Shown here: positions 1-52,656 of the stretch, piece by piece
How the letters are laid out: each line of letters opens with the position of its first letter
Numbering within the stretch: position 1 is the first letter of the stretch
From: a virus
Taxonomy: Duplodnaviria > Caudoviricetes
Virus record (IMG/VR): IMGVR_UViG_3300011335_000305
Location: 1 to 52,656 of that record
Direction: 5' to 3' (one strand)
Length of the DNA stretch: 52,656 bases
Notes under the pieces: generated by a model
The model's database searches: none
What the model saw: the letters and a program-made list of their open reading frames with translations, nothing else
What the model was told of the DNA's origin: nothing
Position numbers and translations under genes: made by a program

Positions 1-485
1 TTTGCAGATAAAGCACCGGGACCAAAAGCGCTATTACTACCTACAGCACCACCTCCACGACCAACAGTAAGACCATAAACAGTTAAGTCAGTACCAGAGT
101 ATAAAAGGTTGGCTGAGTCTGTTAGTAACCCGTCAGTTGTAGCGTAAGCAACACGACCAGAAGTTAATGCGGCTGAACTTAGATTAACAGACCGCTCACT
201 AGGATAAGTTAGGAATACGTTCTGTGAACCAGTACTAAAGTTAGTTAAAGAGCCAGCATTAGAGGAGGAAAGAACCGTGGTACGGGCTAATGTTCCAGAC
301 GAGTAAGTACCAATACCTACTTCCCAGTTTGCGCCATTTTGGTCAGCTATAGCGTAGTAACAAGTATTGCCGTTGCCTACCGTGCTAAATGCTTGGTAGC
401 CTGTAACTGCGCCTAATAACGTAATCGTACCTGTACCGGGAGAAGTACAGGTCTCTAGAACTCTGTCCTTTAATACTAATGCCAT
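1..485 (-). CDS. Tail fibre-like protein, N-terminal part (runs off window)
   Basis: ATG at 485 with GGAG SD; reads MALVLKDRVLETCTSPGTGTITL...WEVGIGTY, a common phage tail fibre N-terminus; open to the window edge. Confidence 0.7.
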   Translation of the reverse strand, partial: MALVLKDRVLETCTSPGTGTITLLGAVTGYQAFSTVGNGNTCYYAIADQNGANWEVGIGTYSSGTLARTTVLSSSNAGSLTNFSTGSQNVFLTYPSERSVNLSSAALTSGRVAYATTDGLLTDSANLLYSGTDLTVYGLTVGRGGGAVGSNSAFGPGALSA

Positions 486-498
486 GATTGGCTCCTAA

Positions 499-1107
499 TT
501 ACGAAGTTGCGGTTGTGCTGTAAGTTACAGATACTGTATCGCCAGCTGTCGTTGCTTTAGCTGTACTAAAATTACCTTCGGAATAAAGCGTACCAGCAGT
601 TGAGCTTTGTGTACTAACAGCGCCTGTGCCTGTTACCAAGAAGCATCCGTAAACTGTTCCACCAGCGCCCGTGATTGTATAAGTAATCGCAGTTGCCGCA
701 GAGGTTGTGACGTTACTTGGAGTTGAGCCTGTAGAGGTAGACGCAGCAAATACCGCTGTTCCACGAACTGCTGAGCCACCAACTGTGTAGTTAGTAAACT
801 CTTTACCACCGCCAACCAAAGTTGTCATGGTATCTGTAGCAGCTGGAGTTAAGGTAGCATTTGTTAAACCTAAGAATGGTCCAACTGTAGTGTATGTACC
901 AGACGTTCTAAGTAGTGTATCAAGCATTAACTGCTTACCTACCGCTACGACTAGGTTAGGAAACTCTTCTTCCCACTTTAAGTTGCCAGAAGCATCACGG
1001 CACTCTACCTTATAAAACCCATCTACGCCCATTCCTTCAGGAATAGTTACGTTTGCTTGTAATGAGGCTACAGCGTTGTCACCGCAGCTTGCTTTTTCGT
1101 TTGTCAT
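499..1107 (-). CDS. Virion structural (tail-associated) protein
   Basis: 202 aa, T/G/S-rich beta-type composition, AGGAG SD, located in tail module. Confidence 0.65.
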   Translation of the reverse strand: MTNEKASCGDNAVASLQANVTIPEGMGVDGFYKVECRDASGNLKWEEEFPNLVVAVGKQLMLDTLLRTSGTYTTVGPFLGLTNATLTPAATDTMTTLVGGGKEFTNYTVGGSAVRGTAVFAASTSTGSTPSNVTTSAATAITYTITGAGGTVYGCFLVTGTGAVSTQSSTAGTLYSEGNFSTAKATTAGDTVSVTYSTTATS

Positions 1108-1115
1108 AATTACTC

Positions 1116-1547
1116 CTAAGAAATTGTTATTACTGCGGTTGTTGAGCTAGGTGTTGGGAAAGTAATTGTAAACGTACCCGTTGTTGTTTTATCTGACCCA
1201 AAATTCAAGACTGCTACTGTTGCACTCGTTGTACTATTGTAAATCAACGCACCTCTACAAGTAAAGGATGCCCCCGTCCAAACTACTGGGTCAAACGATA
1301 TGTAAGCTACGTTGTTTGTAGTATCCCCAGTAGGTGTATTTGATATGACTAACGGTTTACCGCCAGCTGTGTATCCTGTACCAACAACCTCACCTGTAGT
1401 CGTGTAAACAGCCGTAGCGTTATTTAAATCAGCGTTTGCAGTATACAAAGCAATTTTGTAAGTATAAGAAGTTCCAGTATTAAAATTAACCAATCCACTG
1501 AGAGCATCAGTCTTGAACCTCGTAGTTTGTCCTTGAACTATGGTCAC
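1116..1547 (-). CDS. Virion structural protein
   Basis: 143 aa; YKIALYT...GYTAGG...RGALIYN...FGSDKT motifs typical of small phage tail proteins. Confidence 0.7.
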   Translation of the reverse strand: MTIVQGQTTRFKTDALSGLVNFNTGTSYTYKIALYTANADLNNATAVYTTTGEVVGTGYTAGGKPLVISNTPTGDTTNNVAYISFDPVVWTGASFTCRGALIYNSTTSATVAVLNFGSDKTTTGTFTITFPTPSSTTAVITIS

Positions 1548-2485
1548 GATACAACATTCCCTTTAAGGTTTGTATTCAGCTTAGTTTGACCATCTCTGTA
1601 TGCGTCCCCACGTTCTAGACCATCGCCAAGTCGTTTAGCTAAGCCTACAGCTTCCATAAACTTCTGCTCATAATAGTTAACCATATCCTGCTCACCCTTC
1701 ATAAATATCATGGCTTCACGCATCGAACCATACAGAAGAACAGGGTCAAAGTTATCACCAAGCCAAGAAGTTCCCGTTGTATTATTAACCGCAGTCACGG
1801 CTATAGAGAACCCAGAACCAGAACCAACACCAATATTAGCTGCGTTAAAGCTTAGTGAGTCCCCTACTATGTAGAAATTACCACCATTAGTCAGAGTCAC
1901 GCCTGTAACAATACCAGCAACAATAGTTATTGTAGCTACAGCTCCTGCGCCCGAACCACCTGTTAGTGGTATGTTTGTATAGGTTCCGCTAGTGTAGTTT
2001 GTACCGCCAGTAAAAGAAGCAGTGTTAAGTAAGGTGATAATACCCTGCACAATAGAGGCTGGGTAGAAGAAATAATGCAATTCTACGGGATAGCTAGAGT
2101 CAGGAGTAGGTCCCATAATAACTGATAACTCAGTATTTAATGTGTACTGTGGACCAAACAAAGCATAGTATTTAGGCGTTCCTGTATCAGTTGCTTTAGG
2201 GTAAGCCTGTCTAATAAAGTTTACATCTTTGTTAAGTAAGTACTCGTAACCATCTGCTGTTACTACAGCCAATGAGTAAGTAGCTAAAAAGTCGTTAGGC
2301 AAAGAGAGGTATTGATTACTTGCAGTTAGCGTTCCTGTCACGTTTTTGCGTAACGAAGGGAACTGTATCATGTTAAAGATACGCTCCTCTGCCTGTTGTA
2401 CAAACGTAGGAATGCTCGATACAAAGAGCGCTTCCGTATTCTCAGCGTAGTTCTGAATTGTTTGGTACAACGTAACGTAATTCAT
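1544..2485 (-). CDS. Head-tail adaptor-like protein with Gly/Thr-rich insert
   Basis: Likely start MNYVTL at 2485 overlapping the upstream stop; FVQQAEERI, GTPKYYA, GPTPD, LLYGS motifs. Confidence 0.6.
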   Translation of the reverse strand: MNYVTLYQTIQNYAENTEALFVSSIPTFVQQAEERIFNMIQFPSLRKNVTGTLTASNQYLSLPNDFLATYSLAVVTADGYEYLLNKDVNFIRQAYPKATDTGTPKYYALFGPQYTLNTELSVIMGPTPDSSYPVELHYFFYPASIVQGIITLLNTASFTGGTNYTSGTYTNIPLTGGSGAGAVATITIVAGIVTGVTLTNGGNFYIVGDSLSFNAANIGVGSGSGFSIAVTAVNNTTGTSWLGDNFDPVLLYGSMREAMIFMKGEQDMVNYYEQKFMEAVGLAKRLGDGLERGDAYRDGQTKLNTNLKGNVVS

Positions 2486-2745
2486 TATGCCATCGGCCCT
2501 CTGCACATAAAGCCTTTAGTAGCCGCTCCTGCACCACGCATCTTAATGCCTGATGTTTTAACTTCTGTGTTTTGGCTTTTTGATACACCACCAACAGAAA
2601 TTTTAAGATCGTCCATAAAGTTAACACTTTGAGGTTTACTAACGTCTTTAGCAGTTAGTTTTTTACCCGACATAGTGTGTGGTTCTGCATAAACAGAAGC
2701 AGGTCCCACTTCTTTACCATCTTGTTTCATGCTGTATTTAGCCAT
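2485..2745 (-). CDS. Small basic hypothetical protein
   Basis: 86 aa, coupled stop/start, C-terminal RGAGAATKG motif. Confidence 0.6.
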   Translation of the reverse strand: MAKYSMKQDGKEVGPASVYAEPHTMSGKKLTAKDVSKPQSVNFMDDLKISVGGVSKSQNTEVKTSGIKMRGAGAATKGFMCRGPMA

Positions 2746-2945
2746 TATCTACCCCTTTGAGCTGCTACTTTAGCCATATTACGTCCCATAGACTTCATAG
2801 CTTCGTTAGTTTTGCCGCCTCTAAGTGAACCTTTACCACCCTTAGCACCTGACTCAATACCAACGCTAGGTCCAGAATCACCAAGGTTTTTGCCTTTAGT
2901 TTTGCCTTTTTTTGTTACGCCATCAGCGCCTGATTTATATCCCAT
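2745..2945 (-). CDS. Small basic hypothetical protein
   Basis: 66 aa K/G-rich, AGGAG SD, ADGVTKKGKTKG motif shared with neighbours. Confidence 0.6.
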   Translation of the reverse strand: MGYKSGADGVTKKGKTKGKNLGDSGPSVGIESGAKGGKGSLRGGKTNEAMKSMGRNMAKVAAQRGR

Positions 2946-2954
2946 TATACACTC

Positions 2955-3383
2955 CTATGTTGTTGAGATTGTTACACTATTTACAGTACCCGTTGCAACT
3001 AGCGCATTGGGAGTTAAAGCTCTATCAAAACTTCTAGAACCACCAACAGGGTACCAACCCCATTCAAATACTCTACTACCGCCTTCGGGATAACCACCCT
3101 CTGCTACTGTGTTGTTATCGCCATTTTCAGTCTGTAAGCCACTTGTTCCAGAAGCATAATAACTTATATCAGGTCTTGGCTCCCTTACTGCTTGTGGGTC
3201 ATTAACAGGATACATACCTAATTGTAACTGAGGCTGGTCAGGTTCCCAACACTCATTACATACTTTTATACTGACCATTCTGGTCTTAATCGTCAATTTT
3301 CTAAGTTGACTTAATTTAAACCGTTGACCACAACGATCACACTCTGCAATGCTGTGCTTACCAGAGGCAAAATTACTTGGCAT
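2955..3383 (-). CDS. Hypothetical protein with Zn-finger (CxxC...CxxC)
   Basis: ECDRCG and VCNECWEPDQPQL motifs; coupled to the upstream gene. Confidence 0.7.
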   Translation of the reverse strand: MPSNFASGKHSIAECDRCGQRFKLSQLRKLTIKTRMVSIKVCNECWEPDQPQLQLGMYPVNDPQAVREPRPDISYYASGTSGLQTENGDNNTVAEGGYPEGGSRVFEWGWYPVGGSRSFDRALTPNALVATGTVNSVTISTT

Positions 3384-4333
3384 TATCTATAGTAAAACAA
3401 GTTTCGTGGAACAAACCTAACAGGCGCAGTTTCTCTGTCTTCTTGTGAAGCTAAACCAAACTGCTCTTCGTAATCAGCTTTTAAAAATATAATGCGTTGT
3501 GGATCTGTACCTTGAATCTTTACACTCAACATATAAGATAACCCAGCTACCATACAGTTAATAAATCTAAATGGCACGTCTTGTATGTTGACACCACCTC
3601 CAGCATCTTGCATTCTACGCATACGCCAGTACACAAGCGTATAAGTTGTACCGGCAGCAGGACAAGGCCAAAGGTTTATACAAGGCAAATACTGCGCTGT
3701 AATAGCGTCTCCTATTGCGTGCGTGGCTGCTGTTGTATTATTTTGTCCCCTCCAGCAGTTTTGCAGTTGGTTTCCAATAATATTTGTGTAAGCGATAGTT
3801 TCAGAGCCAATCTTAATAAAGCCAGTTGACCTTAAATCTAAGTTAGTTATGTTGTTATTAGTTGCAGTTTTTAAAGTAATAGTCGTATCTGTTGCGCTAA
3901 TAGCTGTTTTTAACAAATATTCGGTTGTATCGCTATTGCCAGATTGACGGTTAAAGTAAATCTGTACTGGTCTACCTGTAGTTAGTTTGTTAGGGATAGT
4001 AGCGTAAGTAGGCTCAGATATACGAGAGAGATTAATATCACTTTGATTGGTTGGGCTGGCATTATCTGTACGAGTTTCTAAATCTAAGATGTCTACCGTA
4101 TCTGACGGAACAGCGTAGATTCCTTGATTTGGGTTTAAAATAATACTATTCTCTTCAACCGTCCACAAGTTAATACCACGGTTAGCCCACTCAATTAACA
4201 TTAAATTAAGCGACCTTCTAGCGGTTTTTAAGTCATAACCAGTACGAGACTGTGAACCACAGCGTTCAAATGCTTCCTCAACCATTTCTACTAAGTCAAG
4301 GTTAAATGCGCTAGTTCCTGACGTAAGTGCCAT
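3383..4333 (-). CDS. Head-tail adaptor / tail tubular-like protein
   Basis: 316 aa; EEAFERCG...GYDLKTARRSLN...WANRG.NLW and DVPFRF motifs; position after the capsid module. Confidence 0.65.
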   Translation of the reverse strand: MALTSGTSAFNLDLVEMVEEAFERCGSQSRTGYDLKTARRSLNLMLIEWANRGINLWTVEENSIILNPNQGIYAVPSDTVDILDLETRTDNASPTNQSDINLSRISEPTYATIPNKLTTGRPVQIYFNRQSGNSDTTEYLLKTAISATDTTITLKTATNNNITNLDLRSTGFIKIGSETIAYTNIIGNQLQNCWRGQNNTTAATHAIGDAITAQYLPCINLWPCPAAGTTYTLVYWRMRRMQDAGGGVNIQDVPFRFINCMVAGLSYMLSVKIQGTDPQRIIFLKADYEEQFGLASQEDRETAPVRFVPRNLFYYR

Positions 4334-4668
4334 TACTTCCTCTTTTTAGCCGTTTTTGCTGAATTGACGAAATCCATTGCGGAGGGGGCACCTTTGGCTC
4401 CAACCTTCCGCATTTTTTCACCAGAACCAGCAGCAATCCTTTTACGTTTTGCATTAATATTTTCATATAAGCCACCGGTTTTCATATAACCCATTTTGTT
4501 ACGAACATCCGTGGGTAATTTAGATAAACCCTTACTATCTTCTGGCACTTCTTTCAACTCACCACCTTTGGCAAATTGAGTAAAGTCGGTGTTATCTCTA
4601 CGGGTTTTTTTCTTAGCACTTGGCATTTTGCTAGGGTTTATTGCGCCCATTCCACGAGAGGCTTTCAT
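4333..4668 (-). CDS. Small basic GG-motif protein
   Basis: 111 aa; FAKGG and MKTGG motifs; GLYENINAKRKRIAAGSGEKMRK segment. Confidence 0.65.
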   Translation of the reverse strand: MKASRGMGAINPSKMPSAKKKTRRDNTDFTQFAKGGELKEVPEDSKGLSKLPTDVRNKMGYMKTGGLYENINAKRKRIAAGSGEKMRKVGAKGAPSAMDFVNSAKTAKKRK

Positions 4669-5306
4669 TAACAGTACCTTCCACCTTTAGACATTTTAAT
4701 CATTGTGCCTTTAGTTTTGCCTTTAGTAGCAACTCCATCTGCTGCTTTATGCCCAGCAGCTAGTCCACCGCCAGCCATTTTGTGCATCATTCCACCCTTT
4801 TTGAGAGTAGTTAAGCTAGTTTTTTTACCACCATGCTGTTGTTTATCGTGCATACCAACAGCTTTTTTAATCATCTTTTTGTCTTGAGCCATATCTGATT
4901 TAGCCATTCCACCCATAGCCATTTTAGCCATGCCGCCTTTTTTCATAGGCATTGCAGGAGTGCCGGGCTGTGCAGTTCCAGCTTGCATCATCTGGTTATC
5001 CATTCCCATACGACCACCTACTGGCATCATTGGTTTTCTTTTAGCTGTCATCATTTTTGGGTTCATTTTAGAAGCCATAGTATCACCACCTTTATTGAAT
5101 AATGTTAATTTACCATGATTTGTTTTAGGATTATTTGCCTTTTGTAAATCAGGTCTTGATTGTTGACCACCTTTAAATTTTATTCCTTTATCTGCTTGCA
5201 TAAAATCTTCACCTACAGATTTAGGAACTCCTGCTTTTTTAGCAAATGAAGCGTTGTTAGCTACAGCTGCCATAAAATTATGTTGTTCTTTAGATTTGCT
5301 TGGCAT
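4668..5306 (-). CDS. Met/Lys/Gly-rich GG-motif protein
   Basis: Likely start MPSKSKEQHNFMAA at 5306; multiple MxxGG repeats. Confidence 0.65.
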   Translation of the reverse strand: MPSKSKEQHNFMAAVANNASFAKKAGVPKSVGEDFMQADKGIKFKGGQQSRPDLQKANNPKTNHGKLTLFNKGGDTMASKMNPKMMTAKRKPMMPVGGRMGMDNQMMQAGTAQPGTPAMPMKKGGMAKMAMGGMAKSDMAQDKKMIKKAVGMHDKQQHGGKKTSLTTLKKGGMMHKMAGGGLAAGHKAADGVATKGKTKGTMIKMSKGGRYC

Positions 5307-5797
5307 TATAAACACTTTCCTTTTGTATGCCCTTTAACAGCTATACCGTCAGCTCGTTTAGAGGCCTTTGATCTAACAGTGCCACCTTTTTTAAATGAAC
5401 CGCTATATCCTACCTGAAACCGTGGAGCTCCTCTGCCACCTATTGGTTTTGTAACTCCAGCTCTAAAACCATCTTTTTCATAATTTACGTCAGCAGCTGC
5501 TAATTTATTTATTTTACCCTGTGGTGTATCTATACTAATTCCTGTTCCACCAAAATCTATAGCACCATCTTCTAGTTTCTTTTTAAATCCTAATCTACCA
5601 ACCATTCCTTTTGGTGCTGACATTCCACTTTCTGGTGGTGGAGCTTGCATAGATCCGCCAGATAAAGAAAAAGGTGATTCACTTTTTGGATATTGTGATA
5701 CTTCATCTTTAGACAATCTTTTTAAATACGCCCTGTCCTCATCTTCCCCAGCGTCTAAGATTGCCTCTCTAACAAATTTTGTTAACCCATCAGGCAC
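5306..5797 (-). CDS. Hypothetical GG-motif protein
   Basis: 163 aa ending FKKGG...ASKRADGIAVKGHTKG. Confidence 0.6.
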   Translation of the reverse strand: MPDGLTKFVREAILDAGEDEDRAYLKRLSKDEVSQYPKSESPFSLSGGSMQAPPPESGMSAPKGMVGRLGFKKKLEDGAIDFGGTGISIDTPQGKINKLAAADVNYEKDGFRAGVTKPIGGRGAPRFQVGYSGSFKKGGTVRSKASKRADGIAVKGHTKGKCL

Positions 5798-6083
5798 GAG
5801 TAAATCCTTTTTTAGCTATGCCGTCTGCACGTTTAGATGCTGAAGAACGAGCCATTCCACCTTTTTTCATGCCGGGCACTCTAAATTGCGTAGGCTGATT
5901 GGTTACTTGAGGTTTTTGCACATTTTGCATATCAGCTAATTGTTTTTTGTAATCATCCCGTTCTTTTTCAGCACTAGCTAAACTAGCAGCATCATTTGTA
6001 TTGTTTGTAACCCTATCAAGTGCATCATTAATAGTAGGTCCCAAAACAGGGCTAAGTATATTTATTAGGTCTTTACGTCCCAT
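5790..6083 (-). CDS. Hypothetical GG-motif protein
   Basis: 97 aa ending MKKGG...ASKRADGIAKKGFTRA. Confidence 0.6.
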   Translation of the reverse strand: MGRKDLINILSPVLGPTINDALDRVTNNTNDAASLASAEKERDDYKKQLADMQNVQKPQVTNQPTQFRVPGMKKGGMARSSASKRADGIAKKGFTRA

Positions 6084-6088
6084 TTTGC

Positions 6089-6331
6089 TTACCTCGAAAT
6101 AAGTTGATCAATTTTGTTTTCAAGCTTGTTAAACCTTGCGTCAATGTGTTCAACAATCCGGTCAACTTCTGCTTTAGTGACGTTATCACGGGCTACCTCT
6201 TCTCTTGTTTTGTTTAGTAGAATGCTTATTCTGGCTAATTCATTAAACTTTTCATGCATCATATACCCAATTACTGCTATTAGTATAGTCAGTCCGCCTG
6301 TCCAGAGTTCCATCATGTTTAGCATTTCCAT
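6089..6331 (-). CDS. Small membrane protein (one TM helix plus coiled coil)
   Basis: Hydrophobic LWTGGLTILIAVIGY followed by a heptad-rich segment. Confidence 0.55.
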   Translation of the reverse strand: MEMLNMMELWTGGLTILIAVIGYMMHEKFNELARISILLNKTREEVARDNVTKAEVDRIVEHIDARFNKLENKIDQLISR

Positions 6332-6576
6332 CTCTTTAGACTTGCAGCCTTCCTAGTTGGTTTGCCGTTCTCGTCTTTCATTGGTCCGGGCATCCCTGAC
6401 ATCCTAGCGCAGAATGAACGCTTTCTTGCGCCACCTTGTGGTTGCGGAGCCTTTAGATTAGACCCCGTAGCCGCATTATACTTAGCTCTACCTTTGGCAG
6501 TAAGACCCGCCCCTTGAGACACCGGTAGCTTCTCACCCCTACCAATAGCCAGAGACGGACCTTTTTTCTTAGCCAT
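6319..6576 (-). CDS. Conserved small basic phage protein (DUF6321-like)
   Basis: AGLTAKGRAKYN...RKRSFCARM...SLKRWKC signature. Confidence 0.7.
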   Translation of the reverse strand: MAKKKGPSLAIGRGEKLPVSQGAGLTAKGRAKYNAATGSNLKAPQPQGGARKRSFCARMSGMPGPMKDENGKPTRKAASLKRWKC

Positions 6577-6868
6577 AGAACACCGTTATTCCAGTTATAG
6601 AACCAACACTTAAAGTTAAATACAGTCCAGCTTTTGCCACAATCCCTTGACCGGGAATTAAAATACAAGTTGTGTTTGGTGTGCCAAGACTTGCTATGTC
6701 CATTGTAAAAAGAACAGGGCCTGTGGCGCTTTCGGTGCGTATTTCAAAAGTGGCAGCTGTACTAGCTTTAGGGGCAACAATAATCCCTTTTAACCTTGTT
6801 CGGTTACTTGCATAAAGAGTACCCGCAGCACTAAGATGCGCTGATAAAACATCGGTTTGCATACCCAT
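6569..6868 (-). CDS. Small virion protein
   Basis: 99 aa beta-rich, AGGAG SD, ends TVFYG. Confidence 0.6.
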   Translation of the reverse strand: MGMQTDVLSAHLSAAGTLYASNRTRLKGIIVAPKASTAATFEIRTESATGPVLFTMDIASLGTPNTTCILIPGQGIVAKAGLYLTLSVGSITGITVFYG

Positions 6869-6880
6869 AATTAATCTCCT

Positions 6881-6903
6881 AAAATAAAAGGGGGCGAACC
6901 CCC
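6881..6903 (-). terminator. Rho-independent terminator
   Basis: Minus strand GGGGG-TTCG-CCCCC then TTTTATTTT right after the 6911 stop. Confidence 0.7.
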
Positions 6904-6910
6904 AGATTAA

Positions 6911-7396
6911 TTAAACCTGACTTGGATTAGCGTTACCGTCAGAATCACGAACTACATAAGTCATAGTTAAGATACCAGCACCTGAAGTAGCTGTTACGTT
7001 AGCTTGAGTAAATGTAATAATCGCATCGCCTGTACCTACGTTAGCGCAAAGCACTGCACCAGCTGCGTTGTTATTACCAAGCAACAAGTTAACAATACCT
7101 GTGTTAGTAAATACGCTACCGTTAGCTGCGGTGTTAATAGCTGTACCATTTACAAGTAAAGCGTATGTAGGCGTAGTTGTTGCGTAAGCAACAGTTGTAT
7201 TAAACGAAGCAGATAAAATTTGTGAGCCAGCTGGGATTGTAAATGCGTATGTTCCAGCAGTAATGTCTGTGTAAAGAACCGCAACAGATTGAGCAACTAT
7301 AGTATTGCCCATATTGCGTAATGTTCCAGCAGTTGTGCCGGTAGTGTTTTTAACGGTACCTAATAGCCAAGGACCTAAGTGCGAAGCGAAACCCAT
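6911..7396 (-). CDS. Virion / head decoration-like protein
   Basis: 161 aa T/A/G-rich, immediately downstream of the major capsid gene. Confidence 0.6.
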   Translation of the reverse strand: MGFASHLGPWLLGTVKNTTGTTAGTLRNMGNTIVAQSVAVLYTDITAGTYAFTIPAGSQILSASFNTTVAYATTTPTYALLVNGTAINTAANGSVFTNTGIVNLLLGNNNAAGAVLCANVGTGDAIITFTQANVTATSGAGILTMTYVVRDSDGNANPSQV

Positions 7397-7402
7397 GAGG
7401 AT

Positions 7403-7478
7403 TCTCCTATATACAAGTTAAGCCTATTAATCGGTATATCGTCTGCTGGGGCAGTTTAATAAGCTGGAATTACCCAGA
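7403..7478 (-). ncRNA. Pseudoknotted cis element, probably the Mu-gpT-DE RNA motif
   Basis: Interlocking pairings CTGGG/CCCAG, GCTTATTAA/TTAATAGGC and TATAC/GTATA abutting the SD; lies downstream of a Mu gpT-like capsid gene. Confidence 0.6.
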
Positions 7479-7484
7479 TAATTA

Positions 7485-7512
7485 ATCATACTACATTTTA
7501 CAAATTGTGCAA
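7485..7512 (-). promoter_or_regulatory. Sigma70-like promoter
   Basis: TTGCAC-N16-TATGAT just after the capsid terminator. Confidence 0.5.
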
Positions 7513-7522
7513 CATATTTAAT

Positions 7523-7548
7523 AAAAAACCCCGCCTTGTGAGCGGGGT
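7523..7548 (-). terminator. Rho-independent terminator after major capsid gene
   Basis: Minus strand ACCCCGC-TCACAAG-GCGGGGT followed by TTTTT. Confidence 0.85.
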
Positions 7549-7561
7549 CTTCATAAAACCA

Positions 7562-8470
7562 TTAAGCTCCGGGGCTACCGTACATGCCTAATGGGTCTGA
7601 CCAACCGAATGAATAACGCTCACGAGACTTGTAACGGACGTTACCAGTATCAAAGTCGCCATCCATAGAATTGGATAGTGGGGTACGAACAAAGTGCTTC
7701 ATACCGTTAGGTACATCAGTACACAAATACCAACCGTTTGTATCGGTTAGGAAGTGGTTAATGGTGTAGCCTTCAGGAATAGAGCCGTTGTTCTTCAACG
7801 CATTGAGGTCGTTATCAGTTGTACCAATACGAAGTTCAGTCTCTAACAAACGAGTAGCTACGAACTGTAGTGCAGGTGGAACAACTAATTTACGAGGCTT
7901 AGCGGCAATTAATAGACCACGCTCATCAGTCCATGCTGCAATTTGAATAACTGCGTTTTCCAACGAAGTTTCATTCAAGTCAGCTGCGACAGTAGGAGTG
8001 TTGCCGTTAGTTGAGCCGTTAATAAGCGGATGAGATGTGCTGAATAAAGCAACGCCATCACCACCGGGATAAGCGGCAGAGAATCCGTTGTTAATTACAG
8101 CAGCAGCTTTAACCTGCTTAGTATAAGACATCGCACGAGCCAGACCTTTAGTATAGCGAGCTGATAGGCTATCGTAGAGGTTGTCTTCGATTGCTTCTTC
8201 AGTCAAGCTAAAGCCAAGGGCGATAGTTTCGTGATTGTAGCGAGCTGTCCAAGCTTCTTGCGCATTGTCATAAGCAATTGCAGAACCTTCGTTCTTAACC
8301 GGAGCGGCTGAGAACCCAGACAGTTTTGTTTCTTCTTCAAAAGAACGCTCAGAGGTTTCTGTTTCGTAAATCTCTTTGTGTTCTTCACCGTAGCGAGCAT
8401 ACTCCAAACCAAACAATGCGTTCAATCCGGGAAGGAGCTCTTTAAGTAGTTGTGCACGAGAAATAGCCAT
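7562..8470 (-). CDS. Major capsid protein (Mu gpT-like family)
   Basis: MAISRAQLLKELLPGLNALFGLEY N-terminus and RYKSRERYSFGWSDP C-terminus; strong SD; followed by a terminator. Confidence 0.92.
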   Translation of the reverse strand: MAISRAQLLKELLPGLNALFGLEYARYGEEHKEIYETETSERSFEEETKLSGFSAAPVKNEGSAIAYDNAQEAWTARYNHETIALGFSLTEEAIEDNLYDSLSARYTKGLARAMSYTKQVKAAAVINNGFSAAYPGGDGVALFSTSHPLINGSTNGNTPTVAADLNETSLENAVIQIAAWTDERGLLIAAKPRKLVVPPALQFVATRLLETELRIGTTDNDLNALKNNGSIPEGYTINHFLTDTNGWYLCTDVPNGMKHFVRTPLSNSMDGDFDTGNVRYKSRERYSFGWSDPLGMYGSPGA

Positions 8471-8482
8471 TTAATTGCTCCT

Positions 8483-9313
8483 TTAAGCTATGTTGTAACG
8501 ATGGACACCGAAGTTATATTTAACTATAGCTTCAGGAGTTTCAACTAATACAACAGTGCCAGCTACTTGCGTTGCTACAGCAGTAACAGTTAAAGTTGTA
8601 CTTCCGGTTGTTGTAACGGTTGATGCGGCACTTAATGTAGAACCAGTAAACTGCAACTGACCATTAACTAAGTTAAACACATCAGTACCAATAGGTAAGA
8701 ATGTACCAACAGGTAAGCCAGACACAACAACAGAAGTTGCTGCGGGGGCTCCACCGGATACATAAGTTCCTGAAACGCTGACTTGCGTATCTGGTACTAA
8801 ACTAATAACACGGAATCCAGCAGTTGATGCGCCAGCAGCAGAAGCTCCTAGAACAGACATACTTGAATTACCGGTAGTAGTTGAACCAGTTTGCGTTCCA
8901 CCAACGATATTTGCGCCAACTAAAATAGAAGACACAGAACCGATAGTTGTTCCGCCAGCTGTGGTTGTAGCCGCAACTCGCATTAGAACATCTGGGTCAT
9001 CAGAAACAATCGCAGTAATATCGCCAGCTAATACATTGCCGGGATAGTATTGTGCAAACTGACGCTGTTTGTTGGTAGGGTTAGTATAGTAACAACCTAA
9101 GAAAGTTCCAACTGTTGTATTAGTTGAATTAACTGGGTAAGTTGTTAACGTAGCATAACCAGCGGTTAATGATACTGAATCACCGTAAAAAATAGTAGTG
9201 CCATAGTTATATTGAATCGGAAAATTTCTAGTCGACCCAACAAAAACTTGACCACCAATAAGATTCACGGGCTTTAGCCCATAAGGGGCTGATACTGTAG
9301 GATACGCAGCCAT
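8483..9313 (-). CDS. Capsid cement / decoration-like protein
   Basis: APYGLKPV...IFYGD...GTFLGCYY...SDDPD motifs; directly upstream of the capsid gene. Confidence 0.65.
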   Translation of the reverse strand: MAAYPTVSAPYGLKPVNLIGGQVFVGSTRNFPIQYNYGTTIFYGDSVSLTAGYATLTTYPVNSTNTTVGTFLGCYYTNPTNKQRQFAQYYPGNVLAGDITAIVSDDPDVLMRVAATTTAGGTTIGSVSSILVGANIVGGTQTGSTTTGNSSMSVLGASAAGASTAGFRVISLVPDTQVSVSGTYVSGGAPAATSVVVSGLPVGTFLPIGTDVFNLVNGQLQFTGSTLSAASTVTTTGSTTLTVTAVATQVAGTVVLVETPEAIVKYNFGVHRYNIA

Positions 9314-9338
9314 TTAAATCTCCATTAAAAAGTTAAGT

Positions 9339-9779
9339 TCATTTACCTAGGCTACTTGAGGATTTATTCTCTTTGAAGAGAGGCATCCTTGGGTCGCTTT
9401 GGCGCATTAAATTATTGTCTACAGCATCCGTCTGAGCTTGTGTTTGCTTATCGTAATATTCTGCACGTTGAGCAACAAATTCACTCGGAGTCTTGCAAAG
9501 CAATAACCCGCCAATTTCGATGTTGTCTTTAAACTTTCCATCGCCACTGGCTAACAGTCTATATTTTGGCTGTTCCTCAAGAGTAACTGGCTCCCATCCC
9601 TCTCTCAGTTTCGCTGAAATATTACGGGGGTCAGCTGCATTTAATGTAGAAACACGAATCCAACGATAAGAAAACCCAGCCTGTTTGTCTGGCTCTGGGA
9701 GAAGTTCCGGAGGCATCCACTGTTTAGGACGCTCTGTCATTTCACGAGTTTGTATTTCTCTTGGTGTTCTTTCAGCCAT
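9339..9779 (-). CDS. Conserved head-module hypothetical protein
   Basis: YRWIR...NISAKLREGWEPV...IGGLLLCK motifs. Confidence 0.7.
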   Translation of the reverse strand: MAERTPREIQTREMTERPKQWMPPELLPEPDKQAGFSYRWIRVSTLNAADPRNISAKLREGWEPVTLEEQPKYRLLASGDGKFKDNIEIGGLLLCKTPSEFVAQRAEYYDKQTQAQTDAVDNNLMRQSDPRMPLFKENKSSSSLGK

Positions 9780-9780
9780 T

Positions 9781-10680
9781 TTAATTCTCCAATTTAGTTA
9801 ATTCACGAGCATATTGCTCTGGTGTAAGTTTGAATTTCTTTGCCAAAGCGAGTTGAGTCTGATTAAGCTTTACCTTTTTGGGGGCAGTAGACCTAGTAGC
9901 AGAAGCAACAACAGTGCTCGTTTTTGCAGAGGGTTTGGACTCTGGCTCAGTTCCCAATCTATCTGGGAATCTTTTTTGCATTTCGGCATCGATTACTTGA
10001 TAGTAATAGTCAGAGCCTAGTGGGACTCCTTCTTTCTCTAGCCGTCTATGAACACCCATTGCTAGGTAGCTCATATCTTCATCAACACCGTACCACTTGT
10101 TTTTGTCAAGCCAAGATTGGGTTTTTGGGTCCAATCGTTGTTGCGGTTGTTGAGTAGAATAACTCTCTTCTACGGGATTGTCAAATTCATTTCTATAATT
10201 TTCCATTTGCTGTGACTTAAACTTCACTTCAGCCAGTTTTTCTTGGGCATCCGCTAGTCTGTCACCGTCACCGGAATCATACGCTTCTTTAAATTCCTTC
10301 TTTGCCTCGTCCAAGTCCCTAGTGATGTTACTTTTAACACTGGTTACTAAGACTTTTTCACCTTCAGAAAGCCTGCCTTTTAAACGTCTATTCTCTTCAA
10401 TTAGCTGCTGGGCAACATTAATAGCTTCTTGTTGCTCCCGTAAAGCTTGATCTTTAGCCCTACGTTCATCATTCCAAACTTTTTTAAGCTGGTGAAGTTT
10501 TGTTTTTGCTTCGTTAGAATACGACTCTAAATCGTCCTCTTCCAGTTGTTTGACTATATCTTCTGGCATAGGAGTTAGATTTGCCCTGTCTTCTGCTGGC
10601 ATATCATCTTCTATTTCAATTTCAATATTGTCTTCTATTTCATCTGGAAACTTAAACTGCTGTTTTTCATATTCGGCCAT
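9781..10680 (-). CDS. Scaffolding protein (putative)
   Basis: Acidic coiled-coil 299 aa ending LNQTQLALAKKFKLTPEQYA; between portal and capsid. Confidence 0.7.
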   Translation of the reverse strand: MAEYEKQQFKFPDEIEDNIEIEIEDDMPAEDRANLTPMPEDIVKQLEEDDLESYSNEAKTKLHQLKKVWNDERRAKDQALREQQEAINVAQQLIEENRRLKGRLSEGEKVLVTSVKSNITRDLDEAKKEFKEAYDSGDGDRLADAQEKLAEVKFKSQQMENYRNEFDNPVEESYSTQQPQQRLDPKTQSWLDKNKWYGVDEDMSYLAMGVHRRLEKEGVPLGSDYYYQVIDAEMQKRFPDRLGTEPESKPSAKTSTVVASATRSTAPKKVKLNQTQLALAKKFKLTPEQYARELTKLEN

Positions 10681-10691
10681 TTTGGGGCTCC

Positions 10692-11117
10692 TTAATATAC
10701 TTTACGAGTAATTCCACGGGGATCTTCGACTACACCCTCTACAGAATCTTCGTTAATTAATCTAAATTCTCTACCATGTATAACCAATCTTGTTCCGGCA
10801 TTTGGTCGTACTAAGATAAAGTCACCTTTTTTACACCATGCACCTGTTGGGTATCTGTCTTTGTCCAGATAACAGTCAGGTCCTAGGTCAACCACAAAAA
10901 GAACAGTAGTTAAAATCTCTTCGTTCCGCATTGTTTCTGCGGCCTTCAGTAGCTCTGAACCATCAATCTTTTCTTCGGCTTCTGGTATAGCGCATAGAAT
11001 TTTATACCCAGCTGGTTTTGGCAACTGTGTAGCTTTTTCCTGCATACTTGCTTCTGGTTGATACATTCCTACTATTTGCGGATTATTGGGGTTTGATCCA
11101 ATAAGGATTTCATTCAT
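10692..11117 (-). CDS. groES: GroES-like co-chaperonin
   Basis: LPKPAGYKIL...VVDLGPDCY...CKKGDFIL...GREFRLINEDSVEGVV fits the Cpn10 fold; likely start MNEIL at 11117. Confidence 0.75.
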   Translation of the reverse strand: MNEILIGSNPNNPQIVGMYQPEASMQEKATQLPKPAGYKILCAIPEAEEKIDGSELLKAAETMRNEEILTTVLFVVDLGPDCYLDKDRYPTGAWCKKGDFILVRPNAGTRLVIHGREFRLINEDSVEGVVEDPRGITRKVY

Positions 11118-11298
11118 CTGAATGCTCCATTTTTTGTTTGAGGTCTGCAATAAGGGCACACGCAGCTTCCAGACCTCTAATCTGACCGCATGTGTAACGA
11201 TACTCTTCAAAACTTGTACAGTTTCCTTGGGATAATGCTGTTTGGAGCATACCTATTCGGTCTTTATACTCATTTAAAAGATAATCAATTTCACTCAT
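11110..11298 (-). CDS. Small conserved hypothetical protein
   Basis: 62 aa, FEEYRYTCGQIRGL motif; coupled to the portal gene. Confidence 0.7.
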   Translation of the reverse strand: MSEIDYLLNEYKDRIGMLQTALSQGNCTSFEEYRYTCGQIRGLEAACALIADLKQKMEHSDE

Positions 11299-13802
11299 TT
11301 ATTGTCCTTGTTTGAAGGTTTCATTACGCTCGCTAAAATTTGCTTATTGGTTAATCTATTTTTATTCTTAATTTCATTAGAATGTTTAATTAAATCAACG
11401 CCAAGCGTATTGTCACGATCTTCTTTTCTCATTTTTAAATCCATTACTTTTTCTGCCAAGTTAATACCTTGCGTCTTTATTGCCATTCTTTCTTGAGAGG
11501 CTATGCGCTCCTTCTCAATCTGCTGCTGTTGAATTCTGAGCATGGTGTCAGACTCATCTTTCTTGGCTTTTCTCTGTAATTCAGCTTCTTTAATTGCCAA
11601 GTCTTTTTGTTGCATCTGGACTATAGGATCTTGGGCTGCCTGTTGAGCTTGCTGTGCAGCCATTTCAGTCTTATTACGATTAAGCAACATATCAGAAGCT
11701 TGTGCAGCCATTGCTGAAATTTGAACTTCCATTTCTCTAGGAATGCCTTCATTATCTTCCTCGTTGTAGTTTGGTAACTGAACTCCCAATAGATCTTCCA
11801 TGTGTTTGCGGTAAGCAAAGGCTAAATGTTCATTAATATGCGCTAATGCTGCCGAATGAATTGCCTGTGCCTGTGGGTTTTGGGATAACAGTTGCGCTAT
11901 CTTTGGATCTTGGATAGCATTCATGTGCACTTTAATATGTGCCTCATGGTCTTGGTACATAAATGCCTTAACAGGTTTCATGTTCATTAAGTTCATGTTT
12001 TCTGTTATCGGATCGGCTGGTTTTCTGTCATCGGGCAACGGTACTAGCTTATCCGCATTCTTAATCCCAAGGATGTTAATCATCTGCCGGTGTAGGTATG
12101 GCAAGTTATATAACTGTGGCGCTGTTTGCGACAGCTGGATCACTGCTTGATACTGCACAATCTTTTGCGACATAGTAGCGGCATTTGGATCGCTAACAGG
12201 GATAACGTCAATATCATCGTAATCCGATTTTTTAGCAAAACGAGTACCTTCTACCGGCTGATAGGCGTATTCCGGTGGAGTGTCTTCCTTAATAATATCC
12301 CGTAACAACTGTAACTCTTGTTTCATGGAGTAATGCACACGAGCCTGTACCGCACTCATTACTTTTAGAGTCCGCTCTAAAATAGCCAGAGTCGTACCGA
12401 CTGGCGTATTAGCAGACATGTCGGCAATCTTCATATCTGATGCCGAAGCAAACCTTCTACCTTCTTCTACAATGTTACCGAGTAAGGTATACAACACCTG
12501 ACTTGGCTCTTTGTACGGCAAAGGTAAAATATTGTCTTTGAGTGCGCCACTTGGTACGTCTACATCCCTAAATTCACCCGGACTTATGGGCGTGTCGTCA
12601 CCTTTGATTCGCAATCCACGGGTTTTAAAGCCACCCGGCAAGTTGGATAATGTGCCTGCGTCCACCAATTGACGTATAAGGGAAGTACCAGACTTGGCAA
12701 AAGAACCAACAAGGTGAATAAGACCAAAACAGTAGAAACCAAAGCCCGGAACATAGCCGTAATGTACGAAATGCTGTCTTTTAAGTTTTCTTTTATCATC
12801 CGGCTTCCAATTTCTACGAATTGCCAACACATTACAGGTATTTTTTTCAATGGTAATTACATATGGTAAGGCTATGCCTGTTGGTTCTCCGTCTTCGTCT
12901 TTATCTTCGTAACCTTCTAAGTCTAAATTAACATGGACTTCTAAAATTTTAAATCTGTCGTCTTCTGTTGCAGAAAAACCCATCTTTTCGGCAATTTTCT
13001 TCTCTACTTCATCATACGATTTAACAGGAGTACCCAGATCAATGTCCAAATAGAACCCAGCTACCTGTAATTTGCGTATTTCGTTCTCTGTTTTACGCAT
13101 AACATGGGTAACACGCTCAGAAGTTTCTAAACTACTAGCCCCGTAAGGCACAATAATGTCTTCGGCTGGTACATACATTGAGACTTGGCGGTTTAAACTT
13201 GGATCAAAGTACACTTTTTTAAACGCATTGCCAGAAAGTCCTAGTCCCCAGCACATTCTTTCATGTTCTGGACGGTATTCCGGCATCTTTTGCATGATCT
13301 GGTAGTTCATATCCTGCTGAACACGCTCAGCTGCGTCCAGTTTTTCAGAAGTTTCCTTCCCAATTATCTGAGTTTTAACTGGTCCAGCCGGAGGCAACGT
13401 CTCCATGACTGTTTCTGCCTGAAACTTTACAAGTGCTTCGCTTAACAGTGGATGGTAAACCCCACAAGCTCCTTCCCACGGCTCACTTCTTTCCTCAATC
13501 TTGAGCCCTAATAGCTCTAAGCCGTCTACATAAGTTTGAATCCAGTCTTTACGAGAGGCGATGTCCATTTCAATATCACCTAACAGCTCTGATGCCAAGG
13601 TCTGCATTACCGACTCATCAATATCTTCGGCTAAGTTTTTAGAAAACTCTTCGTCTTCTTCTCGTTTTATTTCAATCTCCAAATCCCCAAGGCCAATTCT
13701 TACTGCCTCTGGATCCTCAATTTCAATCTCAATATCCGGCTCTGCCTCATTATTAATGCTGGCTATTCCCTGTGGGGCTGCGTATAGTGCCTTATCTAAC
13801 AT
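11295..13802 (-). CDS. Portal protein
   Basis: 835 aa directly after TerL; PWEGACGVYHPLL, GNAFKKVYFD, RQLVDAGTLSNLPGGFK motifs; Q-rich helical C-terminus. Confidence 0.88.
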   Translation of the reverse strand: MLDKALYAAPQGIASINNEAEPDIEIEIEDPEAVRIGLGDLEIEIKREEDEEFSKNLAEDIDESVMQTLASELLGDIEMDIASRKDWIQTYVDGLELLGLKIEERSEPWEGACGVYHPLLSEALVKFQAETVMETLPPAGPVKTQIIGKETSEKLDAAERVQQDMNYQIMQKMPEYRPEHERMCWGLGLSGNAFKKVYFDPSLNRQVSMYVPAEDIIVPYGASSLETSERVTHVMRKTENEIRKLQVAGFYLDIDLGTPVKSYDEVEKKIAEKMGFSATEDDRFKILEVHVNLDLEGYEDKDEDGEPTGIALPYVITIEKNTCNVLAIRRNWKPDDKRKLKRQHFVHYGYVPGFGFYCFGLIHLVGSFAKSGTSLIRQLVDAGTLSNLPGGFKTRGLRIKGDDTPISPGEFRDVDVPSGALKDNILPLPYKEPSQVLYTLLGNIVEEGRRFASASDMKIADMSANTPVGTTLAILERTLKVMSAVQARVHYSMKQELQLLRDIIKEDTPPEYAYQPVEGTRFAKKSDYDDIDVIPVSDPNAATMSQKIVQYQAVIQLSQTAPQLYNLPYLHRQMINILGIKNADKLVPLPDDRKPADPITENMNLMNMKPVKAFMYQDHEAHIKVHMNAIQDPKIAQLLSQNPQAQAIHSAALAHINEHLAFAYRKHMEDLLGVQLPNYNEEDNEGIPREMEVQISAMAAQASDMLLNRNKTEMAAQQAQQAAQDPIVQMQQKDLAIKEAELQRKAKKDESDTMLRIQQQQIEKERIASQERMAIKTQGINLAEKVMDLKMRKEDRDNTLGVDLIKHSNEIKNKNRLTNKQILASVMKPSNKDNK

Positions 13803-13811
13803 AATTTATCC

Positions 13812-15296
13812 TTAATAATATGCTGCTCTTTTGCGGTAAATCGGCTCATCGTCTTCATCACTGTCTAACTTAATAAACCCGCCTCTTCTAAATCGCAACA
13901 ACGCCTGAGTTGTGCTATCAACTAAGTCATCGTGGTCGGAGTTTGGAAACGCTGCCAATTCTTCAATTACCTCTTCTGCCCATCTAGTGGGTGGTGCCCA
14001 TATTTTCCCACTAGCAAATAAATCTGCCACTGAATTAACACGGCTTATCTTATCATTACCCCTAGTTGGTGTAAACTCTTGCACCGGTATACCCATCCTT
14101 CTTAACTCAAACACCAGTGGCGCACCGGACGCTTTCGCCTCTACTATACACGCATCTGGCTCCCATTCTTTAAACATTTCAAACGCTTTTGTCTTTAACT
14201 CCGGAAATTCCAGCCGAGCTTTATAAGCATCCAACAGAATAATATTCGGGCTATTGCGGTCTTCGTCCTTATAAAACACGCCCCAAGTCGTACACGCTGA
14301 ATAGTCAGCCCGTTCTGATTTAGTAAAAGCCGTATCCCAGCTCTGAATAATAAACTCACATGGCGGGGCTCGTTCATCCCAGACTTGCCACCACTCCCGT
14401 TTTACAAGAGCACCCTGCTCACTGGTCGGATCCTGTTGATACTGGGCTTGCCACTTAGATAACGGTAACTCAATCCGTAACTTACTTAATTCCTCATAAC
14501 TCCAGAACTGAGGCCAAAGTGGTTTCTCGTTCCTCTTAATAGCTGGCAGACTAATAATTTCCCACTCATCACCGTCTCGCTCAATGATGGCTTTCATAAT
14601 CTTGCCGGTCAAATCTCTCTTTGACCACCTTGTCATGACGATAACAATACTACCTCCGGGCTGGAGTCGCTGTCTTGGTCCAGATGTATACCACTCATAC
14701 ACCTTATCAAAGACGCTTGGATCACTAGAGGCTAACGCTGCTTCCTGTTCCGAATGAGGATCATCAATGATAAGTAAGTCAGCTCCTTTACCAGTAACAG
14801 TCCCGCCCACACCAATAGCAAAATACTCCCCATTAGCATTAGTGGACCAACGACCAGCAGCTTTACTATCAGACCGCAAACTGACATTGGGGAATACTTT
14901 ACCATACCGATCTCCGTCAACTAAGTTCCTAACTTTTCTACCAAAACCCACAGCAAGCCCAGCCGTATTTGAACACTGAATAATCTTCTTATTTGGAAAC
15001 TTTCCCAAAAACCATGCCGGTAATAAATAACTGGCAAACTCCGACTTCGTGTGTCTCGGAGGCATATTAATAATCAACCGTTTAACCTTACCGCTGGCTA
15101 TCTGCTCAAACTTTTTAGCCATTAACTCATGGTGATCGCCATGTATAAATTCCGGCCACATGGTCTTTACAAACTCCATAAAGTCCGACTCACCCTCTTC
15201 CCGCTGTATAGATTGCTGATATGCCGTAGCCAAAGGCGCAAGAGCGTCCTGCTCCTCCTTCGGTAACAGCTTAATAATCTCTAACAGATCATCCAT
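13812..15296 (-). CDS. terL: Terminase large subunit
   Basis: RLIINMPPRHTKS Walker A, LLIIDDPH Walker B, SWDTA and HDDLVDS nuclease motifs. Confidence 0.95.
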   Translation of the reverse strand: MDDLLEIIKLLPKEEQDALAPLATAYQQSIQREEGESDFMEFVKTMWPEFIHGDHHELMAKKFEQIASGKVKRLIINMPPRHTKSEFASYLLPAWFLGKFPNKKIIQCSNTAGLAVGFGRKVRNLVDGDRYGKVFPNVSLRSDSKAAGRWSTNANGEYFAIGVGGTVTGKGADLLIIDDPHSEQEAALASSDPSVFDKVYEWYTSGPRQRLQPGGSIVIVMTRWSKRDLTGKIMKAIIERDGDEWEIISLPAIKRNEKPLWPQFWSYEELSKLRIELPLSKWQAQYQQDPTSEQGALVKREWWQVWDERAPPCEFIIQSWDTAFTKSERADYSACTTWGVFYKDEDRNSPNIILLDAYKARLEFPELKTKAFEMFKEWEPDACIVEAKASGAPLVFELRRMGIPVQEFTPTRGNDKISRVNSVADLFASGKIWAPPTRWAEEVIEELAAFPNSDHDDLVDSTTQALLRFRRGGFIKLDSDEDDEPIYRKRAAYY

Positions 15297-15516
15297 GCAG
15301 ACTCTTTAACTTTAAATTAGCCGGACGAATACTCCTAGGAAACTTGGTACTCCCCCTACATATGCCAATATCAATTAGTCTACGCATCTTGCGATTCACA
15401 TTACCCCGACCTTTTTCGCCAGTTAAGTGCATAATATCCTCAATAGTAGGACCAAAACCAAAGTTAGCCCACCACTGTTCGATGACCAAGTACGTTTCTT
15501 TTTGCGCTGGTGTCAC
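15289..15516 (-). CDS. LexA-like winged-helix DNA-binding protein
   Basis: MTPAQ...GFGPTIEDI...NVNRKMRRL...PRSI resembles the LexA N-terminal domain; no peptidase domain. Confidence 0.7.
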   Translation of the reverse strand: MTPAQKETYLVIEQWWANFGFGPTIEDIMHLTGEKGRGNVNRKMRRLIDIGICRGSTKFPRSIRPANLKLKSLHG

Positions 15517-15563
15517 GTTCTAACTCCCTTACTTTCTCTTCAAAACTCATTGCATTCCACTGA

Positions 15564-15770
15564 CTAAACATCAGTATCATTTCTCTTTTCCATTCTCTCT
15601 GCACTTTGCCTTTGTCCATGCCGTAACCTTTTCATTAAATTAACATACACCTTATGCTCTTCATGCTGAATGATCATCCTGCGGATATACCTGATTAACT
15701 CATTTAACTTAATTTGATCATTTTCTACCAAGTATCTGATATAAAAAGCCACGTCCTCGTCCTGTATCAT
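15564..15770 (-). CDS. Hypothetical protein
   Basis: 68 aa ORF coupled to the TerS stop. Confidence 0.5.
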   Translation of the reverse strand: MIQDEDVAFYIRYLVENDQIKLNELIRYIRRMIIQHEEHKVYVNLMKRLRHGQRQSAERMEKRNDTDV

Positions 15771-16669
15771 ATACCCCCCTCCCCTTTTTTCTCAATTAAA
15801 TCAAGGGGGTGGGTGTCTGTAGAATTATTTTTTTCTAACAGGCTAACACTGTTAGCCCCCTGGGGTGTGATATTTTCTGGGGATTCGATGTGTGGAATAC
15901 TATGCAAGACTGGCTCGTCATGCGTGGGCGCATGGAGGCGTGTGGGGGTGTGTGCCTCCCCGTTTCCCCCGTCCAGATCACCATCCCCCGTCACAAATGT
16001 GTGCGTTTGCGTCTGTGTGTGCATCACATCCACATCTGCATCACTGGTTATGTCTGCGTCTACATGGTCAACATAGTTAACATCGATAGGCTCGTCTACA
16101 TTGTTGATCTCATCCAGTAGTTCTTGTGCGCTTCGCTTGGTCTTCACATGAATGCTCTGGGATCTCTGGATCGCTACTTGGATCGCTTCCATCAGCTTCA
16201 CTCGCAGTGAGTTCGAGTCCACTGTGTGTATCACTTCTGCCCTATGGGTAAACAAGGACACTTCACTCATTTTGCCAATTAGTTCCAGTGCTTTCAATTG
16301 TTGCGCTGGAGGAAGATCGTCATTCAAGGCCATGTTACTTAGCTTGTGTATTGCCATAGTCCTTAAACGAGAGGGTAATAGATATTCCTCCACCTCATTT
16401 GCCATCGTCAGGGCATTCACATAGGTGCTGACATGGGGATTGTTTGCTATCTTCTGTGCGTCTCTACTGGCAGTCTCTCTCTTCCCATTCGTATCGTAGG
16501 CTCTTCGGTATGCTTCTGTCTTATTCCCAGTCTTCACTAGTTCTTCTGCGAATGTCTTTTGTTTCTTTGTGAGTCTAATGTTATTCGGGTTACTTGCGCC
16601 TAACATGATTCTCTCAATAGGGACAGTTTTGAGTCCTTCCTGTATTTCTTTCCTTGTTAGTTTCTTCAT
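15767..16669 (-). CDS. terS: Terminase small subunit
   Basis: LTKKQKTFAEEL...NKTEAYRRAY HTH and LKALELIGK motif; upstream of TerL; disordered C-terminal tail. Confidence 0.75.
   Translation of the reverse strand: MKKLTRKEIQEGLKTVPIERIMLGASNPNNIRLTKKQKTFAEELVKTGNKTEAYRRAYDTNGKRETASRDAQKIANNPHVSTYVNALTMANEVEEYLLPSRLRTMAIHKLSNMALNDDLPPAQQLKALELIGKMSEVSLFTHRAEVIHTVDSNSLRVKLMEAIQVAIQRSQSIHVKTKRSAQELLDEINNVDEPIDVNYVDHVDADITSDADVDVMHTQTQTHTFVTGDGDLDGGNGEAHTPTRLHAPTHDEPVLHSIPHIESPENITPQGANSVSLLEKNNSTDTHPLDLIEKKGEGGI
15841..15857. repeat. 17-bp palindrome copy 1
   Basis: GGCTAACA-C-TGTTAGCC; also at 16766 and 45256. Confidence 0.9.
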
Positions 16670-16765
16670 GTCATATCCCTAGGTATATCTTCGGTATTAT
16701 TCTATCTGATATCTTTACTTGATGTCGATCTCGCACTGTTTCGCTTCGCTATCTTCAAGTCAAGG

Positions 16766-16782
16766 GGCTAACACTGTTAGCC
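16766..16782. repeat. 17-bp palindrome copy 2
   Basis: GGCTAACA-C-TGTTAGCC in the divergent intergenic region. Confidence 0.9.
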
Positions 16783-16819
16783 TGTTGTAAAAATATTTCA
16801 TCTTTTTTGCAAATAAAGC

Positions 16820-16848
16820 TTGACAAGCAAATAGCACATACCGAAAAT
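16820..16848 (+). promoter_or_regulatory. Sigma70-like early promoter
   Basis: TTGACA-N17-GAAAAT with an AT-rich upstream tract, ahead of the first plus-strand gene. Confidence 0.6.
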
Positions 16849-16900
16849 GGAATTGTTGTAGCAGATGAATTAATTATTAACCACCTAATAGGAGAAGCAA

Positions 16901-17128
16901 ATGATCAACGAACAAGAAGCAATACAAGAGATTCGCAAACACGCTAACGCCAATTACAACAAGGGTTGGGATGTTGTAGTGGAAGCGTATGACGATGGTG
17001 ATCTACTAGAGGAATTATCTGAAAACGGAATGAATGTTAAGAAGACTATTAAGTCCTTACAAGGTATGGTTCGTTTGCGTAATCAGCAGATGAAAGAACA
17101 TCAAGCTGAAGCGAGATCAAGCTATTAA
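16901..17128 (+). CDS. Early hypothetical protein
   Basis: 75 aa, AGGAG SD; HANANYNKGWDVVVE motif. Confidence 0.75.
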   Translation: MINEQEAIQEIRKHANANYNKGWDVVVEAYDDGDLLEELSENGMNVKKTIKSLQGMVRLRNQQMKEHQAEARSSY

Positions 17129-17181
17129 GGTAATCTGATGATGGGGTTAATCCCCGAAACATTCGAGAGAATGTCATTACC
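17129..17181 (+). ncRNA. Type I hammerhead ribozyme HH1
   Basis: Stem I GGTAAT/ATTACC, core CTGATGA plus extra T, stem II GGGG/CCCC, GAAA, stem III CATTC-GAGA-GAATG, GTC cleavage after 17175. Confidence 0.9.
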
Positions 17182-17201
17182 AACTCTGCTAGGAGAATTA
17201 A

Positions 17202-17477
17202 ATGTTACCAACTGATACAGGAAATTTAGTCACCATCAAGAAGCATGGCAAGGGCAATACGAAATATTATGCCGTCTCTATCGCTTCACCAGTGATCAAT
17301 GAAGACAAGCAATACTTCTTTCGTGATTACACCAGTGCGTTTGCTTATCGCAAGGATGGAGTTACAAGCTTAACTTCGCAAGTAAAACACAACAGTCCTG
17401 AATTGCGCTTATCTGCGCCAATGTCAGAAGTCTCAAACAAGTCCGAATACAACGCTGATAATTTTAGGGGGATTTAA
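17202..17477 (+). CDS. Early hypothetical protein
   Basis: 91 aa with GCTAGGAG leader. Confidence 0.7.
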   Translation: MLPTDTGNLVTIKKHGKGNTKYYAVSIASPVINEDKQYFFRDYTSAFAYRKDGVTSLTSQVKHNSPELRLSAPMSEVSNKSEYNADNFRGI

Positions 17478-18020
17478 TATGAAATTCTACGAAATAGGAA
17501 TGTTCTTCATCTGTGCCGTATTTATTGCCTTAATGATCGCACTATGTCTCGCAGTAGAGGGGGGGAGATTTTATGTATAAATTAAGTGCAATATATTCTT
17601 GCGACTATGGTAACCAAAATGAGGGTGCATATCTTGAAATACTTGGCACATATAAAACAAAATTAGAGGCTGAAATAATTGCCGAAAATTTTGAGTTTGA
17701 CGAAATTGCGCCTAATTTTTTATCAACACAAATTGAGGAGATTTAATATATGATTGCCGTTATCGTCAATACCAACAGTCAGCGAATAGCTGAACATCAG
17801 TGCCAGTCTTGGGCGCAGTGCAGTGAATGGATTGATTCTTACCTTACCTACAACGATCTCAAAAGGGCGTGTTCTGATCATATTGCACATGGTCAACACA
17901 CTGTATGGGTGCGCTAGTGAAATGGATCAATGCGTTCTACGATCTGTTACTGGTTGCTAGTATCGTGATCGTTCTTTATATAATTTTGGGTTCAATTTAC
18001 CTTTACTTAGGAGGAAGTCT

Positions 18021-18206
18021 ATGAATTACGCAGAAGAACAAATGTTGGCAGTAATGCCTTACCCAGTGGATTCTATTCACTACAAAGATGTAATCATTCA
18101 AATGCGATCCGAATATGGTTACACCAAGTGGATGAAAATTACGCCTGAAGAATTTCGCAAGATCGAATTAATCTTAACTGGGGAATATCATGCTCAATAC
18201 GCCTAA
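18021..18206 (+). CDS. Early hypothetical protein
   Basis: 61 aa, AGGAGG SD. Confidence 0.7.
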   Translation: MNYAEEQMLAVMPYPVDSIHYKDVIIQMRSEYGYTKWMKITPEEFRKIELILTGEYHAQYA

Positions 18207-18381
18207 TCAGATAGAACACTTCCGTTTACTTACTTTACGCCAAATGCTCAAGCTTGAATTACTAGGCATGAAGCGTAGTGGGAGATCAGCTTACGCCATC
18301 ATCAAAAGTGAGTTAGGACTAAAGGGCAATAAGAAGTCCGTCTTTGATCAGCTATCGGATATGTTGGGCAAGTCAAACTGA
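18190..18381 (+). CDS. Early hypothetical protein
   Basis: 63 aa; LKLELLGMKRSGRSAYAIIK motif; stop codon lies inside the HH2 core. Confidence 0.75.
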   Translation: MLNTPNQIEHFRLLTLRQMLKLELLGMKRSGRSAYAIIKSELGLKGNKKSVFDQLSDMLGKSN

Positions 18382-18423
18382 AGAGTCTTCAATAGACGAA
18401 ACTGGTGCGAACCAGTCTTTGAC
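18372..18423 (+). ncRNA. Type I hammerhead ribozyme HH2
   Basis: Stem I GTCAAA/TTTGAC, CTGAAGA, stem II GTCT/AGAC, GAAA, stem III CTGGT-GCGA-ACCAG, GTC cleavage after 18417. Confidence 0.93.
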
Positions 18424-18442
18424 AAACTGCTAGGAGTTAAAA

Positions 18443-18787
18443 ATGGAAACACAATTAGATTTGAATAGCTTTACTGGGACTGAGAGTTATTGGAAGACTT
18501 GTTTGTTTGCACCGAAGCTAGTGCATACTGATGGCGTTCAATACTTTGCTGACCATGCAAATGCCTACTGGTTCTTAGATATCGTTGCTACCGAGTATTT
18601 TAACGGCTTGGCTGACGATTTCTTGAGTATCAAACTGGTGGTTCACAGTGGTCGAGCAAATATCACTGTTGAGGATGGTGATTGCAACATCATCAAAAGC
18701 CGAGAGATAGAGTTTACGGATTGCCCTGAGGGGATCTACAACTTCTTTTTGACCAACAATGTATTGATGTTGACTTCTGAATACTAA
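18443..18787 (+). CDS. DUF6876-like protein
   Basis: FTGTESYW...TDGVQY...AYWFLD...IEFTD...LMLTSEY signature. Confidence 0.75.
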   Translation: METQLDLNSFTGTESYWKTCLFAPKLVHTDGVQYFADHANAYWFLDIVATEYFNGLADDFLSIKLVVHSGRANITVEDGDCNIIKSREIEFTDCPEGIYNFFLTNNVLMLTSEY

Positions 18788-18796
18788 CAAAGGGAA

Positions 18797-18813
18797 AGGG
18801 GGAAACCCCTTTT
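18797..18813 (+). terminator. GNRA hairpin, possible weak terminator
   Basis: AAGGGG-GAAA-CCCCTT with a short T tract between genes. Confidence 0.4.
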
Positions 18814-18820
18814 AAAAATA

Positions 18821-19036
18821 ATGGACTTAGACGGCAAAAAAGGTTTGGCAAGGGACATTTCCCAGTATGGCTACCACGAGCATAAAGGTTATGTTTGGGA
18901 TGAATACGATGCCCAAGGCATTTTCTTAACAAGGGTTTGCGAGACTTGTGTAGAAGAGAAATTAGCAGTTTATCGTCCTGAGATTCTTTCAGGATATTCC
19001 CAAGCTGATGTAGACGAATCGATTGAGGAGAATTAA
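18821..19036 (+). CDS. Early hypothetical protein
   Basis: 71 aa; YDAQGIFLTRVCETC...YRPEIL motif. Confidence 0.65.
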   Translation: MDLDGKKGLARDISQYGYHEHKGYVWDEYDAQGIFLTRVCETCVEEKLAVYRPEILSGYSQADVDESIEEN

Positions 19037-19038
19037 TT

Positions 19039-19224
19039 ATGGGTAAATTTACACTGGAAATTAACACGGATAACGATGCATTTAGTGGCGAAGATCTGCA
19101 CATTGAATTGCTAAAAAAATTAACAGATGTTGGTTATCGAGTTAGCGTATTGCGTGAGTTAAATGGGATCATTGTTGATTCCAATGGCAATACTGTTGGC
19201 GTTCATCAATTTTTTGGAGAATAA
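19039..19224 (+). CDS. Early hypothetical protein
   Basis: 61 aa; INTDNDAF...DSNGNTVG motif; GAGGAG SD. Confidence 0.7.
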   Translation: MGKFTLEINTDNDAFSGEDLHIELLKKLTDVGYRVSVLRELNGIIVDSNGNTVGVHQFFGE

Positions 19225-19225
19225 C

Positions 19226-19486
19226 ATGGATATTAAATTTTTTGCAGATCCTGCACATGGATGGGGTGAAGTGCCGATTAGCCTGATTAAAGAATTGGGC
19301 ATAGCTGACCAAATAAGCCACTACTCTTATATGAAAGGTGATAACGCATACCTTGAGGAAGACTGTGATCTGTCAGTCCTTATGAACGCCTTAGAAGCGC
19401 AAGGCATTACTGCCAATTTTGTTGAAGTATGGACAAACAACGATAGTCCAGTGCGTAGGTATCAGAGTTTTAAATTATCAAACTGA
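19226..19486 (+). CDS. Early hypothetical protein
   Basis: Start MDIKFFADPAHGW after GGAG; YLEEDCD motif; stop codon inside the HH3 core. Confidence 0.75.
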   Translation: MDIKFFADPAHGWGEVPISLIKELGIADQISHYSYMKGDNAYLEEDCDLSVLMNALEAQGITANFVEVWTNNDSPVRRYQSFKLSN

Positions 19487-19527
19487 TGAGCCTGTAAGGG
19501 CGAAACTGGCGTGAGCCAGTCTTTGAT
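19477..19527 (+). ncRNA. Type I hammerhead ribozyme HH3
   Basis: Stem I ATCAAA/TTTGAT, CTGATGA, stem II GCCT-GTAA-GGGC, GAAA, stem III CTGGC-GTGA-GCCAG, GTC cleavage after 19521. Confidence 0.93.
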
Positions 19528-19549
19528 TAACTTGCTAGGAGAAATTATT

Positions 19550-20080
19550 ATGCCAAATTGGTGCTATAACAATTTAACGATTGATGGAACGACAAAGGGT
19601 GGAAAGATTCTTGCTGAAGCTTTTAGACCGAAATATCCGATGGATGATGGAACATTGGATGCAAATCCTTTCCAAGACTTGATGCCGATTCCTGAAGATT
19701 TACGCATTGTATCAGGGTGGTTTGGTGATGGGACTGACAAACAGAATGAAATGCAAAAGCTATACGAAGCCAATAAGGAAAAGTATGGTTTTGAGAATTG
19801 GTATCACTGGTGCATAGCAAATTGGGGAACGAAGTGGGATGCCACTGTTCAGGATTTTGATGACAACAATATCAATGATATTCGTGTTTACTTTGAGACG
19901 GCTTGGAGTCCACCATTGGACTTTTTGAGTTGGTTCTGCGAACAACATCCTGATACAGTTTTTACCCTTAACTACGATGAAGAGGGTTGTTCGTTTGAGG
20001 GTGAAACTACCCATAATCCTGAAGATGGTTTTGTTGACAATTGTTGGACACCTGAAATGGCCTTGGAGGATGCAGAATGA
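19550..20080 (+). CDS. DUF1281 / YubB (Api92-like) ferredoxin-fold protein
   Basis: MPNWCYN start, WYHWCIANWGTKWD and FETAWSPP motifs. Confidence 0.8.
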   Translation: MPNWCYNNLTIDGTTKGGKILAEAFRPKYPMDDGTLDANPFQDLMPIPEDLRIVSGWFGDGTDKQNEMQKLYEANKEKYGFENWYHWCIANWGTKWDATVQDFDDNNINDIRVYFETAWSPPLDFLSWFCEQHPDTVFTLNYDEEGCSFEGETTHNPEDGFVDNCWTPEMALEDAE

Positions 20081-20364
20081 ATATTTGCGAAGATGGCTAT
20101 TCAGGTAATAACGATCCGTTCTTTCAAGAAATATCAGATGATTGCGATGAAATTCAAATGATTCCCGATACTCTTGATGATGGTTCAGTGGTGGTTAATT
20201 TCGATGTTTACGACAAAGAAAATAACGAAGTAATCAAGACTGGTGGATATGTTCTCATTCGCAAGGAAGAGGATCTGAAAGATTTTTACATTTGTGTATT
20301 TAACAAAGATGGTGATCAAATGTCTCAAACCCGATTGCCGTTTGACTGGTTAAGTCTTGACTAG
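20077..20364 (+). CDS. Acidic early hypothetical protein
   Basis: 95 aa, coupled ATGA overlap. Confidence 0.65.
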   Translation: MNICEDGYSGNNDPFFQEISDDCDEIQMIPDTLDDGSVVVNFDVYDKENNEVIKTGGYVLIRKEEDLKDFYICVFNKDGDQMSQTRLPFDWLSLD

Positions 20365-20435
20365 TGCAGTAATCCTGATGCCCAGTTGGGCATTGGGATT
20401 GCCATTGGGGTGATCATAACTGCTAGGAGATTAGT

Positions 20436-20747
20436 ATGGATTTTCAAAGAGATTTAAAAGTTGGCGAGTATGTTTTGATGGGTTGTGGGACAGATAACAA
20501 CGGCAAAAGGGATCAAATTTCTGCTTTATGCTATTGGCGTAACAGTCCTGACAAAGCCAAAAACATATGCATGAGATTTGGGAAAGTAATAAAGGCGATG
20601 TGTATTACTTGTTAAGGGTTGAACGAGTTTGTATGTTCGGGCAGTTACCCAATGGTTATTGATCTTCCCAAGCCTGTTGAAAGGGTTAATTTGACACTGG
20701 AAAAAGCCGAAGGCGATGACTGGAATGTTTTCCAAGGGGATGAGTAA
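20436..20747 (+). pseudogene. Interrupted early gene
   Basis: Strong leader and ATG at 20436; one in-frame TAA at 20613-20615; the same frame resumes to a stop at 20747 that overlaps the next ATG. Confidence 0.5.
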
Positions 20748-20965
20748 TGGCGTTTGAAGTTCAGCACTATACCCTGTGTGACGGATGGATTAACTGTTGG
20801 TCAACAATTGTGGACGGCAAGGAAATGCCGTCTATTTATAACACATACATGGATGCATTGAATGCCCTGTCTGACTTCATATCGCAAGAGCATGAAGCGT
20901 ATAGAGAGGGCGCAATTGATTCTATGTATGATGCCAGTGAATTTCGAATAATGGAGATTATATGA
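20747..20965 (+). CDS. Early hypothetical protein
   Basis: 72 aa; EVQHYTLCDGWINCW motif. Confidence 0.7.
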   Translation: MAFEVQHYTLCDGWINCWSTIVDGKEMPSIYNTYMDALNALSDFISQEHEAYREGAIDSMYDASEFRIMEII

Positions 20966-21270
20966 GCATTAGAGAAAAGGTGATTTCAGCATTGGTTAAA
21001 AACGATTTAGAGGATTGGTTTTCCAAAGAAGATATGCATGACTACTTTTCGCTTTTATTGAAAAGTGGTTTTGTTGGGTATGAAAATCAAGAATCTATCG
21101 ATTTGATTCAAGAAATAAAAGATCGGTGCATAGTCAATACAAAGCCAAACGCAGATTGCAATACTTGTAATTCTGATGATCGTTATATTTGTATTGAGTG
21201 CGAACATAACCAAGTAATTGATTATTTTGAAAAAGAGGAAGTATGGTCATGGTTAAAGGAAAGTATATGA
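20962..21270 (+). CDS. Early hypothetical protein with CxxC pairs
   Basis: 102 aa; CNTC...CIEC. Confidence 0.65.
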   Translation: MSIREKVISALVKNDLEDWFSKEDMHDYFSLLLKSGFVGYENQESIDLIQEIKDRCIVNTKPNADCNTCNSDDRYICIECEHNQVIDYFEKEEVWSWLKESI

Positions 21271-21596
21271 AGATGAATAAGCCAAGGAAAACTTACTTTA
21301 CGACTGATGGGTTTAAACCACCAATTTGGTTTTCGGGATTGTCTTATGGTGAAAGATGGAACGGATGGGCAATTCCCTACTTCACCAAGGAAGTGGCATT
21401 GAAAATTGTGGCGCAGATGCCAAGTAATTTACGCTATTCCGAAGATATTGATGCATTTGTTTACAACGATCTTGAAGCCACTGGCGATGAAAGTTGCAAC
21501 GAATATTTTGGCGCAGATTACATTGATGGCGAGAAATACTATTCCATTGGTGGATGCAGTTGGTGTTGGGATGAAGTTGTTGAGGAGGAAGTATGA
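21243..21596 (+). CDS. Early hypothetical protein
   Basis: RWNGWAIPYF and YSIGGCSWCW motifs; true start may be slightly downstream. Confidence 0.7.
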   Translation: MVMVKGKYMKMNKPRKTYFTTDGFKPPIWFSGLSYGERWNGWAIPYFTKEVALKIVAQMPSNLRYSEDIDAFVYNDLEATGDESCNEYFGADYIDGEKYYSIGGCSWCWDEVVEEEV

Positions 21597-21792
21597 ACCA
21601 AGACCTAGCAATTGCTTTTAACAGGGCTAGATATTTTAAGAAAAAAATAATTATTGAATATCGAGAACACAACAATAGTATTTATTAAAGTCAAATTAAT
21701 TATCGTGAGGCTGATTCAATGGAAGATTTTAAGGAACGAATGGCAAAATCAGGCACTTTAATTTCTTACGCAAAAATATACACGGAGGACAT

Positions 21793-21990
21793 ATGAAAGC
21801 ATTTCAATGGATTGACAAAAGCAATACTCGTAGGCGTAAACCACCTTACCTACAAGGATACGAAGATGGTTATATGCAATTAGAAATGCGTGATGGCGAA
21901 CTTTATGATGTTGATAAAGATAAAATTATGTATGGCGAAGGCTATGACGATGGCGCTTGGGGTAAACCTAATCAATTGGAGAAAGAATGA
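21793..21990 (+). CDS. Early hypothetical protein
   Basis: 65 aa, GGAGG SD, GYEDG/GYDDG repeats. Confidence 0.65.
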   Translation: MKAFQWIDKSNTRRRKPPYLQGYEDGYMQLEMRDGELYDVDKDKIMYGEGYDDGAWGKPNQLEKE

Positions 21991-22169
21991 AAGAATACAC
22001 GAAACAAAGGAAATCGAAGCGAGAACGAGAAGCTACTGCTAATTCGTTGTTGAGTAGGGTTTTATCTAGCGATACATTTGCACAAAAGATCGAAGCGATA
22101 CGAGAAACTAATCCGTATTTTTATTTATTAACACCAAAGAAGGAGAGTCATGATGAAAGTAATGATTGA
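21987..22169 (+). CDS. Early hypothetical protein
   Basis: 60 aa coupled ORF. Confidence 0.55.
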   Translation: MKEYTKQRKSKREREATANSLLSRVLSSDTFAQKIEAIRETNPYFYLLTPKKESHDESND

Positions 22170-22416
22170 AATAAATTTACCTGATGGTCAGGCAATACCA
22201 ACGGAAAGTGATATTAAGCGTTTGACGAGTCCTGATTGGATTGCATCATGGTGGCATATTGACGATGTAAAAAGCTTAAACAAAAAATTAACCAAGCAAG
22301 AATGTAGGGATGTTCTTGACATAGTTAATCATCGACATGATGCCAATGTTGGTATTAATTGGGATTTTATTCAGTATTACATTGATCAAGTTATTGAGGA
22401 AAGGGAAGAGGCATGA
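22150..22416 (+). CDS. Early hypothetical protein
   Basis: WHIDDV...HDANVGINWD motif; AAGGAG SD. Confidence 0.7.
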   Translation: MMKVMIEINLPDGQAIPTESDIKRLTSPDWIASWWHIDDVKSLNKKLTKQECRDVLDIVNHRHDANVGINWDFIQYYIDQVIEEREEA

Positions 22417-22598
22417 TTACGGAAAAGGAAGTAAAGAAAGGTGGCTACACTGTGTTGCCCGAAGGTGGGTGGATTCGGATTGATCCTGAAACAATGCCAC
22501 ACGATTGGGAAAACATTTGTTCAGGATTTGGTATTGATCCTGATTGCAAAAGCGCAATATTGTGCGTAGTCGGTGTTAAAGAAGAGTGGGAGAAATAA
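22413..22598 (+). CDS. Early hypothetical protein
   Basis: 61 aa coupled ORF. Confidence 0.6.
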   Translation: MITEKEVKKGGYTVLPEGGWIRIDPETMPHDWENICSGFGIDPDCKSAILCVVGVKEEWEK

Positions 22599-22888
22599 TG
22601 TATAAAGCAAAACCTACATTCTTTGGCAATCCTGATCGTGGGCAAGATCCCAAGCGTAGACCATATGGCGTAGAGATCAGGGCTTTACAAGGTGAAACCA
22701 TGTCTGAACTACTTGATGATTTTGACAAATGGAGAATGGATAACCCCAATATTGGTGGTGGTAACTGGGGAACTTGTAAAGTCTACAAGGACACTAAGCT
22801 TTTCGGTTACATGAGTTGGAACGGAAGAATTTGGGATAGAGATGTTTGGTCAGATCAAGCAAAGGAACTTAAAGATGAAACGATATGA
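22598..22888 (+). CDS. Early hypothetical protein
   Basis: GNPDRGQDP...IGGGNW...MSWNGRIW motif; likely start MYKAK. Confidence 0.7.
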   Translation: MYKAKPTFFGNPDRGQDPKRRPYGVEIRALQGETMSELLDDFDKWRMDNPNIGGGNWGTCKVYKDTKLFGYMSWNGRIWDRDVWSDQAKELKDETI

Positions 22889-23042
22889 AGTAATATTTTA
22901 TACAACACGAGAAATAAATGTAACAGTGGATGTGCCTAATGGCGAAGATCCGATGACATATGCTTGGGACGAAGTGGAGTTTGCGCCAAACGAAGAAGTA
23001 ATCGAGACTGATTGTCGTGAGGTAGATCCTAATGAATCTTAA
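22875..23042 (+). CDS. Early hypothetical protein
   Basis: Acidic ORF starting MKRYEV after AAGGA. Confidence 0.55.
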   Translation: MKRYEVIFYTTREINVTVDVPNGEDPMTYAWDEVEFAPNEEVIETDCREVDPNES

Positions 23043-23313
23043 AGAATGCCAAGGCAGAGTGCCTGTTTTCGTTGGTGGGGATTCCCCTTTTCAACTAGTT
23101 GATTTCCCTACTAGGAAACAGTTTGACGAACTTTACAGAACGAGTAACGAAGAGTTTAGGGATAGGTATTGGGATGTTCTTAAAATGCGAACAAAGGGGT
23201 ATAGTTTGACCGATGTAGGCAAAAAATACCTTTTGACTCGTGAAAGGATCAGGCAGATTGAAGCTAAGTTTTTAAGGAAAGTAGCAACTTCTTTAAGGAC
23301 TGAGACGCTTTGA
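23032..23313 (+). CDS. Sigma70 region-4-like HTH protein
   Basis: GYSLTDVGKKYLLTRERIRQIEAKFLRK. Confidence 0.8.
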   Translation: MNLKECQGRVPVFVGGDSPFQLVDFPTRKQFDELYRTSNEEFRDRYWDVLKMRTKGYSLTDVGKKYLLTRERIRQIEAKFLRKVATSLRTETL

Positions 23314-24085
23314 AATTGCCGACTCTTCTATGGTAATCATTGAAATCTTCCCCGACTGTTTCGGAGAGCCAATAAGGTTTGCCTGTTTCTTTGGCAGTAG
23401 TTTCTCCGACACTGTTGGGGTCATTATCAGCAACAATGATCCCTTGCCCGATGTTCCCCGATACGAACTTCATATTACTTGCACTAAAGCACACATAGAT
23501 TGTGTAAGGAATGTTAGTTTGACTCATGGACTGCCGAATAGACAATCCAGTAGCATACCCCTCGCAAAGTATGGAAGTCCCTTTTGTGCCAATAACAAAG
23601 GTTGCGCCTTTGCTTGTTTGACCATAGAGGAACTTTTTATGCCCCTCGTCATTTATGAGTTGGCATCCTACCAGTCTGCCGTCTATTCGCATGGGAATTA
23701 CTAAAGTTTTTTTGTCGCCATCTATTAATACATTCCCTTCTTCGTTGACGAAGCCTTTTTTGATCAAATAGGGATGCGTATCAAGGTATGTTTGAGATAG
23801 CAAGTCTTCAGCTTTTTTGGCAGCCTTTTGCGCTTCGTCATTCCTTTTTTGCATAGACTCCTTGATACGGACTCTTACTTCTGTTGACGAAGACTTACCA
23901 TCTGAAAACCAAGTAACTGGCTTCTCCATTGTTGCCCAGTTTTGCACCCACCCAACATTACCTAAAAACTTATACCGACCATTCCTTGATCTTGGGTGGT
24001 CTTCTGTTGGCGTTGCTACCCATTTGTCGTAGACAAGACCACTCATGATTAACCCATGTTGCCTTGCAAATTCTTCAAATATCAT
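23264..24085 (-). CDS. Toprim-domain primase-like protein
   Basis: LVIPM...GCQLI...KKFLYG, LCEGYATGLS, IVADND and DFND Toprim motifs. Confidence 0.85.
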   Translation of the reverse strand: MIFEEFARQHGLIMSGLVYDKWVATPTEDHPRSRNGRYKFLGNVGWVQNWATMEKPVTWFSDGKSSSTEVRVRIKESMQKRNDEAQKAAKKAEDLLSQTYLDTHPYLIKKGFVNEEGNVLIDGDKKTLVIPMRIDGRLVGCQLINDEGHKKFLYGQTSKGATFVIGTKGTSILCEGYATGLSIRQSMSQTNIPYTIYVCFSASNMKFVSGNIGQGIIVADNDPNSVGETTAKETGKPYWLSETVGEDFNDYHRRVGNFKASQSLKKLLLSLKT

Positions 24086-25566
24086 CTTTTCCCCATTTTG
24101 TTTTGGCGTTTACTCCAAATAATATTTCTGTGTTTAATCCATTTTTGAGTAGCTTCTGACGGGATCTTGGTTATCTCTCTTAGTCCCCTAGGCCATACGC
24201 CAAACCTATCTCGATACTTATTACTTGCCCAATATGGGTTGTATTCTTTTTGTTTGGCAATGTGCAGTAACTCTGAATAAAAATCTTGTTTGATCTCTTT
24301 TGGCACTTTATTGTTAAACCCAAGCTCGATCAGCTCACCTTCAACGGCTTCTATCTGCTTTCTTTGCTTGACATAGCCACAGATTACACAAGAAAGACTA
24401 TTCCTTGCCCATAGAGCCGAGCATTTTGGGCATTTTGACTCGGCTTTGATAGTTTCTGACGGTTCTTTCTTTGCTTTTTCAATATGTTCATCAAGAGTTT
24501 TAACGCCATTGGCGTAGATTTCTTCCCATTCATCCCTGAATCGTAGGTAATTGCCTGAATGATCGAGCCACAAAGCATATTCTTTTGTCGGATAGCTACG
24601 CATAACTCTGCCTAATTGTTGAATATGACTTGACAAAGACTTGGCAAATGGACGAGCCGAAACTCCTATCATTACATCGGGAACATCAAACCCCCTTGTC
24701 AGAATATCAGTGGCAATTAAGCCATGAATTTCTGTATCAGGTTTAGAAAAATCCTCGATTACTTCTTGCTTGTATTCGGAGTTATCCAAGTAGGATATGC
24801 TAATAAAGTTATAGCCTTTCCTTGCAAACTGTTCCACTAAGTCTTGTCCATGCGCTACTCCGGCACAGAAAACAATGGTCTTTCTTGGTCTACCAAAGAT
24901 TTCATAGGTCTTTTTCTCCCATTCAGCCACAATATCACCAGTAATCTTCATGCCACGCTCAGTTACTTGGTCAGGACTCCACTCTCCAGCTATCTTTTTA
25001 ACACCTGTCATGTCGATTTCTTTTGAAATGAACACTCTCAGTGGTGCTAACCAGTCATTGTTGACCAAACTTTCCGTTGTTGCACCACAAACCACATTTG
25101 AATAGATGTTACCCAAGCCTGTAGTAAATGGCGTAGCAGTCAACCCAATAACTTTAATCTTTTCATTGGTTTTAATGATGTTTGTTATCTGTTGACGAGT
25201 AATGTGGCATTCGTCAACAATCAATAAATCAATGTCAGGGAAGTTTTGCCGTCTTTCCAGTGTTTGCGAAGAGCAAATTTGTATCTTCTTAGTAATATCT
25301 TTCTTGTAGTGGTCAGCCTGTAAAACCCCATGATCTAAATTATATTTCGTTAGACGAAGACTTGTTTGATCAATCAGAACAATACGGTCTAGGATCATCG
25401 CAGAACGCTTGTATTTGTCTGCCGTAGCCTTCATTAAGAAGATAGCCACCTCTGTCTTGCCAAAGCCTGTAGGAGCGTATAGCAACTGTGTTCGATGACC
25501 ATCTTTAAAGCCTTGGCGCAATGCATCAACCACACCGATTTGGTGTTCACGCAATTCGAGTTCCAT
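24082..25566 (-). CDS. Superfamily 2 DNA helicase
   Basis: APTGFGKT, IVDECH, GLTATP, GFDVPD, QQLGRVMR, C-terminal CxxC pairs. Confidence 0.92.
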   Translation of the reverse strand: MELELREHQIGVVDALRQGFKDGHRTQLLYAPTGFGKTEVAIFLMKATADKYKRSAMILDRIVLIDQTSLRLTKYNLDHGVLQADHYKKDITKKIQICSSQTLERRQNFPDIDLLIVDECHITRQQITNIIKTNEKIKVIGLTATPFTTGLGNIYSNVVCGATTESLVNNDWLAPLRVFISKEIDMTGVKKIAGEWSPDQVTERGMKITGDIVAEWEKKTYEIFGRPRKTIVFCAGVAHGQDLVEQFARKGYNFISISYLDNSEYKQEVIEDFSKPDTEIHGLIATDILTRGFDVPDVMIGVSARPFAKSLSSHIQQLGRVMRSYPTKEYALWLDHSGNYLRFRDEWEEIYANGVKTLDEHIEKAKKEPSETIKAESKCPKCSALWARNSLSCVICGYVKQRKQIEAVEGELIELGFNNKVPKEIKQDFYSELLHIAKQKEYNPYWASNKYRDRFGVWPRGLREITKIPSEATQKWIKHRNIIWSKRQNKMGKR

Positions 25567-25569
25567 GAT

Positions 25570-26391
25570 TTACTTCTTTTTTTGCAGAGATTTGATTTGA
25601 CGAATCAATTCAGCATTTCTTGACTGATACATGTCTCTGCTATCTCTTAAAGTTTTGTTTTCCATTTCTAAGATCTTGATCGTCTCTCGCAACTCTTTTA
25701 CTGTGTCCTGTATGTCCTCTATTTCGATGTCTGTGGCATCTTCCCATCGATTAGAGGCGATAATGTCTTTCAGTTTGGCATTCTCATCATCCAAGTTCTC
25801 TATCGTTGTAGACAGTTCTTTTAACTGGTCTTCAGTTTTGTCATAAACTGGCTTTTCTTCAGCAACATTTGTCTTTAATGATTGCGTGTTTACTTTTATT
25901 TCTTTTTTGTTTTTATCAATATATATTTTTTCAGTAGTAAATTCCTTTAACTTTTTAGCTTCAATCATTGCCAACTTGACACGACCAACAGTCATTGCAG
26001 ATACTTTTATTTTTTTGGCAATCATGGTGTTGGTGTAATTTTTATACACAGGATGATTGAACATAATTTCAATGGCATGACGATTATCAGCATGGCTTGG
26101 TCTTAAGCCGTTGTCTCCGTTTGCCGTCAATGAAAAGTCTAATGCATCATCTTTAGTGCCTTGACGAAGATCAACATCTACAGAGACAGTGCCATTTTTC
26201 TTATTGGCAAAGTATCTGTGAAAGCCTGATGAAAGCCAGTAATCAGAGCCGTCATGGAAGACAACCATTAAAGGAAATTGATGCCCTTCCTTCATGAGTT
26301 CAGCGTATTCGTCTACGGCTTGTGTATTTAATTCTTTACGAGTTTGTGTGCCACCGTCTGTACGAATGGCTAATAAATTCAAAGTTTTCAT
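25570..26391 (-). CDS. ParB/Srx-domain protein with HTH and coiled coil
   Basis: TQTR...VDEYAE...YWLSSGFHRY ParB-like motif; NTMIAKKIKVSAMTVGRV HTH. Confidence 0.75.
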   Translation of the reverse strand: MKTLNLLAIRTDGGTQTRKELNTQAVDEYAELMKEGHQFPLMVVFHDGSDYWLSSGFHRYFANKKNGTVSVDVDLRQGTKDDALDFSLTANGDNGLRPSHADNRHAIEIMFNHPVYKNYTNTMIAKKIKVSAMTVGRVKLAMIEAKKLKEFTTEKIYIDKNKKEIKVNTQSLKTNVAEEKPVYDKTEDQLKELSTTIENLDDENAKLKDIIASNRWEDATDIEIEDIQDTVKELRETIKILEMENKTLRDSRDMYQSRNAELIRQIKSLQKKK

Positions 26392-26417
26392 TTTCTCTCC
26401 TAGCAGTTGGAAATTCC

Positions 26418-26446
26418 AGTTTATTAAAAATTACAGATTAAAGCAA
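26418..26446 (-). promoter_or_regulatory. Sigma70-like promoter for the ParB-helicase-primase unit
   Basis: TTGCTT-N17-TAAACT, followed within about 10 nt by AACTGCTAGGAG. Confidence 0.55.
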
Positions 26447-26863
26447 GACTATTTCAACAAATTTGTCTTTGGGTACATCATAAAAATATTCTCCGTCAGC
26501 TATCCTCCTGTTGGGTATCTCCATCAACGGACTTGCCAGTATCTCTTTAACATTGATATACCAAGCTTTTGACAGACTTTTGTTGATGACAAAGTAAACC
26601 GTTGGCATATCGTTGTCGAATAACTTCTTCTTCCGTTGGGGAATGTGTATAGTCCTAAATGGGCAATCTTCCCAGTCCCGCATTTCAACCTCGGCATAAC
26701 CGATTGGTACAGAAAACTCATTCTCAATTAATAAATCTACCTTGTATTTGTCATATGGCAGAGCCGTATAGTCCCATCTGTTCTTGAGATAAGTTGTCAA
26801 CGCTTCCCTTGCCGGTGGATCGCATTGATCATGGATGTATTGGTCGAATGGTTTAATTTTCAT
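26438..26863 (-). CDS. Putative PD-(D/E)xK nuclease-fold protein
   Basis: YKVDLL...YAEVE motif; 141 aa. Confidence 0.5.
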   Translation of the reverse strand: MKIKPFDQYIHDQCDPPAREALTTYLKNRWDYTALPYDKYKVDLLIENEFSVPIGYAEVEMRDWEDCPFRTIHIPQRKKKLFDNDMPTVYFVINKSLSKAWYINVKEILASPLMEIPNRRIADGEYFYDVPKDKFVEIVLL

Positions 26864-27225
26864 AAGTAAAAAGACAATAGTTTCCCCAAGGGTGATAAGC
26901 CCTCATCCATTACGAAGTAACTATCGCAACTAATGCTCCCTAAGGTAATGTTCAATCGTCATAGTAGTTGTCTCACCTCTGTCCACTATAACTTGTGTGA
27001 TACCCATTTAAGTCCACGAGGCACGCTATCGGGTGAAGGATCAGCCTATGTTCTATTCCACGCAACCCATGTAGGTTCTTGATATCGTTTGGAGTACGTC
27101 AGTACTAGGAATGACACACAAAATGGCATAAATTTATACACATGAAACTAAAGTATATAAAAATATTCAATTTGTTTTCAGAGAATTGTTTCAGTCTCCG
27201 GTGTCATTCCTAGCAGTTGAGCCTA

Positions 27226-27255
27226 CAGATTAAACTATTTTTAAATATTTTGCAA
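27226..27255 (-). promoter_or_regulatory. Sigma70-like promoter
   Basis: TTGCAA-N17-TAATCT; spacer shares 14 bp with the sRNA promoter spacer. Confidence 0.5.
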
Positions 27256-27260
27256 CAGAT

Positions 27261-27299
27261 AAAAAGAAAGAACCCCAAATTTTTTAGATATGGGGTTCT
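27261..27299 (-). terminator. Rho-independent terminator of the sRNA
   Basis: AGAACCCCA/TGGGGTTCT stem followed by TTCTTTTT on the minus strand. Confidence 0.75.
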
Positions 27300-27387
27300 G
27301 GGTGTGGATAAGCAGGCATCCATGCCATCATTTGATTAACCCTGCTAGGAGTAGACACCAGATTGATGGCAGTACATGGGTTTGTAC
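27261..27387 (-). ncRNA. Putative trans-acting antisense sRNA
   Basis: Own promoter and terminator; stem TGCCATCA/TGATGGCA encloses a loop with CTCCTAGCAGGGTTAATCAAA, complementary to early-gene leaders. Confidence 0.7.
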
Positions 27388-27393
27388 CTACTA

Positions 27394-27423
27394 AGTATAG
27401 TGTATTTTTAAATATTGTGTCAA
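27394..27423 (-). promoter_or_regulatory. Sigma70-like promoter of the sRNA
   Basis: TTGACA-N18-TATACT. Confidence 0.75.
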
Positions 27424-27710
27424 TATATTGTACCTATATGGTTATTTTCAAACAACCAGCCAATTGTTTTTCGATGGCATTCATCCCATAACTCGATTCT
27501 TTCTTGCTTGGAAAGCTTGTTACCTTGATCTAATTCCATATGGCAAGAGTAACAAAGTGCGCCAATTCTGTAGTCATGGGCTTTGATTCCACGGCCTTTG
27601 CCGTCCCGTAGCTGGTTAGAATGCGCAGCCACCACCGTTCCATCGTTTCTGCCACAGTGTTGACAGGGTGATTGACGGACAATTTCTAGTAATTTCTTAT
27701 TTCGATACAT
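27420..27710 (-). CDS. DUF1364/DUF968-like His-Cys nuclease-like protein
   Basis: PCQHCG...TVVAAHSN...GKGRGIKAHD...LCYSCH. Confidence 0.7.
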   Translation of the reverse strand: MYRNKKLLEIVRQSPCQHCGRNDGTVVAAHSNQLRDGKGRGIKAHDYRIGALCYSCHMELDQGNKLSKQERIELWDECHRKTIGWLFENNHIGTIY

Positions 27711-27868
27711 GGAATCCTTAAAGTTGGGTGGATGTGTAGATTACTTGCCACCCCCAAGTTCGGAAAAGCCGATTAGGCGCATAAATTTTAAGGGGAGACA
27801 CCTAACCGATAATTGGTAATTTCGTATCTACAAGACTATAAAACCAAGCATGAATAACCTCCCCCCAA

Positions 27869-28057
27869 TTAACACCGACCATCGGGATCAAACTTATCCC
27901 AATGATTTTTTAAGTTTAAAGTATCGTTTAACTTTCTTATTTGGTATTCCAAATCTTTAATTTTGTACTCCATATCGGCTATACGCCTGTCCTTGTCGAT
28001 GCATTCTTTGATAATACTGTCGTAGTCTGCCTGTAATTTCCTTTGGTAAACATCCAT
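27869..28057 (-). CDS. Small coiled-coil hypothetical protein
   Basis: 62 aa ORF with SD. Confidence 0.55.
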   Translation of the reverse strand: MDVYQRKLQADYDSIIKECIDKDRRIADMEYKIKDLEYQIRKLNDTLNLKNHWDKFDPDGRC

Positions 28058-28066
28058 AATAACCCC

Positions 28067-28249
28067 TTATATGTCTTCTCTTTTATATTTCTTTAACAAA
28101 AAATACTTAAATTTTCTTAGTGCCTTCTTCTCTACTTCGCTAACTCTGCTTCTTGACATACCCAAAATTTCTGCTACTTCCTCTTGGCTCATATGCCCTT
28201 CATCGTTTCTTGGTGACTTACTTTTTGGCATATCTTCCTCTTCATGCAT
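28067..28249 (-). CDS. Sigma70 region-4-like HTH protein
   Basis: MSQEEVAEILGMSRSRVSEVEKKALRK. Confidence 0.8.
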   Translation of the reverse strand: MHEEEDMPKSKSPRNDEGHMSQEEVAEILGMSRSRVSEVEKKALRKFKYFLLKKYKREDI

Positions 28250-28258
28250 TTAATTTTC

Positions 28259-28471
28259 CTATTTAGCTTTGAGTGCGTTCATAACCACCGCAATCTTGTG
28301 CTTTAAAGCAGAAATTTCAACCTCATCCCTTCTTCGTTGTTCCCTGATGCCAATGTTCCACGCCCTTTGCCAAGCTGACCAAGCAACCTGTGCGCTTGTG
28401 TTAGCGTAAGAATTCTCATGGCGAACCAATGAAATTTTTCCTTCAGCCCATTCCTCAAACTCTTGTTTCAT
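28259..28471 (-). CDS. Hypothetical protein
   Basis: 70 aa; EFEEWA...AWSAWQ motif; AAGGAG SD. Confidence 0.65.
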   Translation of the reverse strand: MKQEFEEWAEGKISLVRHENSYANTSAQVAWSAWQRAWNIGIREQRRRDEVEISALKHKIAVVMNALKAK

Positions 28472-28877
28472 TGTATCTCCTTAAATATCGTCACAACACC
28501 TAGTTTCACAATCTTCGCAACAATTACACAGACTCTCTTCGTCTCCATGTATTTCTTCGGCAAAAGGGCAAGTATGCATATCTTGTGCCGGTTTCTTTTC
28601 GCAACAGCCACATAACTTTTTCATTTCTCCTCCTTATTTATGGCAATACGGACACTTGACCAGTATGGTTAGTATCTTTGACTTACAATGTACACAAATG
28701 TAAGGTGTCATTTCTCACTCGCTTTTTTTAGTAATGTTCTGAATTCATCCAATCCAACACCAACCATTTTTATTATTTCCTCATCGGTTAATTTACTTTG
28801 TTGTTTAAACATTGTGCAAATTAATCTCCACTCTTTTTGTGTAGGCAAAATGTCAGGATTCATTACAATTTCTTTAC

Positions 28878-29153
28878 TCATCCCTCACTCGCTTTCTTTA
28901 GTATTGCTCTTGCAAAATCAATTATCATATCTGTACTCAATTTAATTCCAAGCGCATCTTTATAAACTTGCATTATTTCCTCATCAGTTAACTCACGCAT
29001 TGGTTGCTCTTTAACTATGGGTTGCGCTTTAACTAAGTTATGCAACGCTTGTATTTCGGCTGACGTATACAAAGGGTTTAGTTTAAGTATCGAATCAGGT
29101 GGTGACTCTTTAAACAATATACCGCCATCTGATATGTATGCACTTGGTTTCAT
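28878..29153 (-). CDS. Hypothetical protein
   Basis: 91 aa; LTDEEI...FARAILKKASE motif common in small phage genes. Confidence 0.65.
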   Translation of the reverse strand: MKPSAYISDGGILFKESPPDSILKLNPLYTSAEIQALHNLVKAQPIVKEQPMRELTDEEIMQVYKDALGIKLSTDMIIDFARAILKKASEG

Positions 29154-29368
29154 TTCTTACTCCAATAAAATAGTTTAACGACTAACCTAAACCATAACGG
29201 TACATTAGGTTTATTAGGTTTATCTTCCTCAACCGATTTAGTCCCCCCATACAAACCTCTTGGGTCATGCCAACCAAATGTGTATCTCTCTTTAAATTCA
29301 GGCAATGGAAAACATTTACGACATCCTCCTAAATAAATACCATGTCTACAATTGCCGTAATGACTCAT
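29150..29368 (-). CDS. Small protein carrying a major-capsid C-terminal motif
   Basis: 72 aa, ATGA-coupled on both sides; ERYTFGWHDPRGLYG. Confidence 0.65.
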   Translation of the reverse strand: MSHYGNCRHGIYLGGCRKCFPLPEFKERYTFGWHDPRGLYGGTKSVEEDKPNKPNVPLWFRLVVKLFYWSKK

Positions 29369-29628
29369 TTTTCCCTCGCTTTCATCATCGCATCTGCAAA
29401 TTTATACGCAACATTCGCATACCCATCATACGGAAACTCATCATACGGAAACCCATCCATATCATCAATATACCAACAACTATCATCGCCTCTACTACCC
29501 TTTAACGGTAGCCCCATATGCTTCATGGCTTGAGCCGCAAAGTAATCCCTTAAGTCCATACCGCTATTCTCTTTAACACCTACTACGTTGTTACCATAAA
29601 TCGCTTCGCTACTTGGAAATGCTTTCAT
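29365..29628 (-). CDS. Conserved phage hypothetical protein
   Basis: GMDLRDYFAAQAM...AYKFADAMMKAR motif. Confidence 0.75.
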   Translation of the reverse strand: MKAFPSSEAIYGNNVVGVKENSGMDLRDYFAAQAMKHMGLPLKGSRGDDSCWYIDDMDGFPYDEFPYDGYANVAYKFADAMMKAREK

Positions 29629-29822
29629 CTGTCGCTCCTCATTGTTCGTTTAGCTTCTTCACACAACTTTGCGTAATCCTTGGGTACATCGGGATGCCAT
29701 CCACCCAACAGTAGTTCGCAGTTTAGTTTATATACTTCTTCCTTACGACTCAACTCGGTTAGGTAAATGATAAGCCCGCAGAACACAATCCACATACATA
29801 CAATAATTGGTATTGATTTCAT
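29625..29822 (-). CDS. Small membrane protein
   Basis: N-terminal TM helix; NC...GWHPDVP...C. Confidence 0.6.
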   Translation of the reverse strand: MKSIPIIVCMWIVFCGLIIYLTELSRKEEVYKLNCELLLGGWHPDVPKDYAKLCEEAKRTMRSDR

Positions 29823-30418
29823 TAGTAACCCTCAGATAATTTTATCTTAGCTTCTTTTAAACTTTTAACAGCACTTGCAACTCTTTTTGCCCAGCACTGA
29901 ACTTTTTCCTTGTGTTTTTCTTCGTCACGCTCATTCCAACCAAACTCTGTATCTCTTTCTGGTGGCACTTCTTTTGTTTTCTCCCATAATGTTGGACTAA
30001 TACCCAACAAATCATCAAGTACAGATGTACGAGAAGGGTGACGCAGTTTTCGAAAAGCTTTGGCTTCAATCTGACGGACACGTTCTTTATGTATTGAATA
30101 CATACTGGCAATTTGTTCAAGACTGTAATCAGTAACAGTGTCAATCCCAAAACGAAATTGAAGAATTTTTGATTCTCTAGGCGTTAAGCTATCTATCATT
30201 CGTCTTACTGTTTGTTTAAATTGAATCTCTTCCAAGATATCTTCAGGGCCAAAAAATTCAGTTAACTGTTCAATTTCTTCCGGATTAATTGTTTCATAGC
30301 TAGACTCTTCTTCAACAAAATAAGTTGGAGTAAAGTCCCCACTTAATGGCAATAGCCCAAGAGAGCCAATAACTTCACGCTCTCTGTAATGCATGGCAGT
30401 TTTATATTTTTTTCTCAT
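29822..30418 (-). CDS. RpoD region-4-like protein
   Basis: LTPRESKILQFRFGI...DYSLEQI...ERVRQIEAKAFRKLRHPSR is close to the sigma70 C-terminus. Confidence 0.85.
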   Translation of the reverse strand: MRKKYKTAMHYREREVIGSLGLLPLSGDFTPTYFVEEESSYETINPEEIEQLTEFFGPEDILEEIQFKQTVRRMIDSLTPRESKILQFRFGIDTVTDYSLEQIASMYSIHKERVRQIEAKAFRKLRHPSRTSVLDDLLGISPTLWEKTKEVPPERDTEFGWNERDEEKHKEKVQCWAKRVASAVKSLKEAKIKLSEGY

Positions 30419-30583
30419 TTACTTTGTCATACTTGCGTTTTTTGATGGCAGCAATACCAGCTTCAGGGCTTTTGTTTCGGGCAAGTAACATTTCATCAGC
30501 AAACCTATAACAATCTTCTGCGTTTGCCCCTGTTATCGCTTTAAACATAGCAAAACAATCTCTTAGATCTTGTTCGTTCATTA

Positions 30584-30862
30584 TTAATTCCTTAAAGATT
30601 GAATTTGTTCTGACAAAAGTAATCCCAAGTCTTTGCCTTTGATGGCAATCATTTGGGCTTCTTTGCAGTCATAAATTATTTTGCTGGCATCTTCAAGACC
30701 TTTGTTATAACCAGTCTTAAATTGATCAGTGCCGTCTACCAACATCATAATTGCATCACGAATCAGGGCAGAAGCTTTCCTGTTTTTGGCAGCTTCCTTC
30801 AGTTTTTTATGATGCGCCTCTGGCAAATAGACAGAGTACGGTATTAATTTTTTTGAGTCCAT
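30584..30862 (-). CDS. Ribbon-helix-helix-like protein
   Basis: PYSVYLP...LKEAAK...SALIRDAI. Confidence 0.55.
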   Translation of the reverse strand: MDSKKLIPYSVYLPEAHHKKLKEAAKNRKASALIRDAIMMLVDGTDQFKTGYNKGLEDASKIIYDCKEAQMIAIKGKDLGLLLSEQIQSLRN

Positions 30863-31278
30863 TCTTGGTACTCCCTAAAAAGTCTATCTAATAGTATTTG
30901 AGCTTCTCTGTTGGTTTTTAAATCTGACCTAGAAGGAATGTTTAGATACGATCTAAGCCATTCTGTAGCCTCTTCCATGTCTTCAATAAAGATACGATCA
31001 TCAGCGTGTAAATACTTCCAAAAGTTTGGATCCCTAGAAAGAATACCGGCTAGTCGAATTGCTCGATCACCGGAAAACTCTTCCGCTTTATCCATTGGCT
31101 GTTCATTATCATTAAGCCTGACAAGTACACATTGGTACCTAGCCCCAACAAAATCCCTGAGCAACTCTTCAGGAATTTCATCAGGATGTAGTGACAATGT
31201 TAAAACATAGCCAGTCTTATCTTGTTTGAGAGCAACCTTTACTGCTTCGAATTGCAAGGTTTTCAATGTTACTCCCAA
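30844..31278 (-). CDS. Conserved hypothetical protein
   Basis: 144 aa ORF in the recombination module. Confidence 0.65.
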   Translation of the reverse strand: MGVTLKTLQFEAVKVALKQDKTGYVLTLSLHPDEIPEELLRDFVGARYQCVLVRLNDNEQPMDKAEEFSGDRAIRLAGILSRDPNFWKYLHADDRIFIEDMEEATEWLRSYLNIPSRSDLKTNREAQILLDRLFREYQEWTQKN

Positions 31279-31538
31279 GGGTTAGATTCGGTTTTCTTCA
31301 CATAAGGCTGACCAATGCTCATGGAAAGATACTTGCCCACCTTTTCTGACTCTTTACTCCATGCACTGACAGATACTTTAATCGTAGATTCTTTTGACTT
31401 ATCAATTAAATCCAGTAGAAAGGTTTTGTCAAGAACTACCTCACCCCTTAAATCAGGTTGTGTTTCAGTCTTTTTAAAACTGTTCTTGAATAAACTGCCT
31501 GTGTTGGGTTTTGCTACATACGCTTCATCGTAAGCCAT
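31269..31538 (-). CDS. Putative single-stranded DNA-binding protein
   Basis: GSLFKN...QPDLRG...SAWSK...KYLSMS with an aromatic C-terminal tip; follows ERF. Confidence 0.6.
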   Translation of the reverse strand: MAYDEAYVAKPNTGSLFKNSFKKTETQPDLRGEVVLDKTFLLDLIDKSKESTIKVSVSAWSKESEKVGKYLSMSIGQPYVKKTESNPWE

Positions 31539-31540
31539 TA

Positions 31541-32245
31541 TTATTCCTTTGCAAAATTAGCTTTGGTTTGAGTAAATTTGCCCATCATTTCCTTAAAGAA
31601 GGATGGGTCAGTTGCTTTGACCGTATCAAATAGAACTTTGTTCTTTTTAAATATTGTCATTACATCGGCATCACTAGTACATACGTCTAGTAATAAATGA
31701 GAAGCTGTTTTAACCATGTCTAGCCATTCAGTTGCATCACCTTCAGGCACTGGCGAGACTCTAATCTGAAACTCTCCCCTATCCCCTTCAATTAGCTTGT
31801 TTGTCTCAACTGGCTGAATCTCTTTAACTTTAGGCAATACTGTTGGTTTAATTGGCGCAACTGGCTCAATATTCCCAGTTGTAGAATCTAGTGCATCATG
31901 TTCAGAGATTGCAAGGGCAGATACATAAAGATACCTACGCTGATACGTTTCTACCGCCCCAATATTCTGTACCACATGGCATCCTTTTAACTGGGCAGAT
32001 CCCATTGGCGATGTAAACACCACAGATGAACCATCTTCTACATCATAGACAGTCATTGTTGCTACATCTTCTGTAAAAGAAATAATATCGCACAGACCTA
32101 CATGCTCAAAGATAGACTGAACATAAGGCAAAAAATCACCCAGTTCAAAGTATTGATACCCTGCAAACTTGTTATGCCCTGACTTCTTTAACTCTAGCTT
32201 TCTCAGCATATTCCTTGCTTTGATTAATTTTGCATAAACTTTCAT
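31541..32245 (-). CDS. erf: ERF-family single-strand annealing protein
   Basis: KKSGHNKFAGYQYFELGDF and QNIGAVETYQRRYLY motifs. Confidence 0.85.
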   Translation of the reverse strand: MKVYAKLIKARNMLRKLELKKSGHNKFAGYQYFELGDFLPYVQSIFEHVGLCDIISFTEDVATMTVYDVEDGSSVVFTSPMGSAQLKGCHVVQNIGAVETYQRRYLYVSALAISEHDALDSTTGNIEPVAPIKPTVLPKVKEIQPVETNKLIEGDRGEFQIRVSPVPEGDATEWLDMVKTASHLLLDVCTSDADVMTIFKKNKVLFDTVKATDPSFFKEMMGKFTQTKANFAKE

Positions 32246-32417
32246 CCTAAACTCCTCAAATATTTATCTGCCAAACGATTGGCAATAATAAAAATTATGT
32301 CATGCCCCTCATGCTCAGATATATCGTCTTCCAAAATATCTGATGGTATTAATTCGCTCATGCTTGAATTACTTGCTAACGCCAACATAAATTCGTACAC
32401 CATTTCTTGCCTTGTTT

Positions 32418-32621
32418 TCATACTTTCTCCGTTAACATTGATTTATATAAAGATTCTATTTCTGCTTTTGCATCTACCAAACAATCCAACTGAATAACCC
32501 TATCCATTGTTAAAAATTCTTTAAAATAGATTGCGCTTGCCTCTCCAACGCATGGATCATAATTAATTTCAATAATTTTCATACTTTCTCCTTTAAATAG
32601 GTTTGATATTGATTGCACCAA
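32418..32621 (-). CDS. Hypothetical protein
   Basis: Short ORF, likely start MKIIEI after AAGGAG. Confidence 0.5.
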   Translation of the reverse strand: MVQSISNLFKGESMKIIEINYDPCVGEASAIYFKEFLTMDRVIQLDCLVDAKAEIESLYKSMLTEKV

Positions 32622-33469
32622 GTGCTAACTTGGCAATATGATTCACAACGAGTTCTTTCTCCTGATCTTATTTGGATATAGAACTTTTCTTTCGGTTTAC
32701 TACTTTGCAACTCTTTTAACGCTAAATCAGCTTCGTGTTCAGTCGGCATAACATACTTGGCTCTAACATTACCTTCTTTCATTACAGCCCATACAGCTGG
32801 CTTTTCCCACATCTCGTCAGGTGTACAATCAGGTAAGTCTCCATCGGTTTCTAAGGCAAAATCACATTCTGAATGCAGTGAAATACGAGCCCTGACAAAC
32901 TCTTCTCTTTCTGCCATCGACCATAAAACAACAGGCACTTCCTTAATTGGCGTTTCAGGATAATTTTCCTTTGTGCCAACTTCCCTTTGTTTCCAATCAC
33001 GCAAAATTGCTACTATGCCAAGATTAGTAACAGGAACTTTCTTTACTTTTTCTACTAACCAAGCATAGATATTTAATTGATATTCCCATTCAATCTTTTC
33101 ATTCATTACAGACCAAACACTGGTTGTTTTGTAATCTCTAATAGCAATCCCGTCATTGCCAATAAATTGTAAGTCTATTGCGCCACTGATATTCCAACCA
33201 TCTATCTCAGAATGTAGGCGCTGTTCGACCACATTATGTTGATCTTTACCGTGTTCTAAAAGGTTATGCATGGCAGAGCCAAGTAATGACCAAATCATGT
33301 CTGATACATCCTGCGTTATTTCATCATCAAACTTCCTTGTCAACGCCACAATCTTTGGACTGTTTAGCAACTGGGTTGCAGACAGATGCGCCTTACCTTT
33401 GTTGTAAGTAGGGCGCTCCAATACATTGACAAATGTTTGGGGGATATTAAATTTGTTAGTTAGTTTCAT
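32579..33469 (-). CDS. PD-(D/E)xK (RecB/Cas4-like) exonuclease
   Basis: LSATQL, GSAMHNLLE, ISGAIDL, DYKTT, QLNIYA and C-terminal RCESYC...WC. Confidence 0.85.
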   Translation of the reverse strand: MKLTNKFNIPQTFVNVLERPTYNKGKAHLSATQLLNSPKIVALTRKFDDEITQDVSDMIWSLLGSAMHNLLEHGKDQHNVVEQRLHSEIDGWNISGAIDLQFIGNDGIAIRDYKTTSVWSVMNEKIEWEYQLNIYAWLVEKVKKVPVTNLGIVAILRDWKQREVGTKENYPETPIKEVPVVLWSMAEREEFVRARISLHSECDFALETDGDLPDCTPDEMWEKPAVWAVMKEGNVRAKYVMPTEHEADLALKELQSSKPKEKFYIQIRSGERTRCESYCQVSTWCNQYQTYLKEKV

Positions 33470-33473
33470 GTTC

Positions 33474-33695
33474 TTACCTAACAATCAATTTAGAAAACAA
33501 TACAACTAACACAGTTAATATAAGAAACTTAACCATGTATTTAGCAATAATGCGATCTTTAGAGCTTTTAGGTTTTGCTAACAAAGCTTCCTGTAGAAAC
33601 AGCATATCTTTGTCATCAATTTGCATTGTGGTACCATTCTCACCATGCCGTGAGCCAATCTTTAAACCAGTTTTGGTTGTATAAGGTGTGTTCAT
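33474..33695 (-). CDS. Small membrane-anchored hypothetical protein
   Basis: PYTTKTGLKIG motif and C-terminal TM helix; TGCTAGGA leader. Confidence 0.65.
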   Translation of the reverse strand: MNTPYTTKTGLKIGSRHGENGTTMQIDDKDMLFLQEALLAKPKSSKDRIIAKYMVKFLILTVLVVLFSKLIVR

Positions 33696-33725
33696 TTTTG
33701 ATTTCCTAGCAGTTAATCAGACTAT

Positions 33726-33754
33726 AGTTTGCATGATATAATTTGATATGTCAA
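33726..33754 (-). promoter_or_regulatory. Sigma70-like promoter of the recombination operon
   Basis: TTGACA-N17-CAAACT followed by the TGATTAACTGCTAGGA leader. Confidence 0.55.
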
Positions 33755-33783
33755 TAGGTTGTACCCATATTTAGTCACCTACT

Positions 33784-34125
33784 ATGAAAATAATTAATTT
33801 ACCTTGGCCTCCGAAAGAATTATCCCCCAACGCCAGTATTCATTGGTCTAAGAAGGCAAAGTACAAAAAATTGTATCGGGAAGCTTGCTGGGTTTTAACC
33901 CTAGAAACTAAGCTAACAGTAGATACATTAGGGAAAGTCCCTATAGAGATAACCTTTTACCCACCCGATAAAAGACTGCGGGATGCGGATAACATGGTTG
34001 CCAGTATTAAATCTGGCTTGGACGGGGTAGCTGATGCTTTAAAAGTTAATGATAGGCAATTTTTGCCTACCTTTATTTTTACAGACGAAGTTAAGGGGAT
34101 GGTTTCTGTTCGGCTTGTAGTCTAA
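33784..34125 (+). CDS. rusA: RusA-like Holliday junction resolvase
   Basis: LPWPP...LSPN, FYPPDKRLRDADN...KSGLDG...VND motifs. Confidence 0.8.
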   Translation: MKIINLPWPPKELSPNASIHWSKKAKYKKLYREACWVLTLETKLTVDTLGKVPIEITFYPPDKRLRDADNMVASIKSGLDGVADALKVNDRQFLPTFIFTDEVKGMVSVRLVV

Positions 34126-37100
34126 ATCGAATCGTTTGCTCTAAGATTCTTTCTTTGGTTAACTTTAAGTTATTAATCTCAGCCCGTTTTTGTTCTGCAT
34201 TCCTCTGCGACTCAGGTAATTTTTCAATTCTACGGATATTGGAATTAATTTCAGACAAGTCCTTACCAGCTTGTTGAGTAAAGCCATACGCCTTGATCTC
34301 ATTAATATGATCTTGATACCATGACTTTGCTTCTGCCGTTTTCTGATTCTTCATCAAATCTCGGTATGTTGCCATAGCCACTTCGGTACGTTGTTTTAAG
34401 TCATAGAATAAGTCTTCTCTACCTCTTGGTACGTCAGGCGCTACAAAGCTTCCATACAGAGGATTAGAACGCTCTTCTGGCATTGGTCTATTATTCCCTA
34501 GGGCATTAGACATCCACATTGCTGTAGCCGCCACAGTGCCCCCTAAACCACGCATGAGGTGATCTGCTTCCATTGGGTTTAATAAACGCTTTTCTTTACC
34601 CCCTGTAACAGAGCTTAACCATTTGCCAAGTTCAGAAGTTGCAGCATTGTACTGCTCAAAAGCGGCTAAGTTTTCCATACCTCTTGGTGTAATCCTACCG
34701 CCAGTAAAGAAGTTACGGTTTAATTTAATTTCAGCCAAGGGCTTTAATCCTGTTGGCACTGGTCCCGATCCCAATGGACCAGCAAACGCATCAATAAGTC
34801 CTTCATGTAGGGCTTTACGCAGTCTTTCGTTATCTACTGCATCCTTTGTTCCTTCTTTTGTTATCTGATTAAATAACATTTCTGGAATAGACTTAAATAG
34901 ATAGCTGGCAGATGTATGCATTGGTATTAACAAAGTATGATCGTAACCAACTTCTTTCATTAACTTCTTAGGAATAACAAAGTTACGCATCTTTGTTTGA
35001 TCATCCATCTTGTTATATTCGTCATCATCACCGATGGCGTAACAATATAAAAGAACGGTTGCCGATAAGCCAAGCCCTGCAATAGTTAAACGAGTAATAG
35101 CTTTTTGACGATCCAGTCCTTTTAAGTTGCCACTGACACTAGTTACTTTTGCCCCAGTTAACTTTTCAATTCCGGCAGCTGGCACTTCCATTAACGCTTG
35201 TGTTAGTACGTCAATTTGCTGGGCAAACGCATTCATAAACGAAATAGTACGGTTTAAGAATTGCGCTGTAGCACTGTTGCCACGCTTTTCAAAGTCAATC
35301 ACATTGGTTGCAGCCAGTAGCGCTGCTCGCATGTCACCGCCAACAACTTTGCCATTAACAATCTTACCGCCAGATTCTATAATTTTCCGCATAAACACGG
35401 CTCTACGCTGTGAATAGTCAGAGGCATCACCAATCCGATCAAGCAATTTAGTAATCTTGGCGTAAGTAGACTGGTTAAGCAAACCCATTTCCTGTTTAAA
35501 TTCTTGCTCAGCAGTTCTTGCCGTAGAAGTAAAGCCACCAATACCATGTGATTTAAGTATTTGTACAACTGGATCATTGCTATTTAAAGCTTTAATGGCG
35601 GAAGAAAATACTTTAGTCCACAGGGCTAATGGGTTTTTTACACCTGTTACCAGCATAGCCGTTGGCGCATCCATAAATACTTGTTTGGCTTGGAACGCTG
35701 GGGAAATAGTTACTGCTCTGCGTAAGCCGTTGGCAAAGAATGATAGAACCGTTCCCATAGGCACTTGAATGCTTTCAATACCAATTGCAGCTTGAGCAAT
35801 CAGTGGATCAGCAATTTGAATATTTACCTTGCGACCATTAACTAAAATCTTAATAATGCCTTTTGAATGATCTTCTTGTGGGAATACTTTTAATTTGCCG
35901 TTCTCATTACGAACACCATACTCTTGGGCAATTCGGTTCATGGCGTAATTTTTAATAACATTACGGACTGTAACCATAACATTGTGAATCATGTTGTCCA
36001 CAATATCATCAATATCTAAATCAACTTCACCTTCTTTAAATTTTTGTTCTCTAGAAACATTTCGCACTGCTTTTGTGCCATAAGTATATTTTGGCGTAGC
36101 AGGACGGAACCAGCTTGCAGAATGAACATCCTCTTGGTCATCCATAATACGATTCCAAGGAACGTAATCCTCAATTTCTCTTAATGATTGAGCACGTCTT
36201 TTATCAATCATCTTTGCAAACTCCATGAAATCTACCATGTTTTTGTTAACAGCGCCCCAGTTATCCATCATCTGACGGAGTTCTGGGTGGAGTTTTTCTA
36301 AGTCACTGTATTTGTCAATCTCTTCATCGGTTAAGTTAACCTTGTCTAAAGCTATCTTAATATTTCGTAACCCTAATTCTGCATCGGCAATCTTGTTTAA
36401 CAGTGTTAACTGACGCTCTACACCAGTAGCCGGATCCATTTGTTCTGTTTTAAGATCTTCTAATTCACCCTCACGTTTCAGGTATTCATTCACAATAGAA
36501 CGGGAACGCTTAGCTTCAAAGTAAGCTTGAATTGCTTTGTAAGACAGCTCTCGACCAATACGATTTTCTAACTTATGTTTTAAGTCAATCACATTAGCCA
36601 TTGAATACTTGCTTTCTGATGCAGCAAACATTTGCTCATTTGGGTCGAATGCAAGCATTCCATCTAAAATTACTTGAGTTCCTATACGGGTAGCTCGTAA
36701 TGCTTGATTCATTGCCACAGAAGCTACAGCACGATTTTGGCTATCCTCTAGCATACGCCCATACCTTGCGGCATCAGCAGCTGTTAAGCCGGCAGTAAAG
36801 TCAGTTGTCTTAATCCTTGCGGCAAGAACTACACGATCTACATTGCCAACTAAATTAACTGCGGCCTGTTTAGGGTTGACAAGCATATTCCTACCAATAC
36901 GATTGGCTTCCTTCATGCCACCCATCAGCTTGTCATAGTTTGAGCCGGATACAGACAGAGGAGCATCTGGTCTATCTTTTAATATATCTTCTGTGGTTTT
37001 AATATTGTTAATAAAATCTAGTTTAACTTTGCCTTGGGTAAGGTAATCCACCAACATAATATTATGGGATCTTGGTGTTTCACCTTTAATCAACTGATTG

Positions 37101-40100
37101 AAAGCTTTGTAAATTGGGTACTGGTTATTAAACCCAAATACGGATTTTAATCCTTCAAATAACTGTTTGACAAATTGTACAAACCGATGCCACGGAGTAC
37201 CCATTTTGGTAGCAAATAACCGTTCAGCATTAACAGCCCAGTATTCAGATGGGTTAATGTACTGATACATATCCATGTTTGGGCACAAAGATGCTGCAAT
37301 ATCAAAATTTTCCTTTGTTGGTCTTTCAATAAAATCTAAGACAGCTTTGAAATATTTTGCATTAACAGCGTCAGTGTTCTTTTTAATTGCAGCGTCTAAC
37401 GCTTTTTTCCAAGAATCTATAATGGCATCTCTGGTCTGAGGTGTCATCATATTTTCTAAGGTATGCATTAATTCATGGCGAATCGTAACTGGACTGTTTG
37501 TTCCAAGACCTTTGTACAAAGTAACCAGTTTTGAAAATGTATTGTAATTTCCAATAGAAGAGCCTGTTTCATTCTTACGAACAGATAACTTAATGCCAGT
37601 TAATAAAGCTGGAGTTCTGTCGTAAAGGTATCGAATAACATTTAAAGTTTCTTCGCTGATATTGCTTTTAGAAAACTCATCAAAAGCTTTCTTCATAAAA
37701 TGTTCAGGCGTATCATTCTTTGGCGTAGTTAACTTGATGTCTTGTTTTAACTCATCAGACAATTCAAGTAACCTAGATAGTTCACGCTGATAGCCAATGG
37801 TTACTTCGCCCTTGGCAACTTTCTTCATAATGTGAGCAGAGCGTTGACGGAGTTTTTTATACTCCGCTATCTGTTCATCATGGATACGTTTAATGGCAGC
37901 CGTTACTTTTTCATTAGGTTTAAATGTTATTGCATTAGTTTGAATAGGTTTTTGGGTATAGCTAGTTAATGTATAACCTTCACTATGGGCTTGACGGTCA
38001 TACTCTATAATTTTTTCAGGAGACAATACACCATCTTCCAATTCAGCGCCATTAAAAAAACTAACTTCAACAGGTATATATTTCCACCCTAATTCTTTTG
38101 CCACCATAATGCGATGGTTTCCTTCGTTTACATAAGGAGTACCATCTTGGTAAATGTTTAAAAATGGAGCATAGTGTTCTGGCTCTTGCTCTGGTCTAAA
38201 TGCCGGCAATTTATTATTCTTACTCATGTAATTAGTTAGCCATTTAATGGAGTCTGAACGAACATTTTGTTGTTCAGCTCGCATACCTTGCAATTTTGCT
38301 AATACATTTACAGGAAGAAGAACTTCTCTTTCACGAACACCTTCACGTCTAAATGATGCAGTAACAGAACCAAATCTTTCTGGTACTCCATATTTATCTA
38401 CACCATCTTCTTTTGACTGTTCTCTCTTACCTCTTAACCATCCACCGCCCGGATTATCCGTTCTTAATGTCAGTAGCTTGGCTGTTGGGAACGCCATGTT
38501 GTTTGTAGGAATAATGGGGCCAAATAATTTCTTCGCCTCTTCCTTTTTATTCAAAGCAATTAACGAATCACCTTTTTCATTTATTAAATAGTCAATAACT
38601 TTCTTTGCTGTTTCCTGTTCATAAGTAAAGGCATACATCGTGCTACCTGACTTATAAAAATCACCCAGTAACTTTGTTAATCTGCTATCTAAGAAATAAA
38701 TGCCACCAGTCTTCTTTGAGCTTGGTACGTTAAATTGAATTTTTCTATTATTACCAATAATTTGTAAAACTTTATCAGCTGTGCCAATAGTTCCGTTAGC
38801 TTCTGTTAAAAACTTTATAGCATCATCTGCTGATTTTATTTTTGTTGGTGCATCACTTTGTGCTTTGGTAAAGTCATATGTCCTTGGCATTAAAACACCT
38901 TGCCCAGTTGTGCCATCCGATTTTGTATAGGTCATAATCTGACCTTGGTTGTCTACAACTGGAGAAGCAAAGCCAGATAAAATGTTACCAGTTACCATCC
39001 AGCGTTTTTCACGCCTAACTGTTGCACCCTTGTCAAACAAATCCATTAAATCAATATTTTCTGCTACGCCAGTTTCAGGGTTTAACCAATTAATAATACC
39101 CTCTTGCGCTAATTGATATGTAGTACCAATTTGAGAAAAGTTTATTGAAGTAGATTTAGCTTCACCATTTGCCAAAGCAATTGTCATTTTCCAATCAGAA
39201 CCAGCAGCTGGATTCTTTGTTTTACCTTTTGTTTCTACGTTGGTGATCACGCCATAAACAAAAACACCTTGGTTATTCTTAACAGAAATAGCCGTACCAA
39301 TTGGGTAAGCTCTTAAAATAGTCTTAATGTGGTTTTCATTTAGACGTAATTGGTCTAATGTTTTATTAGTTTTTACTTCGTCAGCTTCACTTTCTTTTAA
39401 TTCAGCTTTCTTTTGCTCAATAAAAGCTTTCATTGCGCCACTGAGTACACCATTCTGCTCATTGCCAATTTGTCTACCGCTTACATTACCCAAATTTTCA
39501 TCAATTATTTGTTTTACTTCTGCCTTGGAATATGGCTTAACAGTACGCTTAACATCAATTTGTTCCATAAATGCTGGTCTAGCAAATAAAGAATCACCTT
39601 TTGATTCAGTAATGGGTGTAGAAGATAATGTTTCAGCATCAAGGTCAAAAGCCTTAGCTTCAAGCTTATTGGTTCCCATACTGTTTTCACGCTCAAGCAA
39701 ATCGTTGTAGCGTTCAACTAAGTCTTTGTAGATTTCCTCTTGATCTTTAATTGGCAATATGGGAATGTAACCCGTTAATTTACGAATGTCTTCTTCATCA
39801 GCTTCAGACGGATCATCCGATATTTCTAATAATTTTTTACCACCCAATGCTTCATAAATTTCTGGGTTGTCATTTAAAAACTCTTGAGCAACTTGACCAC
39901 CGTACTCATTCATAAAGTCTACAGCACCTTCAGCAGTTACAGCAGACTTACGAGAAGCTGTTGTATTCGCATTAAGTGATGCCATTTTCTTTAACAGAAC
40001 GGCAGCTGGGCGCATTTCTGCGGGAATATCAGCCATCATCTGTGAATAAAACGGAGGTTGAATTTGTCCAGTTCGATGTACCCGCCCAAGCATTTGCATA

Positions 40101-43100
40101 TGCGTATCAATGTTCTTTTCAGCCTGAACAATAATCATATGGCGCTTTTTTGTATTTTTTAATCCTTTTTTGGCGTGTAAAGATAAACCAGTAGAGCCGG
40201 CTTGATTTAATATGATTACTCTAATATCACCGTTATTAAATGCTTTAACTGAGTTAACACGGTCTTTAATACTGGGTGAACGAGGCATTAATAATGGCGT
40301 TCCACTCTCATAATTTATAGTTAATGTACGACCAGTAATCTCACCTGTTTTATATCCAAGTTTGCGTAATTCGCTATGCATATAATCAATTGGTGACATT
40401 GGAGCAGAACCAAACCCAGCATTATTAATAAATGTTTTAATGGCGTTGTATTGCTCTGTTAATGTTGGCCCAAGATCTTGATCAGTCAAACGGTAGATTT
40501 GAAAGTCTTCTTTTTTAACTGCTCCGGGCGGTTTAATAGTTACTGTACGTTGTTTTTCTAAATATCTTAAATACAAATCTTTAAAGGATAAGTTAATTGG
40601 ATCACCAGTTTTAAGTCCCATTTCATCTGCATATTGCTGTAAGAATGAGCCCATTGTATTAGATACAGTTAATACAACTTGCTCGCCACGCTTTAAACTT
40701 TCTACAGCATGTTTAATAGAATCCTGTGCCTTCAATGACAATAACATTTGGTCAATCAAGTTATGCATTGTTGAGCCAAAGTTAGCAGATTGGACTTGGG
40801 TTTTTTCTGACCCTCCCCTTATTATTGAGCCACGCTTATCTAATTCTTTTTGTATTTCACCTACTGCTTTTTCCTTCTCCCTAGAGAATGACAAAATATC
40901 ACGCATAGACGTAGCCATGTTTTCGGCAGTAGCTTTGTCAACTTTAGTTTCAACAGTGTTATAACTTACACCGGCAAATGTACGCTCTCTACGAATATAC
41001 TGTCCTACTTGTGTAAGCATGTTTGCAACAATCTGTTGCATCGGAATGCCGCCATTTTTAATAGCTTCACCCAGTTCTGATATGTTATCCACAGCAAGGC
41101 TCATATCTGTGCTGGAATACAAATCCATTACATCTGGGCGTTTAGCGTAAGTGGCTGATGAAAAGAAAGAGCCAAAAGAATTGTTAACCATTTCACGAAT
41201 AAATGAAGAACGGCCTGTGCCTTCTTCATCGGATTTTTTACTTGTGCCGCCAGCGTTATGGCTTTCGTCTAAGATTAAGTATCCGTCATTACCAAAATGA
41301 TTTAAAAAAGCTTGGCGTTCTGTTGGCGCTTTTTTAACCATTTGTGTCTGAGAATAATTAGTAAAAATAACCTTGTAACGACCAAGACTGTCATCTGCTC
41401 TTAATTTCTTAAACAGTGCCGTTAATTTATACCCTGATTTTTTTTCATCTTTTAGAGGTGCTTTTAATATAAAATCTTTTTCAACGGGCTCACCATTAAC
41501 TTGTCTTATTAATGTGTAAGGCACTGGCTCATTGTTGTTAGTTACTATTATTTTAGGATTATTGGACTCTAAAGCTAACTCATCAGTCATGCCAATATCA
41601 TCTAAATCCCTAATCATGTCAGAGTACAGATTGGGTTTTTCTGTCATAAATATTGGTGTTTTGCCATTTAACAAAGCATACTTAATCATGCCAGCTACAA
41701 CACGACCTTTACCAACACCTGTTTGATCGCCAATAATAAATCCTTTACCAGCTTCAGCGTTGCTAATTGCTAATGCAAGAGCATCTATTTGCTCAGCCGA
41801 GAATTTCTCTCTTAATGTTTCAGGATCCATTTGTAACGCTTCGGCTACATATTCATCAATATCGCCAAATTGTGCTTCCAGTTTAGTAAGAGACTGGTCA
41901 ATGGATTGTGCCATTGCTCTTGGAGCTAATGTTCCAACAGCTGCGGCTTGAGAATGCGGAGTATAACTTACCTGATTCTCGGTTTCAATTTCTTCACCCC
42001 TACGGTCTTTTAATCTAGACTCGATTGGTATACCTGTGTCAGTGCTAGGTTCACCCAATCCTCTAGGCTCGTTTCCTGTATCGCTTGTTCCGCCTCTGGG
42101 CTGTTCTCCTTTAGCTGTGCTGGAAACGGGTTTTCCAACATCTGCAGGTTCAGGTTTGTTAACAGGTTTAGGTTGTCCTTCACTAACACCTGTCCCAGTT
42201 GATTCGGGTTGTCCACGCTTGGTAGGTCCAGCTTCAGACACGCCTTGTCTGCCGCCTCCTGCGGGTTCTTTTCTTCCAGCACTAGGTTCATTACCCTCTC
42301 CGCTAGGGCGTTCACCCAATCGCTCTGACTCACCTCCCCTGCCGGTAGGTTCACTGATGTCAGTTCCACTGGTGCCAATATTTTCTCCGGATACCATGCT
42401 AGATTCATTTAGCTTCTCCTTTAACTGTTCATAGTTTTCAATAATTTTTGGAAGATCCCCAGCCGGTAATGATCTTTTAGGCAGAGTAAATCTAAGGTTT
42501 TTTGATTCCCATTTTCCGTTAATAACAATAACATCAACAGGATAACTAGCGCCCTGTTTAGAATACATATCGCCAGCTATCGTAAAGTGATCTACTACGT
42601 TGTAATCTTTATATAAATTAACGTAAAAATTACGTTTAGATGCGCTACGATATCCTTCACGCCTTCCTTCTTCTGTATTTGATTGAACGCCACCAACAAT
42701 TAAAACAGCACGACCATTACTTCTCATGCTTTGTAAAGATTTCATAACAATAGCGTGATCAATTTCTCTAGTTTTAAACCCGTCAATATTAAAATCTTCC
42801 CCAATAGATCCAAATGGAGGATTTTCAATAACAACATCTACAGTACTTGGTGTTACTTTTACACCGTTTTCATTAGTAACTTTGGCACCAGAAAGTACTT
42901 TTTTAAGCATTTCAAAACGGCTAGAGTTAAGCTCGTTTGCTATTACCTTCTTTGGGTTAGCATCAATCAACAGCATTCCGTTACCAGCTGTTGGTTCGTA
43001 TACGGTAGTGCTATCTGTTATTCCAGCCAGTTTACTAGCTACAAATGCCAATGGTGCTGGGGTTGAATACGCCTGTTCTCTAACACTGGTTGAAGAACGC

Positions 43101-46100
43101 ACAGCTAAGTTTGGCTGACGATTGTACAAGTCTACCAACTTGTCATATGCATCCGCAGTCATCTTAGTATTTTGGGCAATATCCTGCGCAGCTAATACTA
43201 CGCCAACTTCAATAGCTTCATCAGCTTGTTTAGCCTGTAAAGTACCAGCTTCAATCTTTACACCAGTCATATCTGATATAAACTTACGGCCTTCTATAAT
43301 TGTTCCAAAGCCATTGCCAGCTATAAAGTGTTGTGATACAGCTTGTGCAATTTTAAACTTACCATCCACCGTACCTAAATCGGCTTTAACTTCTGGTTTA
43401 GTTGTTTTGTAATCTGTTTTAAAAGTAACTTGGTTTTTATCAAACACAACTACTTCTTCAACTTTAGGACCATTCTCGTAAATAATTCCATCAAAGCCAG
43501 CAGATTTTAATTTTTCTATTCTGGCTTCAGAAAGTGAAAATGGAAGATCTGGACCCCATTTATCTCTTTGCTCTTCAAAATTAAATTCATCAATATAAAG
43601 TGGGTTTTCCATCTTTATGTAAGCTGGAATAGTATATACACCTTCATTGCCAAGTGGAGCATTATGAGCAGCTTGAATTAAATTTGGATCAGTGCCAAAC
43701 CATATAGCTTTACCACTACCATCCCCTTCAGGACCACCGGGAATTAATTCTTTTATTTGGTTACCATTTTTGTCAACAGCTCTAGTAGTATGATAAAAAA
43801 TAATGGGTTTGCCATTTTTATCGGCAATGTAACCATCTTTAGACGTTGTTAAATCTGTAGCTTCTAACTCTTTTTCGTCTAATTCATCTAAAGATTGAAC
43901 GCTAACCACTTCTATATTTTTACTGGCTTTTAACGGATAATTGCCAGACATGGCAATGTAAGAACCTTGCAAGTGATTTAAATTAATTCTGTCAGATACA
44001 TCCTTACCAAAAGTTTTCTTAATTAAATCCCGAACAAACTTAGCAGCTTGTTTGAATGTGTGATAACCCTTACGGAAAGCAGCGTCCATTAACTTAATAA
44101 GCGTTGGCATGAGGCGCTGTTCTTCTTCAGGCATCATGTTTATGCGCCCAGTCTTACCAGCCATCCAAGACAATTCACCCAAGGCATCCATTAAATCTTT
44201 ATCGGCTTGCTCTTCAGCTGTTAACTTAGGTGTTAGGTTGGTGTTAGGGCTTACAGCAGGGCTTACAGCAGGGCTTACAGCAGGGCTTACAGCAGGACTA
44301 ACAGGAGCAACTGGTTTAGGACTTAAAAACTCTCTAAGTAAACCCATATCTGGAGAATCAGCAAATGGACTAAAGAAGTCTCCATTTTTTATTCCAGCTG
44401 CCGTAGCTTCAGGAGAAACATAAACTTTTCCGTTCTTTTGATTAATTAAACCAGCTTGTTCTAGTTTCTTTAATACCGGCTTTGCTGCATCTTTATATTC
44501 AAGACCATTTCCATTTCTAAGAATTTGCCCAGCAAATGTAATGTCTTCTGGAGTTAAAGTCTTTTTAGCTTCTTCTGCAACTTTGGCTCTTTGAGCAACT
44601 TGCCGTTCTTGATTAATCTCTGCCTGTGGTTTAACTGGTGTTTCTACTGGCGGCACTATTTCTTTAGGCAAACCCAGCTTATCTTTGATATTACTTAAAG
44701 TTTCTTGTGGGTTTGCACCAACTTCAACGTCTAAATCTCTAGCCAATGAGTTTACGTTTCTACCATTTATTTCTGCTTCACCCGTATTAAATTGGTCAAC
44801 ACGCAATAAGGCACGTTGTTTTAATTCAGGATCAATTTCTTCTGGCTGAATTGTTGTTTGTTCTATTTTTTCTTTAGGAACAACTAATAATTGATCAGGT
44901 GTAAAGGCTTGCAGTTGTCCTATATCTTTAATAAGAATCGGTTGTTGATCGTCTTGATCATGGAATGCATATACTAAATCACCGTTACTTTGAGCTTGCT
45001 CTGCCTGATCTCTAGTATTAACAGTAGTTGCGTTTTCAAATATTTTTTCTAAATTTAATTGTGGATCAATAGATGGTGGCTGAACAACAGGGGGAACGGT
45101 TGGTGGAGCAACAGGAGGCGCAGTAGCAACTGGTGGAACAACAGGAGCTGGAGGCACAATTGGTTGCTTAGGGGAAATTATTCCTTGTATCTCATCTAAG
45201 TCTTCTTCTGAAACTAAACCCTGATCAATTAATTGCTGTATATCAGGATTGATGGGGCTAACAGTGTTAGCCCCCTGTACTGGAGGAACTACTGGAGGAA
45301 CTACAGGGGGAACTACAGGAGACATAGTAGGCTCTCGCTTTGATGGCTCTAATCTCCCTTTAAGTTGTTGATATTCTTCTTGTTCTTCTGGTGTAAAGTA
45401 TCTTGGATCTCTAGCTGGAATGGTTACTTTTTGACCATCAGCTCCCGTGTAAGTTCTTTTCTTTGTGCCAGATGTTATGTCGTTTAGTTCTTTAAAACGC
45501 TTTATTTCATCCTCAGTTGGTGCTCCTTGAACGGGAGGCGTTTGAGTTTTTGGTTGTGTAAATGCTGATACAGCACCCGGACCAACTCCACCTAACGCAC
45601 CTAGAACTAAATTAGCAAACGAGTCTGTACCAATATCTCTGACTACTGTTTTATCAATTCCTAAATCAGAAGCAATACCTTCAAAGTATTCTTGTACACC
45701 TTCTTCAGCAGATCCAGCAGCTAACATGCCCATACCACGAGCAATTTTGTTTTTAATTTGCGGGAGTGCTTTACTAAATCCACCAGTTAATAATTTGGTT
45801 GTAAAGTTTCCACCAAAAGCTCCAACAATACCTTGGGCACTGGCTGCTAAATCGCCAGCTTTATCTTCCGTCATCCGTCTAGCTAACTTAGGATGAGTAC
45901 CCATTGCCACCAGATTTCTAAAGTATTCACTGTTTTTAGATAACTCAGTATCATTCATTGAGTTAACATGGTCACGGGCATTACTAATGCCTTCAGAAGC
46001 TGCTGATGTAAAACCTAATCCAGTACCAAGTGGTACGCTTTTAGTTATTAATGCTGATGCTAATAAAGGTGCGCCAGAGCCTAAAACTTTTACAGCCTGT

Positions 46101-46744
46101 CCAAAATAACCTAATGCAGAAGGATCTTTACCTAAAGATAACTGACTGTAATCGCCAGTTTGAATAGCTTTCATTATGTCGCCAGTTGGCTGACTTGAAG
46201 CCATTTCATCTTTCATTTGTGGTGAAAGTGATTCTTCTATTTGTTTTGATTTTTCCTGACCCCATATTGCCAATTCACGGAATTGTGGAATCTTACCTTT
46301 AGTAATTAGTTCATCTACTTTAGTATTTAAATCTTTTGTTGGAACAAGTTGTTTTTCAGTTATTTCTTTGGGGAAAATATCAGGTAAACCAGCACCCGGA
46401 ACCAAAGCTGACGTAATCTTTTTAGATAGTGCAGTAGGGTTTGCCATTAGATTTAAAAAATCCATTGGCGCAGATAGCAAACTTTTTCCTGTTTGTGCTA
46501 ACCCAGCTTGTGCGCCTTCTGGTATTCCAGCAACAGATGGAAGTGCGCCAGCGCCAAGCAGTTTTGCAACATCACCCAGTCCGGCAGACTTAGATGCGTT
46601 TAACTCTTTATCGGTAATCCATTGATTGTTAAGTAGATATGCTTTTTGACCAAATTCGTTTTCAGCTGTTTGTGTAGGTGGAACCCATTGATTATTAACA
46701 AGAAATAATCTTTCGCCTGTTTTGTCATTAAAAACACTATCCAT
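34091..46744 (-). CDS. Giant polyvalent protein (ART-like, N6-adenine MTase, Strawberry-notch SF2 helicase, ParB-like, zincin, LPD38-like)
   Basis: FYHTT...GFDGII; EPTAGNG/NPPF; GDQTGVGKG, DESH, GSTGLSLHA, GRVHRTGQ; EGNHR; HELMH; position next to the ejection genes. Confidence 0.88.
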   Translation of the reverse strand: MDSVFNDKTGERLFLVNNQWVPPTQTAENEFGQKAYLLNNQWITDKELNASKSAGLGDVAKLLGAGALPSVAGIPEGAQAGLAQTGKSLLSAPMDFLNLMANPTALSKKITSALVPGAGLPDIFPKEITEKQLVPTKDLNTKVDELITKGKIPQFRELAIWGQEKSKQIEESLSPQMKDEMASSQPTGDIMKAIQTGDYSQLSLGKDPSALGYFGQAVKVLGSGAPLLASALITKSVPLGTGLGFTSAASEGISNARDHVNSMNDTELSKNSEYFRNLVAMGTHPKLARRMTEDKAGDLAASAQGIVGAFGGNFTTKLLTGGFSKALPQIKNKIARGMGMLAAGSAEEGVQEYFEGIASDLGIDKTVVRDIGTDSFANLVLGALGGVGPGAVSAFTQPKTQTPPVQGAPTEDEIKRFKELNDITSGTKKRTYTGADGQKVTIPARDPRYFTPEEQEEYQQLKGRLEPSKREPTMSPVVPPVVPPVVPPVQGANTVSPINPDIQQLIDQGLVSEEDLDEIQGIISPKQPIVPPAPVVPPVATAPPVAPPTVPPVVQPPSIDPQLNLEKIFENATTVNTRDQAEQAQSNGDLVYAFHDQDDQQPILIKDIGQLQAFTPDQLLVVPKEKIEQTTIQPEEIDPELKQRALLRVDQFNTGEAEINGRNVNSLARDLDVEVGANPQETLSNIKDKLGLPKEIVPPVETPVKPQAEINQERQVAQRAKVAEEAKKTLTPEDITFAGQILRNGNGLEYKDAAKPVLKKLEQAGLINQKNGKVYVSPEATAAGIKNGDFFSPFADSPDMGLLREFLSPKPVAPVSPAVSPAVSPAVSPAVSPNTNLTPKLTAEEQADKDLMDALGELSWMAGKTGRINMMPEEEQRLMPTLIKLMDAAFRKGYHTFKQAAKFVRDLIKKTFGKDVSDRINLNHLQGSYIAMSGNYPLKASKNIEVVSVQSLDELDEKELEATDLTTSKDGYIADKNGKPIIFYHTTRAVDKNGNQIKELIPGGPEGDGSGKAIWFGTDPNLIQAAHNAPLGNEGVYTIPAYIKMENPLYIDEFNFEEQRDKWGPDLPFSLSEARIEKLKSAGFDGIIYENGPKVEEVVVFDKNQVTFKTDYKTTKPEVKADLGTVDGKFKIAQAVSQHFIAGNGFGTIIEGRKFISDMTGVKIEAGTLQAKQADEAIEVGVVLAAQDIAQNTKMTADAYDKLVDLYNRQPNLAVRSSTSVREQAYSTPAPLAFVASKLAGITDSTTVYEPTAGNGMLLIDANPKKVIANELNSSRFEMLKKVLSGAKVTNENGVKVTPSTVDVVIENPPFGSIGEDFNIDGFKTREIDHAIVMKSLQSMRSNGRAVLIVGGVQSNTEEGRREGYRSASKRNFYVNLYKDYNVVDHFTIAGDMYSKQGASYPVDVIVINGKWESKNLRFTLPKRSLPAGDLPKIIENYEQLKEKLNESSMVSGENIGTSGTDISEPTGRGGESERLGERPSGEGNEPSAGRKEPAGGGRQGVSEAGPTKRGQPESTGTGVSEGQPKPVNKPEPADVGKPVSSTAKGEQPRGGTSDTGNEPRGLGEPSTDTGIPIESRLKDRRGEEIETENQVSYTPHSQAAAVGTLAPRAMAQSIDQSLTKLEAQFGDIDEYVAEALQMDPETLREKFSAEQIDALALAISNAEAGKGFIIGDQTGVGKGRVVAGMIKYALLNGKTPIFMTEKPNLYSDMIRDLDDIGMTDELALESNNPKIIVTNNNEPVPYTLIRQVNGEPVEKDFILKAPLKDEKKSGYKLTALFKKLRADDSLGRYKVIFTNYSQTQMVKKAPTERQAFLNHFGNDGYLILDESHNAGGTSKKSDEEGTGRSSFIREMVNNSFGSFFSSATYAKRPDVMDLYSSTDMSLAVDNISELGEAIKNGGIPMQQIVANMLTQVGQYIRRERTFAGVSYNTVETKVDKATAENMATSMRDILSFSREKEKAVGEIQKELDKRGSIIRGGSEKTQVQSANFGSTMHNLIDQMLLSLKAQDSIKHAVESLKRGEQVVLTVSNTMGSFLQQYADEMGLKTGDPINLSFKDLYLRYLEKQRTVTIKPPGAVKKEDFQIYRLTDQDLGPTLTEQYNAIKTFINNAGFGSAPMSPIDYMHSELRKLGYKTGEITGRTLTINYESGTPLLMPRSPSIKDRVNSVKAFNNGDIRVIILNQAGSTGLSLHAKKGLKNTKKRHMIIVQAEKNIDTHMQMLGRVHRTGQIQPPFYSQMMADIPAEMRPAAVLLKKMASLNANTTASRKSAVTAEGAVDFMNEYGGQVAQEFLNDNPEIYEALGGKKLLEISDDPSEADEEDIRKLTGYIPILPIKDQEEIYKDLVERYNDLLERENSMGTNKLEAKAFDLDAETLSSTPITESKGDSLFARPAFMEQIDVKRTVKPYSKAEVKQIIDENLGNVSGRQIGNEQNGVLSGAMKAFIEQKKAELKESEADEVKTNKTLDQLRLNENHIKTILRAYPIGTAISVKNNQGVFVYGVITNVETKGKTKNPAAGSDWKMTIALANGEAKSTSINFSQIGTTYQLAQEGIINWLNPETGVAENIDLMDLFDKGATVRREKRWMVTGNILSGFASPVVDNQGQIMTYTKSDGTTGQGVLMPRTYDFTKAQSDAPTKIKSADDAIKFLTEANGTIGTADKVLQIIGNNRKIQFNVPSSKKTGGIYFLDSRLTKLLGDFYKSGSTMYAFTYEQETAKKVIDYLINEKGDSLIALNKKEEAKKLFGPIIPTNNMAFPTAKLLTLRTDNPGGGWLRGKREQSKEDGVDKYGVPERFGSVTASFRREGVREREVLLPVNVLAKLQGMRAEQQNVRSDSIKWLTNYMSKNNKLPAFRPEQEPEHYAPFLNIYQDGTPYVNEGNHRIMVAKELGWKYIPVEVSFFNGAELEDGVLSPEKIIEYDRQAHSEGYTLTSYTQKPIQTNAITFKPNEKVTAAIKRIHDEQIAEYKKLRQRSAHIMKKVAKGEVTIGYQRELSRLLELSDELKQDIKLTTPKNDTPEHFMKKAFDEFSKSNISEETLNVIRYLYDRTPALLTGIKLSVRKNETGSSIGNYNTFSKLVTLYKGLGTNSPVTIRHELMHTLENMMTPQTRDAIIDSWKKALDAAIKKNTDAVNAKYFKAVLDFIERPTKENFDIAASLCPNMDMYQYINPSEYWAVNAERLFATKMGTPWHRFVQFVKQLFEGLKSVFGFNNQYPIYKAFNQLIKGETPRSHNIMLVDYLTQGKVKLDFINNIKTTEDILKDRPDAPLSVSGSNYDKLMGGMKEANRIGRNMLVNPKQAAVNLVGNVDRVVLAARIKTTDFTAGLTAADAARYGRMLEDSQNRAVASVAMNQALRATRIGTQVILDGMLAFDPNEQMFAASESKYSMANVIDLKHKLENRIGRELSYKAIQAYFEAKRSRSIVNEYLKREGELEDLKTEQMDPATGVERQLTLLNKIADAELGLRNIKIALDKVNLTDEEIDKYSDLEKLHPELRQMMDNWGAVNKNMVDFMEFAKMIDKRRAQSLREIEDYVPWNRIMDDQEDVHSASWFRPATPKYTYGTKAVRNVSREQKFKEGEVDLDIDDIVDNMIHNVMVTVRNVIKNYAMNRIAQEYGVRNENGKLKVFPQEDHSKGIIKILVNGRKVNIQIADPLIAQAAIGIESIQVPMGTVLSFFANGLRRAVTISPAFQAKQVFMDAPTAMLVTGVKNPLALWTKVFSSAIKALNSNDPVVQILKSHGIGGFTSTARTAEQEFKQEMGLLNQSTYAKITKLLDRIGDASDYSQRRAVFMRKIIESGGKIVNGKVVGGDMRAALLAATNVIDFEKRGNSATAQFLNRTISFMNAFAQQIDVLTQALMEVPAAGIEKLTGAKVTSVSGNLKGLDRQKAITRLTIAGLGLSATVLLYCYAIGDDDEYNKMDDQTKMRNFVIPKKLMKEVGYDHTLLIPMHTSASYLFKSIPEMLFNQITKEGTKDAVDNERLRKALHEGLIDAFAGPLGSGPVPTGLKPLAEIKLNRNFFTGGRITPRGMENLAAFEQYNAATSELGKWLSSVTGGKEKRLLNPMEADHLMRGLGGTVAATAMWMSNALGNNRPMPEERSNPLYGSFVAPDVPRGREDLFYDLKQRTEVAMATYRDLMKNQKTAEAKSWYQDHINEIKAYGFTQQAGKDLSEINSNIRRIEKLPESQRNAEQKRAEINNLKLTKERILEQTIRFRLQAEQKPSP
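42010..42408 (-). CDS. Overprinted ORF nested in an alternate frame of the giant gene
   Basis: 132 aa, AAGGAG 7 nt before ATG, helical amphipathic composition; spans the disordered linker of the host frame. Confidence 0.55.
   Translation of the reverse strand: MNLAWYPEKILAPVELTSVNLPAGEVSQSDWVNALAERVMNLVLEEKNPQEAADKACLKLDLPSVDNPNQLGQVLVKDNLNLLTNLNLQMLENPFPAQLKENSPEAEQAIQETSLEDWVNLALTQVYQSSLD
44246..44293. repeat. 12-bp tandem repeat x4
   Basis: AGGGCTTACAGC x4, encoding (AVSP)4 in the giant protein. Confidence 0.95.
45254..45274. repeat. Palindrome copy 3 (21 bp)
   Basis: GGGGCTAACA-G-TGTTAGCCCC inside the giant gene. Confidence 0.9.
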
Positions 46745-46752
46745 TATTTATC

Positions 46753-49587
46753 CTATTTAAAACCTTTTGGAGGTGGCGGTACAGTACTAGCGCCTGAATT
46801 TACTGGTGGCGCTCCACTTGGGCTAACTGTAGCAAGGTCTGCTGCCGTAATTGGTTTTAAACTTGAATTAAAACCTAACATATTTTTCATTTCAGCTGGC
46901 ATATTTTTCATTACTCTTTGCTGAGCTAAATTATAAGCTTCTTCTTCTGGCATATCCATTTGATATGTTTGTTTATAAAATGCTCGAATATTAGCCATTT
47001 CATTCTTTAATGAATTGCCAAATGCGTTGTAAGCTTTAATATAGTTTGCCTGTTGTTGCGTTGCAGCAGTTTGTGCCCCTATATTTTTAGCATACAAAGC
47101 ACCCAATGTTTTAGCATCAATGTTACTTTGTGCTTTAATTATTGTATCAAGATTACCCATCTTACGAGCATAACGGTTTTTTTCAGTATCTGTCTGCTGA
47201 CCAAGCAAATATCTTTTATCTGCTTCTGTACTAGCTTGATTCTTTAAATAATCCTCAAACCCAGTTTCAGCTCCAGCGCCAATATTGGCATTTGCAAATG
47301 GTGAAGTACCGCCATACGCTTTTAATCCACCCCTCATTAACGCCATGTAAGGTGCAAGCTCTTCACGTTTTTTAACGGTTTCTCCATATGCGTTTCTAGC
47401 CGCTTCGGATTGTGCAAACGGATCTGGTGCTGTATCTAACTCCTCTAAACGCCTACGGATTAAATCTTGGTAATCCATTGTGTCGGCATTTTGTTTCATC
47501 TTTTCACCCTTACCACCAGAAGGTGTTACTACATCACCTTTTGCAAAAGCAATAATTCCACCATCATTAAACTGTTGTGGAACTAAATCGCCAGTTGGTA
47601 TATCGGTAATACCAGCATTAATTACCTTTGCAGCTTCAGGGTTAGCTTCTATTCTTTGGTTAGTTTGCAATCTTCCCATCATGGCAAGCTTATCTTCTGG
47701 TGCAACAAATGGGCTGTTCTGTCCTTTTTTAAGTTGTTCATCACTTAATAAGTCAACAGAAACACCGCCTTGTGCCATCTTAACTACGCCACCTTTTTTA
47801 GCTTTAAATCCACCCATAGCACCGTATGCTCCAAGACCCGTAGCTCCAAGTCCGGCAATTTGTGATACTGGGTTAGGCGCAGCTTGGTACATCTGTGTAG
47901 ATCCAGACTGTAAAGGAAGGCCACGCAACTGAGCATTCATAAACGCAAGTTGTTGTTGTGGGTACTGTTGCGATACAGCGTAATTCTGAATTGCTTGATT
48001 GATTAAGTTTTGCTGTTGTTGCTGTTGCTGTGCTCCAACTTGACCTTGCAATCCATAAATACCTTGTTGGGCTTGCAACTGTTGACCGCCAATACCGGCA
48101 AGTTGATTAGCCATCTGCCCAGCTTGACCTAATCCTTGTAAACCATATTGACCAGCACCAATAGCTCCTTGGACTCCTTGTAATCCAGCTTGAGCACCTT
48201 GCATACCCATACCAGCACCTTGCATTCCTTGTGCAGTTCCTTGCAATCCTAAGTTAGCAGCAGCTTGTTGTGCACCAACGCCCTGTAAACCAGTTTGTGC
48301 ACCTTGCATAGCTTGAGTGCCAGCTTGCCCAGCACCCTGTAAACCCATGCCGTATCCTTGCATAGCTTGTGAACCGGCTTGTTGTGCGCCTTGTAAACCC
48401 ATGCCATAACCAGCTAATGCCTGTTGCCCAGCTTGACCAACTCCTTGAAGTCCTTGCGCAGTGCCTTGCATACCAGCTTGTAAACCTTGCAATCCTAAGT
48501 TAGCACCATACTGTTGAGCTTGTTGAGCTTGTTGGAACGCTTTATCGTAACCCTGACCAATGGCTTGTTGTTTAGCAATTTGAGCTGCTCTTTGGTTTTC
48601 AGAAGACATTAATGCTTCACGGCTTCCACCGAATGCGCCAGATTTAGCTGCACCACTTCGTTGTTGTGTTCCACTAATATCGGCTTGACGTTGAATCTCA
48701 GCAAGTTGTGGCTCTAAAGATGCTTGTACATATGGATTCATGTATGCTTGTAATGCAGCAGGACTTGTTGCCTGTTGTGCATATTGACTACCAGCACCGG
48801 CCGCTTGAGCTCCTAATCCAGCTCCCATGCCACCATAACCTAAAGACTGACCTGCATACTGTTGACCAGATAAGGCTCCTAAACCACCATACAAATTAGA
48901 TTGACCAGCAGCAGTTTGCCCAGCTTGTGAACCTAAACCACCGTATAAATTAGATAATCCGGCAGCTTGCTGTCCAGCTCCAGCTCCTTGAGCCCCATAC
49001 ATTCCAGCTTGTCTTGCCGTTTGCATTGCTGCCCGTTGTGCTAGATCAGCTCCTTGTGATCCATACTCCGCACCCGCTCCGCCAAATTGCGCTCCAGCAG
49101 TGCCATAACCTAAAGCTTGATTTTGTAAGCCACCAGCTTGCCCTGCTGCGCCCATTGAACCAGCAGCAGCTTGCCCAGTTAAATTACTAGCTGCTCCATA
49201 CTGGGAAGGTAATTGTAAATTAGCAATTCCTTGCTGAGCTTGTTGTTGTAATGGCGTAAATCCAGCAATTGCATTTTGAGCAACTTGCATATTTCCAGCC
49301 ATTTCTTGCGGAGAATATGCTTGTCCAGTAGCTTGATTTAATCCGTAAGGTGTATATGGTTTAATGCCGGTAACTTGTGTTGTACCATCTGCATTTTTTG
49401 ATGTATTAAATAATTGTTGCTGAGTAGCTCCAAGCATTGTCTCAACATAAGGCTGGGCATATTCAGGTATATTAGTATTGGTTACTGTTGATTGTGAAGG
49501 ACCGGCTGGTGCTGAGCTTCCCCCCCCTCCCAAATTTAAAGTAAATTGGGTTATTAGAAAATGTTGCCAAAACTTGATTATGTTCAT
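46753..49587 (-). CDS. Internal virion / DNA ejection (pilot-like) protein
   Basis: 944 aa G/Q/A-rich repeats; YMNPY and GAFGGSR motifs; GG motifs. Confidence 0.7.
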   Translation of the reverse strand: MNIIKFWQHFLITQFTLNLGGGGSSAPAGPSQSTVTNTNIPEYAQPYVETMLGATQQQLFNTSKNADGTTQVTGIKPYTPYGLNQATGQAYSPQEMAGNMQVAQNAIAGFTPLQQQAQQGIANLQLPSQYGAASNLTGQAAAGSMGAAGQAGGLQNQALGYGTAGAQFGGAGAEYGSQGADLAQRAAMQTARQAGMYGAQGAGAGQQAAGLSNLYGGLGSQAGQTAAGQSNLYGGLGALSGQQYAGQSLGYGGMGAGLGAQAAGAGSQYAQQATSPAALQAYMNPYVQASLEPQLAEIQRQADISGTQQRSGAAKSGAFGGSREALMSSENQRAAQIAKQQAIGQGYDKAFQQAQQAQQYGANLGLQGLQAGMQGTAQGLQGVGQAGQQALAGYGMGLQGAQQAGSQAMQGYGMGLQGAGQAGTQAMQGAQTGLQGVGAQQAAANLGLQGTAQGMQGAGMGMQGAQAGLQGVQGAIGAGQYGLQGLGQAGQMANQLAGIGGQQLQAQQGIYGLQGQVGAQQQQQQQNLINQAIQNYAVSQQYPQQQLAFMNAQLRGLPLQSGSTQMYQAAPNPVSQIAGLGATGLGAYGAMGGFKAKKGGVVKMAQGGVSVDLLSDEQLKKGQNSPFVAPEDKLAMMGRLQTNQRIEANPEAAKVINAGITDIPTGDLVPQQFNDGGIIAFAKGDVVTPSGGKGEKMKQNADTMDYQDLIRRRLEELDTAPDPFAQSEAARNAYGETVKKREELAPYMALMRGGLKAYGGTSPFANANIGAGAETGFEDYLKNQASTEADKRYLLGQQTDTEKNRYARKMGNLDTIIKAQSNIDAKTLGALYAKNIGAQTAATQQQANYIKAYNAFGNSLKNEMANIRAFYKQTYQMDMPEEEAYNLAQQRVMKNMPAEMKNMLGFNSSLKPITAADLATVSPSGAPPVNSGASTVPPPPKGFK

Positions 49588-49988
49588 AATTTAAATTCCA
49601 TCAAAGTAGCTTTTTTACTAAACCCAACATGTTGGTAAAGTCTAGCGGCTGAATCTCTTGCGTAACATTGAACTCTGGTTGCACCATAATTTTTAGTTAT
49701 ATTACAAACTTGTTCAAACAACTCTTTATTAACTACTGTTTTACCACCTAAAGTAGTGATAATGGCTGTTCTATTGTTTGCACCATTTTCAAAACTTACA
49801 GTTAATGCACCGTGTATGTTTTTATTTTCATCTAATATTACTAATAAAATCCATGCTCCTGATAAAACATATACTTTTACTTGTTCAACACTGTAATCAT
49901 CACCATATTGCACAGCATCTTTAATGTAATTTTCTACTAAATTCCAGTTTTGTGCGCAATAATTTTGATGCAAATGTTGAATAATCAT
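49584..49988 (-). CDS. GNAT-fold-like protein of the ejection module
   Basis: 134 aa; ARDSAARLYQHVGF resembles the GNAT C-terminal motif. Confidence 0.5.
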   Translation of the reverse strand: MIIQHLHQNYCAQNWNLVENYIKDAVQYGDDYSVEQVKVYVLSGAWILLVILDENKNIHGALTVSFENGANNRTAIITTLGGKTVVNKELFEQVCNITKNYGATRVQCYARDSAARLYQHVGFSKKATLMEFKL

Positions 49989-51856
49989 GCTGGTAAATGC
50001 TTATATGCCTTTGTATTCTGTGCAAACTTGCCTTTGCCAATTGATTTCTTGCGAGCATTTTGTACATTGTCCATCATTTTATATAATCTTTTTGCACCAG
50101 CTTCAGTAGATCCATTACCTAACTCTGAAACAATTCTAGCCGGAACTACAAACTCACCATCAGCCAGTCTAGCTTCTTGTCTTTGACCAATTTTAGCTGG
50201 AATGTTATCGCTTACGCCATCGCCCGGACCACGCAACAAACGTCCACCATCGGAGTACATTCCTAAAGATGCAATACCACCTCTAGCGTATTGTTCACGC
50301 TCAAGATACGGTTTAGTAACTGTACTAGCTTGATATGTATTTGGATCAAAAGTTGATTGATTAGGATTTGTATATGGCTTACCGCCTAAAATTGACATCA
50401 TATCTGTTAAATTTGCATTTGAATTTGCTTTTTGATATTGACCAAGATTTTTTAATCTATTTGCCATAGAAACATCACCACCAGAAGCCATCCCAATACC
50501 TTGTTGCATTGGGGGCGCACCGTATTGTTTATAATTACCGCCCGGTTGTTGACTTAAATCGTATTGTTGCGCTCCCATTGCACCACCAGCTTTTTGGTCT
50601 TGTGGTATTCCGCTTAGTCCTTGTAAAAACTGTCCAGCCAATAAAGTCCCTTGGTTTGTTTGTATAGGCGTAAAGCCGTTAACATCAGCAGACATGCCTT
50701 GAGCAGATTGCGCATTGTCTTGCATATTCATTTGCGCACCTTGAGCCTGAGCACCTTGAGCTTGTGGTGCAGCGCCAGCAGGGGATTGACCTTGGGCACC
50801 TTTTAATAAACTTGCTAATGAACCCGCAGAACCACCTTGAGGACCACCCGGGGGGGCGTAACCACCACCTCCACCAAATCCACCACCAGCAGGAGTATAA
50901 GGAGAATTGCCAGCGTCATCTATATTAATTGGTACGTTTAGTTGCATCTGTCCACTACCTGTTACACCTCCACCAGCAAAATTAGATATACTTGCAAGTC
51001 CACCACGAGCCATGCGGTTAGCAATGTTTCCACTCATTGGATCTGTTGCCATAGAGTACTGTGAAGTCCCCTGTTCATAAGATGACGGGTTAGCAAAGTT
51101 TGTTTGTGGGGGTATACCGCCCATAGCTAAACCACCCATAGCCATTTGTCTATAAGCGTAAGGTAATGGGGGAACATCTGCCGGAGTATATCTGTCTGGA
51201 TCATATCTAAAATTAGCTAATGATCCACCTTTATATTTTGAATCTGGCGGCACATAAGCACTAGTTGGCTTAGCACTTAGTATTTCATTAATTCCAGCTA
51301 TACCGCCACCAATAGCTTCTGCTTTTGGCATGCCAAATAATTGTGGTTGAGCGGCAATTCTAGATGCGTCAGCTTGTTGAGCCATTGATTTTAATACATC
51401 TTGTGATGGCCCTGTTGTAGATGGCAAATTAGCAATAGGATTGCTACTAACAGTCATTTCTCCACTTGGAAGATATTCAAAATTTGGTGGCGTAAATGTG
51501 GCTTGAGGGGTAGGATACACAGCAGGAGTTGGCAATGAACTTAACCCAGCATTTGATGCTGTTGGTCCGGAAGCTAACATGGAGCCTGATTCAGCAGGAT
51601 TTACTCCGCCAAAATATCCAGATGCAGCGCCACCAAGTCCACCCATAAGGGCAGATTGAAGAGGATCTTTGCCTGTAGCTGCCCCAGCAAGTCCACCTAA
51701 TGTGGCACCAGTAACAGCTGTTGCTGCTGTTGCACCAAGGCCTAAACCAGCTGCGCCACCTGTCATAAGCATAGGGGCAAGAGCGGGAGCTGCTATACCG
51801 GCAGCTATCATTAGCCCCATGTTTAATAAATTATCGTTTCCTGAGCCACCTGACAT
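49985..51856 (-). CDS. Internal virion protein
   Basis: 623 aa G/A-rich; repeated MAxGG; C-terminal GPGDGVSDNIPA...ARLADGEFVVPA domain. Confidence 0.7.
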   Translation of the reverse strand: MSGGSGNDNLLNMGLMIAAGIAAPALAPMLMTGGAAGLGLGATAATAVTGATLGGLAGAATGKDPLQSALMGGLGGAASGYFGGVNPAESGSMLASGPTASNAGLSSLPTPAVYPTPQATFTPPNFEYLPSGEMTVSSNPIANLPSTTGPSQDVLKSMAQQADASRIAAQPQLFGMPKAEAIGGGIAGINEILSAKPTSAYVPPDSKYKGGSLANFRYDPDRYTPADVPPLPYAYRQMAMGGLAMGGIPPQTNFANPSSYEQGTSQYSMATDPMSGNIANRMARGGLASISNFAGGGVTGSGQMQLNVPINIDDAGNSPYTPAGGGFGGGGGYAPPGGPQGGSAGSLASLLKGAQGQSPAGAAPQAQGAQAQGAQMNMQDNAQSAQGMSADVNGFTPIQTNQGTLLAGQFLQGLSGIPQDQKAGGAMGAQQYDLSQQPGGNYKQYGAPPMQQGIGMASGGDVSMANRLKNLGQYQKANSNANLTDMMSILGGKPYTNPNQSTFDPNTYQASTVTKPYLEREQYARGGIASLGMYSDGGRLLRGPGDGVSDNIPAKIGQRQEARLADGEFVVPARIVSELGNGSTEAGAKRLYKMMDNVQNARKKSIGKGKFAQNTKAYKHLPA

Positions 51857-51889
51857 ATTAGACCTCTCTTAATTTCTCATATAATAGCA

Positions 51890-52537
51890 TTAATTTAATG
51901 CCGATACAAAGGATAATGTTGCTACAACTGAAGCTGTTGATGGTTTAGTTGGGGTACCACTTGCTGCGTAAGTTTCTATTGTTACACTAGCGTTAGTTGT
52001 AGACCAGTAAATCTCAACATAATCCCCTGCGTTCATACTTAAAAAGTAATTCCACCCTTTAATATCATGAAATGGGTCGCCCGGATTTTTACGGGCTGGT
52101 AGTCCAACTTTACCTGTAGACCCTACAATATCCGTACCATTTTGTTTAAGCCAAATAAAAATATCATGCGGGGCATTGTTTGCGTTTTGTACTTGTACGC
52201 TAAATTGCAGGTTGTAGATTCCGGGATTTACGACTGTTATCTTCGAACTAGCTATGGACACACCGTTAGAAAAATCTGTGGTGTTTAGTGTCATTAGCGT
52301 AGCTGTATTAACTGTAGCTGTTTGGCTTACAAAACTAGAGAACGCCCCGTATGGATTATTTAAAAACGCTCCGCCTTGTCCGGCTAATATTGACCCCATG
52401 TTATCAAGCTGGTTAAAGTAAAGCCTCAATACGTTGAGCAACTGATTAATATATTCTTGGTTATAGTTAACCGGACCAATAGGTAAATTAGGTGCCTTTG
52501 GAGGCAGTAATGGCAGGATTTTATTAGGAGTAACCAT
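51890..52537 (-). CDS. Tail-associated protein
   Basis: LRLYFNQLD N-terminus; GIYNLQFSVQ...AGDYVEIYW beta-sandwich C-terminus. Confidence 0.65.
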   Translation of the reverse strand: MVTPNKILPLLPPKAPNLPIGPVNYNQEYINQLLNVLRLYFNQLDNMGSILAGQGGAFLNNPYGAFSSFVSQTATVNTATLMTLNTTDFSNGVSIASSKITVVNPGIYNLQFSVQVQNANNAPHDIFIWLKQNGTDIVGSTGKVGLPARKNPGDPFHDIKGWNYFLSMNAGDYVEIYWSTTNASVTIETYAASGTPTKPSTASVVATLSFVSALN

Positions 52538-52656
52538 TATCTATCCGTCCAATGTGTACGTTCTAATTCTTTACGAGCTGTAACGGCTTCTTCAATAGTA
52601 TTACAAAGTTTTGAATAAAATGAATTTTTATTTGATGTAATTTTTGCAATATATTT
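52537..52656 (-). CDS. C-terminal fragment of an AP2-domain (HNH-AP2-like) protein
   Basis: KYIAKI...TIEEAVTARKELE; truncated by the window edge. Confidence 0.5.
   Translation of the reverse strand, partial: KYIAKITSNKNSFYSKLCNTIEEAVTARKELERTHWTDR

Follow-up and report, generated by a model that had tools for sequence, protein, structure and literature searches.

Hammerhead ribozymes lying in tandem in prophages were described by Perreault et al. in 2011, who found three such arrangements whose polycistronic transcripts of ~2 kb were cleaved in vitro, and who suggested that phages obtain gene-length mRNAs from long transcripts in this way (PMC3088659). The locus described here resembles these arrangements in that several hammerheads close together in phage DNA flank single genes or short blocks of variable identity (PMC3088659). 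The earlier examples were found in prophages integrated in cultured bacteria, and type II and type III forms, often with pseudoknots, are among them (PMC3088659). Ours are known from sequence alone, on contigs of uncultured phages, and all belong to type I: stem I is open and 6 bp long, stem III is long and capped by a GNRA loop, and the leader is fixed. The same paper reports an 'HHphage' variant in the haloviruses HF1 and HF2, located 13 nt ahead of an early polycistron's start codon and with a mapped 5′ end at most 3 nt from the cleavage site (PMC3088659). What hammerheads do in bacteria and phages is still called unclear in a review (PMC6765202). The HF1/HF2 element shares with our copies the position a few nucleotides upstream of a start codon and differs in belonging to an archaeal virus, in its variant core and in being a single copy that heads a transcript instead of lying between cistrons.

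Two systems without phage hammerheads are also comparable. T7 early RNA is cut between cistrons by RNase III, giving a structured upstream 3′ end, a short downstream leader and a product with a 5′ phosphate. Intercistronic cutting is the common element, and a hairpin with an internal bulge at 20361–20408 of the window (the whole 52,656-base stretch of DNA that was analyzed) presumably resembles an RNase III substrate; the difference is between a protein enzyme leaving a 5′ phosphate and the RNA catalysis leaving a 5′-OH that is proposed here. No RNase III gene was found with PF14622 in the 83%-complete record. Synthetic insulators of the RiboJ type, engineered parts descended from a plant satellite ribozyme and positioned behind promoters, likewise use a self-cleaving ribozyme upstream of the ribosome-binding site, where it strips off variable upstream RNA and makes expression independent of context; the arrangement in the window is natural and lies between cistrons.

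Core, helices and predicted cut sites

The sequence-only reading had placed three complete type I hammerhead cores in the window, and all three were found where it put them, on the plus strand (Table 1). Each combines the CUGANGA-type core with GAAA (3/3 copies) and with GUC as the cleavage-site triplet (3/3), and the GNRA loop claimed for every stem III is present as GAGA, GCGA and GUGA in copies 1, 2 and 3. In hammerhead numbering, the core consists of C3 U4 G5 A6 N7 G8 A9 and G12 A13 A14. Copy 1 carries in addition a U between A9 and G10.1, which the sequence-only reading did not mention; an extra nucleotide at the same place of a viroid hammerhead core is reportedly the subject of one paper. 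The pattern CUGANGA...GAAA...GUC occurs exactly three times in the window, always on the plus strand, against 0.56 occurrences expected, and one of 100 shuffles reached this number.

Table 1 Coordinates of the ribozymes, leaders and other elements of the operon
Feature	Position	Strand	Details	Predicted cut
Sigma-70-like promoter candidate	16820–16848	+	TTGACA, 17 nt spacer, GAAAAT; precedes the plus-strand block of small ORFs	
Hammerhead 1, type I	17129–17181	+	Stem I 17129–17134/17176–17181; core CUGAUGA 17135–17141; extra U 17142; stem II 17143–17146/17152–17155; GAAA 17156–17159; stem III 17159–17164/17169–17174, loop GAGA; basis: core, fold, covariation	17175/17176 (after C17175)
Leader 1	17182–17201	+	AACUCUGCUAGGAG, ribosome-binding motif; start codon 17202	
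Hammerhead 2, type I	18372–18423	+	Core CUGAAGA 18378–18384; stem III loop GCGA	18417/18418 (after C18417)
Leader 2	18424–18442	+	AAACUGCUAGGAG; start codon 18443 (DUF6876 protein)	
Hammerhead 3, type I	19477–19527	+	Core CUGAUGA 19483–19489; stem III loop GUGA	19521/19522 (after C19521)
Leader 3	19528–19549	+	UAACUUGCUAGGAG; start codon 19550 (DUF1281_C/Api92-like protein)	
Type B element	20361–20415	+	Intergenic, same operon; ahead of the same leader, in the hammerhead's position	
Leader 4	20416–20435	+	AUAACUGCUAGGAG; start codon 20436; follows the type B element	

Folded alone, each copy had a three-way junction as its minimum free energy structure (z-scores -1.81, -2.20 and -2.42), with the topology of type I, that is, an open stem I and loop-closed stems II and III. 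The earlier claim that the stem sequences vary while pairing is kept proved accurate: all 16 pairs form in 3/3 copies (standard pairs in 48/48 cells), 11 of them with compensatory changes on both sides. These values were reached by none of 500 shuffles, and sliding the 3′ partner out of register lowered pairing to 29–43%. Stem I is exactly 6 bp long and, in the copies examined, bordered by A-A or U-U mismatches; it is nearly identical in copies 2 and 3 (5/6 positions) and different in copy 1. Once the flanks were included, copies 1 and 3 showed competing stem I folds. Fast natural hammerheads use a tertiary contact between stem I and loop II that is not required for membership of the class. 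By inspection only, we found no such contact, pseudoknot or internal loop in the three copies and, likewise by eye, no longer stem I, no pseudoknot joining loop II to the flanks and no pairing between leader and ribozyme.

Relatives in phage contigs and comparison with Rfam

A model built from the three window copies was searched against related IMG/VR phage contigs and gave 142 further matches (109 + 33 in overlapping sets), all co-oriented with the genes. In loci oriented by the DUF6876 gene (n = 79), 109/109 matches lay on the strand of that gene, and in loci oriented by the large terminase (TerL, n = 80), 33/33 lay opposite TerL, as in the window. Since the two queries reach the same contigs and the match sets overlap, counts of unique sequences were used. 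Among 54 distinct relatives, 98.6% of the cells were paired, 13 of the 16 pairs had changes on both sides, and G10.1-C11.1 and A15.1-U16.1 were kept in 54/54 and 52/54, respectively. Core, topology and this covariation strongly support the view that the three elements are genuine type I hammerheads. CUGANGA was retained in 75 of the 78 unique family sequences, and 19 of the 78 had the extra U after A9. GUC stood at the cleavage site in 69/78, with AUC, AUA and UUA once each, which agrees with position 17 accepting every base except G; the six others without the triplet are matches that end early in forms with a long stem III. Sequence varied much less in stem I and the leader than in stems II and III.

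The pattern of the subfamily was found in 52 stretches of viral contigs, and no copy was detected in the genomes of 185,579 species. A DNA search of positions 16800–19900 against 50,697 GenBank phage records gave no match. The four closest cultured phages by large terminase (54–58% identity) were two Pelagibacter phages together with 023Pt_psg01 and DSL-LC04; the hammerhead model matched none of them (0/4), an empty result that shows little here.

In the comparison with the Rfam hammerhead models, the check proposed in the sequence-only reading, copies 2 and 3 gave sub-threshold matches, no copy reached a gathering score, and copy 1 was without a match even at E ≤ 10. At gathering thresholds, nothing was retrieved from the whole window or from 15 related loci (146,792 bases). 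Copy 2 scored 29.3 bits (E 1.9e-4) against RF00163 (Hammerhead_1), below its gathering score of 34, which is the threshold of one model and not a defining feature of the hammerhead class. The alignment ran from end to end (1–45 of 45), with shared topology and core and with a loop II similar to the Rfam type I consensus loop; the model differs in expecting a very short stem III and retained neither copy 1 nor copy 3. RF03152 (RAGATH-1), a type I model in which stem I is short and stem III long, matched copy 3 only (26.5 bits vs a gathering score of 56.3), over the ribozyme part, while the position of the model's upstream hairpin is coding sequence in the window and is not conserved. An RF00008 (Hammerhead_3) alignment of copy 3 (28 bits vs 48.5) was discarded as a permuted misfit. 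At its curated thresholds Rfam does not see this family, so that the number of such ribozymes in viral metagenomes is probably underestimated.

Operon layout and the type B hairpin

The promoter candidate was the top site of the scan (score 10/12), and relatives carry at the equivalent place a TTGACA-type site, a hairpin and the same leader. Hammerhead 1 lies just downstream of the stop codon of the upstream gene, while in hammerheads 2 and 3 the UGA stop of the upstream ORF falls within the core (18379–18381 and 19484–19486). The predicted cuts had been placed about 25–28 nt ahead of the next start codon, in agreement with the 26, 25 and 28 nt we measured, and the leaders that they would leave contain the conserved ribosome-binding motif GCUAGGAG. 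Across the family, the distance from cut to start was 22–30 nt in 77 of 84 contexts (mode 25), with GCUAGGAG within the next 25 nt in 54/84. Most small ORFs of the operon received no functional assignment from Pfam or PHROGs. We assume a single polycistronic transcript; the label 'early' is likewise an assumption, based only on the presence of small unannotated ORFs behind a promoter-like site.

The type B element consists of a long hairpin (20361–20408) of ~21 bp with a 2-nt bulge that contains the upstream UAG stop, and of an alternative 7-bp hairpin (20397–20403/20409–20415) that shares the middle strand, making the two mutually exclusive and the element bistable. The hairpin covaries and occurs in 39 distinct copies in relatives, where it and the hammerhead substitute for each other ahead of the same gene or orthologue; contexts were assigned to the classes hammerhead, type B, promoter-like and other by simple regular expressions, so that some may be misfiled. 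The same leader also stands downstream of promoter-like sites, and its occurrence behind all three kinds of element fits hammerhead, promoter-like site and type B hairpin alike as makers of mRNA 5′ ends. Rfam contained no match to the type B element at E ≤ 1 (best HBV epsilon, E 1.2), and twister, twister-sister, pistol, hatchet and HDV-like models were absent from these results. That it is itself an undescribed self-cleaving RNA and not a protein-nuclease site, with the clade switching freely between two ribozyme classes for its mRNA 5′ ends, appears improbable to us; given the hairpin's likeness to an RNase III substrate, the T7 analogy may apply literally at 20361–20415. One hairpin class, 'a', contains CUGAUG, and its interpretation as a decayed hammerhead was rejected because other hairpin classes lack this string.

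Proposed role and alternatives

Judged by these features, the three window hammerheads are probably active, and we consider it fairly likely that they are transcribed rightward, together with small phage genes, in a polycistronic RNA and cut it themselves into units with defined ends. Copy 1 would fold just behind the upstream stop codon and copies 2 and 3 over it, and each would cleave itself after GUC. The upstream RNA would retain its stop codon and have at its 3′ end the compact fold of stems II and III, bearing a 2′,3′-cyclic phosphate, and the downstream RNA would begin with a 5′-OH, six nucleotides of the former stem I and an AAC-N-GCUAGGAG leader, with 25–28 nt to the start codon. The stability and translation of each unit would become independent of upstream sequence. 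From the motif, covariation, strand bias, position and spacing we infer that the genes are transcribed as a single RNA, that it is cleaved in vivo and that stability or translation is affected. The sequence-only reading had further held that the polycistron is cut without host enzymes: cutting into units fits the strand bias, the intergenic position and the 22–30-nt spacing, whereas the hairpin before the same leader at 20361–20415 argues against a fully enzyme-free scheme. Ribosomes terminating inside or beside the core would unfold the ribozyme, which counts against self-cleavage of the polycistron, as do the 6-bp open stem I for which no contact was found, the extra U of copy 1, the competing folds and the sub-gathering Rfam scores.

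The idea of polycistron cutting is not new: it was published in 2011 for hammerheads lying in tandem in prophages (PMC3088659). The three copies are additional hammerheads, and the cassette architecture is a modest addition; in the open-access literature, searched by titles and abstract openings, we found no report in which a hammerhead is linked to a conserved leader or trades places with a hairpin. The clade offers an unusually clean system for the question of role, as dozens of its type I copies keep a constant spacing to a standard leader and the ribozyme is naturally swapped for a promoter plus hairpin or for a long bistable hairpin before the same gene. Comparing these natural variants would directly test the ribozyme as a maker of a defined, context-free mRNA 5′ end.

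The constancy of stem I and leader may also point to a different use, in which hammerhead and leader form a shared linker of ~70 nt for gene exchange by homologous recombination and ribozyme activity is secondary or only insulates the joined gene. Of 28 hammerhead sequences present in at least two loci, five have unrelated upstream flanks and three were scored with unrelated downstream genes (one of these, L157/L158, is a 2-nt leader indel and not a different gene), and the same orthologue follows a hammerhead in some contigs and a hairpin in others. A pure linker would need neither helix-keeping compensatory changes nor the core left intact in nearly all unique sequences, and we regard this explanation as unlikely, while noting that it and polycistron cutting are compatible and not exclusive. 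Doubtful, too, is a shut-off device in which the 5′-OH marks the downstream message for decay or conditional cleavage times transcript loss. The site directly upstream of the ribosome-binding site permits either outcome, the competing folds of copies 1 and 3 could make cleavage conditional, and in Bacillus RNase J1 degrades the glmS ribozyme product that carries a 5′-OH. Against this, the competing folds are not kept next to a different upstream gene, and the three window copies have no ligand-binding or sensor domain.

Very unlikely in our view is cleavage followed by ligation into circular or spliced RNAs. The segments 17176–18417 and 18418–19521 would bear the 5′-OH and 2′,3′-cyclic phosphate ends, and because stem I is nearly the same in copies 2 and 3, the second segment could pair again with copy 3 through its 5′ end; stem I of copy 1, on the other hand, is different, and no RtcB-type ligase (PF01139) was found in the incomplete record. 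Perreault et al. raised this possibility, looked for such products and detected none (PMC3088659). That the three elements are chance look-alikes or dead relics without activity, as might be suspected from Rfam scores that all lie under the curated thresholds, is hardly credible: in dozens of diverged contigs the helices show compensatory changes, core positions do not vary, the strand bias is strict and the spacing stays the same.

The small-ORF block and its hammerheads

The window, 52,656 bases long, is a complete IMG/VR virus entry and represents a tailed phage (estimated completeness 83%); its closest cultured relatives by large terminase, at 54-58% identity, are two Pelagibacter phages and two aquatic isolates. 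Among the small ORFs of the plus-strand block, family matches were obtained for DUF6876, a DUF1281_C/Api92-like protein and three PHROGs of unknown function. The majority have no family match, which leaves the label 'early operon' as a reasonable guess based on layout only.

Features of the window discussed in the text
Feature	Position	Strand	Remark
Large terminase gene (TerL)	13812-15296	minus	
Small terminase gene	15767-16669	minus	
Top promoter-like site of the region	16820-16848	plus	promoter scan
Block of ~25 small ORFs	16901 to about 23040	plus	between terminase and helicase/Toprim/ParB-like groups
Hammerhead copy 1	17129-17181	plus	
Hammerhead copy 2	18372-18423	plus	
DUF6876 gene	18443-18787	plus block	family match
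Hammerhead copy 3	19477-19527	plus	
DUF1281_C/Api92-like protein	19550-20080	plus block	family match
Type B element	20361-20415	plus	structured element ahead of the 20421 GCUAGGAG leader
Helicase, Toprim and ParB-like proteins	23264-26391	minus	
(A)ACUGCUAGGAG leader motif	26397-26405	minus	no nearby ribozyme
(A)ACUGCUAGGAG leader motif	27207-27215	minus	no nearby ribozyme
(A)ACUGCUAGGAG leader motif	27343-27351	plus	no nearby ribozyme

The three stretches described as type I hammerheads in the sequence-only reading share CUGANGA, a 4-bp stem II, GAAA and a 6-bp stem III with a GNRA-type cap (GAGA, GCGA and GUGA, respectively), followed by U and C, while stem I is 6 bp long and open, which gives the type I arrangement. 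Each copy folded in isolation forms the three-way junction. The bare core pattern was observed three times in the window versus 0.56 expected, always on the plus strand. The stems differ and still pair, as that reading had claimed: all 48 cells of the three-copy alignment are paired and 11/16 pairs differ on both sides, values approached by none of 500 shuffles and by no slid register. A covariance model built from the three copies and run over the window with filters off recovered only these copies at 71-75 bits, the next match scoring 13 bits. The observation is confirmed, and chance or decay as the origin of the motifs is effectively excluded; judged by sequence and pairing, here and in the relatives described below, we consider the copies real hammerheads with high confidence.

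The predicted cuts, after 17175, 18417 and 19521, lie 26, 25 and 28 nt ahead of the next start codons, in line with the 25-28 nt given previously. Copy 1 starts directly past the upstream UAA; for copies 2 and 3, the stop codon of the upstream ORF is the core UGA itself. Both of these ORFs end in Ser-Asn-stop (18370-18381 and 19475-19486, +), the codons being supplied by the 5′ stem I strand and the core UGA, and each of the two ribozymes therefore overlaps coding sequence. A tertiary contact was not seen in any of the hammerheads. Folding with flanks allows alternative pairings: in copy 3, of stem I with an upstream AUCAGAG (19460-19527, +), and in copy 1, of the 5′ stem I strand with a UUACC repeat at the very beginning of the next ORF (17129-17210, +).

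Relatives and detection by Rfam

Related loci were sampled with a TerL query (80 loci) and a DUF6876 protein query (79 loci). The terminase set yielded 33 model matches, every one on the strand opposite TerL, as in the window, and the DUF6876 set 109, every one on the strand of the DUF6876 gene; the contigs of the two sets overlap, and together with the window they gave 78 unique ribozyme sequences. In a first alignment of 54 distinct rows, 98.6% of cells were paired and 13/16 pairs changed on both sides, with near invariance of the pairs adjacent to the core, which hammerhead rules demand intact. This alignment was fitted to the covariance model, but a slid-register control was at most 50% paired, and the pairing signal is therefore specific. 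CUGANGA is kept in 75/78 unique sequences and the cleavage triplet is GUC in 69/78 and AUC, AUA or UUA in three, the remaining six being matches truncated within forms that have a very long stem III. The additional U that copy 1 carries after A9 is apparently a tolerated family variant, because it recurs in 19/78 sequences. Stem III is enlarged by 30-70 nucleotides in some relatives (L113:5868-5961, L086:5709-5802, L136:5841-5960 and L110:4504-4582), several of these forms carrying two copies of a ~17-nt repeat (AUGAGUCCGCAAAUUGC-like); the insert could be protein- or ligand-binding, making cleavage conditional.

The comparison with Rfam hammerhead models proposed in the sequence-only reading succeeded only below threshold, for copies 2 and 3. 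At curated thresholds there were no matches in the window, nor in 15 related loci, though many copies are present there. In E-value mode, copy 2 scored 29.3 bits on Hammerhead_1 versus a threshold of 34, copy 3 gave a partial RAGATH-1-hammerhead alignment, and copy 1 had no match. A type III assignment of copy 3 was rejected as a permuted misalignment. These misses are probably explained by the long stem III and the inserted U, and we therefore assign the copies to the ribozyme class and not to one Rfam model.

A common leader behind exchangeable elements

Downstream of stem I, every copy has AAC, zero to two bases, GCUAGGAG and, 6-8 nt on, the start codon. Among relatives, the cut-to-start distance is 22-30 nt in 77/84 contexts, and GCUAGGAG follows the ribozyme in 54/84. 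This short ribosome-binding leader also occurs ribozyme-free in the window, at 20421 (+), 26397 (-) and 27343 (+), with a one-mismatch copy at 27207 (-). Both minus-strand sites come after promoter-like hexamers (identified by eye) and share a UUAAUCUGUA string upstream; at the operon head in relatives, a TTGACA-type site is followed by a short hairpin and the same leader. The stretch 26864-27216 (-) opens at a leader-like motif and runs for ~350 bases without an ORF over 49 aa; its predicted fold (-93.8 kcal/mol, z -2.79) has a long-range helix in which the leader copy pairs with a complement further downstream, Rfam gave no match at E≤0.1, and it is possibly a non-coding RNA.

The type B element, a long hairpin at the fourth intergenic site of the block, has no Rfam family match. 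Folded alone, it forms a ~21-bp hairpin with a 2-nt bulge (-32.6 kcal/mol, z -3.28); in a mutually exclusive alternative, the 3′ strand of the lower stem pairs downstream, giving a hairpin of 7 bp immediately ahead of the leader. Of 39 distinct copies across the fetched loci, the 24 that MAFFT aligned in register are 98.5% paired in the extended hairpin and 99.8% in the alternative, the small hairpin itself being 100% paired, with 3/7 of its pairs compensatory. In three sequences, a change in the strand common to both hairpins is matched by compensating changes in each of its two partners. These may represent a single evolutionary event, and the case for a genuine two-state element is therefore only suggestive.

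When 146 unique leader-plus-gene contexts were classed by regex, the preceding element was a hammerhead in 64, type B in 47, promoter-like in 19 and other in 16. Orthologues starting with MGLDMY have a hammerhead ahead in 9 contexts and type B in 18, and the DUF6876 gene, behind copy 2 in the window, is behind type B in some relatives. Both elements precede the same genes and therefore seem to serve the same function.

Proposed processing and its alternatives

A study from 2011 proposed that hammerheads arranged in tandem in phages divide long transcripts into mRNAs of gene length, and it showed three tandem arrangements to cleave in vitro (PMC3088659); a 2019 review still calls their purpose undefined (PMC6765202). 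The earlier suggestion that the copies cut an early polycistron is thus not original, and it is partly supported here. The copies are further members of an established kind; what they add is an extensive unannotated family, a ribozyme-leader cassette of fixed layout and its natural exchange with a putatively bistable hairpin, which together make function testable.

In the simplest account, one of three devices (promoter, ribozyme or processing hairpin) would set the mRNA 5′ end ahead of a standard translation-initiation leader. Given type I topology, nearly the whole ribozyme would stay with the upstream product, which would retain its stop codon and gain a structured cyclic-phosphate 3′ end, and the downstream product would carry a short unstructured leader with a 5′-OH. 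For type B, we favor by analogy an RNase III-type cut near the bulge, after which the freed strand would refold into the small 5′ hairpin. The model is T7 early RNA processing; the window record, 83% complete, encodes no RNase III gene.

The hammerhead-leader unit may instead be chiefly a recombination cassette, as stem I and the leader vary far less than stems II and III do and, among 28 hammerhead sequences found in at least two loci, 5 are preceded by unrelated flanks and 2 are followed by unrelated genes. In one further pair (loci L157/L158), the seeming downstream swap was a 2-nt leader indel with no difference in the gene. Such a role leaves the preserved catalytic core unexplained, and it may coexist with processing. 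Cleavage might also destabilize the downstream message rather than mature it, or be conditional, as the competing folds of copies 1 and 3 would allow; however, these are not kept where neighbors differ. Circular or spliced products from the segment 18418-19521 are conceivable, because copies 2 and 3 have almost identical stems I, but the 83%-complete record encodes no RtcB, and Perreault et al. (PMC3088659) looked for such products and did not detect them.

Elsewhere in the window, a single 4,217-codon ORF (34091-46744, -) is followed by a 944-codon ORF with no Pfam match (46753-49587). Within the small-ORF block, a G+C-rich hairpin followed by UUUU on the plus strand (18795-18812) separates the DUF6876 gene from the ORF after it; its flag in the scan was for the minus strand, and it could be a weak terminator within the operon.

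Follow-up and report, generated by a model that had tools for sequence, protein, structure and literature searches.

A shared ribosome-binding leader follows predicted hammerhead ribozymes and other candidate 5′-end elements in the early region of an uncultured tailed phage

An early-region leader motif

The window analysed here, a stretch of 52,656 nucleotides, comes from an uncultured tailed phage of ~53 kb or more, whose terminase is ~55% identical to those of the pelagiphages HTVC023P and HTVC027P. Structural genes occupy 1–16.7 kb of the window, an ERF recombinase and a PD-(D/E)XK nuclease are encoded at 31541–33484, and a product of 4217 residues is a polyvalent protein. The word TGCTAGGA occurs in eight places:

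17187–17195, plus strand: motif copy 1 (TGCTAGGAG), ATG at 17202
18428–18436, plus strand: motif copy 2, ATG at 18443, DUF6876 protein
19533–19541, plus strand: motif copy 3, ATG at 19550, DUF1281_C / Api92-like domain protein
20421–20429, plus strand: motif copy 4, ATG at 20436, ORF of 59 residues
27343–27351, plus strand: motif copy 5, small ORF 27363–27491 next
26397–26405, minus strand: motif copy 6, ATG at 26391, ParB-like protein of 273 residues
27207–27215, minus strand: motif copy 7 (TGCTAGGAA), heading an ORF-free conserved RNA region and no gene
33703–33711, minus strand: motif copy 8 (TGCTAGGAA), ATG at 33695, first gene of the leftward replication/recombination operon

The seven copies of the preliminary description all exist (starting at 17187, 18428, 19533 and 20421 on the plus strand; 26398–26405, 27208–27215 and 33704–33711 on the minus strand), but its list was incomplete, since the copy at 27343–27350 (plus strand) had been overlooked. 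The nearest start codon to this overlooked copy (motif copy 5) is 11–14 nt away; in relatives, an ATG stands there at normal spacing.

Eight copies compare with a mean of 1.55 in shuffled sequences, of which none of 100 reached eight (maximum 5), and the 11-mer AACTGCTAGGA occurs five times against none for its reversed control. All eight copies fall in the 8.4% of the window that lies outside ORFs (P about 2e-9, with this share computed from a crude ORF set) and all are confined to 17–34 kb: there are no copies in 34–52.6 kb, none in the polyvalent-protein region and, as first noticed, none before the structural genes in 1–16.7 kb. Chance or a compositional artefact, for which only the short length of the word could speak, is refuted by these counts and by conservation in at least 50 related contigs, and we give it practically no credence. 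The motif is a non-random leader common to selected early and replication-module cistrons.

Across the window and related loci, TGCTAGGA forms the core of a 12-letter leader, AAC-UGCUAGGAG, followed by 5–8 nt and AUG. In 114 of 147 distinct contexts, an ORF no shorter than 35 codons begins after the motif; the spacing from the 9-mer is 5–8 nt in 106 of these 114 (mode 6), and the start codon is ATG in 94. Six of the eight window copies have canonical Shine–Dalgarno spacing, and AGGAG is a purine-rich core of the kind expected 5–9 nt before a start codon, judged against the usual anti-Shine–Dalgarno sequence, which may differ from that of the host. Neither UGCU nor AAC pairs with the usual 16S tail, CCUCCUU(UCU/A). 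Both are conserved beyond the need of pairing with that tail (possibly not the host's), AAC carrying 0.9–1.3 bits in contexts for which the 8-mer itself was the search key; a plain ribosome site would not explain the extension.

Conservation beyond the Shine–Dalgarno core is what would be expected of a regulon operator, that is, of a sequence AAC-UGCUAGGAG recognised by a phage or host RNA-binding protein or by an antisense RNA. Such a factor would switch all marked early messages together, at the level of translation or of stability, for example in early shut-off. The preliminary description had proposed a regulon, and the window motif is indeed restricted to early and replication genes (8/8 within 17–34 kb). 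Family searches of the genes headed by the motif turned up no RNA-binding regulator, nor any other candidate for a factor acting in trans. Such a dedicated factor may exist, and the operator reading is our second, less probable explanation. The early genes of phage T4 offer a precedent, in that RegA and RegB act on early ribosome sites and place early genes under joint control: there, too, an early gene class is marked by a particular ribosome-site sequence, although the marking sequence in the present phage is longer and different, and no candidate factor was found among the motif-led genes.

One copy might be taken as a further sign of an operator, as it heads a conserved non-coding RNA and pairs within it:

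26864–27206, minus strand: ORF-free conserved RNA region downstream of motif copy 7

The 5′ CUAGGAAUGACAC of this RNA pairs with a complementary copy ~75 nt downstream (27105–27117), and the helix between the motif and this internal stretch covaries in two relatives (L058 and L057). Motif copy 7 heads an ORF-free RNA and belongs to a covarying helix, so that it is no ribosome site there. Against an operator, the internal complement follows its own 5′ partner and not the common motif.

Two further observations weigh against the operator. The leader of an orthologous promoter-proximal gene varies between TGCT, TACT and TAAT, with G-to-A among the changes, and the motif apparently works embedded in coding sequence too. 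In six relatives, the same 9-mer lies within the C-terminal coding sequence of an upstream ORF, where it would act as an internal, coupled ribosome site; neither a ribozyme nor a hairpin nor a promoter accompanies it there. Judged by its placement, the cassette is portable. These six relatives also contradict the claim that the motif always lies near an RNA 5′ end; within the window, that claim stands, as every copy adjoins an element predicted to define such an end.

Hammerheads, a long hairpin and promoter-like sites

Upstream of the four plus-strand copies at 17187, 18428, 19533 and 20421 lie three type I hammerheads and one long-hairpin element:

17129–17181, plus strand: type I hammerhead 1, predicted cut after 17175; the upstream ORF stops at 17128
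18372–18423, plus strand: type I hammerhead 2, predicted cut after 18417
19477–19527, plus strand: type I hammerhead 3, predicted cut after 19521
20361–20417, plus strand: conserved two-state hairpin element (element 2), before motif copy 4

All three hammerheads have the CUGANGA...GAAA...UC| core, three helices and, at the cut, GUC, which fits the NUH cleavage triplet. Hammerhead 1 carries one extra U after A9; in hammerhead 2 the UGA of the CUGAAGA core is the stop codon of the upstream ORF, and in hammerhead 3 the core UGA likewise. Because the predicted cuts fall after 17175, 18417 and 19521, the motif begins 11, 10 and 11 nt into the respective 3′ products, and this anatomy agrees with the original statement that three copies follow hammerhead cuts. 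Compared with RF00163 (clan CL00010), the catalytic core and the three helices with an open stem I are present, and the scores stay below the gathering cut-off: Rfam at gathering score matched none of the window hammerheads, whereas in E-value mode it gave sub-threshold hits to 18372–18423 (29.3 bits against a cut-off of 34) and near 19462–19509 (28.0 against 48.5), with hammerhead 1 unreported even then.

Across 48 hammerhead sequences the core columns are invariant, 14 of 16 pairs vary on both sides, and the covariation score is 0.785 against 0.161 in shuffles. Paired cells make up 98.1% of the total, compared with 31–43% when partners are slid, a share inflated by pre-selection of the sets with a scanner that demands pairing. 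A model built from these sequences finds exactly three strong matches in the window (61–69 bits; next best 11.4), these three having been among its seeds. The window hammerheads probably cleave themselves in vivo.

The fourth slot, before motif copy 4, was described earlier as a long hairpin, and the element at 20361–20417 is indeed one, and conserved. Its predicted stem of 15 bp plus 6 bp with a 2-nt bulge is mutually exclusive with a 7-bp hairpin, GAUUNNN/NNNAAUC, which covaries too. Ten copies have minimum free energies of −23.8 to −32.9 kcal/mol (z −2.6 to −5.3); the element has no Rfam family. In relatives its slot is held by hammerheads, and element 2 is probably another processing or 5′-end element.

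The three minus-strand copies had been said to follow sigma70-like promoters. Sites found by eye are as follows:

26418–26446, minus strand: weak promoter-like TTGCTT-17-TAAACT, ending 12 nt before motif copy 6
27227–27255, minus strand: weak promoter-like TTGCAA-17-TAATCT, ending 11 nt before motif copy 7
33726–33754, minus strand: weak promoter-like TTGACA-17-CAAACT, ending 14 nt before motif copy 8

The weak −10-like hexamers 11–14 nt upstream thus stand, but a consensus scan for two hexamers with at least 4/6 matches each, 16–18 nt apart and with T demanded at −10 position 6, finds no site upstream of these copies; by hand count the −10-like hexamers match at 3–4/6 positions and the −35-like ones at 3–6/6. 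The window holds fewer sigma-70-like sites than shuffled sequence (41 against 53.5). The −10-like hexamer before the ParB-like gene recurs in relatives, as TA(A/T)ACT-GGAATTTCCAAC, and one relative (L028) has a layout similar to that before motif copy 8. Transcription may start at these weak promoters before the minus-strand copies, and leaders there would be roughly 20–25 nt long, similar to the 21–30 nt between hammerhead cut and start codon. The association with promoter-proximal leaders fails at one gene:

16820–16848, plus strand: best sigma-70-like early promoter of the scan, TTGACA-17-GAAAAT (16820–16894 with the leader of gene 16901)

Gene 16901 has TAAT-AGGAG (16886–16894) where the orthologous position would give TGCT-AGGAG, and relatives show TGCT and TACT variants there.

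The motif could itself be a DNA promoter element, with TGnTAGGAG as an extended −10-like sequence and leaderless messages starting at the ATG 6–7 nt downstream; the TG-n-TA layout and the modal 6 nt to ATG fit a −10/start geometry. The sigma-70 −10 element requires T at position 6, however, which the hexamer TAGGAG does not have. Moreover, AGGAG at equal spacing is the ribosome site of most other window genes, copies right after hammerheads within an operon need no promoter, and the window yielded no phage RNA polymerase, only a sigma-like protein of 198 residues. We consider this reading very improbable.

Layout and exchange among relatives

Downstream of 72 of 75 distinct hammerheads lies a start codon, 21–30 nt after the cut in 70 of these 72 (median 25.5 nt). 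For 71 of them all, an open frame that lies upstream and spans 40 codons or more ends no more than 12 nt before the core or at the core UGA, and for 33 of the 75 it stops exactly at that UGA.

It had been suggested that the ribozymes exist to give internal genes the same exposed 5′ target as promoter-proximal genes. The predicted unpaired probability of the ribosome site is 0.525 before and 0.523 after cleavage, accessibility being higher when cleaved in 36 of 71 cases (p 0.92), and simple unmasking is therefore not the benefit. Among relatives found through their terminase and not through the motif, other leaders follow 20 of 23 distinct hammerheads; hence the ribozymes do not exist for this 8-mer in particular. 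Sister lineages have the same layout with different leaders. On the contigs of other lineages, the post-hammerhead leaders (AAGGGG, AAGGAAA) differ from the AGGAG of most genes, a comparison made with crude ORF sets. Such lineage-own leaders hint at a special site class and not a generic optimum, and a flavour peculiar to each lineage's post-hammerhead leader, unlike its other genes, also counts in favour of an operator.

The pattern of a hammerhead 3′ end followed by the motif occurs at no fewer than 80 viral loci, and in 50 of the 80 listed, a scanner-defined hammerhead precedes the motif; at least 50 related contigs are represented. None of 64 pattern matches in cellular genomes has hammerhead and motif. 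Five related records carry 5–7 motif copies each in the same layout, against 0–2 for controls.

Upstream elements are interchangeable across these relatives. The element before one and the same downstream gene can be a plain hammerhead, a hammerhead whose stem III is elaborated, or element 2; near-identical upstream elements lead into different genes, and the breakpoint then falls at the motif or the ATG. By k-mer clustering, which lumps hammerheads through their common core, 12 upstream clusters each combine with more than one downstream cluster, and 10 downstream clusters with more than one upstream cluster. The motif is mosaic with respect to terminase identity, being present in contigs at 74–76% and missing from some at 78–81%.

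These many-to-many combinations with breakpoints at the motif, the mosaic distribution and the ERF recombinase and nuclease encoded by the phage would also suit a block of 12–22 nt (stem I end, AAC and motif) that persists as short homology for cassette exchange between co-infecting relatives. Exchange products stay viable only at gene boundaries, however, so that breakpoints are expected there anyway; the AGGAG core and the fixed spacing to the start codon favour a function at the RNA level, and the lumping of hammerheads in the clustering further reduces the weight of the combinations. We regard persistence of the block as an exchange site as improbable.

A standard start for early messages

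The observation first reported is real and is partly confirmed, and its interpretation finds support in part. The explanation that we favour, with somewhat better than even confidence, is a standard, lineage-specific cassette for ribosome binding that has been joined to 5′-end-forming elements. TGCTAGGA(G) would be the core of a translation-initiation cassette consisting of AAC-UGCUAGGAG, an A/U-rich spacer of 5–8 nt and AUG, in which AGGAG would serve as the Shine–Dalgarno sequence and the AAC and UGCU extension would be a lineage-specific flavour. The cassette would head the first cistron of each separately handled message of the early and replication modules. Along the rightward early operon, RNA processing would produce the new messages: in three places a type I hammerhead fits exactly between upstream stop codon and leader, and cleavage would leave the ribozyme as a structured 3′ end of the upstream message and give the downstream message a 5′-hydroxyl end and a leader of 25–28 nt. 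Element 2 would fill the fourth slot as a processing or 5′-end element, and the leftward modules would carry the same cassette behind weak promoters. The sequence identity of the cassette would stem from common descent, exchange at junctions and selection for an efficient ribosome site.

In phage T7, RNase III sites between early genes cut a long polycistronic transcript into individual messages, and an RNase III processing hairpin comprises about two turns of double-stranded RNA. The present early transcript is likewise predicted to be cut at structured intergenic elements, and element 2, an interrupted hairpin of 21 bp, resembles a T7 site; whereas T7 relies on a host enzyme, three of the four sites here are predicted self-cleaving RNAs. 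A second parallel is the insulator RiboJ, which was engineered from a satellite RNA ribozyme and has an added hairpin that exposes the ribosome site. Unlike RiboJ, the phage leaders have no exposing hairpin, and cleavage leaves their predicted accessibility unchanged. As in RiboJ-type insulators, a hammerhead lies just upstream of a standard ribosome site, where it would trim off variable RNA and define the 5′ end. A synthetic ribozyme insulator is described as raising the expression of insulated genes (PMC6206723).

The closest natural counterparts are the clustered hammerheads of prophages (Perreault et al. 2011, PMC3088659), which flank single genes, including an anti-restriction gene, and cleave both in vitro and in E. 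coli. As portrayed in that paper's account of the clusters, one operon has several type I hammerheads, set around individual small genes of anti-restriction or plasmid-leading-region type (in the present phage, DUF6876 and DUF1281_C), and their proposed role is to turn long phage transcripts into gene-length messages. Relative to that account, the present phage differs in a fixed downstream leader common to promoter-proximal genes, a constant cut-to-start distance, an upstream stop codon inside the catalytic core in 33 of 75 cases, and a non-hammerhead element that can fill the same slot. HHphage of haloviruses HF1 and HF2 also precedes an early gene: only 13 nt separate it from the start codon, and a 5′ end has been mapped no more than 3 nt from its cut site; it is a single ribozyme of an archaeal virus, and the part of the paper devoted to it reports no common leader (PMC3088659).

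The arrangement would uncouple and standardise the expression of individual early genes, much as synthetic ribozyme insulators do. As read from sequence, it suggests that phage hammerheads may divide operons into individual messages, each with a short start of standard form.

Placement and spacing of the leader motif

The IMG/VR record is linear, 52,656 bp long and of an estimated completeness of 83%, and its large terminase is 55–58% identical to those of phage 023Pt_psg01, phage DSL-LC04 and the pelagiphages HTVC027P and HTVC023P. No tRNA genes were found in the window. The gene blocks and proteins that frame the motif are listed below.

Gene blocks and selected proteins of the window
From 16.7 kb leftward: structural genes (small and large terminase, portal and others)
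16.9–23.3 kb, rightward: block of small early genes
23.3–33.7 kb, leftward: replication/recombination block (Toprim primase-like, helicase, ParB-like, sigma-like, ERF and PD-(D/E)XK nuclease)
29822–30418, minus: 198 aa protein matching the PHROG 'RNA polymerase sigma factor' (E 2e-18)
34091–46744, minus: polyvalent protein of 4217 aa with ART-PolyVal (ADP-ribosyltransferase), Strawberry-notch-type helicase and LPD38 domains

Two of the small genes encode DUF6876 and DUF1281_C, domains that we take to be associated with plasmid leading regions, and late transcription may be driven by the 198 aa sigma-like protein (29822–30418, minus).

The ribosome-binding leader core TGCTAGGA occurs eight times in the window, against a mean of 1.55 and a maximum of 5 in shuffled sequence, with none of 100 shuffles reaching eight. 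All seven copies named in the preliminary description are real, and an eighth, not listed there, lies at 27343–27350 (plus). Every copy lies outside open reading frames (ORFs): all eight fall within the 8.4% of the window that is free of ORF cover (P about 2e-9), as defined with a deliberately generous ORF set, and all are confined to 17–34 kb. The longer form of the word is AAC-TGCTAGGAG; the 11-mer is found five times in the window, and its reversed control not at all.

An ATG follows 5–8 nt after the motif in six of the eight copies. The nearest start codon downstream of copy 27343 is 11–14 nt away, relatives having a normally spaced ATG at that place, and copy 27215 (minus) is followed by approximately 340 nt devoid of ORFs. 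Across the window and related loci, 114 of 147 distinct contexts are leader-type, with ATG as the start codon in 94 and a spacing of 5–8 nt between the 9-mer and the start in 106. A variant of the motif, CTACTAGGAA, is present at 23107–23116 (plus), directly 3′ of the terminator-like hairpin that ends the rightward operon; it has no normally spaced ATG downstream and is kept in the related locus L053. Full pairing of the motif with 16S rRNA was set aside as unlikely, judged solely against the usual 16S tail sequence, and its reading as an extended −10 element or leaderless message was rejected. Most likely, the motif is the standard ribosome-binding cassette of this lineage, used wherever an early or replication message begins.

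Hammerhead ribozymes and the layout of their surroundings

Three motif copies in the rightward operon are preceded by type I hammerheads, the upstream gene ending within the ribozyme core in two cases.

Hammerheads and associated stop codons in the window
17129–17181, plus: type I hammerhead 1, predicted cut after 17175, leader 26 nt
18372–18423, plus: type I hammerhead 2, predicted cut after 18417, leader 25 nt
19477–19527, plus: type I hammerhead 3, predicted cut after 19521, leader 28 nt
18379–18381 and 19484–19486: core UGA at which the upstream gene ends

The core (CUGANGA plus GAAA) and the cleavage triplet GUC are present in all three, and the predicted cuts place the motif 10–11 nt into the downstream product. 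Rfam returned no match at the gathering score for these sites and sub-threshold matches for only two of them. Across an alignment of 48 sequences, the three window copies and 45 from related contigs, the core does not vary. Of 16 helix pairs, 14 have changed on both sides; covariation scores 0.785 as compared with 0.161 in shuffles, and 98% of cells are paired, a share that drops to 31–43% when partners are slid, for sequences that had been preselected by a scanner demanding pairing. A covariance model built from this alignment scores the three window sites at 61–69 bits and the rest of the window at no more than 11.4 bits; the three sites being seeds of the model, its informative part is the lack of further copies. 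The hammerheads proposed in the preliminary description thus stand, on the strength of core, GUC triplet and covarying stems and at scores below the Rfam threshold, and add new examples to a ribozyme class already known.

The surroundings of these ribozymes follow a strict pattern. Among 75 distinct hammerheads drawn from the window, from pattern matches and from terminase-ascertained relatives, 72 precede a purine-rich site and its start codon, and the distance from cut to start is 21–30 nt in 70 of these 72 (median 25.5). On the other flank, 71 of 75 have an open frame of 40 codons or more that ends within the last 12 nt ahead of the core or in the core; for 33 of 75, two of the three window copies among them, the UGA of CUGANGA is its stop. 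Because the upstream stop lies at or in the core and the cut-to-start distance is short, the whole intergenic region consists of ribozyme plus leader. Where the core UGA is the stop, terminating ribosomes would be expected to sit on the ribozyme; in CUGAUGA-type cores a second in-frame UGA comes next.

That cleavage unmasks the ribosome site is unsupported: the predicted unpaired probability is 0.525 in the precursor and 0.523 after the cut, and the cleaved form has the greater value in 36 of 71 cases (p 0.92). Some hammerheads carry a large stem III insertion with two GAGUCCGCAAA copies around a small hairpin (related loci L008, at about 2380–2465, L013, L057, L074 and L083), and a distinct insertion of 30 nt occurs in L018, L038, L077 and L082. 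The repeated GAGUCCGCAAA in a long stem was considered as a separate 'element 3' and dismissed, since these are hammerheads, up to 120 nt in length, whose stem III is elaborated.

We infer that message beginnings in the rightward operon would be made by self-cleavage. The hammerhead would complete its folding just ahead of transcription of the ribosome site and then cut, giving a downstream message with a 5′-hydroxyl end and a leader of about 25 nt, while the ribozyme body would stay as the 3′ end of the upstream message and cap it with its fold. The presumed benefit is that the cuts would uncouple stability and translation of neighboring small genes. This layout would be a natural counterpart of synthetic ribozyme insulators and is like that of the hammerhead-flanked ardA of Agrobacterium (PMC3088659). 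The purpose of hammerhead ribozymes in bacteria and phages is still called undefined in a review (PMC6765202) and in the report on prophage hammerheads (PMC3088659), and a literature search at the level of titles and abstract openings found no published description of a shared leader after phage hammerheads.

A substitute hairpin and exchange among relatives

The long hairpin reported in the preliminary description upstream of copy 20421 is present and conserved.

20361–20417, plus: element 2

This element occupies the slot held by hammerheads in relatives. Twenty distinct instances came from a motif-started search and 20, in an overlapping set, from a pattern wholly inside the element; with the latter, the motif lies within 25 nt downstream in 20 of 20 distinct contexts. 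Folds of ten copies range from −23.8 to −32.9 kcal/mol (z-scores −2.6 to −5.3). The long hairpin, a 15 bp stem with an extension of about 6 bp that pairs NAGUG with CAUUN and shows G-C, U-G and A-U alternatives, rests on single-sequence folds and on our own reading of that covariation. RNAalifold on a MAFFT alignment recovered only a competing 7 bp hairpin, GAUUNNN/NNNAAUC, the long stem being missed because MAFFT misaligned it. Since the 7 bp hairpin uses the central strand of the long stem and covaries too, element 2 looks two-state in these models. Small-stretch E-value scans against Rfam gave no credible family for it (best matches, microRNA and snoRNA models at 10–21 bits). It also occurs in L006, L014, L028, L107, L112 and other related loci, replaces hammerheads before the same genes, and is a candidate processing site or new ribozyme.

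The pattern 'GTCTTTGA, 3–8 nt, TGCTAGGAG' retrieved at least 80 viral loci. In 50 of the 80 viral matches listed, the scanner identifies a hammerhead with the motif after it; among the others are matches in unrelated contigs that are due to chance or to coding sequence. Cellular genomes (596 Gb) gave 64 matches in mixed taxa with a hammerhead core upstream in none; these are read as chance, and none is taken as a host. A blastn search of 50,697 phage records with hammerhead 2 plus its leader had no match at E up to 1, and 34 kb of DSL-LC04, a terminase relative, contained a single stray copy of the motif and nothing resembling a hammerhead core. Five related records carry 5–7 motif copies each (controls, 0–2) in a window-like layout, with 3–5 on one strand clustered within a few kb and 2–3 on the other.

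Among 23 distinct hammerheads in relatives found via the terminase rather than the motif, only three are followed by TGCTAGGA; the remainder precede leaders such as CAACUACUAAGGAAA, UUUUAAGGGG and UAACUAAUUGGAGGU, and most other genes of those contigs have AGGAG-type sites, as judged with crude ORF sets. As the post-ribozyme leader differs from the sites of other genes, it forms a class of its own within each lineage, and by these comparisons the TGCT flavor is lineage-specific. Terminase identity does not predict presence of the motif, as expected of mosaic early regions.

What stands ahead of the gene starting MGLDMYF... varies with the contig: element 2, a plain hammerhead or one whose stem III is long and elaborated. 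Conversely, near-identical upstream elements in L008, L009 and L042 lead into three different genes, divergence beginning at the spacer or the ATG. Under k-mer clustering of flanks, a crude procedure that lumps hammerheads and splits orthologues, 12 upstream clusters join at least two downstream clusters and 10 do the reverse. L015 shows a direct repeat of about 70 nt at about 2680–2780 that starts from the motif (motif, gene start, motif, same gene start), either a motif-bounded duplication or an assembly artefact.

Motif copies beyond ribozymes and the regulon reading

The preliminary description had taken the leader to lie always near an RNA 5′ end, a generality that the relatives do not support. 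In L033, L038, L044, L047, L064 and L067 the exact 9-mer lies within the last codons (Leu-Leu-Gly-Glu) of an upstream frame of 81–108 codons that extends over the start of the next gene; neither a ribozyme nor a hairpin or promoter was found in front of it in these six relatives. Promoters had also been proposed before the three minus-strand copies; a consensus scan found none there, promoter-like sites being rarer in the region than in shuffles, and what survives is weak hexamers picked by eye that end 11–14 nt upstream of these copies. The −10-like hexamer 5′ of the ParB-like gene was found again in relatives. The orthologous promoter-proximal leader reads ACCACC-TGCT-AGGAG or ACCACC-TACT-AGGAG in relatives and ACCACC-TAAT-AGGAG in the window, so that TGCT is missing ahead of the window gene that follows the best sigma-70-like promoter. 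The early promoter region of L018, L044, L047, L067 and L082 has TTGACA promoters followed, about 45 nt before the motif, by the perfect palindrome TGACAAT-GAA-ATTGTCA, a likely repressor operator. Together, the coding-embedded 9-mers, the TAAT leader and the unchanged accessibility count against a 5′-end-specific target.

Copy 27215 (minus) counts in turn against a plain ribosome site, since it heads an ORF-free region.

26864–27215, minus: ORF-free region of about 340 nt
27105–27117, plus, and 27201–27213, minus: arms of the 13-nt inverted repeat CTAGGAATGACAC
27181–27152, minus: sigma-70-like site CTGAAA-18-TATACT

About 230 nt of this region, which has covarying stems and is followed downstream by a 141 aa ORF and the ParB-like gene, are conserved at 72–99% identity in L053, L058, L077 and L057. 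The repeat contains most of the motif: CUAGGA and seven more bases pair with the complementary 13-mer about 75 nt downstream (27105–27117), and in L058 and L057 both arms are changed yet still complementary. This intramolecular arm is the sole complementary partner of the motif identified here. The sigma-70-like site lies between the arms, and a shorter transcript could therefore bear the complementary arm alone. On the plus strand, 27105–27117 reads as a TACT-type motif variant. Small-stretch E-value scans of 26840–27420 found no credible Rfam family (best, microRNA and snoRNA models at 10–21 bits). In L033, the slot syntenic to this region holds a Betaproteobacteria-1 RNA of Rfam (3371–3489, plus; 100.3 bits, cut-off 49.4), a possible hint at the host group of that phage.

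These data leave the observation as a whole largely intact; of its interpretation, the architecture is supported in part and the regulon is not. A more elaborate joint reading would make hammerheads and the previously undescribed element 2 interchangeable 5′-end generators feeding a common 12-nt leader, with element 2 either as a self-cleaving RNA of a new kind or as a site for RNase III that refolds into a protective 5′ hairpin once cut, the leader as the handle of a dedicated protein or antisense-RNA regulator of an early anti-defence-type gene set, and upstream translation ending at the core UGA as a gate on cleavage; taken whole, we regard it as improbable. A standard ribosome-binding cassette remains the reading that we prefer.

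What is new is the combination of fixed layout, shared leader and substitute hairpin element, the ribozyme class itself being known. This phage family offers dozens of natural hammerheads in one strict layout (stop codon in or at the ribozyme, cut, leader of about 25 nt, start codon), with a leader common to promoter-proximal genes and a non-hammerhead element that can stand in for the ribozyme. One or two structured RNAs absent from Rfam are indicated as well, and 'processing of polycistronic RNA' becomes a specific proposal on where 5′ ends lie, how long messages last and what leader swaps do.

Follow-up and report, generated by a model that had tools for sequence, protein, structure and literature searches.

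A small RNA (sRNA) and a self-cleaving ribozyme share complementary sequence in a virus of the Caudoviricetes (Duplodnaviria; IMG/VR record IMGVR_UViG_3300011335_000305), all 52,656 nucleotides of which were analysed and are called the window below. The ribozyme, a type-I hammerhead designated HH3, stands between two early genes on the plus strand, and the loop of the sRNA, encoded on the minus strand, is complementary to the 3' strand of its stem I and to the ribosome-binding site (RBS) that follows. The question raised by this locus is what the match serves. A sequence-only reading, which had flagged HH3, proposed that the sRNA could invade stem I and block self-cleavage in trans or, alternatively, that its full target becomes available only after cleavage and release of the product.

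Hammerhead ribozymes upstream of early-gene RBS motifs

The window contains three type-I hammerheads, HH1 (17129-17181), HH2 (18372-18423) and HH3 (19477-19527), all on the plus strand. Each lies between two early genes and immediately 5' of the RBS motif CUGCUAGGAG (UUGCUAGGAG at HH3). The plus-strand block of small early genes that holds them is headed by a promoter-like site at 16820-16848 (TTGACA-17-GAAAAT, 10 of 12 consensus positions); a plus-strand promoter scan between the hammerheads gave no stronger site, and the number of sites was below the shuffle expectation. All three carry the type-I core residues (C3-U4-G5-A6-N7-G8-A9, G12-A13-A14, A15.1-U16.1 and C17, an H position), read as CUGAUGA/GAAA/GUC in HH3, CUGAAGA/GAAA/GUC in HH2 and CUGAUGA plus an extra U/GAAA/GUC in HH1. 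The helices follow the three-stem type-I layout, with stem I open (both ends) and stems II and III capped by loops. As judged from sequence, HH1-HH3 are type-I hammerheads, and their self-cleavage is predicted.

The 5' part of HH3 consists of AUCAAA (19477-19482), CUGAUGA (19483-19489), stem II GCC-UGUAAG-GGC and GAAA, and the 3' part of stem III CUGGC-GUGA-GCCAG, U-C with predicted cleavage after C19521, and UUUGAU (19522-19527), so that stem I is AUCAAA/UUUGAU. The stop codon of the upstream ORF (19484-19486) sits within the CUGAUGA box. Stem I is followed by the spacer UAACUU, GCUAGGAG (19534-19541) and the AUG at 19550, and the leader of the 3' product is 28 nt long (19522-19549), with the Shine-Dalgarno (SD) sequence GGAG at 19538-19541. 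The gene behind it (19550-20080, plus strand, 176 aa) encodes a DUF1281_C/Api92-like ferredoxin-like domain (PF18406, E 2.7e-8); its orthologs in three relatives (G005, G009 and L003) have no hammerhead in front. The hammerhead fold of HH3 leaves the spacer and GCUAGGAG unpaired. The minimum free energy (MFE) fold of the isolated 84-nt segment (-22.2 kcal/mol) is a different one that partly sequesters both, and the hammerhead-constrained fold (-17.4 kcal/mol) is 4.8 kcal/mol less stable; HH3 is therefore possibly a slow cleaver.

For HH1 and HH2 the hammerhead is itself the MFE fold. HH1 has stem I GGUAAU/AUUACC, an extra U between CUGAUGA and stem II (GGGG/CCCC), GAAA, and stem III CAUUC/GAAUG. 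The upstream ORF ends at 17126-17128, cleavage is predicted after C17175, and the spacer and RBS AACUCUGCUAGGAG (17182-17201) lead to the AUG at 17202. HH2 has stem I GUCAAA/UUUGAC, and its CUGAAGA box contains the stop codon of the upstream ORF (18379-18381); cleavage is predicted after C18417, and the spacer and RBS AAACUGCUAGGAG (18424-18442) precede the AUG of a DUF6876 protein at 18443. At the hammerhead leaders the SD lies 11-16 nt 3' of the cut.

The hammerhead pattern matched the window 4 times against 0.32 expected, and none of 100 shuffles reached 4. The fourth match is at 30455-30499 on the minus strand. At Rfam gathering thresholds the entire window gave no match: HH2 scored 29.3 bits (E 0.0033) with Hammerhead_1, below the gathering score of 34, and HH3 had only sub-threshold, mis-typed matches, to the type III model (28.0 vs 48.5) and to RAGATH-1-hammerhead (26.5 vs 56.3). 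HH3 is one of a family of 31 distinct sequences that passed a structural filter, all of which (31/31) would cut after UC. Position 2 of stem II is UA in 6, GC in 12, AU in 6 and CG in 7 of the 31, positions 2-5 of stem III show 3-4 pair types each, and positions 1-4 and 6 of stem I show 2-5; the filter itself demands pairing, so the evidence lies in the diversity of pair types alone. Dozens of viral and metagenome contigs carry the module of hammerhead, (U/A)AACUGCUAGGAG and AUG, and UUUGAUUAAC is the most frequent hammerhead leader across the wider family.

In front of the gene that starts with the AUG at 20436, the place occupied elsewhere by a hammerhead is taken by a long imperfect hairpin (20361-20408), followed by AACUGCUAGGAG at 20418-20429 (20361-20429, plus strand: -32.6 kcal/mol, z -3.28). 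It is a candidate RNase III-type processing site, and homologous hairpins with compensatory changes are present in G001, G003 (three), G005 and G007 (two). Upstream of orthologous genes, hammerheads, hairpins and plain RBS junctions can replace one another. Among cultured phages there was no DNA match to 16800-20500, and no record exceeded 58% identity to the large terminase.

The minus-strand sRNA

The candidate sRNA (27388-27261, minus strand) is about 128 nt long and folds at -39.2 kcal/mol (z -2.98), and none of 200 shuffles folded as well. It is laid out as a 5' hairpin, a 7-bp stem with a 33-nt loop, a third hairpin, and a terminator hairpin with a U-run. The unit has a promoter of its own at 27423-27394 (TTGACA-18-TATACT, 11 of 12 consensus positions), letter-identical in the closest relative, G001, and an intrinsic terminator with 9 predicted pairs and a 13-nt loop followed by UUUCUUUUU. 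A terminator scan did not list it, the loop exceeding the 8-nt maximum of the scan. There is no minus-strand ORF of at least 50 aa inside the unit. The loop (27363-27331) is closed by GCCAUCA/UGAUGGC (27370-27364/27330-27324) and comprises a 5' flank (27363-27352), the seed CUCCUAGCAG (27351-27342) and a 3' extension, GGUUAAUCAAA (27341-27331). It ends in CUCCUAGCAGGGUUAAUCAAA; the last six letters, AUCAAA, exactly repeat the 5' strand of stem I in HH3, as the sequence-only reading had stated.

Fourteen distinct sRNA variants were found, of which 13 were aligned; two GC-rich or unrelated chance matches (L033 and L136) were left out of every sRNA count. The terminator pairs show compensatory changes among the variants. 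Read by eye, the 5' hairpin covaries (GUACA/UGUAC, GUCAG/CUGAC, CCAGU/ACUGG), and the closing stem of the loop does so as well (GCCAUCA/UGAUGGC vs CCGUCA/UGACGG). MAFFT and RNAalifold on the 13 sRNAs recovered the terminator and otherwise only a 3-bp artefact. Structure-preserving changes thus surround an exposed, conserved seed with a hypervariable 5' flank, although all variants came from patterns that demanded CTCCTAGC, so that the seed invariance is partly ascertainment. An exact scan for the loop and stem of the window gave no further copy, and a permissive Rfam scan of the region (26700-27500) gave chance-level matches only. The sRNA of the window looks mosaic, with a promoter and terminator like those of G001 and a middle part like that of G007 and L117. 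Taken together, the sequence comparisons indicate that the unit is a real, conserved antisense RNA, whose transcription we infer.

Pairing of the sRNA with the HH3 leader

The sRNA loop is complementary to 19522-19541, UUUGAUUAACUUGCUAGGAG, in the form of 9 bp, a C-G pair, two G-U pairs, a 1-nt bulge and 8 bp, with 20 target nucleotides paired. These are nucleotides +1 to +20 of the 3' cleavage product and include all six stem-I nucleotides, so the target does contain the 3' strand of stem I, as had been claimed. The HH3 leader is the best non-self site of the sRNA in the window (-38.6 kcal/mol). It also came first among non-self sites in a local alignment with the loop complement (score 30), which 3 of 300 mononucleotide shuffles equalled. 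In a test anchored at the 7 non-self GCUAGGA(A/G) sites, a run of 10 or more contiguous matches upstream had a chance probability of ~2e-4. These two tests were used in place of an RNAduplex tile ranking, which separated HH3 poorly (-32.9 kcal/mol vs -32.1 for an unrelated tile) because it allows large interior loops.

The other hammerhead leaders pair less extensively. HH1 can form 14 bp with the seed region (one G-U; -31.3 kcal/mol), with none of its six stem-I nucleotides paired. The UCAAA that the earlier reading had pointed out in HH2 is indeed present in its stem I (GUCAAA, 18372-18377), but the energetic gain is almost nil, the site scoring -26.1 kcal/mol against -22.8 to -26.5 at seed-only sites. 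Complementarity that overlaps a helix essential for catalysis was found for HH3 only (6/6 nucleotides of the stem-I 3' strand in a continuous 20-bp duplex).

The RBS motif occurs at six gene starts in the window, as CUGCUAGGAG at four, UUGCUAGGAG at HH3 and CUGCUAGGAA at a small gene. Exact copies of UGCUAGGAG number 4 to 7 in four of the five relatives searched and 2 in the fifth (G004), and controls read backwards gave 0. A seed-only match (-22.8 kcal/mol) is located at the RBS CUGCUAGGAG (26406-26397, minus strand) of a ParB-N-like gene (25570-26391); at seed-only sites a duplex of 10 bp is predicted, with an energy of about -18 kcal/mol for the bare leader. On the minus strand, the leader GAUUAACUGCUAGGA (33718-33704) of the small gene with its AUG at 33695-33693 is a second site in the window that matches the 3' extension (3 window matches, 0 expected), and it is kept in G007, which has no hammerhead. 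A sigma-70 promoter scan made no canonical call there; a promoter that would put GAUUAAC at the extreme 5' end of this transcript was considered and rejected, TTGACA and TATAGT being 22 nt apart and the scan calling nothing. GAUUAAC leaders, both in the window and in G007, are matched by the 3' extension, which has no match in element 2, described below. The conserved part of the RBS motif is AACUG and most sRNAs would pair best with CUCUG, so sRNA pairing does not account for the whole motif.

With moderate confidence, we regard the sRNA as an anti-RBS antisense RNA that represses RBS leaders and binds that of HH3 mainly after cleavage. Going by its complementarity to the leaders of genes that follow hammerheads, blocking their translation is its most likely role. 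HH3 would cut the polycistronic RNA after C19521 and leave the 28-nt leader, which begins with the 3' strand of stem I and continues into the family-wide RBS motif. The exposed seed CUCCUAGCAG would pair with this motif on the HH1, HH2 and HH3 leaders and, as further targets, at the gene that follows the long hairpin (20436), the ParB-like gene and the small gene at 33695; another pairing partner of the seed would be the structured RNA encoded just after the sRNA, at its 5' end. Such pairing would cover the SD and repress translation, and decay may also follow. The lineage-specific 3' extension GGUUAAUCAAA would stretch the duplex on the HH3 leader to 20 bp from product nucleotide +1, a starting point from which binding mainly to the cleaved, stem-I-free leader is deduced. 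Displacement of stem I on uncleaved RNA may occur as a side effect and would not be the selected function. In vivo pairing and repression, like transcription, we infer from the sequences, folds, conservation and covariation observed.

Element 2 and the adjacent structured RNA

Directly 3' of the sRNA terminator, a promoter-like element (TTGCAA-17-TAAYCT; 27255-27227, minus strand) is present in 13/13 loci. Judged by its sequence it is a putative promoter, which the consensus-scan calls do not include. About 45 nt beyond the terminator lies the RBS-like element 2, CUGCUAGGAAUGACACC (27216-27200, minus strand), which complements the seed and 5' flank of the sRNA and is the second-best non-self site (-32.8 kcal/mol). 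Element 2 also forms the 5' arm of a long-range helix with element 3, GUGUCAUUCCUAG (27117-27105, minus strand), which resembles the 5' flank and seed of the sRNA loop. The domain that contains both (27222-27100) folds at -41.3 kcal/mol (z -7.51), with compensatory versions in G007 and L117. Element 2 lies at the 5' end of a structured RNA, which three relatives carry as the Rfam Betaproteobacteria-1 RNA. A literature search on Betaproteobacteria-1 found no paper on the RNA motif, and the covarying element 2 is, to our knowledge, the first functional lead for it.

No conserved ORF follows element 2, and the frames and start codons behind it differ among G010, G005 and G004. A small ORF or type I toxin was considered here, since G010 has an SD, an AUG and a 25-codon hydrophobic frame; it was rejected because G005 has ACG in place of the AUG and the frame is interrupted in G004 by a 2-nt difference.

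The hypervariable 5' flank of the seed covaries with element 2: the mean energy of cognate pairs is -29.4 kcal/mol against -20.6 for non-cognate ones (-12.0 vs -6.0 kcal/mol for the flanks alone). The cognate element is the best partner in 7/13 cases; it is not the best in 6/13 and is poor in G001. Covariation between seed region and target was demonstrated for element 2 and not for the hammerhead leaders.

These observations lend some weight to the otherwise rather unlikely reading that element 2 is the sole real target of the sRNA, which would compete with element 3 for the helix, and that the matches in RBS leaders, among them that of HH3, arise as by-products, element 2 itself copying the shared motif in RBS-like form. 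Such an sRNA would recall c4 of phage P1, which acts on a site within its own operon. Besides the flank covariation (18/18 bp in G010, 17/18 in G003 and G006) and the strong domain formed with element 3, the rank of element 2 favours it, namely best non-self site in 4/7 scored genomes, second in the window and third in G005 and G009, as does the adjacent, co-oriented placement of the sRNA and the structured RNA in 13/13 loci. On the other hand, the 3' extension of the type-A sRNAs has no partner in element 2, yet it is retained and matches other leaders. In the window, the HH3 leader is predicted to pair better than element 2 (-38.6 vs -32.8 kcal/mol), and the sRNA retains CUCC opposite GGAA of its own element 2 (in the window, L117, G004 and G006). 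The retained CUCC fits a constraint from RBS targets of the GGAG type, which agrees with an anti-RBS antisense RNA acting on several leaders.

Comparative analysis of cleavage control

The proposal that stem-I displacement blocks cleavage is sound in its physical premise. In the hammerhead fold of HH3, 14 nt are available as a single-stranded toehold, and all six nucleotides of the stem-I 3' strand are complementary to the sRNA, so that sRNA binding and stem I are mutually exclusive. In the cofold MFE of precursor and sRNA, stem I is displaced and stems II and III stay intact, with a ddG of -15.6 kcal/mol. The other proposal, that the full target exists only after cleavage, agrees with the complementarity stopping exactly at the cleavage site and with the ddG of -18.1 kcal/mol on the released 3' product, 2.5 kcal/mol better than on the precursor.

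Comparison among relatives gave a different picture for cleavage control. G001 has all three hammerheads, with the HH3 ribozyme, spacer and RBS letter-identical and HH1 and HH2 one base off each (in the stem III region for HH1), but its sRNA loop lacks UUAAUCAAA despite the identical HH3. The complete 61-kb relative G007 has the sRNA extension and no hammerhead; loose hammerhead-pattern matches in G007 and G008 were judged by eye to lack stems II and III and were rejected. Type-B sRNAs without the extension coexist with UUUGAUUAAC hammerheads in G009 and G010. In L135, the AAA that would pair with the first three stem-I letters is lost relative to the near-identical L069, the difference being confined to the 3' part of the loop. 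A continuous duplex across stem I with an energy gain occurs in 1 of the 13 distinct pairs of a hammerhead and its cognate sRNA (14 rows, of which one repeats a record), represented by five records; where ribozyme and sRNA co-occur in relatives, the overlap is thus not kept. On these sequences, the overlap of the sRNA with the ribozyme stem is not a conserved link, and cleavage control finds no support in the comparative data as the reason for the match. Stem-I invasion is physically possible in the models and probably secondary.

We accordingly consider it improbable that the sRNA acts by binding uncleaved, nascent HH3 and branch-migrating into UUUGAU to block cleavage, which would keep the cistrons joined and alter the 3' end or stability of the upstream message. 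Further points that speak for such a block are the possibly slow cleavage of HH3, the rank of UUUGAUUAAC as the commonest leader in the wider hammerhead family, and the retention of the extension in at least 4 diverged type-A sRNAs with a covarying closing stem, though the extension-bearing variants were found by a pattern that required the extension. An engineered hammerhead that senses an RNA in trans is also described as functional in E. coli in the available part of one report (PMC3664830). Against it, in addition to the comparative data, stem I is transcribed ahead of the toehold, and the ribozyme would therefore be complete before the sRNA docks. Nor would a cleavage block seem to add obvious control of the downstream gene, because the SD would presumably be masked either way.

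A two-input RNA gate, in which the 5' end made by cleavage is the landing site of the sRNA from +1 and the sRNA, when abundant, also prevents the cut by invading stem I in the nascent HH3 RNA, is a similarly doubtful combination. If true, it would provide the first natural example of a trans-acting RNA that is tuned to a self-cleaving ribozyme and can control it, and the orphan Betaproteobacteria-1-type RNA would join the circuit as a competing target or sponge.

Least probable, and by our estimate very improbable, is that no RNA-RNA regulation takes place and the 13-20 nt strings (stem I, UAAC, CUGCUAGGAG) are cassette boundaries that recombination has spread among mosaic phages, the loop of the promoter-terminator unit carrying an inverted copy gained likewise. 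The swapping of hammerheads, hairpins and plain RBS junctions before orthologous genes, the mosaic sRNA of the window, the restriction of the L069/L135 difference to the loop's 3' part and the stops in three frames of the leader, suggesting an insulator or boundary role, would agree with it, but recombination alone leaves unexplained the covarying stems around a conserved loop, the covariation of seed flank and element 2, and the antisense orientation, which is constant in 13/13 aligned variants together with a promoter and terminator of their own.

Comparison with known systems

Polycistronic RNAs of prophages that carry multiple gene-flanking hammerheads have been described (Perreault et al., 2011, PMC3088659). 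In the available part of that report, native polycistronic transcripts of ~2 kb were cleaved in vitro, a triple arrangement from A. tumefaciens was cleaved also in vivo, and processing into gene-length mRNAs was proposed. The window resembles these prophages in having several hammerheads close together between small phage genes. It differs from the arrangement in that part of the account in that the ribozymes abut a conserved extended RBS, the upstream stop codon lies in or at the core, and the SD is reached 11-16 nt past the cut. Further differences are that a long hairpin can take the place of the module and that the leaders are complementary to a phage sRNA. A 2019 review states, in its available part, that further work is needed to define the purpose of bacterial and phage hammerheads (PMC6765202).

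A ribozyme or long hairpin placed exactly between a stop codon and a standard extended RBS is a clear and widespread arrangement in this phage group. By its sequence, it looks like a natural insulator that would give early cistrons the same short leader. Defined short leaders are likewise produced by RiboJ-type insulators and by the RNase III sites of T7 early mRNA, in which a processing element lies just 5' of the RBS; the likeness of the window modules to them is by analogy only. The conserved leader-complementary sRNA would add a regulatory layer to the arrangement.

The c4 RNA is processed out of its operon transcript and covers the icd RBS. In phages P1 and P7 this antisense RNA belongs to the immI operon c4-icd-ant (Citron and Schuster, 1990, as cited in PMC8198154), and, as far as the available part of that source goes, it blocks the genes that follow by binding a same-strand downstream site in the same region, which the present sRNA, as a phage antisense RNA next to element 2, may parallel. 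Unlike c4 as portrayed there, to which it has no sequence or structural relation, the sRNA of the window is framed by a promoter and terminator of its own, carries a hypervariable flank covarying with the neighbouring site, and has RBS-type matches throughout the genome. The Rfam C4 model gave no match at E up to 10 on 26700-27500, nor on the whole window.

For self-cleaving ribozymes controlled by an sRNA, we know of engineered precedents only, and a literature search found no natural hammerhead controlled by a small RNA. Klauser and Hartig (2013, PMC3664830) describe, in the available part of their report, an engineered hammerhead at an RBS that responds to a trans-acting RNA (taRNA) and represses translation initiation in E. 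coli. This man-made switch is the synthetic counterpart of the idea of an sRNA-controlled hammerhead and, set against that description, differs from the phage sRNA, whose overlap with stem I is not conserved. If the phage sRNA acts on cleaved leaders only, or prevents cleavage, this would link ribozyme processing to antisense control, a coupling that has so far been only engineered.

Hammerhead ribozymes in the window

HH3 (19477–19527, +), which a 6-nt spacer and GCUAGGAG extend to 19541, is a complete type-I hammerhead motif with the order AUCAAA / CUGAUGA / GCC-UGUAAG-GGC / GAAA / CUGGC-GUGA-GCCAG / UC, then UUUGAU. The predicted cut falls after C19521 and the downstream AUG is at 19550. 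Two motifs of the same build, HH1 (17129–17181, +) and HH2 (18372–18423, +), lie upstream, and the Shine-Dalgarno sequence (SD) starts 11–16 nt past each predicted cut. The hammerhead pattern has four matches in the window (HH1–3 and one on the opposite strand) against 0.32 expected, and none of 100 shuffles gave four or more. Rfam at its thresholds called no hammerhead among HH1–3: HH2 scored 29.3 bits against a threshold of 34, and HH3 gave mis-typed hits only. In 31 distinct hammerhead homologues on related contigs, the core and cut site are invariant and most positions of all three stems carry several Watson-Crick pair types; because the filter demanded pairing, only this diversity of pair types counts as evidence. 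The minimum free energy (MFE) structure is the hammerhead fold for HH1 and HH2, and for HH3 a competing fold in which the stem II region pairs with the spacer and SD (−22.2 versus −17.4 kcal/mol for the hammerhead).

The stop codon of the upstream ORF is directly 5′ of stem I at HH1 and within the CUGANGA box at HH2 and HH3, where the UGA codons (18379–18381 and 19484–19486, +) form part of the core. A translating ribosome would thus occupy the ribozyme core until termination, which may couple ribozyme folding to translation at these two sites.

The module hammerhead, UUUGAUUAACUGCUAGGAG, AUG was very common in the same scans that found the sRNA variants described below. From 38 viral and 56 metagenome loci, 93 matches (46 distinct sequences) were obtained, 42 of which the strict pattern flags as hammerheads; several others have a long stem III that extends beyond the 75-nt window used. 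Three of the matches are sRNA genes, and 9 of the 46 distinct sequences, found at nine loci, stand in unrelated contexts. Many family hammerheads, including those of L041, L042, L043, L044, L055, L060, L067 and L087, carry a stem III insertion of ~50 nt in which a GAG(A/U)CCGCAAA-like motif occurs twice. Many loci share the leader UUUGAUUAACUGCUAG, of which window positions 19522–19537 are a variant. It contains UGA, UAA and UAG, one per reading frame, shortly 5′ of the SD, and as read from sequence is a putative three-frame stop “insulator”.

A long imperfect hairpin at 20361–20408 (+; fold z −3.28), for which Rfam has no match, has homologues in G001, G003 (three), G005 and G007 (two), within L035, L036, L037 and L132. 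It is conserved, with 15–21 bp, the consensus ...GUAAUCCUGAUGCCC-loop-GGGCAUUGGGAUUGC... and compensatory variants, and lies 10–20 nt 5′ of AACUGCUAGGAG, the position of the hammerhead in other cassettes. Its appearance suggests a processing site of the RNase III type that is interchangeable with the ribozyme.

The candidate sRNA and its variants

The candidate sRNA (27388–27261, −) begins with a 5′ hairpin, continues with a 33-nt loop closed by a 7-bp stem and then a third hairpin, and ends in a terminator hairpin and U-run. Its minus-strand promoter, TTGACA-18-TATACT, agrees with the consensus at 11 of 12 positions; the fold z is −2.98, and an equally good fold occurred in 0 of 200 shuffles. 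The element GG(G)UACAA-N4-5-TTGACA is found 5′ of this promoter (~27441–27418, −), of the small gene at 33695 (~33770–33749, −) and of a gene in the related genome G004 (L038 near 8150), and could be an operator or UP-like element common to them.

Pattern scans recovered the sRNA in 14 distinct variants, of which 13 were aligned; L033 and L136 were excluded as chance matches. Two architectures can be told apart. In type A (the window, L069/G007, L117, L114, L082 and L135), a stem encloses the loop, and this stem covaries (GCCAUCA/UGAUGGC versus CCGUCA/UGACGG). In type B (L025–L032, L053/G009 and L072/G010), the seed is followed by ...AGACUUGUGCAA-N-GCAAG, without the extension. The seed CUCCUAGCAG is conserved, in part through ascertainment, and the letters directly 5′ of it are hypervariable. 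The extension GGGUUAAUCAAA is common to the sRNAs of the window, L069, L117, L114 and L082, the latter four having been found with a pattern that demanded it. The sole unbiased scan added L135, which is otherwise nearly identical to L069 and keeps GUUAAUC with AAA replaced by UUCAUA. The difference between these two genes (11306–11440 and 4040–4182, respectively) is limited to ~10 letters in the 3′ part of the loop, which suggests that the target-recognition segment may be swapped like a cassette.

Predicted pairing with ribosome-binding sites and an adjacent structured RNA

Six gene starts of the window carry an RBS motif: four read CUGCUAGGAG, that of HH3 UUGCUAGGAG and that of the small gene CUGCUAGGAA. 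Exact copies of UGCUAGGAG number 4 to 7 in four of the five relatives searched and 2 in G004; the backwards control gave zero matches.

The sequence-only reading had held that the last six letters of the loop, which ends in ...CUCCUAGCAGGGUUAAUCAAA, are identical to the 5′ strand of stem I in HH3, that UCAAA is present in HH2 also, and that the target reaches the 3′ strand of stem I. All of this is borne out by the sequence: the loop is complementary to 20 nt (19522–19541), the duplex containing two G-U pairs and a single bulged base on the sRNA side, and the complementarity ends exactly at the cleavage site. The site is the best non-self local alignment of the loop in the window (matched by 3 of 300 shuffles), and when anchored at seven RBS-type sites the match has a probability of ~2e-4. 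The complementarity of the loop to the HH3 leader exceeds chance. The predicted duplex is 2.5 kcal/mol more favourable on the 3′ product than on the precursor.

A second predicted partner, an RBS-like site termed element 2 (27200–27216, −), is encoded on the strand of the sRNA, ~45 nt past its terminator and preceded by a conserved promoter-like TTGCAA-17-TAAYCT, in 13 of 13 loci examined. The 5′ flank of the seed covaries with it. Cognate sRNA/element 2 duplexes average −29.4 kcal/mol versus −20.6 for non-cognate pairs, with the cognate best in 7 of 13, and flank-only duplexes −12.0 versus −6.0. Element 2 ranks first among non-self sites in G007, G010, G006 and G003; in the window it is second, and in both G005 and G009 third. 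It also pairs with the sRNA-like element 3 (27105–27117, −) ~85 nt downstream, closing a very stable domain (27222–27100; −41.3 kcal/mol, z −7.51), with compensatory versions in G007 and L117. This domain heads a structured RNA of 250–350 nt (27222–26863, −, in the window) that follows the sRNA in every relative (e.g., L034 17632–17751, L037 2754–2870, L133 3371–3489) and has at least three body types. The window's copy has no Rfam match; those of G005, G006 and G009 are Rfam RF02932, Betaproteobacteria-1 (91–100 bits, threshold 49.4), which hints at a betaproteobacterial host and at an antisense partner for this orphan motif.

Comparison with relatives and proposed mechanism

The protein downstream of HH3 has orthologs in G001 (91% identical) and G002 (80%). 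G001 has all three hammerheads, with HH3, spacer and RBS letter-identical to the window. The G001 sRNA keeps the promoter and terminator of the window's sRNA and has compensatory changes in the 5′ hairpin; its loop, however, is the short CACUCCUAGCAGAGCUC, without UUAAUCAAA. No hammerhead precedes the ortholog in G002. In G006, L030, G009, G010 and G005, hammerheads precede (U/A)AACUGCUAGGAG and the sRNAs are of type B, pairing with the 10-nt core only. Conversely, G007, whose 61-kb genome is complete and carries terminal repeats, has a type-A sRNA with the full extension and no hammerhead at any RBS-motif site, nor elsewhere by pattern; there the extension's only partner is the leader GAUUAACUGCUAGGA before a small gene, a leader also present in the window (33718–33704, −). 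Each cognate hammerhead leader was scored against its own sRNA (14 rows, 13 distinct, from 5 records). A continuous stem-I duplex with an energy gain was found for the window's HH3 alone (1 of 13 distinct pairs; −26.9 kcal/mol versus approximately −18 for leaders that match only the seed); in one G009 leader, 6 of 6 stem-I nucleotides were paired with no energy gain (−18.8). Overlap of the sRNA with stem I does not travel with the hammerheads. Since the window's sRNA looks like a mosaic of G001-like ends and a G007/L117-like middle, its match to HH3 probably reflects two modules that already existed and came together.

The evidence best fits an antisense RNA whose loop is bipartite, with its transcript ends, pairing and the hammerhead cleavage being predicted. 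The seed and 5′ flank would bind the 5′ end of the adjacent structured RNA, and the seed (in type A, plus the 3′ extension) would bind early-gene RBS leaders, of which three would arise by hammerhead cleavage in the window phage. Masking of the SD would repress translation, and on HH3 the duplex would span the cleaved message's entire 5′ end. It had further been proposed that the sRNA could invade HH3 stem I and control self-cleavage in trans. As physics this is sound, given a 14-nt toehold and a cofold MFE in which stem I is displaced; the duplex would be favoured at equilibrium, so the outcome would hinge on kinetics, as judged from typical hammerhead and sRNA rates. As a selected function it is unlikely on the comparative pattern, and a cleavage block would add little control of the downstream gene, its SD being masked in any case. 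Small-RNA control of a hammerhead has an engineered precedent (PMC3664830).

The window and relation to known systems

The window, a 52.7-kb record of an uncultured virus, is ~83% complete. No deposited phage has a large terminase more than 58% identical to its own, and the phage collection gave no DNA match. One ORF of 4217 aa occupies 34091–46744 (−). River and lake metagenomes, and several small DNA runs under a single coded organism label, contain 52–93% of the sampled words of the stretch; the label may be a clue to host or culture.

The sRNA family of the window had no match in Rfam, and no report of it was found in the literature listings searched or in the papers cited here. Likewise, neither source yielded the tight hammerhead–RBS module, the interchange of hammerhead and long hairpin, or a natural sRNA fitted to the 5′ end that a ribozyme leaves. 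Prophage polycistronic RNAs in which several hammerheads flank genes, with cleavage seen in vitro and in vivo, are described in PMC3088659; the purpose of such hammerheads has yet to be defined according to that paper and PMC6765202. P1 c4 is a known phage antisense RNA whose site of action lies downstream on the same strand (PMC8198154).

What the first reader, a model, noticed from the sequence alone, without database searches (positions are those of the whole stretch)
27261..27423. Phage sRNA antisense to the ribozyme-generated leaders: a candidate hammerhead plus sRNA regulatory circuit
Seen: a minus-strand unit with promoter TTGACA-N18-TATACT (27423-27394) and an intrinsic terminator (27299-27261), with no ORF. 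An 8-bp stem (27323-30/27364-71) encloses a loop containing CUCCUAGCAGGGUUAAUCAAA. This pairs with the exact 5-prime end produced by HH3 (UUUGAUUAACUUGCUAGGAG, 19522-19541) over 20 bp with one bulge and one GU. It also pairs with the HH1 leader (17182-17195, 14 bp, one GU), the HH2 leader (18427-18437, 11 bp) and the leaders at 20418, 26398, 27208 and 33704, nearly all covering an SD. Established analogy: the trans-acting antisense RNAs C4 of P1 and CI of P4. Inference: one sRNA silences early, replication and recombination units together, as a temporal switch or immunity system. I know of no description of this coupling to hammerheads.
Basis: partly seen in the sequence, partly recalled or inferred. 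Interest (0 to 1): 0.95.

Follow-up and report, generated by a model that had tools for sequence, protein, structure and literature searches.

The report
Phage small RNA matching early-mRNA leaders
An uncultured freshwater phage carries a small-RNA gene whose loop is complementary to a short box near the 5' end of its early messages, three of which follow predicted self-cutting hammerhead ribozymes, and whose variable flank has co-evolved with the leader of the neighbouring replication operon.

Summary
On the minus strand at 27423-27261 there is a TTGACA-N18-TATACT promoter, four hairpins, a terminator and no conserved ORF. This sRNA gene recurs in 97 of 367 related viral loci (46 distinct sequences), and all 46 keep the loop core CCUAGCAG.

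The interpretation needs re-centring. The co-evolving target is not the hammerhead-3 leader. It is the 5' end of the transcript from a second conserved promoter (P2, 27255-27227), which lies just after the sRNA terminator and leads the replication operon.

- **Covariation:** across 20 distinct relatives a 14-bp intermolecular helix is 90% paired (shuffles 76.5%, 0/500 as high). Seven of its 8 variable pairs show compensatory changes.
- **Swapped cassettes:** the closest relative matches the window at 48 of 51 positions from the -35 box to the -10 region, and nearly throughout the terminator, P2 -35 box and downstream leader. It differs sharply in the sRNA body and the P2 leader hairpin.
- **Shared box:** CUGCUAGG(AG), complementary to the core, precedes six start codons. 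Three of these follow predicted hammerhead cleavage sites. The arrangement is family-wide (38 distinct hammerhead-box units).
- **HH3 pairing:** the 20-bp match is not conserved.

No expression data could be obtained. I read this as a new phage antisense-RNA family that works like P4 CI and P1 C4 but is not a member of their family.

The parts
27394..27423 (-). sRNA promoter: -35 TTGACA 27423-27418, 18-nt spacer, -10 TATACT 27399-27394
   Evidence: 11 of 12, best in 18 kb. Present in most relatives aligned (L021/L024 lack a recognisable one). 48 of 51 positions from the -35 box to the -10 region match the closest relative.
27261..27387 (-). Predicted sRNA, about 127 nt: SL1, SL2 carrying the seed loop, SL3 and the terminator. 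The start is inferred from the -10 box.
   Evidence: z = -3.9. An nhmmer profile finds it in 97 of 367 viral loci, 46 distinct sequences.
27372..27387 (-). SL1, the 5' hairpin
   Evidence: The stem sequence differs between relatives while pairing is kept.
27323..27371 (-). SL2: the 8-bp outer stem 27371-64/27330-23 encloses the recognition region
   Evidence: The stem is kept through changes in relatives, e.g. the window against L076, L068 and L435.
27342..27349 (-). Invariant seed core CCUAGCAG (CUCCUAGCAG is 27351-27342), predicted to sit in an apical loop
   Evidence: Present in 46 of 46 distinct sRNAs. Mean unpaired probability is 0.66 against 0.45 for the whole RNA, and the core is the higher in 24 of 25.
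27352..27363 (-). Variable 5' flank of the seed. This is the specificity region that pairs with the P2 leader.
27331..27341 (-). 3' flank GGGUUAAUCAAA, which extends the pairing with the HH3 leader
   Evidence: Not conserved in the closest relative.
27305..27322 (-). SL3 hairpin
   Evidence: A hairpin is predicted at the same place in most relatives.
27261..27299 (-). Intrinsic terminator: a 9-bp G+C-rich stem followed by a U run
   Evidence: Compensatory changes occur in terminator pairs across 23 relatives.
27227..27255 (-). P2 promoter: -35 TTGCAA 27255-27250, 17-nt spacer, -10 TAATCT 27232-27227
   Evidence: Read. TTGCA plus TAAYCT is conserved in nearly all relatives. It falls below the threshold of the simple scan.
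27195..27216 (-). Box CUGCUAGG (27216-27209) and 5' arm of the P2 leader. This is the cognate target of the sRNA.
   Evidence: (-32.0 kcal/mol, the best non-self site in the window).
27103..27215 (-). P2 leader long hairpin. The 5' arm 27213-27201 pairs with the 3' arm 27117-27105. An inner hairpin 27199-27180 carries the loop CUGAAACAAU.
   Evidence: In 39 of 42 relatives' leaders the box and flank are predicted to pair with a downstream arm.
26864..27102 (-). Non-coding remainder of the P2 leader, lying before the 141-aa gene, the ParB-like gene, the helicase and the primase
   Evidence: Nearly identical to the closest relative.
17129..17201 (+). HH1 (predicted cleavage after 17175), tail, box 17186-17195, ATG at 17202
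18372..18442 (+). HH2 (predicted cleavage after 18417), tail, box 18427-18436, ATG at 18443
   Evidence: (Hammerhead_1, 29.3 bits, E = 0.0033).
19477..19549 (+). HH3 (predicted cleavage after 19521), tail UUUGAUUAAC, near-box UUGCUAGGAG 19532-19541, ATG at 19550
   Evidence: (hammerhead clan, 28 bits), (-29.1 kcal/mol).
20371..20435 (+). Conserved hairpin 20371-20400, box 20420-20429, ATG at 20436
26392..26406 (-). Box 26406-26397 in front of the ParB-like gene (ATG at 26391)
33696..33712 (-). Box 33712-33703 just downstream of the leftward early promoter (ATG at 33695)
   Evidence: The same arrangement occurs in G001, G004 and G005.

Best explanation
The region 27423-27261 (minus strand) is the gene for a trans-acting antisense sRNA of about 127 nt, transcribed by host RNA polymerase and ended by an intrinsic terminator.

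Its recognition region sits in stem-loop 2. It consists of the invariant core CCUAGCAG, predicted to be in an apical loop, and a hypervariable 5' flank.

The specific partner is the first 20 nt or so of the transcript from promoter P2. P2 starts about 40 nt after the sRNA terminator and leads the replication operon (141-aa gene, ParB-like gene, helicase, primase). In that leader the box and its flank otherwise form the 5' arm of a long leader hairpin.

I infer that the sRNA captures this arm as it is transcribed and remodels the leader. The likely outcome is lower replication-operon expression through premature termination, duplex-dependent decay or loss of a stabilising 5' hairpin.

The sRNA body and the leader hairpin behave as a matched specificity pair that is swapped between otherwise near-identical phages.

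Through the 8-10-nt invariant core alone, the same sRNA can also pair with the box CUGCUAGG(AG). In the hammerhead leaders this box lies 8-11 nt from the predicted cleavage site, and it overlaps the Shine-Dalgarno sequence. Three such leaders in this window follow type I hammerheads. This would give a weaker, general dampening of early translation.

Shown here: the gene anatomy, its conservation, the intermolecular covariation, the box enrichment and the hammerhead-box linkage. Inferred: expression, the direction of regulation and the effect on the box leaders.
For: 1. Gene anatomy. The promoter matches 11 of 12 positions and the fold has z = -3.9. The promoter (in most relatives), the terminator and the architecture are conserved, with compensatory changes in SL1 and the terminator in 8 of 21 predicted pairs.

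2. Invariant core. CCUAGCAG is kept in 46 of 46 distinct family members while the rest varies. It is predicted to be accessible.

3. Covariation with the P2 leader.
- Duplex energy is -30.8 kcal/mol for cognate pairs against -21.0 for non-cognate pairs, over 23 distinct pairs. None of 20,000 permutations did as well.
- In an ungapped register, cognate pairs match at 7.43 of 12 positions against 5.09, over 35 distinct pairs from 57 loci. None of 100,000 permutations did as well.
- A formal count on 20 distinct members covers 14 pairs. 90.4% of cells are paired (shuffled mean 76.5, 0 of 500 as high). 44 cells changed on both sides (shuffled 15.1, 0 of 500). The covariation score is 0.389 (shuffled 0.138). 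Slid controls give 39-49% paired. Seven of the 8 variable pairs have compensatory changes.

4. Window against closest relative. The sRNA promoter (48 of 51 positions from -35 to -10), the terminator, the P2 -35 box and the downstream leader are identical or nearly so. The sRNA body and the leader hairpin diverge sharply and the P2 spacer differs at several positions.

5. The P2 leader is the best non-self duplex site in the whole window.

6. Box statistics.
- 8 copies against 1.55 expected in the window.
- 5-9 copies per related genome against 0-1 for the reversed control.
- Outside the sRNA/P2 region, 14 boxes in 213 kb of sRNA-bearing loci against 4 in 286 kb of sRNA-free loci.
- 0 of 14 box-poor hammerhead loci (0 or 1 copy of the box) hold the sRNA.

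7. Hammerhead-box linkage. 54 of 100 viral loci examined hold a full hammerhead core plus box. These give 38 distinct units, and stem II and III sequences differ between units while pairing is kept.

8. The downstream genes are replication genes.
Against: - No transcript evidence. No RNA run was listed.
- Complementarity alone does not fix the strand. Energies are -30.8 on the given strand against -29.8 on the opposite strand (p = 0.13). The strand assignment therefore rests on the conserved promoter and terminator and on asymmetric conserved loops.
- For the box sites as a set (35 sites; 33 when the two P2 leaders in the set are excluded) there is no cognate preference (-22.95 against -22.61). 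Regulation of the hammerhead leaders rests only on an 8-10-nt seed.
- The box could be conserved for another reason, such as a translation signal or a protein site.
- One relative (L059) has a changed sRNA flank but the same leader as L058, and ranks poorly.
- The cis 3' arm of the leader hairpin competes for the same 5' arm.
- The direction of regulation is not determined. An rpoS/DsrA-like activation by opening the hairpin is possible.
Confidence: 0.7

Rival explanations
1. The sRNA is mainly a global silencer of all box-bearing early leaders, with the hammerhead-made 5' ends (HH3 above all) as its designed targets. On this view the hammerhead coupling is the core of the circuit.
For: - The core is complementary to every box and covers the Shine-Dalgarno sequence.
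- The HH3 leader is the second-best site in the window.
- The core keeps CAG in all 46 sRNAs, although in the major family the P2 leader pairs only with CCUAGC.
- The hammerhead-box linkage is family-wide.
Against: - The extended HH3 pairing is absent in the closest relative, which has the same HH3 leader.
- There is no own-versus-foreign preference over 35 box sites.
- The HH3 energy is only 1.3 kcal/mol better than the best background site.
- All detected covariation is with the P2 leader.
Confidence: 0.2
2. It is not a free sRNA. Transcripts read through the terminator, and the two complementary segments form one long-range helix inside a single leader RNA. That would make it a cis riboregulator or attenuator of the replication operon.
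For: The two arms lie about 140 nt apart on the same strand. In P1 and P4 the antisense RNA is cut out of the same transcript as its targets (P4: passages read in PMC4825925; P1: recalled).
Against: - A strong intrinsic terminator with a U run and a separate promoter (P2) are both conserved between the arms. Both are near-identical to the closest relative even where the flanking cassettes differ.
- The leader has its own cis 3' arm.
Confidence: 0.08
3. The complementarity acts at the DNA level. The arms are inverted-repeat operator half-sites for a phage DNA-binding protein, or a recombination site, and the covariation reflects the protein's specificity.
For: The strand test is inconclusive. 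HTH and sigma-like genes lie nearby.
Against: - The arms tolerate bulges and G-U positions.
- The core sits in the predicted loop of a hairpin with covarying stems.
- The leader contains nested covarying hairpins with strand-specific conserved loops.
- The flanking proteins of the window and L018 are 98-99% identical although the cassettes differ.
Confidence: 0.03

Closest known systems
CI RNA immunity of satellite phage P4 (seqB pairing with seqA and seqC)
   Same: In both, a small untranslated phage RNA pairs with complementary sites in the leader of the phage's own replication operon and keeps the replication genes from being expressed (passages read in PMC4825925). In both, the RNA gene lies in the same orientation as its targets and right next to them.
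   Different: - CI is processed out of the leader transcript, and RNase P is involved (passage read in PMC5499578). Here the RNA has its own consensus promoter and terminator.
- No match to the Rfam C4 family, where CI is filed as I recall (cmscan E up to 1).
- P4 is a lysogenic phage-plasmid. No integrase was found here.
- P4 has no hammerheads and no genome-wide box.
C4 antisense RNA of phages P1 and P7 (icd-ant operon)
   Same: C4 is a trans-acting antisense RNA encoded upstream of its targets. This parallels the swapped sRNA/leader cassettes seen.
   Different: - C4 blocks a ribosome-binding site to trigger termination before an antirepressor gene. Here the covarying target has no conserved ORF.
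- C4 is processed by RNase P (PMC5499578).
- No Rfam C4 match.
Plasmid copy-number and incompatibility antisense RNAs (ColE1 RNA I/RNA II, R1 CopA/CopT)
   Same: All are small structured RNAs with a recognition loop that bind the 5' part of a replication transcript. Loop changes create new specificities (recalled; ColE1 is mentioned in passages of PMC5415839). The invariant CUAG fits the YUNR loop motif as I recall it.
   Different: Those RNAs are cis-encoded on the opposite strand and fully complementary. This one lies on the same strand, does not overlap its target and is complementary over only about 20 nt.
Clustered hammerhead ribozymes in prophages (Perreault et al. 2011)
   Same: Several hammerheads flank single genes or short gene blocks in phage transcripts, implying that long RNAs are cut into gene-length mRNAs (passages read in PMC3088659).
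   Different: In the passages I read there is no conserved box after the cleavage site and no complementary sRNA. The function of such hammerheads is still described as open (passage read in PMC6765202).
DsrA/RprA activation of rpoS (anti-antisense)
   Same: The sRNA pairs with the 5' arm of a leader hairpin and so competes with a cis arm (recalled). This gives the alternative, activating reading of the P2 interaction.
   Different: No ribosome-binding site or start codon lies in the released 3' arm here.

Membership tests
Independently transcribed base-pairing sRNA gene | Own promoter | tested here: met
   TTGACA-N18-TATACT, 11 of 12, the best match in 18 kb. Conserved in most relatives aligned; 48 of 51 positions from -35 to -10 match the closest relative.
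Independently transcribed base-pairing sRNA gene | Rho-independent terminator | tested here: met
   A 9-bp stem plus a U run, with compensatory changes across 23 relatives. The simple scan missed it because of its loop-length limit.
Independently transcribed base-pairing sRNA gene | A discrete transcript is observed | not testable with these tools
   No RNA run was listed for the locus, so read laying could not be used.
Independently transcribed base-pairing sRNA gene | Seed complementary to its targets, with covariation | tested here: met
   for the P2 leader. For the other box leaders there is only an invariant seed and no covariation.
C4 / CI antisense RNA family (Rfam C4; accession recalled as RF01695) | Match to the family covariance model | tested here: not met
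   cmscan of the window and of three related loci at E up to 1 gave no hit at the sRNA.
C4 / CI antisense RNA family (Rfam C4; accession recalled as RF01695) | Released from the operon leader by RNase P processing | not testable with these tools
   The anatomy here argues for a primary transcript with its own promoter and terminator.
Hammerhead ribozyme, type I | Catalytic core CUGANGA ... GAAA ... UH with three helices and stem I open | tested here: met
   All three units in the window meet this. Across 38 distinct related units, stem II and III sequences differ while pairing is kept.
Hammerhead ribozyme, type I | Rfam gathering score | tested here: not met
   HH2 scores 29.3 against 34 and HH3 scores 28 against 48.5. 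HH1 is not reported.
Hammerhead ribozyme, type I | Self-cleavage | not testable with these tools
   This needs in vitro transcription or mapping of 5'-OH ends.
cis-encoded antisense RNA (ColE1 RNA I type) | Transcribed from the strand opposite its target and overlapping it | tested here: not met
   The sRNA and the P2 leader lie on the same strand and do not overlap.
Antisense recognition loop with a YUNR U-turn | A YUNR motif in the loop that makes first contact | tested here: inconclusive
   CUAG in the predicted apical loop fits YUNR as I recall it. No structural test was possible.

The most novel reading that the evidence does not exclude
In this clade of uncultured, apparently non-integrating phages, early messages carry a common handle, CUGCUAGG, near their 5' end. 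That end is made by a promoter, by a hammerhead, or follows a conserved hairpin. A single sRNA reads the handle.

On this reading the hammerheads exist to expose the handle and the ribosome-binding site of each cistron. That would give phage hammerheads a concrete function.

The exchangeable sRNA/leader cassette would act as a specificity determinant. It would let a resident phage shut down replication of a superinfecting relative of the same type, making it an RNA-based exclusion or incompatibility system in lytic phages.
Probability: 0.25. Interest if true: 0.9.

Novelty: new variant of a known kind. Interest (0 to 1): 0.72.

Why it matters
Two things make this worth attention.

- **A new, large phage sRNA family with a bioinformatically identified target.** The case rests on intermolecular covariation, and natural swaps of the sRNA/leader specificity cassettes point the same way. 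That is rare for phage sRNAs. It also makes compensatory-mutation experiments easy to design.
- **A handle on what hammerheads do in phage genomes.** The reviews I read still call this question open (PMC6765202, PMC3088659, passages). In this clade each hammerhead would cut 8-11 nt upstream of one conserved box that overlaps the ribosome-binding site, and one sRNA carries the complement. Processing, translation and RNA-based control can therefore be tested together.

Five literature searches found no description of such a coupling or of this sRNA. It has no Rfam family, and the one member tested by blastn has no match in cultured-phage records. The four nearest cultured phages by terminase lack the box enrichment and the hammerheads.

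Tried and rejected
- **RNA evidence.** The look-up of sequencing runs (kind rna) on 26400-27800 listed no RNA holder, so read laying could not be used.
- **Rfam.** Nothing at gathering thresholds in the window. In E-value mode there were only two sub-threshold hammerhead hits. Three related loci gave only two chance-level hits elsewhere.
- **tRNA/tmRNA.** None.
- **Host or prophage search in genome contigs.** The major-family sRNA pattern found 0 stretches. None of the 120 has a hammerhead core, so I treat them as chance matches. Absence from bacterial genomes is not shown.
- **First loose hammerhead-box pattern.** It was replaced by tighter patterns.
- **Strand test by G-U asymmetry.** Inconclusive. 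My hand tally of the pair counts also showed no bias.
- **Mimicry idea.** The idea was that the sRNA copies the 3' arm of the leader hairpin. The longest common substring is 5.9 nt for cognate pairs against 5.2 for non-cognate pairs. Sequence mimicry is therefore not supported. Only competition for the same 5' arm is.
- **Crude TIR-versus-shuffle test.** It was noisy: 36 of 74 TIRs fell below -14 kcal/mol, against 14.8 for shuffled loops. It was superseded by the whole-window scan.
- **Co-occurrence of hammerhead-box units and the sRNA inside single loci.** Only 4 of 58 loci hold both, because the two features lie 6-9 kb apart and the loci are short. I used whole genomes instead.
- **RNAalifold on the mixed MAFFT alignment A2.** It recovered only 4 terminator pairs. 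The major-family alignment did better.
- **Rows dropped.** L032 and L034 were left out of the alignment used because MAFFT misregistered their leaders. L110 and L119 were dropped as duplicates of L040. L022, L023, L080 and L089 were set aside as false core matches.
- **Supplements.** The supplementary files of Perreault et al. 2011 were not opened. They may list hammerhead contexts relevant to the box.
- **Not used.** Structure prediction, fold search, complex prediction, the protein database searches and the metagenome-contig scan.
Full report
**Context.** The window is one IMG/VR virus record of 52,656 bp, linear and estimated 83% complete. Genes around the finding run on the minus strand. 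An early block from 33.7 kb holds an exonuclease, an Erf-like annealing protein, sigma-like and HTH proteins, and a 96-aa YbcO/HNH-like protein at 27710-27420. The finding follows. After it come a 141-aa protein, a ParB-like protein, a helicase and a primase, at 26863-23264. A plus-strand block at 16.9-23.3 kb holds the hammerheads. By large terminase the nearest cultured phages are about 55% identical: pelagiphages HTVC023P and HTVC027P, DSL-LC04 and 023Pt_psg01.

- The promoter is TTGACA (27423-27418), N18, TATACT (27399-27394). It is the best sigma-70 match in 16.5-34.5 kb, at 11 of 12.
- Promoter-like sites as a class are not enriched there (41 found, 52.8 expected). The weight therefore rests on conservation of this particular site.
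- RNA 27387-27261 folds into four hairpins with z = -3.9.
- The three hammerheads have complete cores and predicted cleavage after 17175, 18417 and 19521. Rfam sees two of them only below its gathering scores.
- TGCTAGGA occurs 8 times against 1.55 expected. Six sense copies lie 6-9 nt before start codons, one is in the P2 leader, and one (antisense) is the sRNA loop.

**It is a conserved gene family.** The 96-aa gene has 448 relatives in viral contigs, of which 80 loci were fetched. In 36 of the 80 a unit follows within 450 nt after four false motif matches are set aside. In nearly all of these the unit has the same promoter, a hairpin, the motif CCUAGCAG (one subfamily has CUUCUAGCAG), further hairpins and a terminator. 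A profile search over all 367 viral loci held found 97 copies and 46 distinct sequences, all with the core. The stem sequences differ between members while pairing is kept. The core is predicted to be unpaired more often than the rest of the RNA in 24 of 25 members. No Rfam family matches.

**The real partner is the P2 leader.** In 24 of the 25 sequences examined a second conserved promoter follows the terminator (TTGCA...TAAYCT; window 27255-27227). Its transcript begins with (CU)GCUAGG followed by about 12 variable bases. These variable bases are the reverse complement of the variable 5' flank of the sRNA core in the same phage. One case is a perfect 18 of 18 (L058).

Four tests agree:
- Cognate duplexes average -30.8 kcal/mol against -21.0 for non-cognate ones, with 0 of 20,000 permutations as good.
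- An ungapped count gives 7.43 of 12 against 5.09, with 0 of 100,000 permutations as good.
- A formal count on 20 distinct members gives 90.4% of cells paired, 44 double-sided changes against 15.1 in shuffles, and slid controls at 39-49%. L032 and L034 were dropped from this count for misalignment.
- In the window the P2 leader is the best non-self site for the loop on either strand.

The leader itself folds so that this 5' arm closes a long hairpin at 27215-27103. The same is predicted in 39 of 42 relatives. The sRNA would therefore compete with a cis arm.

**Specificity cassettes are swapped.** The closest relative has flanking proteins 98-99% identical to those of the window. It matches the window at 48 of 51 positions from the -35 box to the -10 region of the sRNA promoter. 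It is also identical or nearly so in the terminator, the P2 -35 box and the leader beyond the hairpin. It differs sharply in the sRNA body and the leader hairpin, and at several positions in the P2 spacer. This is the pattern expected of a matched recognition pair under diversifying selection.

**The box and the hammerheads.** CTGCTAGG occurs 5-9 times in each of five related genomes, against 0-1 for a reversed control. In these genomes it sits after hammerheads, after a conserved promoter or after a conserved hairpin, and in the leader copies listed it is followed by AG or AA and a start codon. Of 100 viral loci examined from a box-plus-tail scan, 54 have a full hammerhead core. They give 38 distinct units in which stem II and III sequences differ while pairing is kept.

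An unbiased hammerhead scan gave 34 distinct tails:
- 16 carry the exact box.
- 2 carry a near-box, including the window's HH3 type.
- 16 carry none, and many of these run almost directly into ATG.

The box tracks the sRNA. There are 14 boxes in 213 kb of sRNA-bearing loci against 4 in 286 kb of sRNA-free loci. No sRNA was found in 14 box-poor hammerhead loci. The four nearest cultured phages have neither feature.

**What is not supported.**
- The long HH3 pairing is specific to this lineage. The closest relative keeps that leader but has another sRNA 3' flank.
- Over 35 box sites in six genomes, two of which are P2 leaders, a phage's own sRNA is no better than a foreign one.
- The strand cannot be assigned from pairing energies.
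- No integrase was found in five genomes, two of them rated complete. A lysogenic immunity role is therefore doubtful.
- No expression data were available.

**Mechanism.**
- Shown: the anatomy, the conservation, the intermolecular covariation, the box enrichment and the hammerhead-box linkage.
- Inferred: the sRNA is made early by host polymerase. It binds the nascent 5' arm of P2 RNA and remodels the leader, most likely lowering replication-gene expression. Its invariant core can additionally cover the ribosome-binding sites of the box leaders.
- Open: the sign of the effect on P2, and whether the seed-only contacts matter.

**Comparison with known systems.** The system works like P4 CI, in which an RNA pairs with the leader of the replication operon (passages read in PMC4825925). 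It also works like P1/P7 C4 (recalled; RNase P processing read in PMC5499578). It is not a member of that RNA family, because it gives no model match and has its own promoter and terminator.

It differs from cis-antisense copy-control RNAs in lying on the same strand as its target and not overlapping it. Clustered prophage hammerheads are known (passages in PMC3088659), and their role is still called open (passage in PMC6765202). A 2026 paper links hammerhead cleavage to translation initiation in RNA viruses of fungi and plants (abstract of PMC13725137). Five full-text searches found no description of this sRNA or of a hammerhead-box-sRNA coupling.

**Verdict.** The finding is real and conserved. 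It is a new family of phage antisense RNA. The hammerhead coupling rests on a shared box and is still unproven as regulation.

Noticed in passing
window 20371-20429 (+); also G001, G002, G003, G004: A conserved hairpin (AAUCCUGAUGCCC-loop-GGGCAUUGGGAUU) followed by GCCAUU...AUCAUAA precedes the box in place of a hammerhead. The loop-proximal sequence differs between genomes. It could be a processing site or an unrecognised ribozyme. No Rfam hit.
   Followed up: partly
window 27199-27180 (-); L026, L040, L046, L050, L068, L073: The inner hairpin of the P2 leader has a conserved 10-nt loop (CUGAAACAAU, or variants such as AUGAAUCAAC) on stems that change sequence but keep pairing. It looks like a protein-binding or kissing loop.
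   Followed up: partly
window 26864-27102 (-): About 240 nt of non-coding leader lie before the 141-aa gene, which has no visible Shine-Dalgarno sequence. The stretch is nearly identical to the closest relative and well conserved in G003 (L041). It contains a 25-codon ORF (27007-26930). It could be an origin, a primer region or another structured RNA.
   Followed up: no
L466-L469, L471, L479, L482, L484, L486: In other phages a hammerhead of the same type cuts 9-25 nt before an ATG with no box and often no Shine-Dalgarno sequence (for example, a tail that runs into AUG after 10 nt). That would create nearly leaderless mRNAs.
   Followed up: partly
L058 versus L059: These two relatives share an identical P2 leader but have different sRNA 5' flanks. 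The L059 pair is poorly matched (-22.7 kcal/mol). It may be a recent recombinant or a mismatched pair.
   Followed up: no
window 34091-46744 (-): A single ORF of 4,217 aa, presumably a giant virion protein. It was not examined.
   Followed up: no
window 33712-33760 (-); G001, G004, G005: The leftward early promoter region (TTGACAT ... AGUCUGAUUAA-box) is conserved. If transcription starts shortly before CUGAUU, this box lies close to a primary 5' end. The hammerhead tails are 8-11 nt long.
   Followed up: partly
window 29822-30418 and 28067-28249 (-): Two sigma-factor-like/HTH proteins lie in the early block. P2 has a weak -10 box (TAAYCT) and could depend on one of them.
   Followed up: no

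Follow-up and report, generated by a model that had tools for sequence, protein, structure and literature searches.

Why should a small protein encoded among the replication genes of a phage carry the motif with which the major capsid protein of the same phage ends? The question is raised by a virus record of 52,656 bases, the whole of which was analysed and is referred to here as the window. Genes for packaging and for the virion span about 0.5-16.7 kb of its minus strand and include those for the small terminase (15767-16669), the large terminase (13812-15296), the portal (11295-13802), and tail-fibre-like proteins. A replication and recombination block occupies 23.3-33.5 kb of the same strand, with genes for a primase, a helicase, a ParB-like protein, an HNH endonuclease, a protein with sigma-70 region 4, an Erf-like annealing protein, and an exonuclease, and it is within this module that the gene for the 72-residue protein is found. 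An earlier sequence-only reading had described this gene as distant from the structural module, which the layout bears out, and the coordinates and letters that it gave for the small ORF and for the capsid motif proved correct.

DNA nearly identical to the window is found in river, lake, and other freshwater metagenomes, and a megablast search of positions 27000-32000 against the phage collection returned 0 matches. The carriers of the gene form a group of uncultured freshwater podovirus-like phages that are kin to Pelagibacter phage HTVC023P and Synechococcus phage MinM2.

The small gene, its modules and its family

The small gene occupies 29150..29368 of the minus strand, stop codon included, and is delimited by homologues and by synonymous variation. 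Its ATG overlaps the stop of the upstream gene and its own stop overlaps the start of the downstream gene, in both cases as ATGA, so that it is coupled to both neighbours behind a GAGG ribosome site. No run identified as RNA was found for 28600-29900, and two runs guessed to be RNA cover 28841-28918 only, outside the gene. Four parts can be distinguished in the protein, all encoded on the minus strand. Codons 2-25 (29294..29365), delimited by DNA alignment, form an N-terminal Cys/His module with C7, H9, C16, and C19. Residues 26-41 (29246..29293) are the capsid-tail-like motif KERYTFGWHDPRGLYG, identified by BLASTP and profile comparisons, of which the sequence-only reading had reported residues 27-41, ERYTFGWHDPRGLYG (29246-29290). 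A variable acidic and proline-containing linker, residues 42-55 (29204..29245), is recognized from in-frame length variation, including a 9-nt indel at 29204, and is followed by a conserved cationic amphipathic helix, VPLWFRLVVKLFYWSKK, residues 56-72 (29153..29203), defined by AlphaFold2 and conservation.

The AlphaFold2 model of the small protein has a mean pLDDT of 57.8, in which a helix at residues 58-71 reaches a pLDDT of 70-83, while the motif has no confident structure (pLDDT about 50) and is not packed on the helix. The helical segment 56-72 has a hydrophobic moment of 0.47 and contains R61 and K65, and the protein as a whole is basic (net charge +7) and rich in aromatic residues. A transmembrane anchor was considered and ruled out, the best 19-residue Kyte-Doolittle mean being 0.17. 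Searches of PDB sequences with the small protein returned nothing, and the ESM Atlas offered no usable neighbour, the best score being 0.78.

Among 5.8 billion proteins searched, 20 relatives of the small protein were found, of which 18 possess both the motif and the C-terminal helix. Sixteen of these 18 are 42-82 residues long and start directly at M-K-(E/K)-(R/K)-Y-T-F-G-W, and the common form of the family is short, at 45-50 residues. An exhaustive profile search of 1.84 billion representatives returned 17 proteins, including more short forms. The short form is also the one encoded at all 11 viral loci, relative to which the window shows a clean in-frame insertion of 72 nt right after the ATG. 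A Cys/His stretch precedes an intact motif, as in the window, only in P0001 and P0002; P0019 combines the Cys stretch with a decayed motif, and P0020 combines it with a different C-terminus. The statement that the motif follows a Cys/His cluster thus holds for the window and fails for the family, since the cluster is joined to the motif in only 3 of 20 homologues and constitutes a separate, shuffled module. Among the 17 proteins of the profile search, P0145 joins motif and linker to another C-terminus, and six small proteins, P0146-P0151, carry the same Cys module ahead of unrelated C-termini. From these sequence comparisons, the Cys module, the helix, and the tail motif together with its linker are read as three modules that are shuffled.

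The 24-residue Cys-x-His-x6-Cys-x2-Cys module is itself a promiscuous N-terminal head, found on at least seven otherwise unrelated small proteins (P0020 and P0146-P0151). C7, H9, C16, and C19 are invariant in all 11 module-bearing proteins (the window protein, P0001, P0002, P0019, P0020, and P0146-P0151). With these residues as putative metal ligands, the module may be a zinc knuckle or another small zinc-binding unit; it matches no profile family and its model is of low confidence, and P0146 has EF-hand matches below the cutoff.

The outcome named as refuting by the sequence-only reading, a motif absent or eroded in homologues, is not what the family shows. Eight of its residues (Y29, F31, G32, W33, H34, D35, R37, and L39) are conserved in at least 90% of 21 rows, and the conserved residues of the helix region are P54, N55, P57, W59, L62, V64, K65, L66, F67, and Y68. 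Twelve DNA copies vary synonymously at the codons for Y, T, F, G, L, and G and at those for P, N, V, P, R, L, and V, and length changes within the family come in threes. Because motif and helix are conserved despite this synonymous codon variation, the gene is judged from sequence to be real and under selection at the protein level. It is extremely improbable that the ORF is a chance open frame or an assembly artefact: its small size and the absence of its family from Pfam (E<=0.1), PHROGs, and NCBIfam would favour such a reading, but the frame is kept in the related viral loci and the database proteins, with indels in threes, synonymous changes, and translational coupling on both sides.

Likeness of the motif to the capsid tail

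The ORF at 7562..8470 of the minus strand encodes a 302-residue major capsid protein with the HK97 fold, of the Mu gpT-like or Phage_capsid_4 type. This identification, already proposed from the letters, is supported by matches to Pfam Phage_capsid_4 (5.7e-13), Mu-like_gpT (4.7e-9), and phrog_371 (1e-21). The protein ends in ...RERYSFGWSDPLGMYGSPGA, with the motif at 7577-7621; the segment corresponding to the small protein is RERYSFGWSDPLGMYG, residues 283-298 (7577..7624, minus strand), delimited by the AlphaFold2 model and the tail alignment. In that model, the tail is predicted as a beta-hairpin with strands 288-290 and 296-298 at a pLDDT of about 71, within a model that is weak as a whole (mean pLDDT 58.1, pTM 0.51). 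Foldseek of the capsid model against the PDB yielded weak HK97-fold rows only, none at E<=0.001; a PDB sequence search with the capsid protein returned nothing, and the capsid profile gave only marginal PDB matches, to the JBD30 and Mu capsids (E 0.39-1.5). In the marginal JBD30 alignment (8rkc/8rkx; Mu 9jod), a segment like query 265-292 precedes the segment matching query 163-222, which hints at a strand-order permutation between this capsid family and JBD30-type capsids, at scores too low for a conclusion. By analogy with HK97, we take the tail to lie probably in the A-domain sheet, where it may be buried in the folded subunit or poorly exposed.

The variability of the tail was followed in 223 capsid genes taken from 232 related loci on viral and MAG contigs, whose tails share the pattern K-[AS]-[TR]-E-R-Y-x-[FVL]-G-[WF]-[ST]-D-[PW]-[RL]-[GA]-x-[YFW]-G-[ST]-x-G. 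Each residue of the small motif occurs in some capsid, the tails of some capsids reading GWTDPRGLYG or GWHDAR. The tail skeleton is kept in cultured phages down to about 30% capsid identity. In all, 22 records of cultured phages contain capsid relatives, among them Synechococcus phage MinM2 and Planktothrix phage Pag-Yong1 (69%), Pelagibacter phages HTVC023P and HTVC027P (62%), Roseobacter phage CRP-901 (54%), Alcaligenes phage QDWS535 (48%), Caulobacter phages GB2A and RW (38%), and Bacillus phage PK1 (33%). In one related genome (G006; L030/L107/L111), a 65-kb contig with a completeness rating of 100% carries the 3' part of the capsid gene at each end, which probably reflects terminal redundancy of a circularly permuted assembly.

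Residues 26-41 of the small protein and 283-298 of the capsid are identical at 11 of 16 positions (35.0 bits, E=3e-8 in BLASTP of the pair). Against the 296 stop-to-stop frames of at least 50 residues in the window, the match has an E-value of 3.3e-6 and the next unrelated frame scores 19.6 bits, and none of 500 shuffles of the small protein reached 35.0 bits, the best scoring 29.3. A profile-profile comparison of 21 small-family rows with 34 capsids gave a probability of 92.1% (E=6.3e-7) over 20 columns, residues 24-43 against 281-300. The likeness with 11 identities to which the sequence-only reading had drawn attention is accordingly real.

A profile of 128 distinct capsid tails recovered all 23 motif-bearing small proteins at 11.5-33.2 bits, the window protein scoring 31.0, and nothing besides motif-bearing small proteins scored above 3.8 bits among 329 targets, which comprised the other frames of the window, proteins that have the Cys module alone, and four Listeria-Bacteroides repeat proteins. 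In the reverse direction, the small-family profile recovered the tail of every one of the 223 capsids, at a median score of 11.5 bits. The link between the small motif and the capsid tail is thus confirmed, at the level of sequence, as specific and beyond chance.

The shared pattern of 15-16 residues, (K/R)ERY.FGW.DP(R/L)G.YG, is common to the small motif and to the tails of Phage_capsid_4 (PF25209) capsids of HTVC023P-type and related phages; the capsid of Caulobacter phage GB2A and some from metagenomes are identical to the motif at as many as 12 of 15 positions. The small protein lacks the remaining 285 capsid residues, the HK97 fold, and any Pfam capsid match; in comparison with Phage_capsid_4 and Mu-like gpT (PF10124), 20 columns align, at the extreme C-terminus only, and the tail motif ERY.FGW.DP..YG is present. 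The two proteins also differ in that the motif stands at the N-terminus of the small-protein core and at the C-terminus of the capsid, and in that His34 is nearly invariant in the small family where capsids mostly have Ser or Thr. The motif looks like a faithful, selectively conserved copy of the capsid tail, which suggests molecular self-mimicry.

At the DNA level, the two motifs of the window coincide at 31 of 48 bases, and different codons are used for 6 of the 11 identical residues, in agreement with the earlier remark on differing codons. A recent capture of capsid DNA was rejected, at most 35 of 48 bases being common with any of the 223 capsid tails. A second likeness, between small residues 32-63 and capsid residues 179-204 (BLASTP E=0.07), was also discarded, the family profile giving negative scores only, in 11 of 223 capsids, and matches running past the capsid stop were attributed to T-rich terminator-like DNA translated beyond the stop. 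Prediction of a complex between the capsid (37-row alignment) and small residues 24-72, run without controls, scored 0.00 in both runs and speaks neither for nor against binding.

Distribution and mobility of the gene

Every long contig with the small gene (6 of 6) carries a capsid of the same family. In five long gene-bearing contigs, three capsids are 91-94% identical to that of the window and two only 39-40%; despite this divergence, the small protein remains 73-86% identical across carriers, with the motif almost unchanged. The resident tails of the carriers are ERYSFGWSDPLGMYG, ERYAFGWADPRALWG, and ERYQVGFTDPRALFG, with variants PLGMYG, PRALWG, and VGF..PRALFG, whereas the small motif is constant and consensus-like; each carrier examined shows at least 4 mismatches in 15 positions between it and the resident tail. 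Conversely, the gene is absent from all 10 other genomes with 84-91% identical capsids, four of which are 99-100% complete; the small protein matches nothing in them but the capsid tail. Five of these gene-less genomes were also checked for the neighbour gene upstream, and all five lack it. The small gene was found in no cultured phage, and the genomes of 185,579 species yielded no relative.

Lake DNA contigs join 29149 to 29365, a gene-sized skip with short flanks at the joint, which hints at a gene-less variant, and river and lake DNA runs contain a form without the 72-nt Cys module (joint 29292->29365). Taken on sequence, the small gene does not track the resident capsid; it is an optional cassette within a mosaic of clustered small genes and moves between rather distant phages of one capsid family.

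Within 29149-29372, the populations in the lake and river runs vary by skips that correspond to the whole small gene (215-216 nt), to the Cys module (72 nt), and to a KPN repeat in the linker (9 nt), and further skips occur in neighbouring small genes. Three successive gene junctions on the minus strand (29365-29385, 28878-28898, and 28708-28728) have common DNA, AAAGCGAG(G/T)GA...ATGA, which contains a ribosome site and an overlapping stop and start. Because of this common junction DNA, the upstream proteins at the three junctions all end in ..(K/M)KA(S/R)E(K/G), a tail also seen at the C-terminus of many relatives (P0001, P0002, P0148, P0150, and the products of the small genes of L003 and L011). 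The element looks like a reused coupling junction and could serve as a recombination linker for the shuffling of cassettes; a shared protein tag is the alternative.

Candidate functions of the motif

Two facts have to be explained jointly: a likeness, specific and kept by selection, to the part of the capsid protein that varies least, and a spread typical of accessory genes for host interaction. The sequence-only reading had suggested a captured capsid fragment, a decoy against capsid-sensing defence, or an assembly inhibitor. Captured fragment or mimic is a fair description in view of the specific link to the tail, but decoy, assembly inhibitor, and relic fragment are not told apart by the results, and capture has left no trace in the DNA (at most 35 of 48 bases), the motif not following the resident capsid tail.

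A relic or convergent, self-contained aromatic beta-hairpin with an unrelated job and no present link to the capsid is a substantial possibility, though short of probable. Such a hairpin would pack on its own helix or on an unrelated partner and would act on a membrane, a nucleic acid, or a host enzyme; the functions of most small accessory phage proteins are unrelated to virions. The basic, aromatic-rich character of the protein, its amphipathic helix, and its position among genes of DNA metabolism agree with this, as do the lack of co-variation with the resident capsid tail and the absence of DNA-level likeness to the capsid. Hairpins of this kind also recur in unrelated folds: the small-family profile reaches four Listeria-Bacteroides repeat proteins (E 4e-9 to 9e-4), both of the two checked against Pfam being Flg_new, and the second half of that repeat (PF09479) has a similar hairpin, K-E-G-Y-T-F-x-G-W-x-D-...-L-x-G, ending in YAKW. 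The repeat differs, however, in being a 65-residue cell-surface unit whose first half is missing in the small protein, which has no match to the 65-position Flg_new profile at E<=0.1. Its hairpin has one extra residue, so that a one-residue gap is needed, and it is not returned by the capsid-tail profile, whereas the likeness to capsid tails runs without gaps over 15-16 residues and reaches 12 of 15 identities with some of them. The confinement of the motif to phages having the same capsid family, and the failure of AlphaFold2 to pack it on the helix, likewise speak against an unrelated hairpin.

The capsid protein itself is the only partner of the hairpin known in principle, and a role directed at the capsid is the most direct reading of the hairpin's normal contact. 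The small protein would dock where the tail hairpin normally sits and delay, chaperone, or poison head assembly, acting in trans during folding or at the capsomer centre, or else it would be taken up into heads; the target would be the phage's own capsid or, the motif being consensus-like, the capsid of co-infecting relatives. The profile likeness fits such a role, and the family-wide conservation of the tail and its surroundings would allow one constant mimic to fit many capsids. The gene is nevertheless dispensable in close relatives, is placed in the replication module away from the head genes, and mismatches the resident tail at no fewer than 4 of 15 positions in each carrier, and the reading, which fits this optional, replication-module location less well, is considered unlikely.

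The reading favoured here, tentatively, is that of a tail mimic made early, which would compete for a factor recognizing the conserved capsid tail, with a host sensor as the foremost candidate. A relic or convergent hairpin with an unrelated function is just as likely. The motif would be a free-standing copy of the tail, arising from an old capture or from selected mimicry, in a small protein made with the replication genes, before the capsid or apart from it. It would compete for whatever recognizes this conserved and hard-to-change piece of the capsid, the first candidate being a host factor, most plausibly a defence protein that senses capsids; the helix would anchor or oligomerize the mimic, which would act as a decoy or blocker needed by the phage in some hosts only. 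Since the motif is constant while resident tails differ, a common outside target fits better than the phage's own capsid, and a host capsid sensor comes first among the candidates, given that the motif is consensus-like, hardly changes between carriers, and is dispensable. A tail that the whole family keeps, even at capsid identities of about 30%, would give a sensor something to rely on, and an unfolded motif beside a confidently predicted helix is as expected for a motif that folds on its partner.

Natural cases in which capsid proteins are recognized by defence systems offer comparisons. The Gol peptide of gp23 of phage T4 activates the Lit protease, and it is similar in that a short stretch of a major capsid protein is a stand-alone recognition element for a host defence protein; it differs in that it belongs to the capsid protein and has no gene of its own, and in that it triggers defence and does not counter it. 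That capsid proteins trigger bacterial immunity is established. CapRel SJ46 is reported (PMC11578894) to sense both the major capsid protein and Gp54, a small protein of phage Bas11, two activating triggers that are unrelated in sequence and structure. The case is alike in that a capsid and a small non-structural phage protein address one host sensor, and it demonstrates that hosts have sensors of this type, which small early proteins can encounter. In contrast to those triggers, the capsid and the small protein share a motif here, and a decoy must block, not trigger.

Binding without triggering is an extra assumption, which counts against a decoy, as the similar aromatic hairpin in the unrelated fold of the Listeria-Bacteroides repeats counts, on sequence grounds, against a mimic. 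The carriers, moreover, all belong to one gene pool, and their co-occurrence with the capsid family may be mere kinship. That an early, optional mini-protein pre-occupies a host immune sensor for capsid tails without triggering it, as a self-mimic encoded by the phage, is doubtful; if true, it would be the first natural capsid-peptide decoy. Full-text searches found no paper on a phage accessory protein copying the tail of its own capsid or on a natural capsid-mimic decoy, and while molecular mimicry by small phage proteins is already known, the copy of a capsid tail is new with respect to the literature searched.

Bacterial immunity recognizes conserved virion proteins, capsids among them, and these are targets that phages cannot change. 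The small gene is a concrete candidate for protection by mimicry or for control of head assembly: a selected copy exchanged among phages with capsids as little as 40% identical, in a short family whose separable motif, linker, and helix are amenable to experiment. The phages that carry it are abundant in fresh water, and relatives in culture infect Synechococcus, Planktothrix, Roseobacter, Caulobacter, and Pelagibacter. Should the likeness be mere structural convergence, it would be a warning against reading short capsid-like motifs as decoys.

Several other genes of the window merit mention. A single open frame at 34091-46744 of the minus strand, 4,217 residues long, takes up a quarter of the genome and is followed by frames of 944 and 623 residues, both without a PHROG family. 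Three genes upstream of the small gene, 29822-30418 (minus) encodes a 198-residue protein that has only region 4 of sigma-70 (Pfam 6.8e-16) and could be an anti-sigma-like or appropriator-type transcription factor. The 65-residue protein of 29625-29822 (minus) has a hydrophobic span at its N-terminus and a stretch, GGWHPDVPKDY, with a faint likeness to the FGWHDP of the motif; at two related loci (L004 and L010), its homologue stands directly upstream of the small gene.
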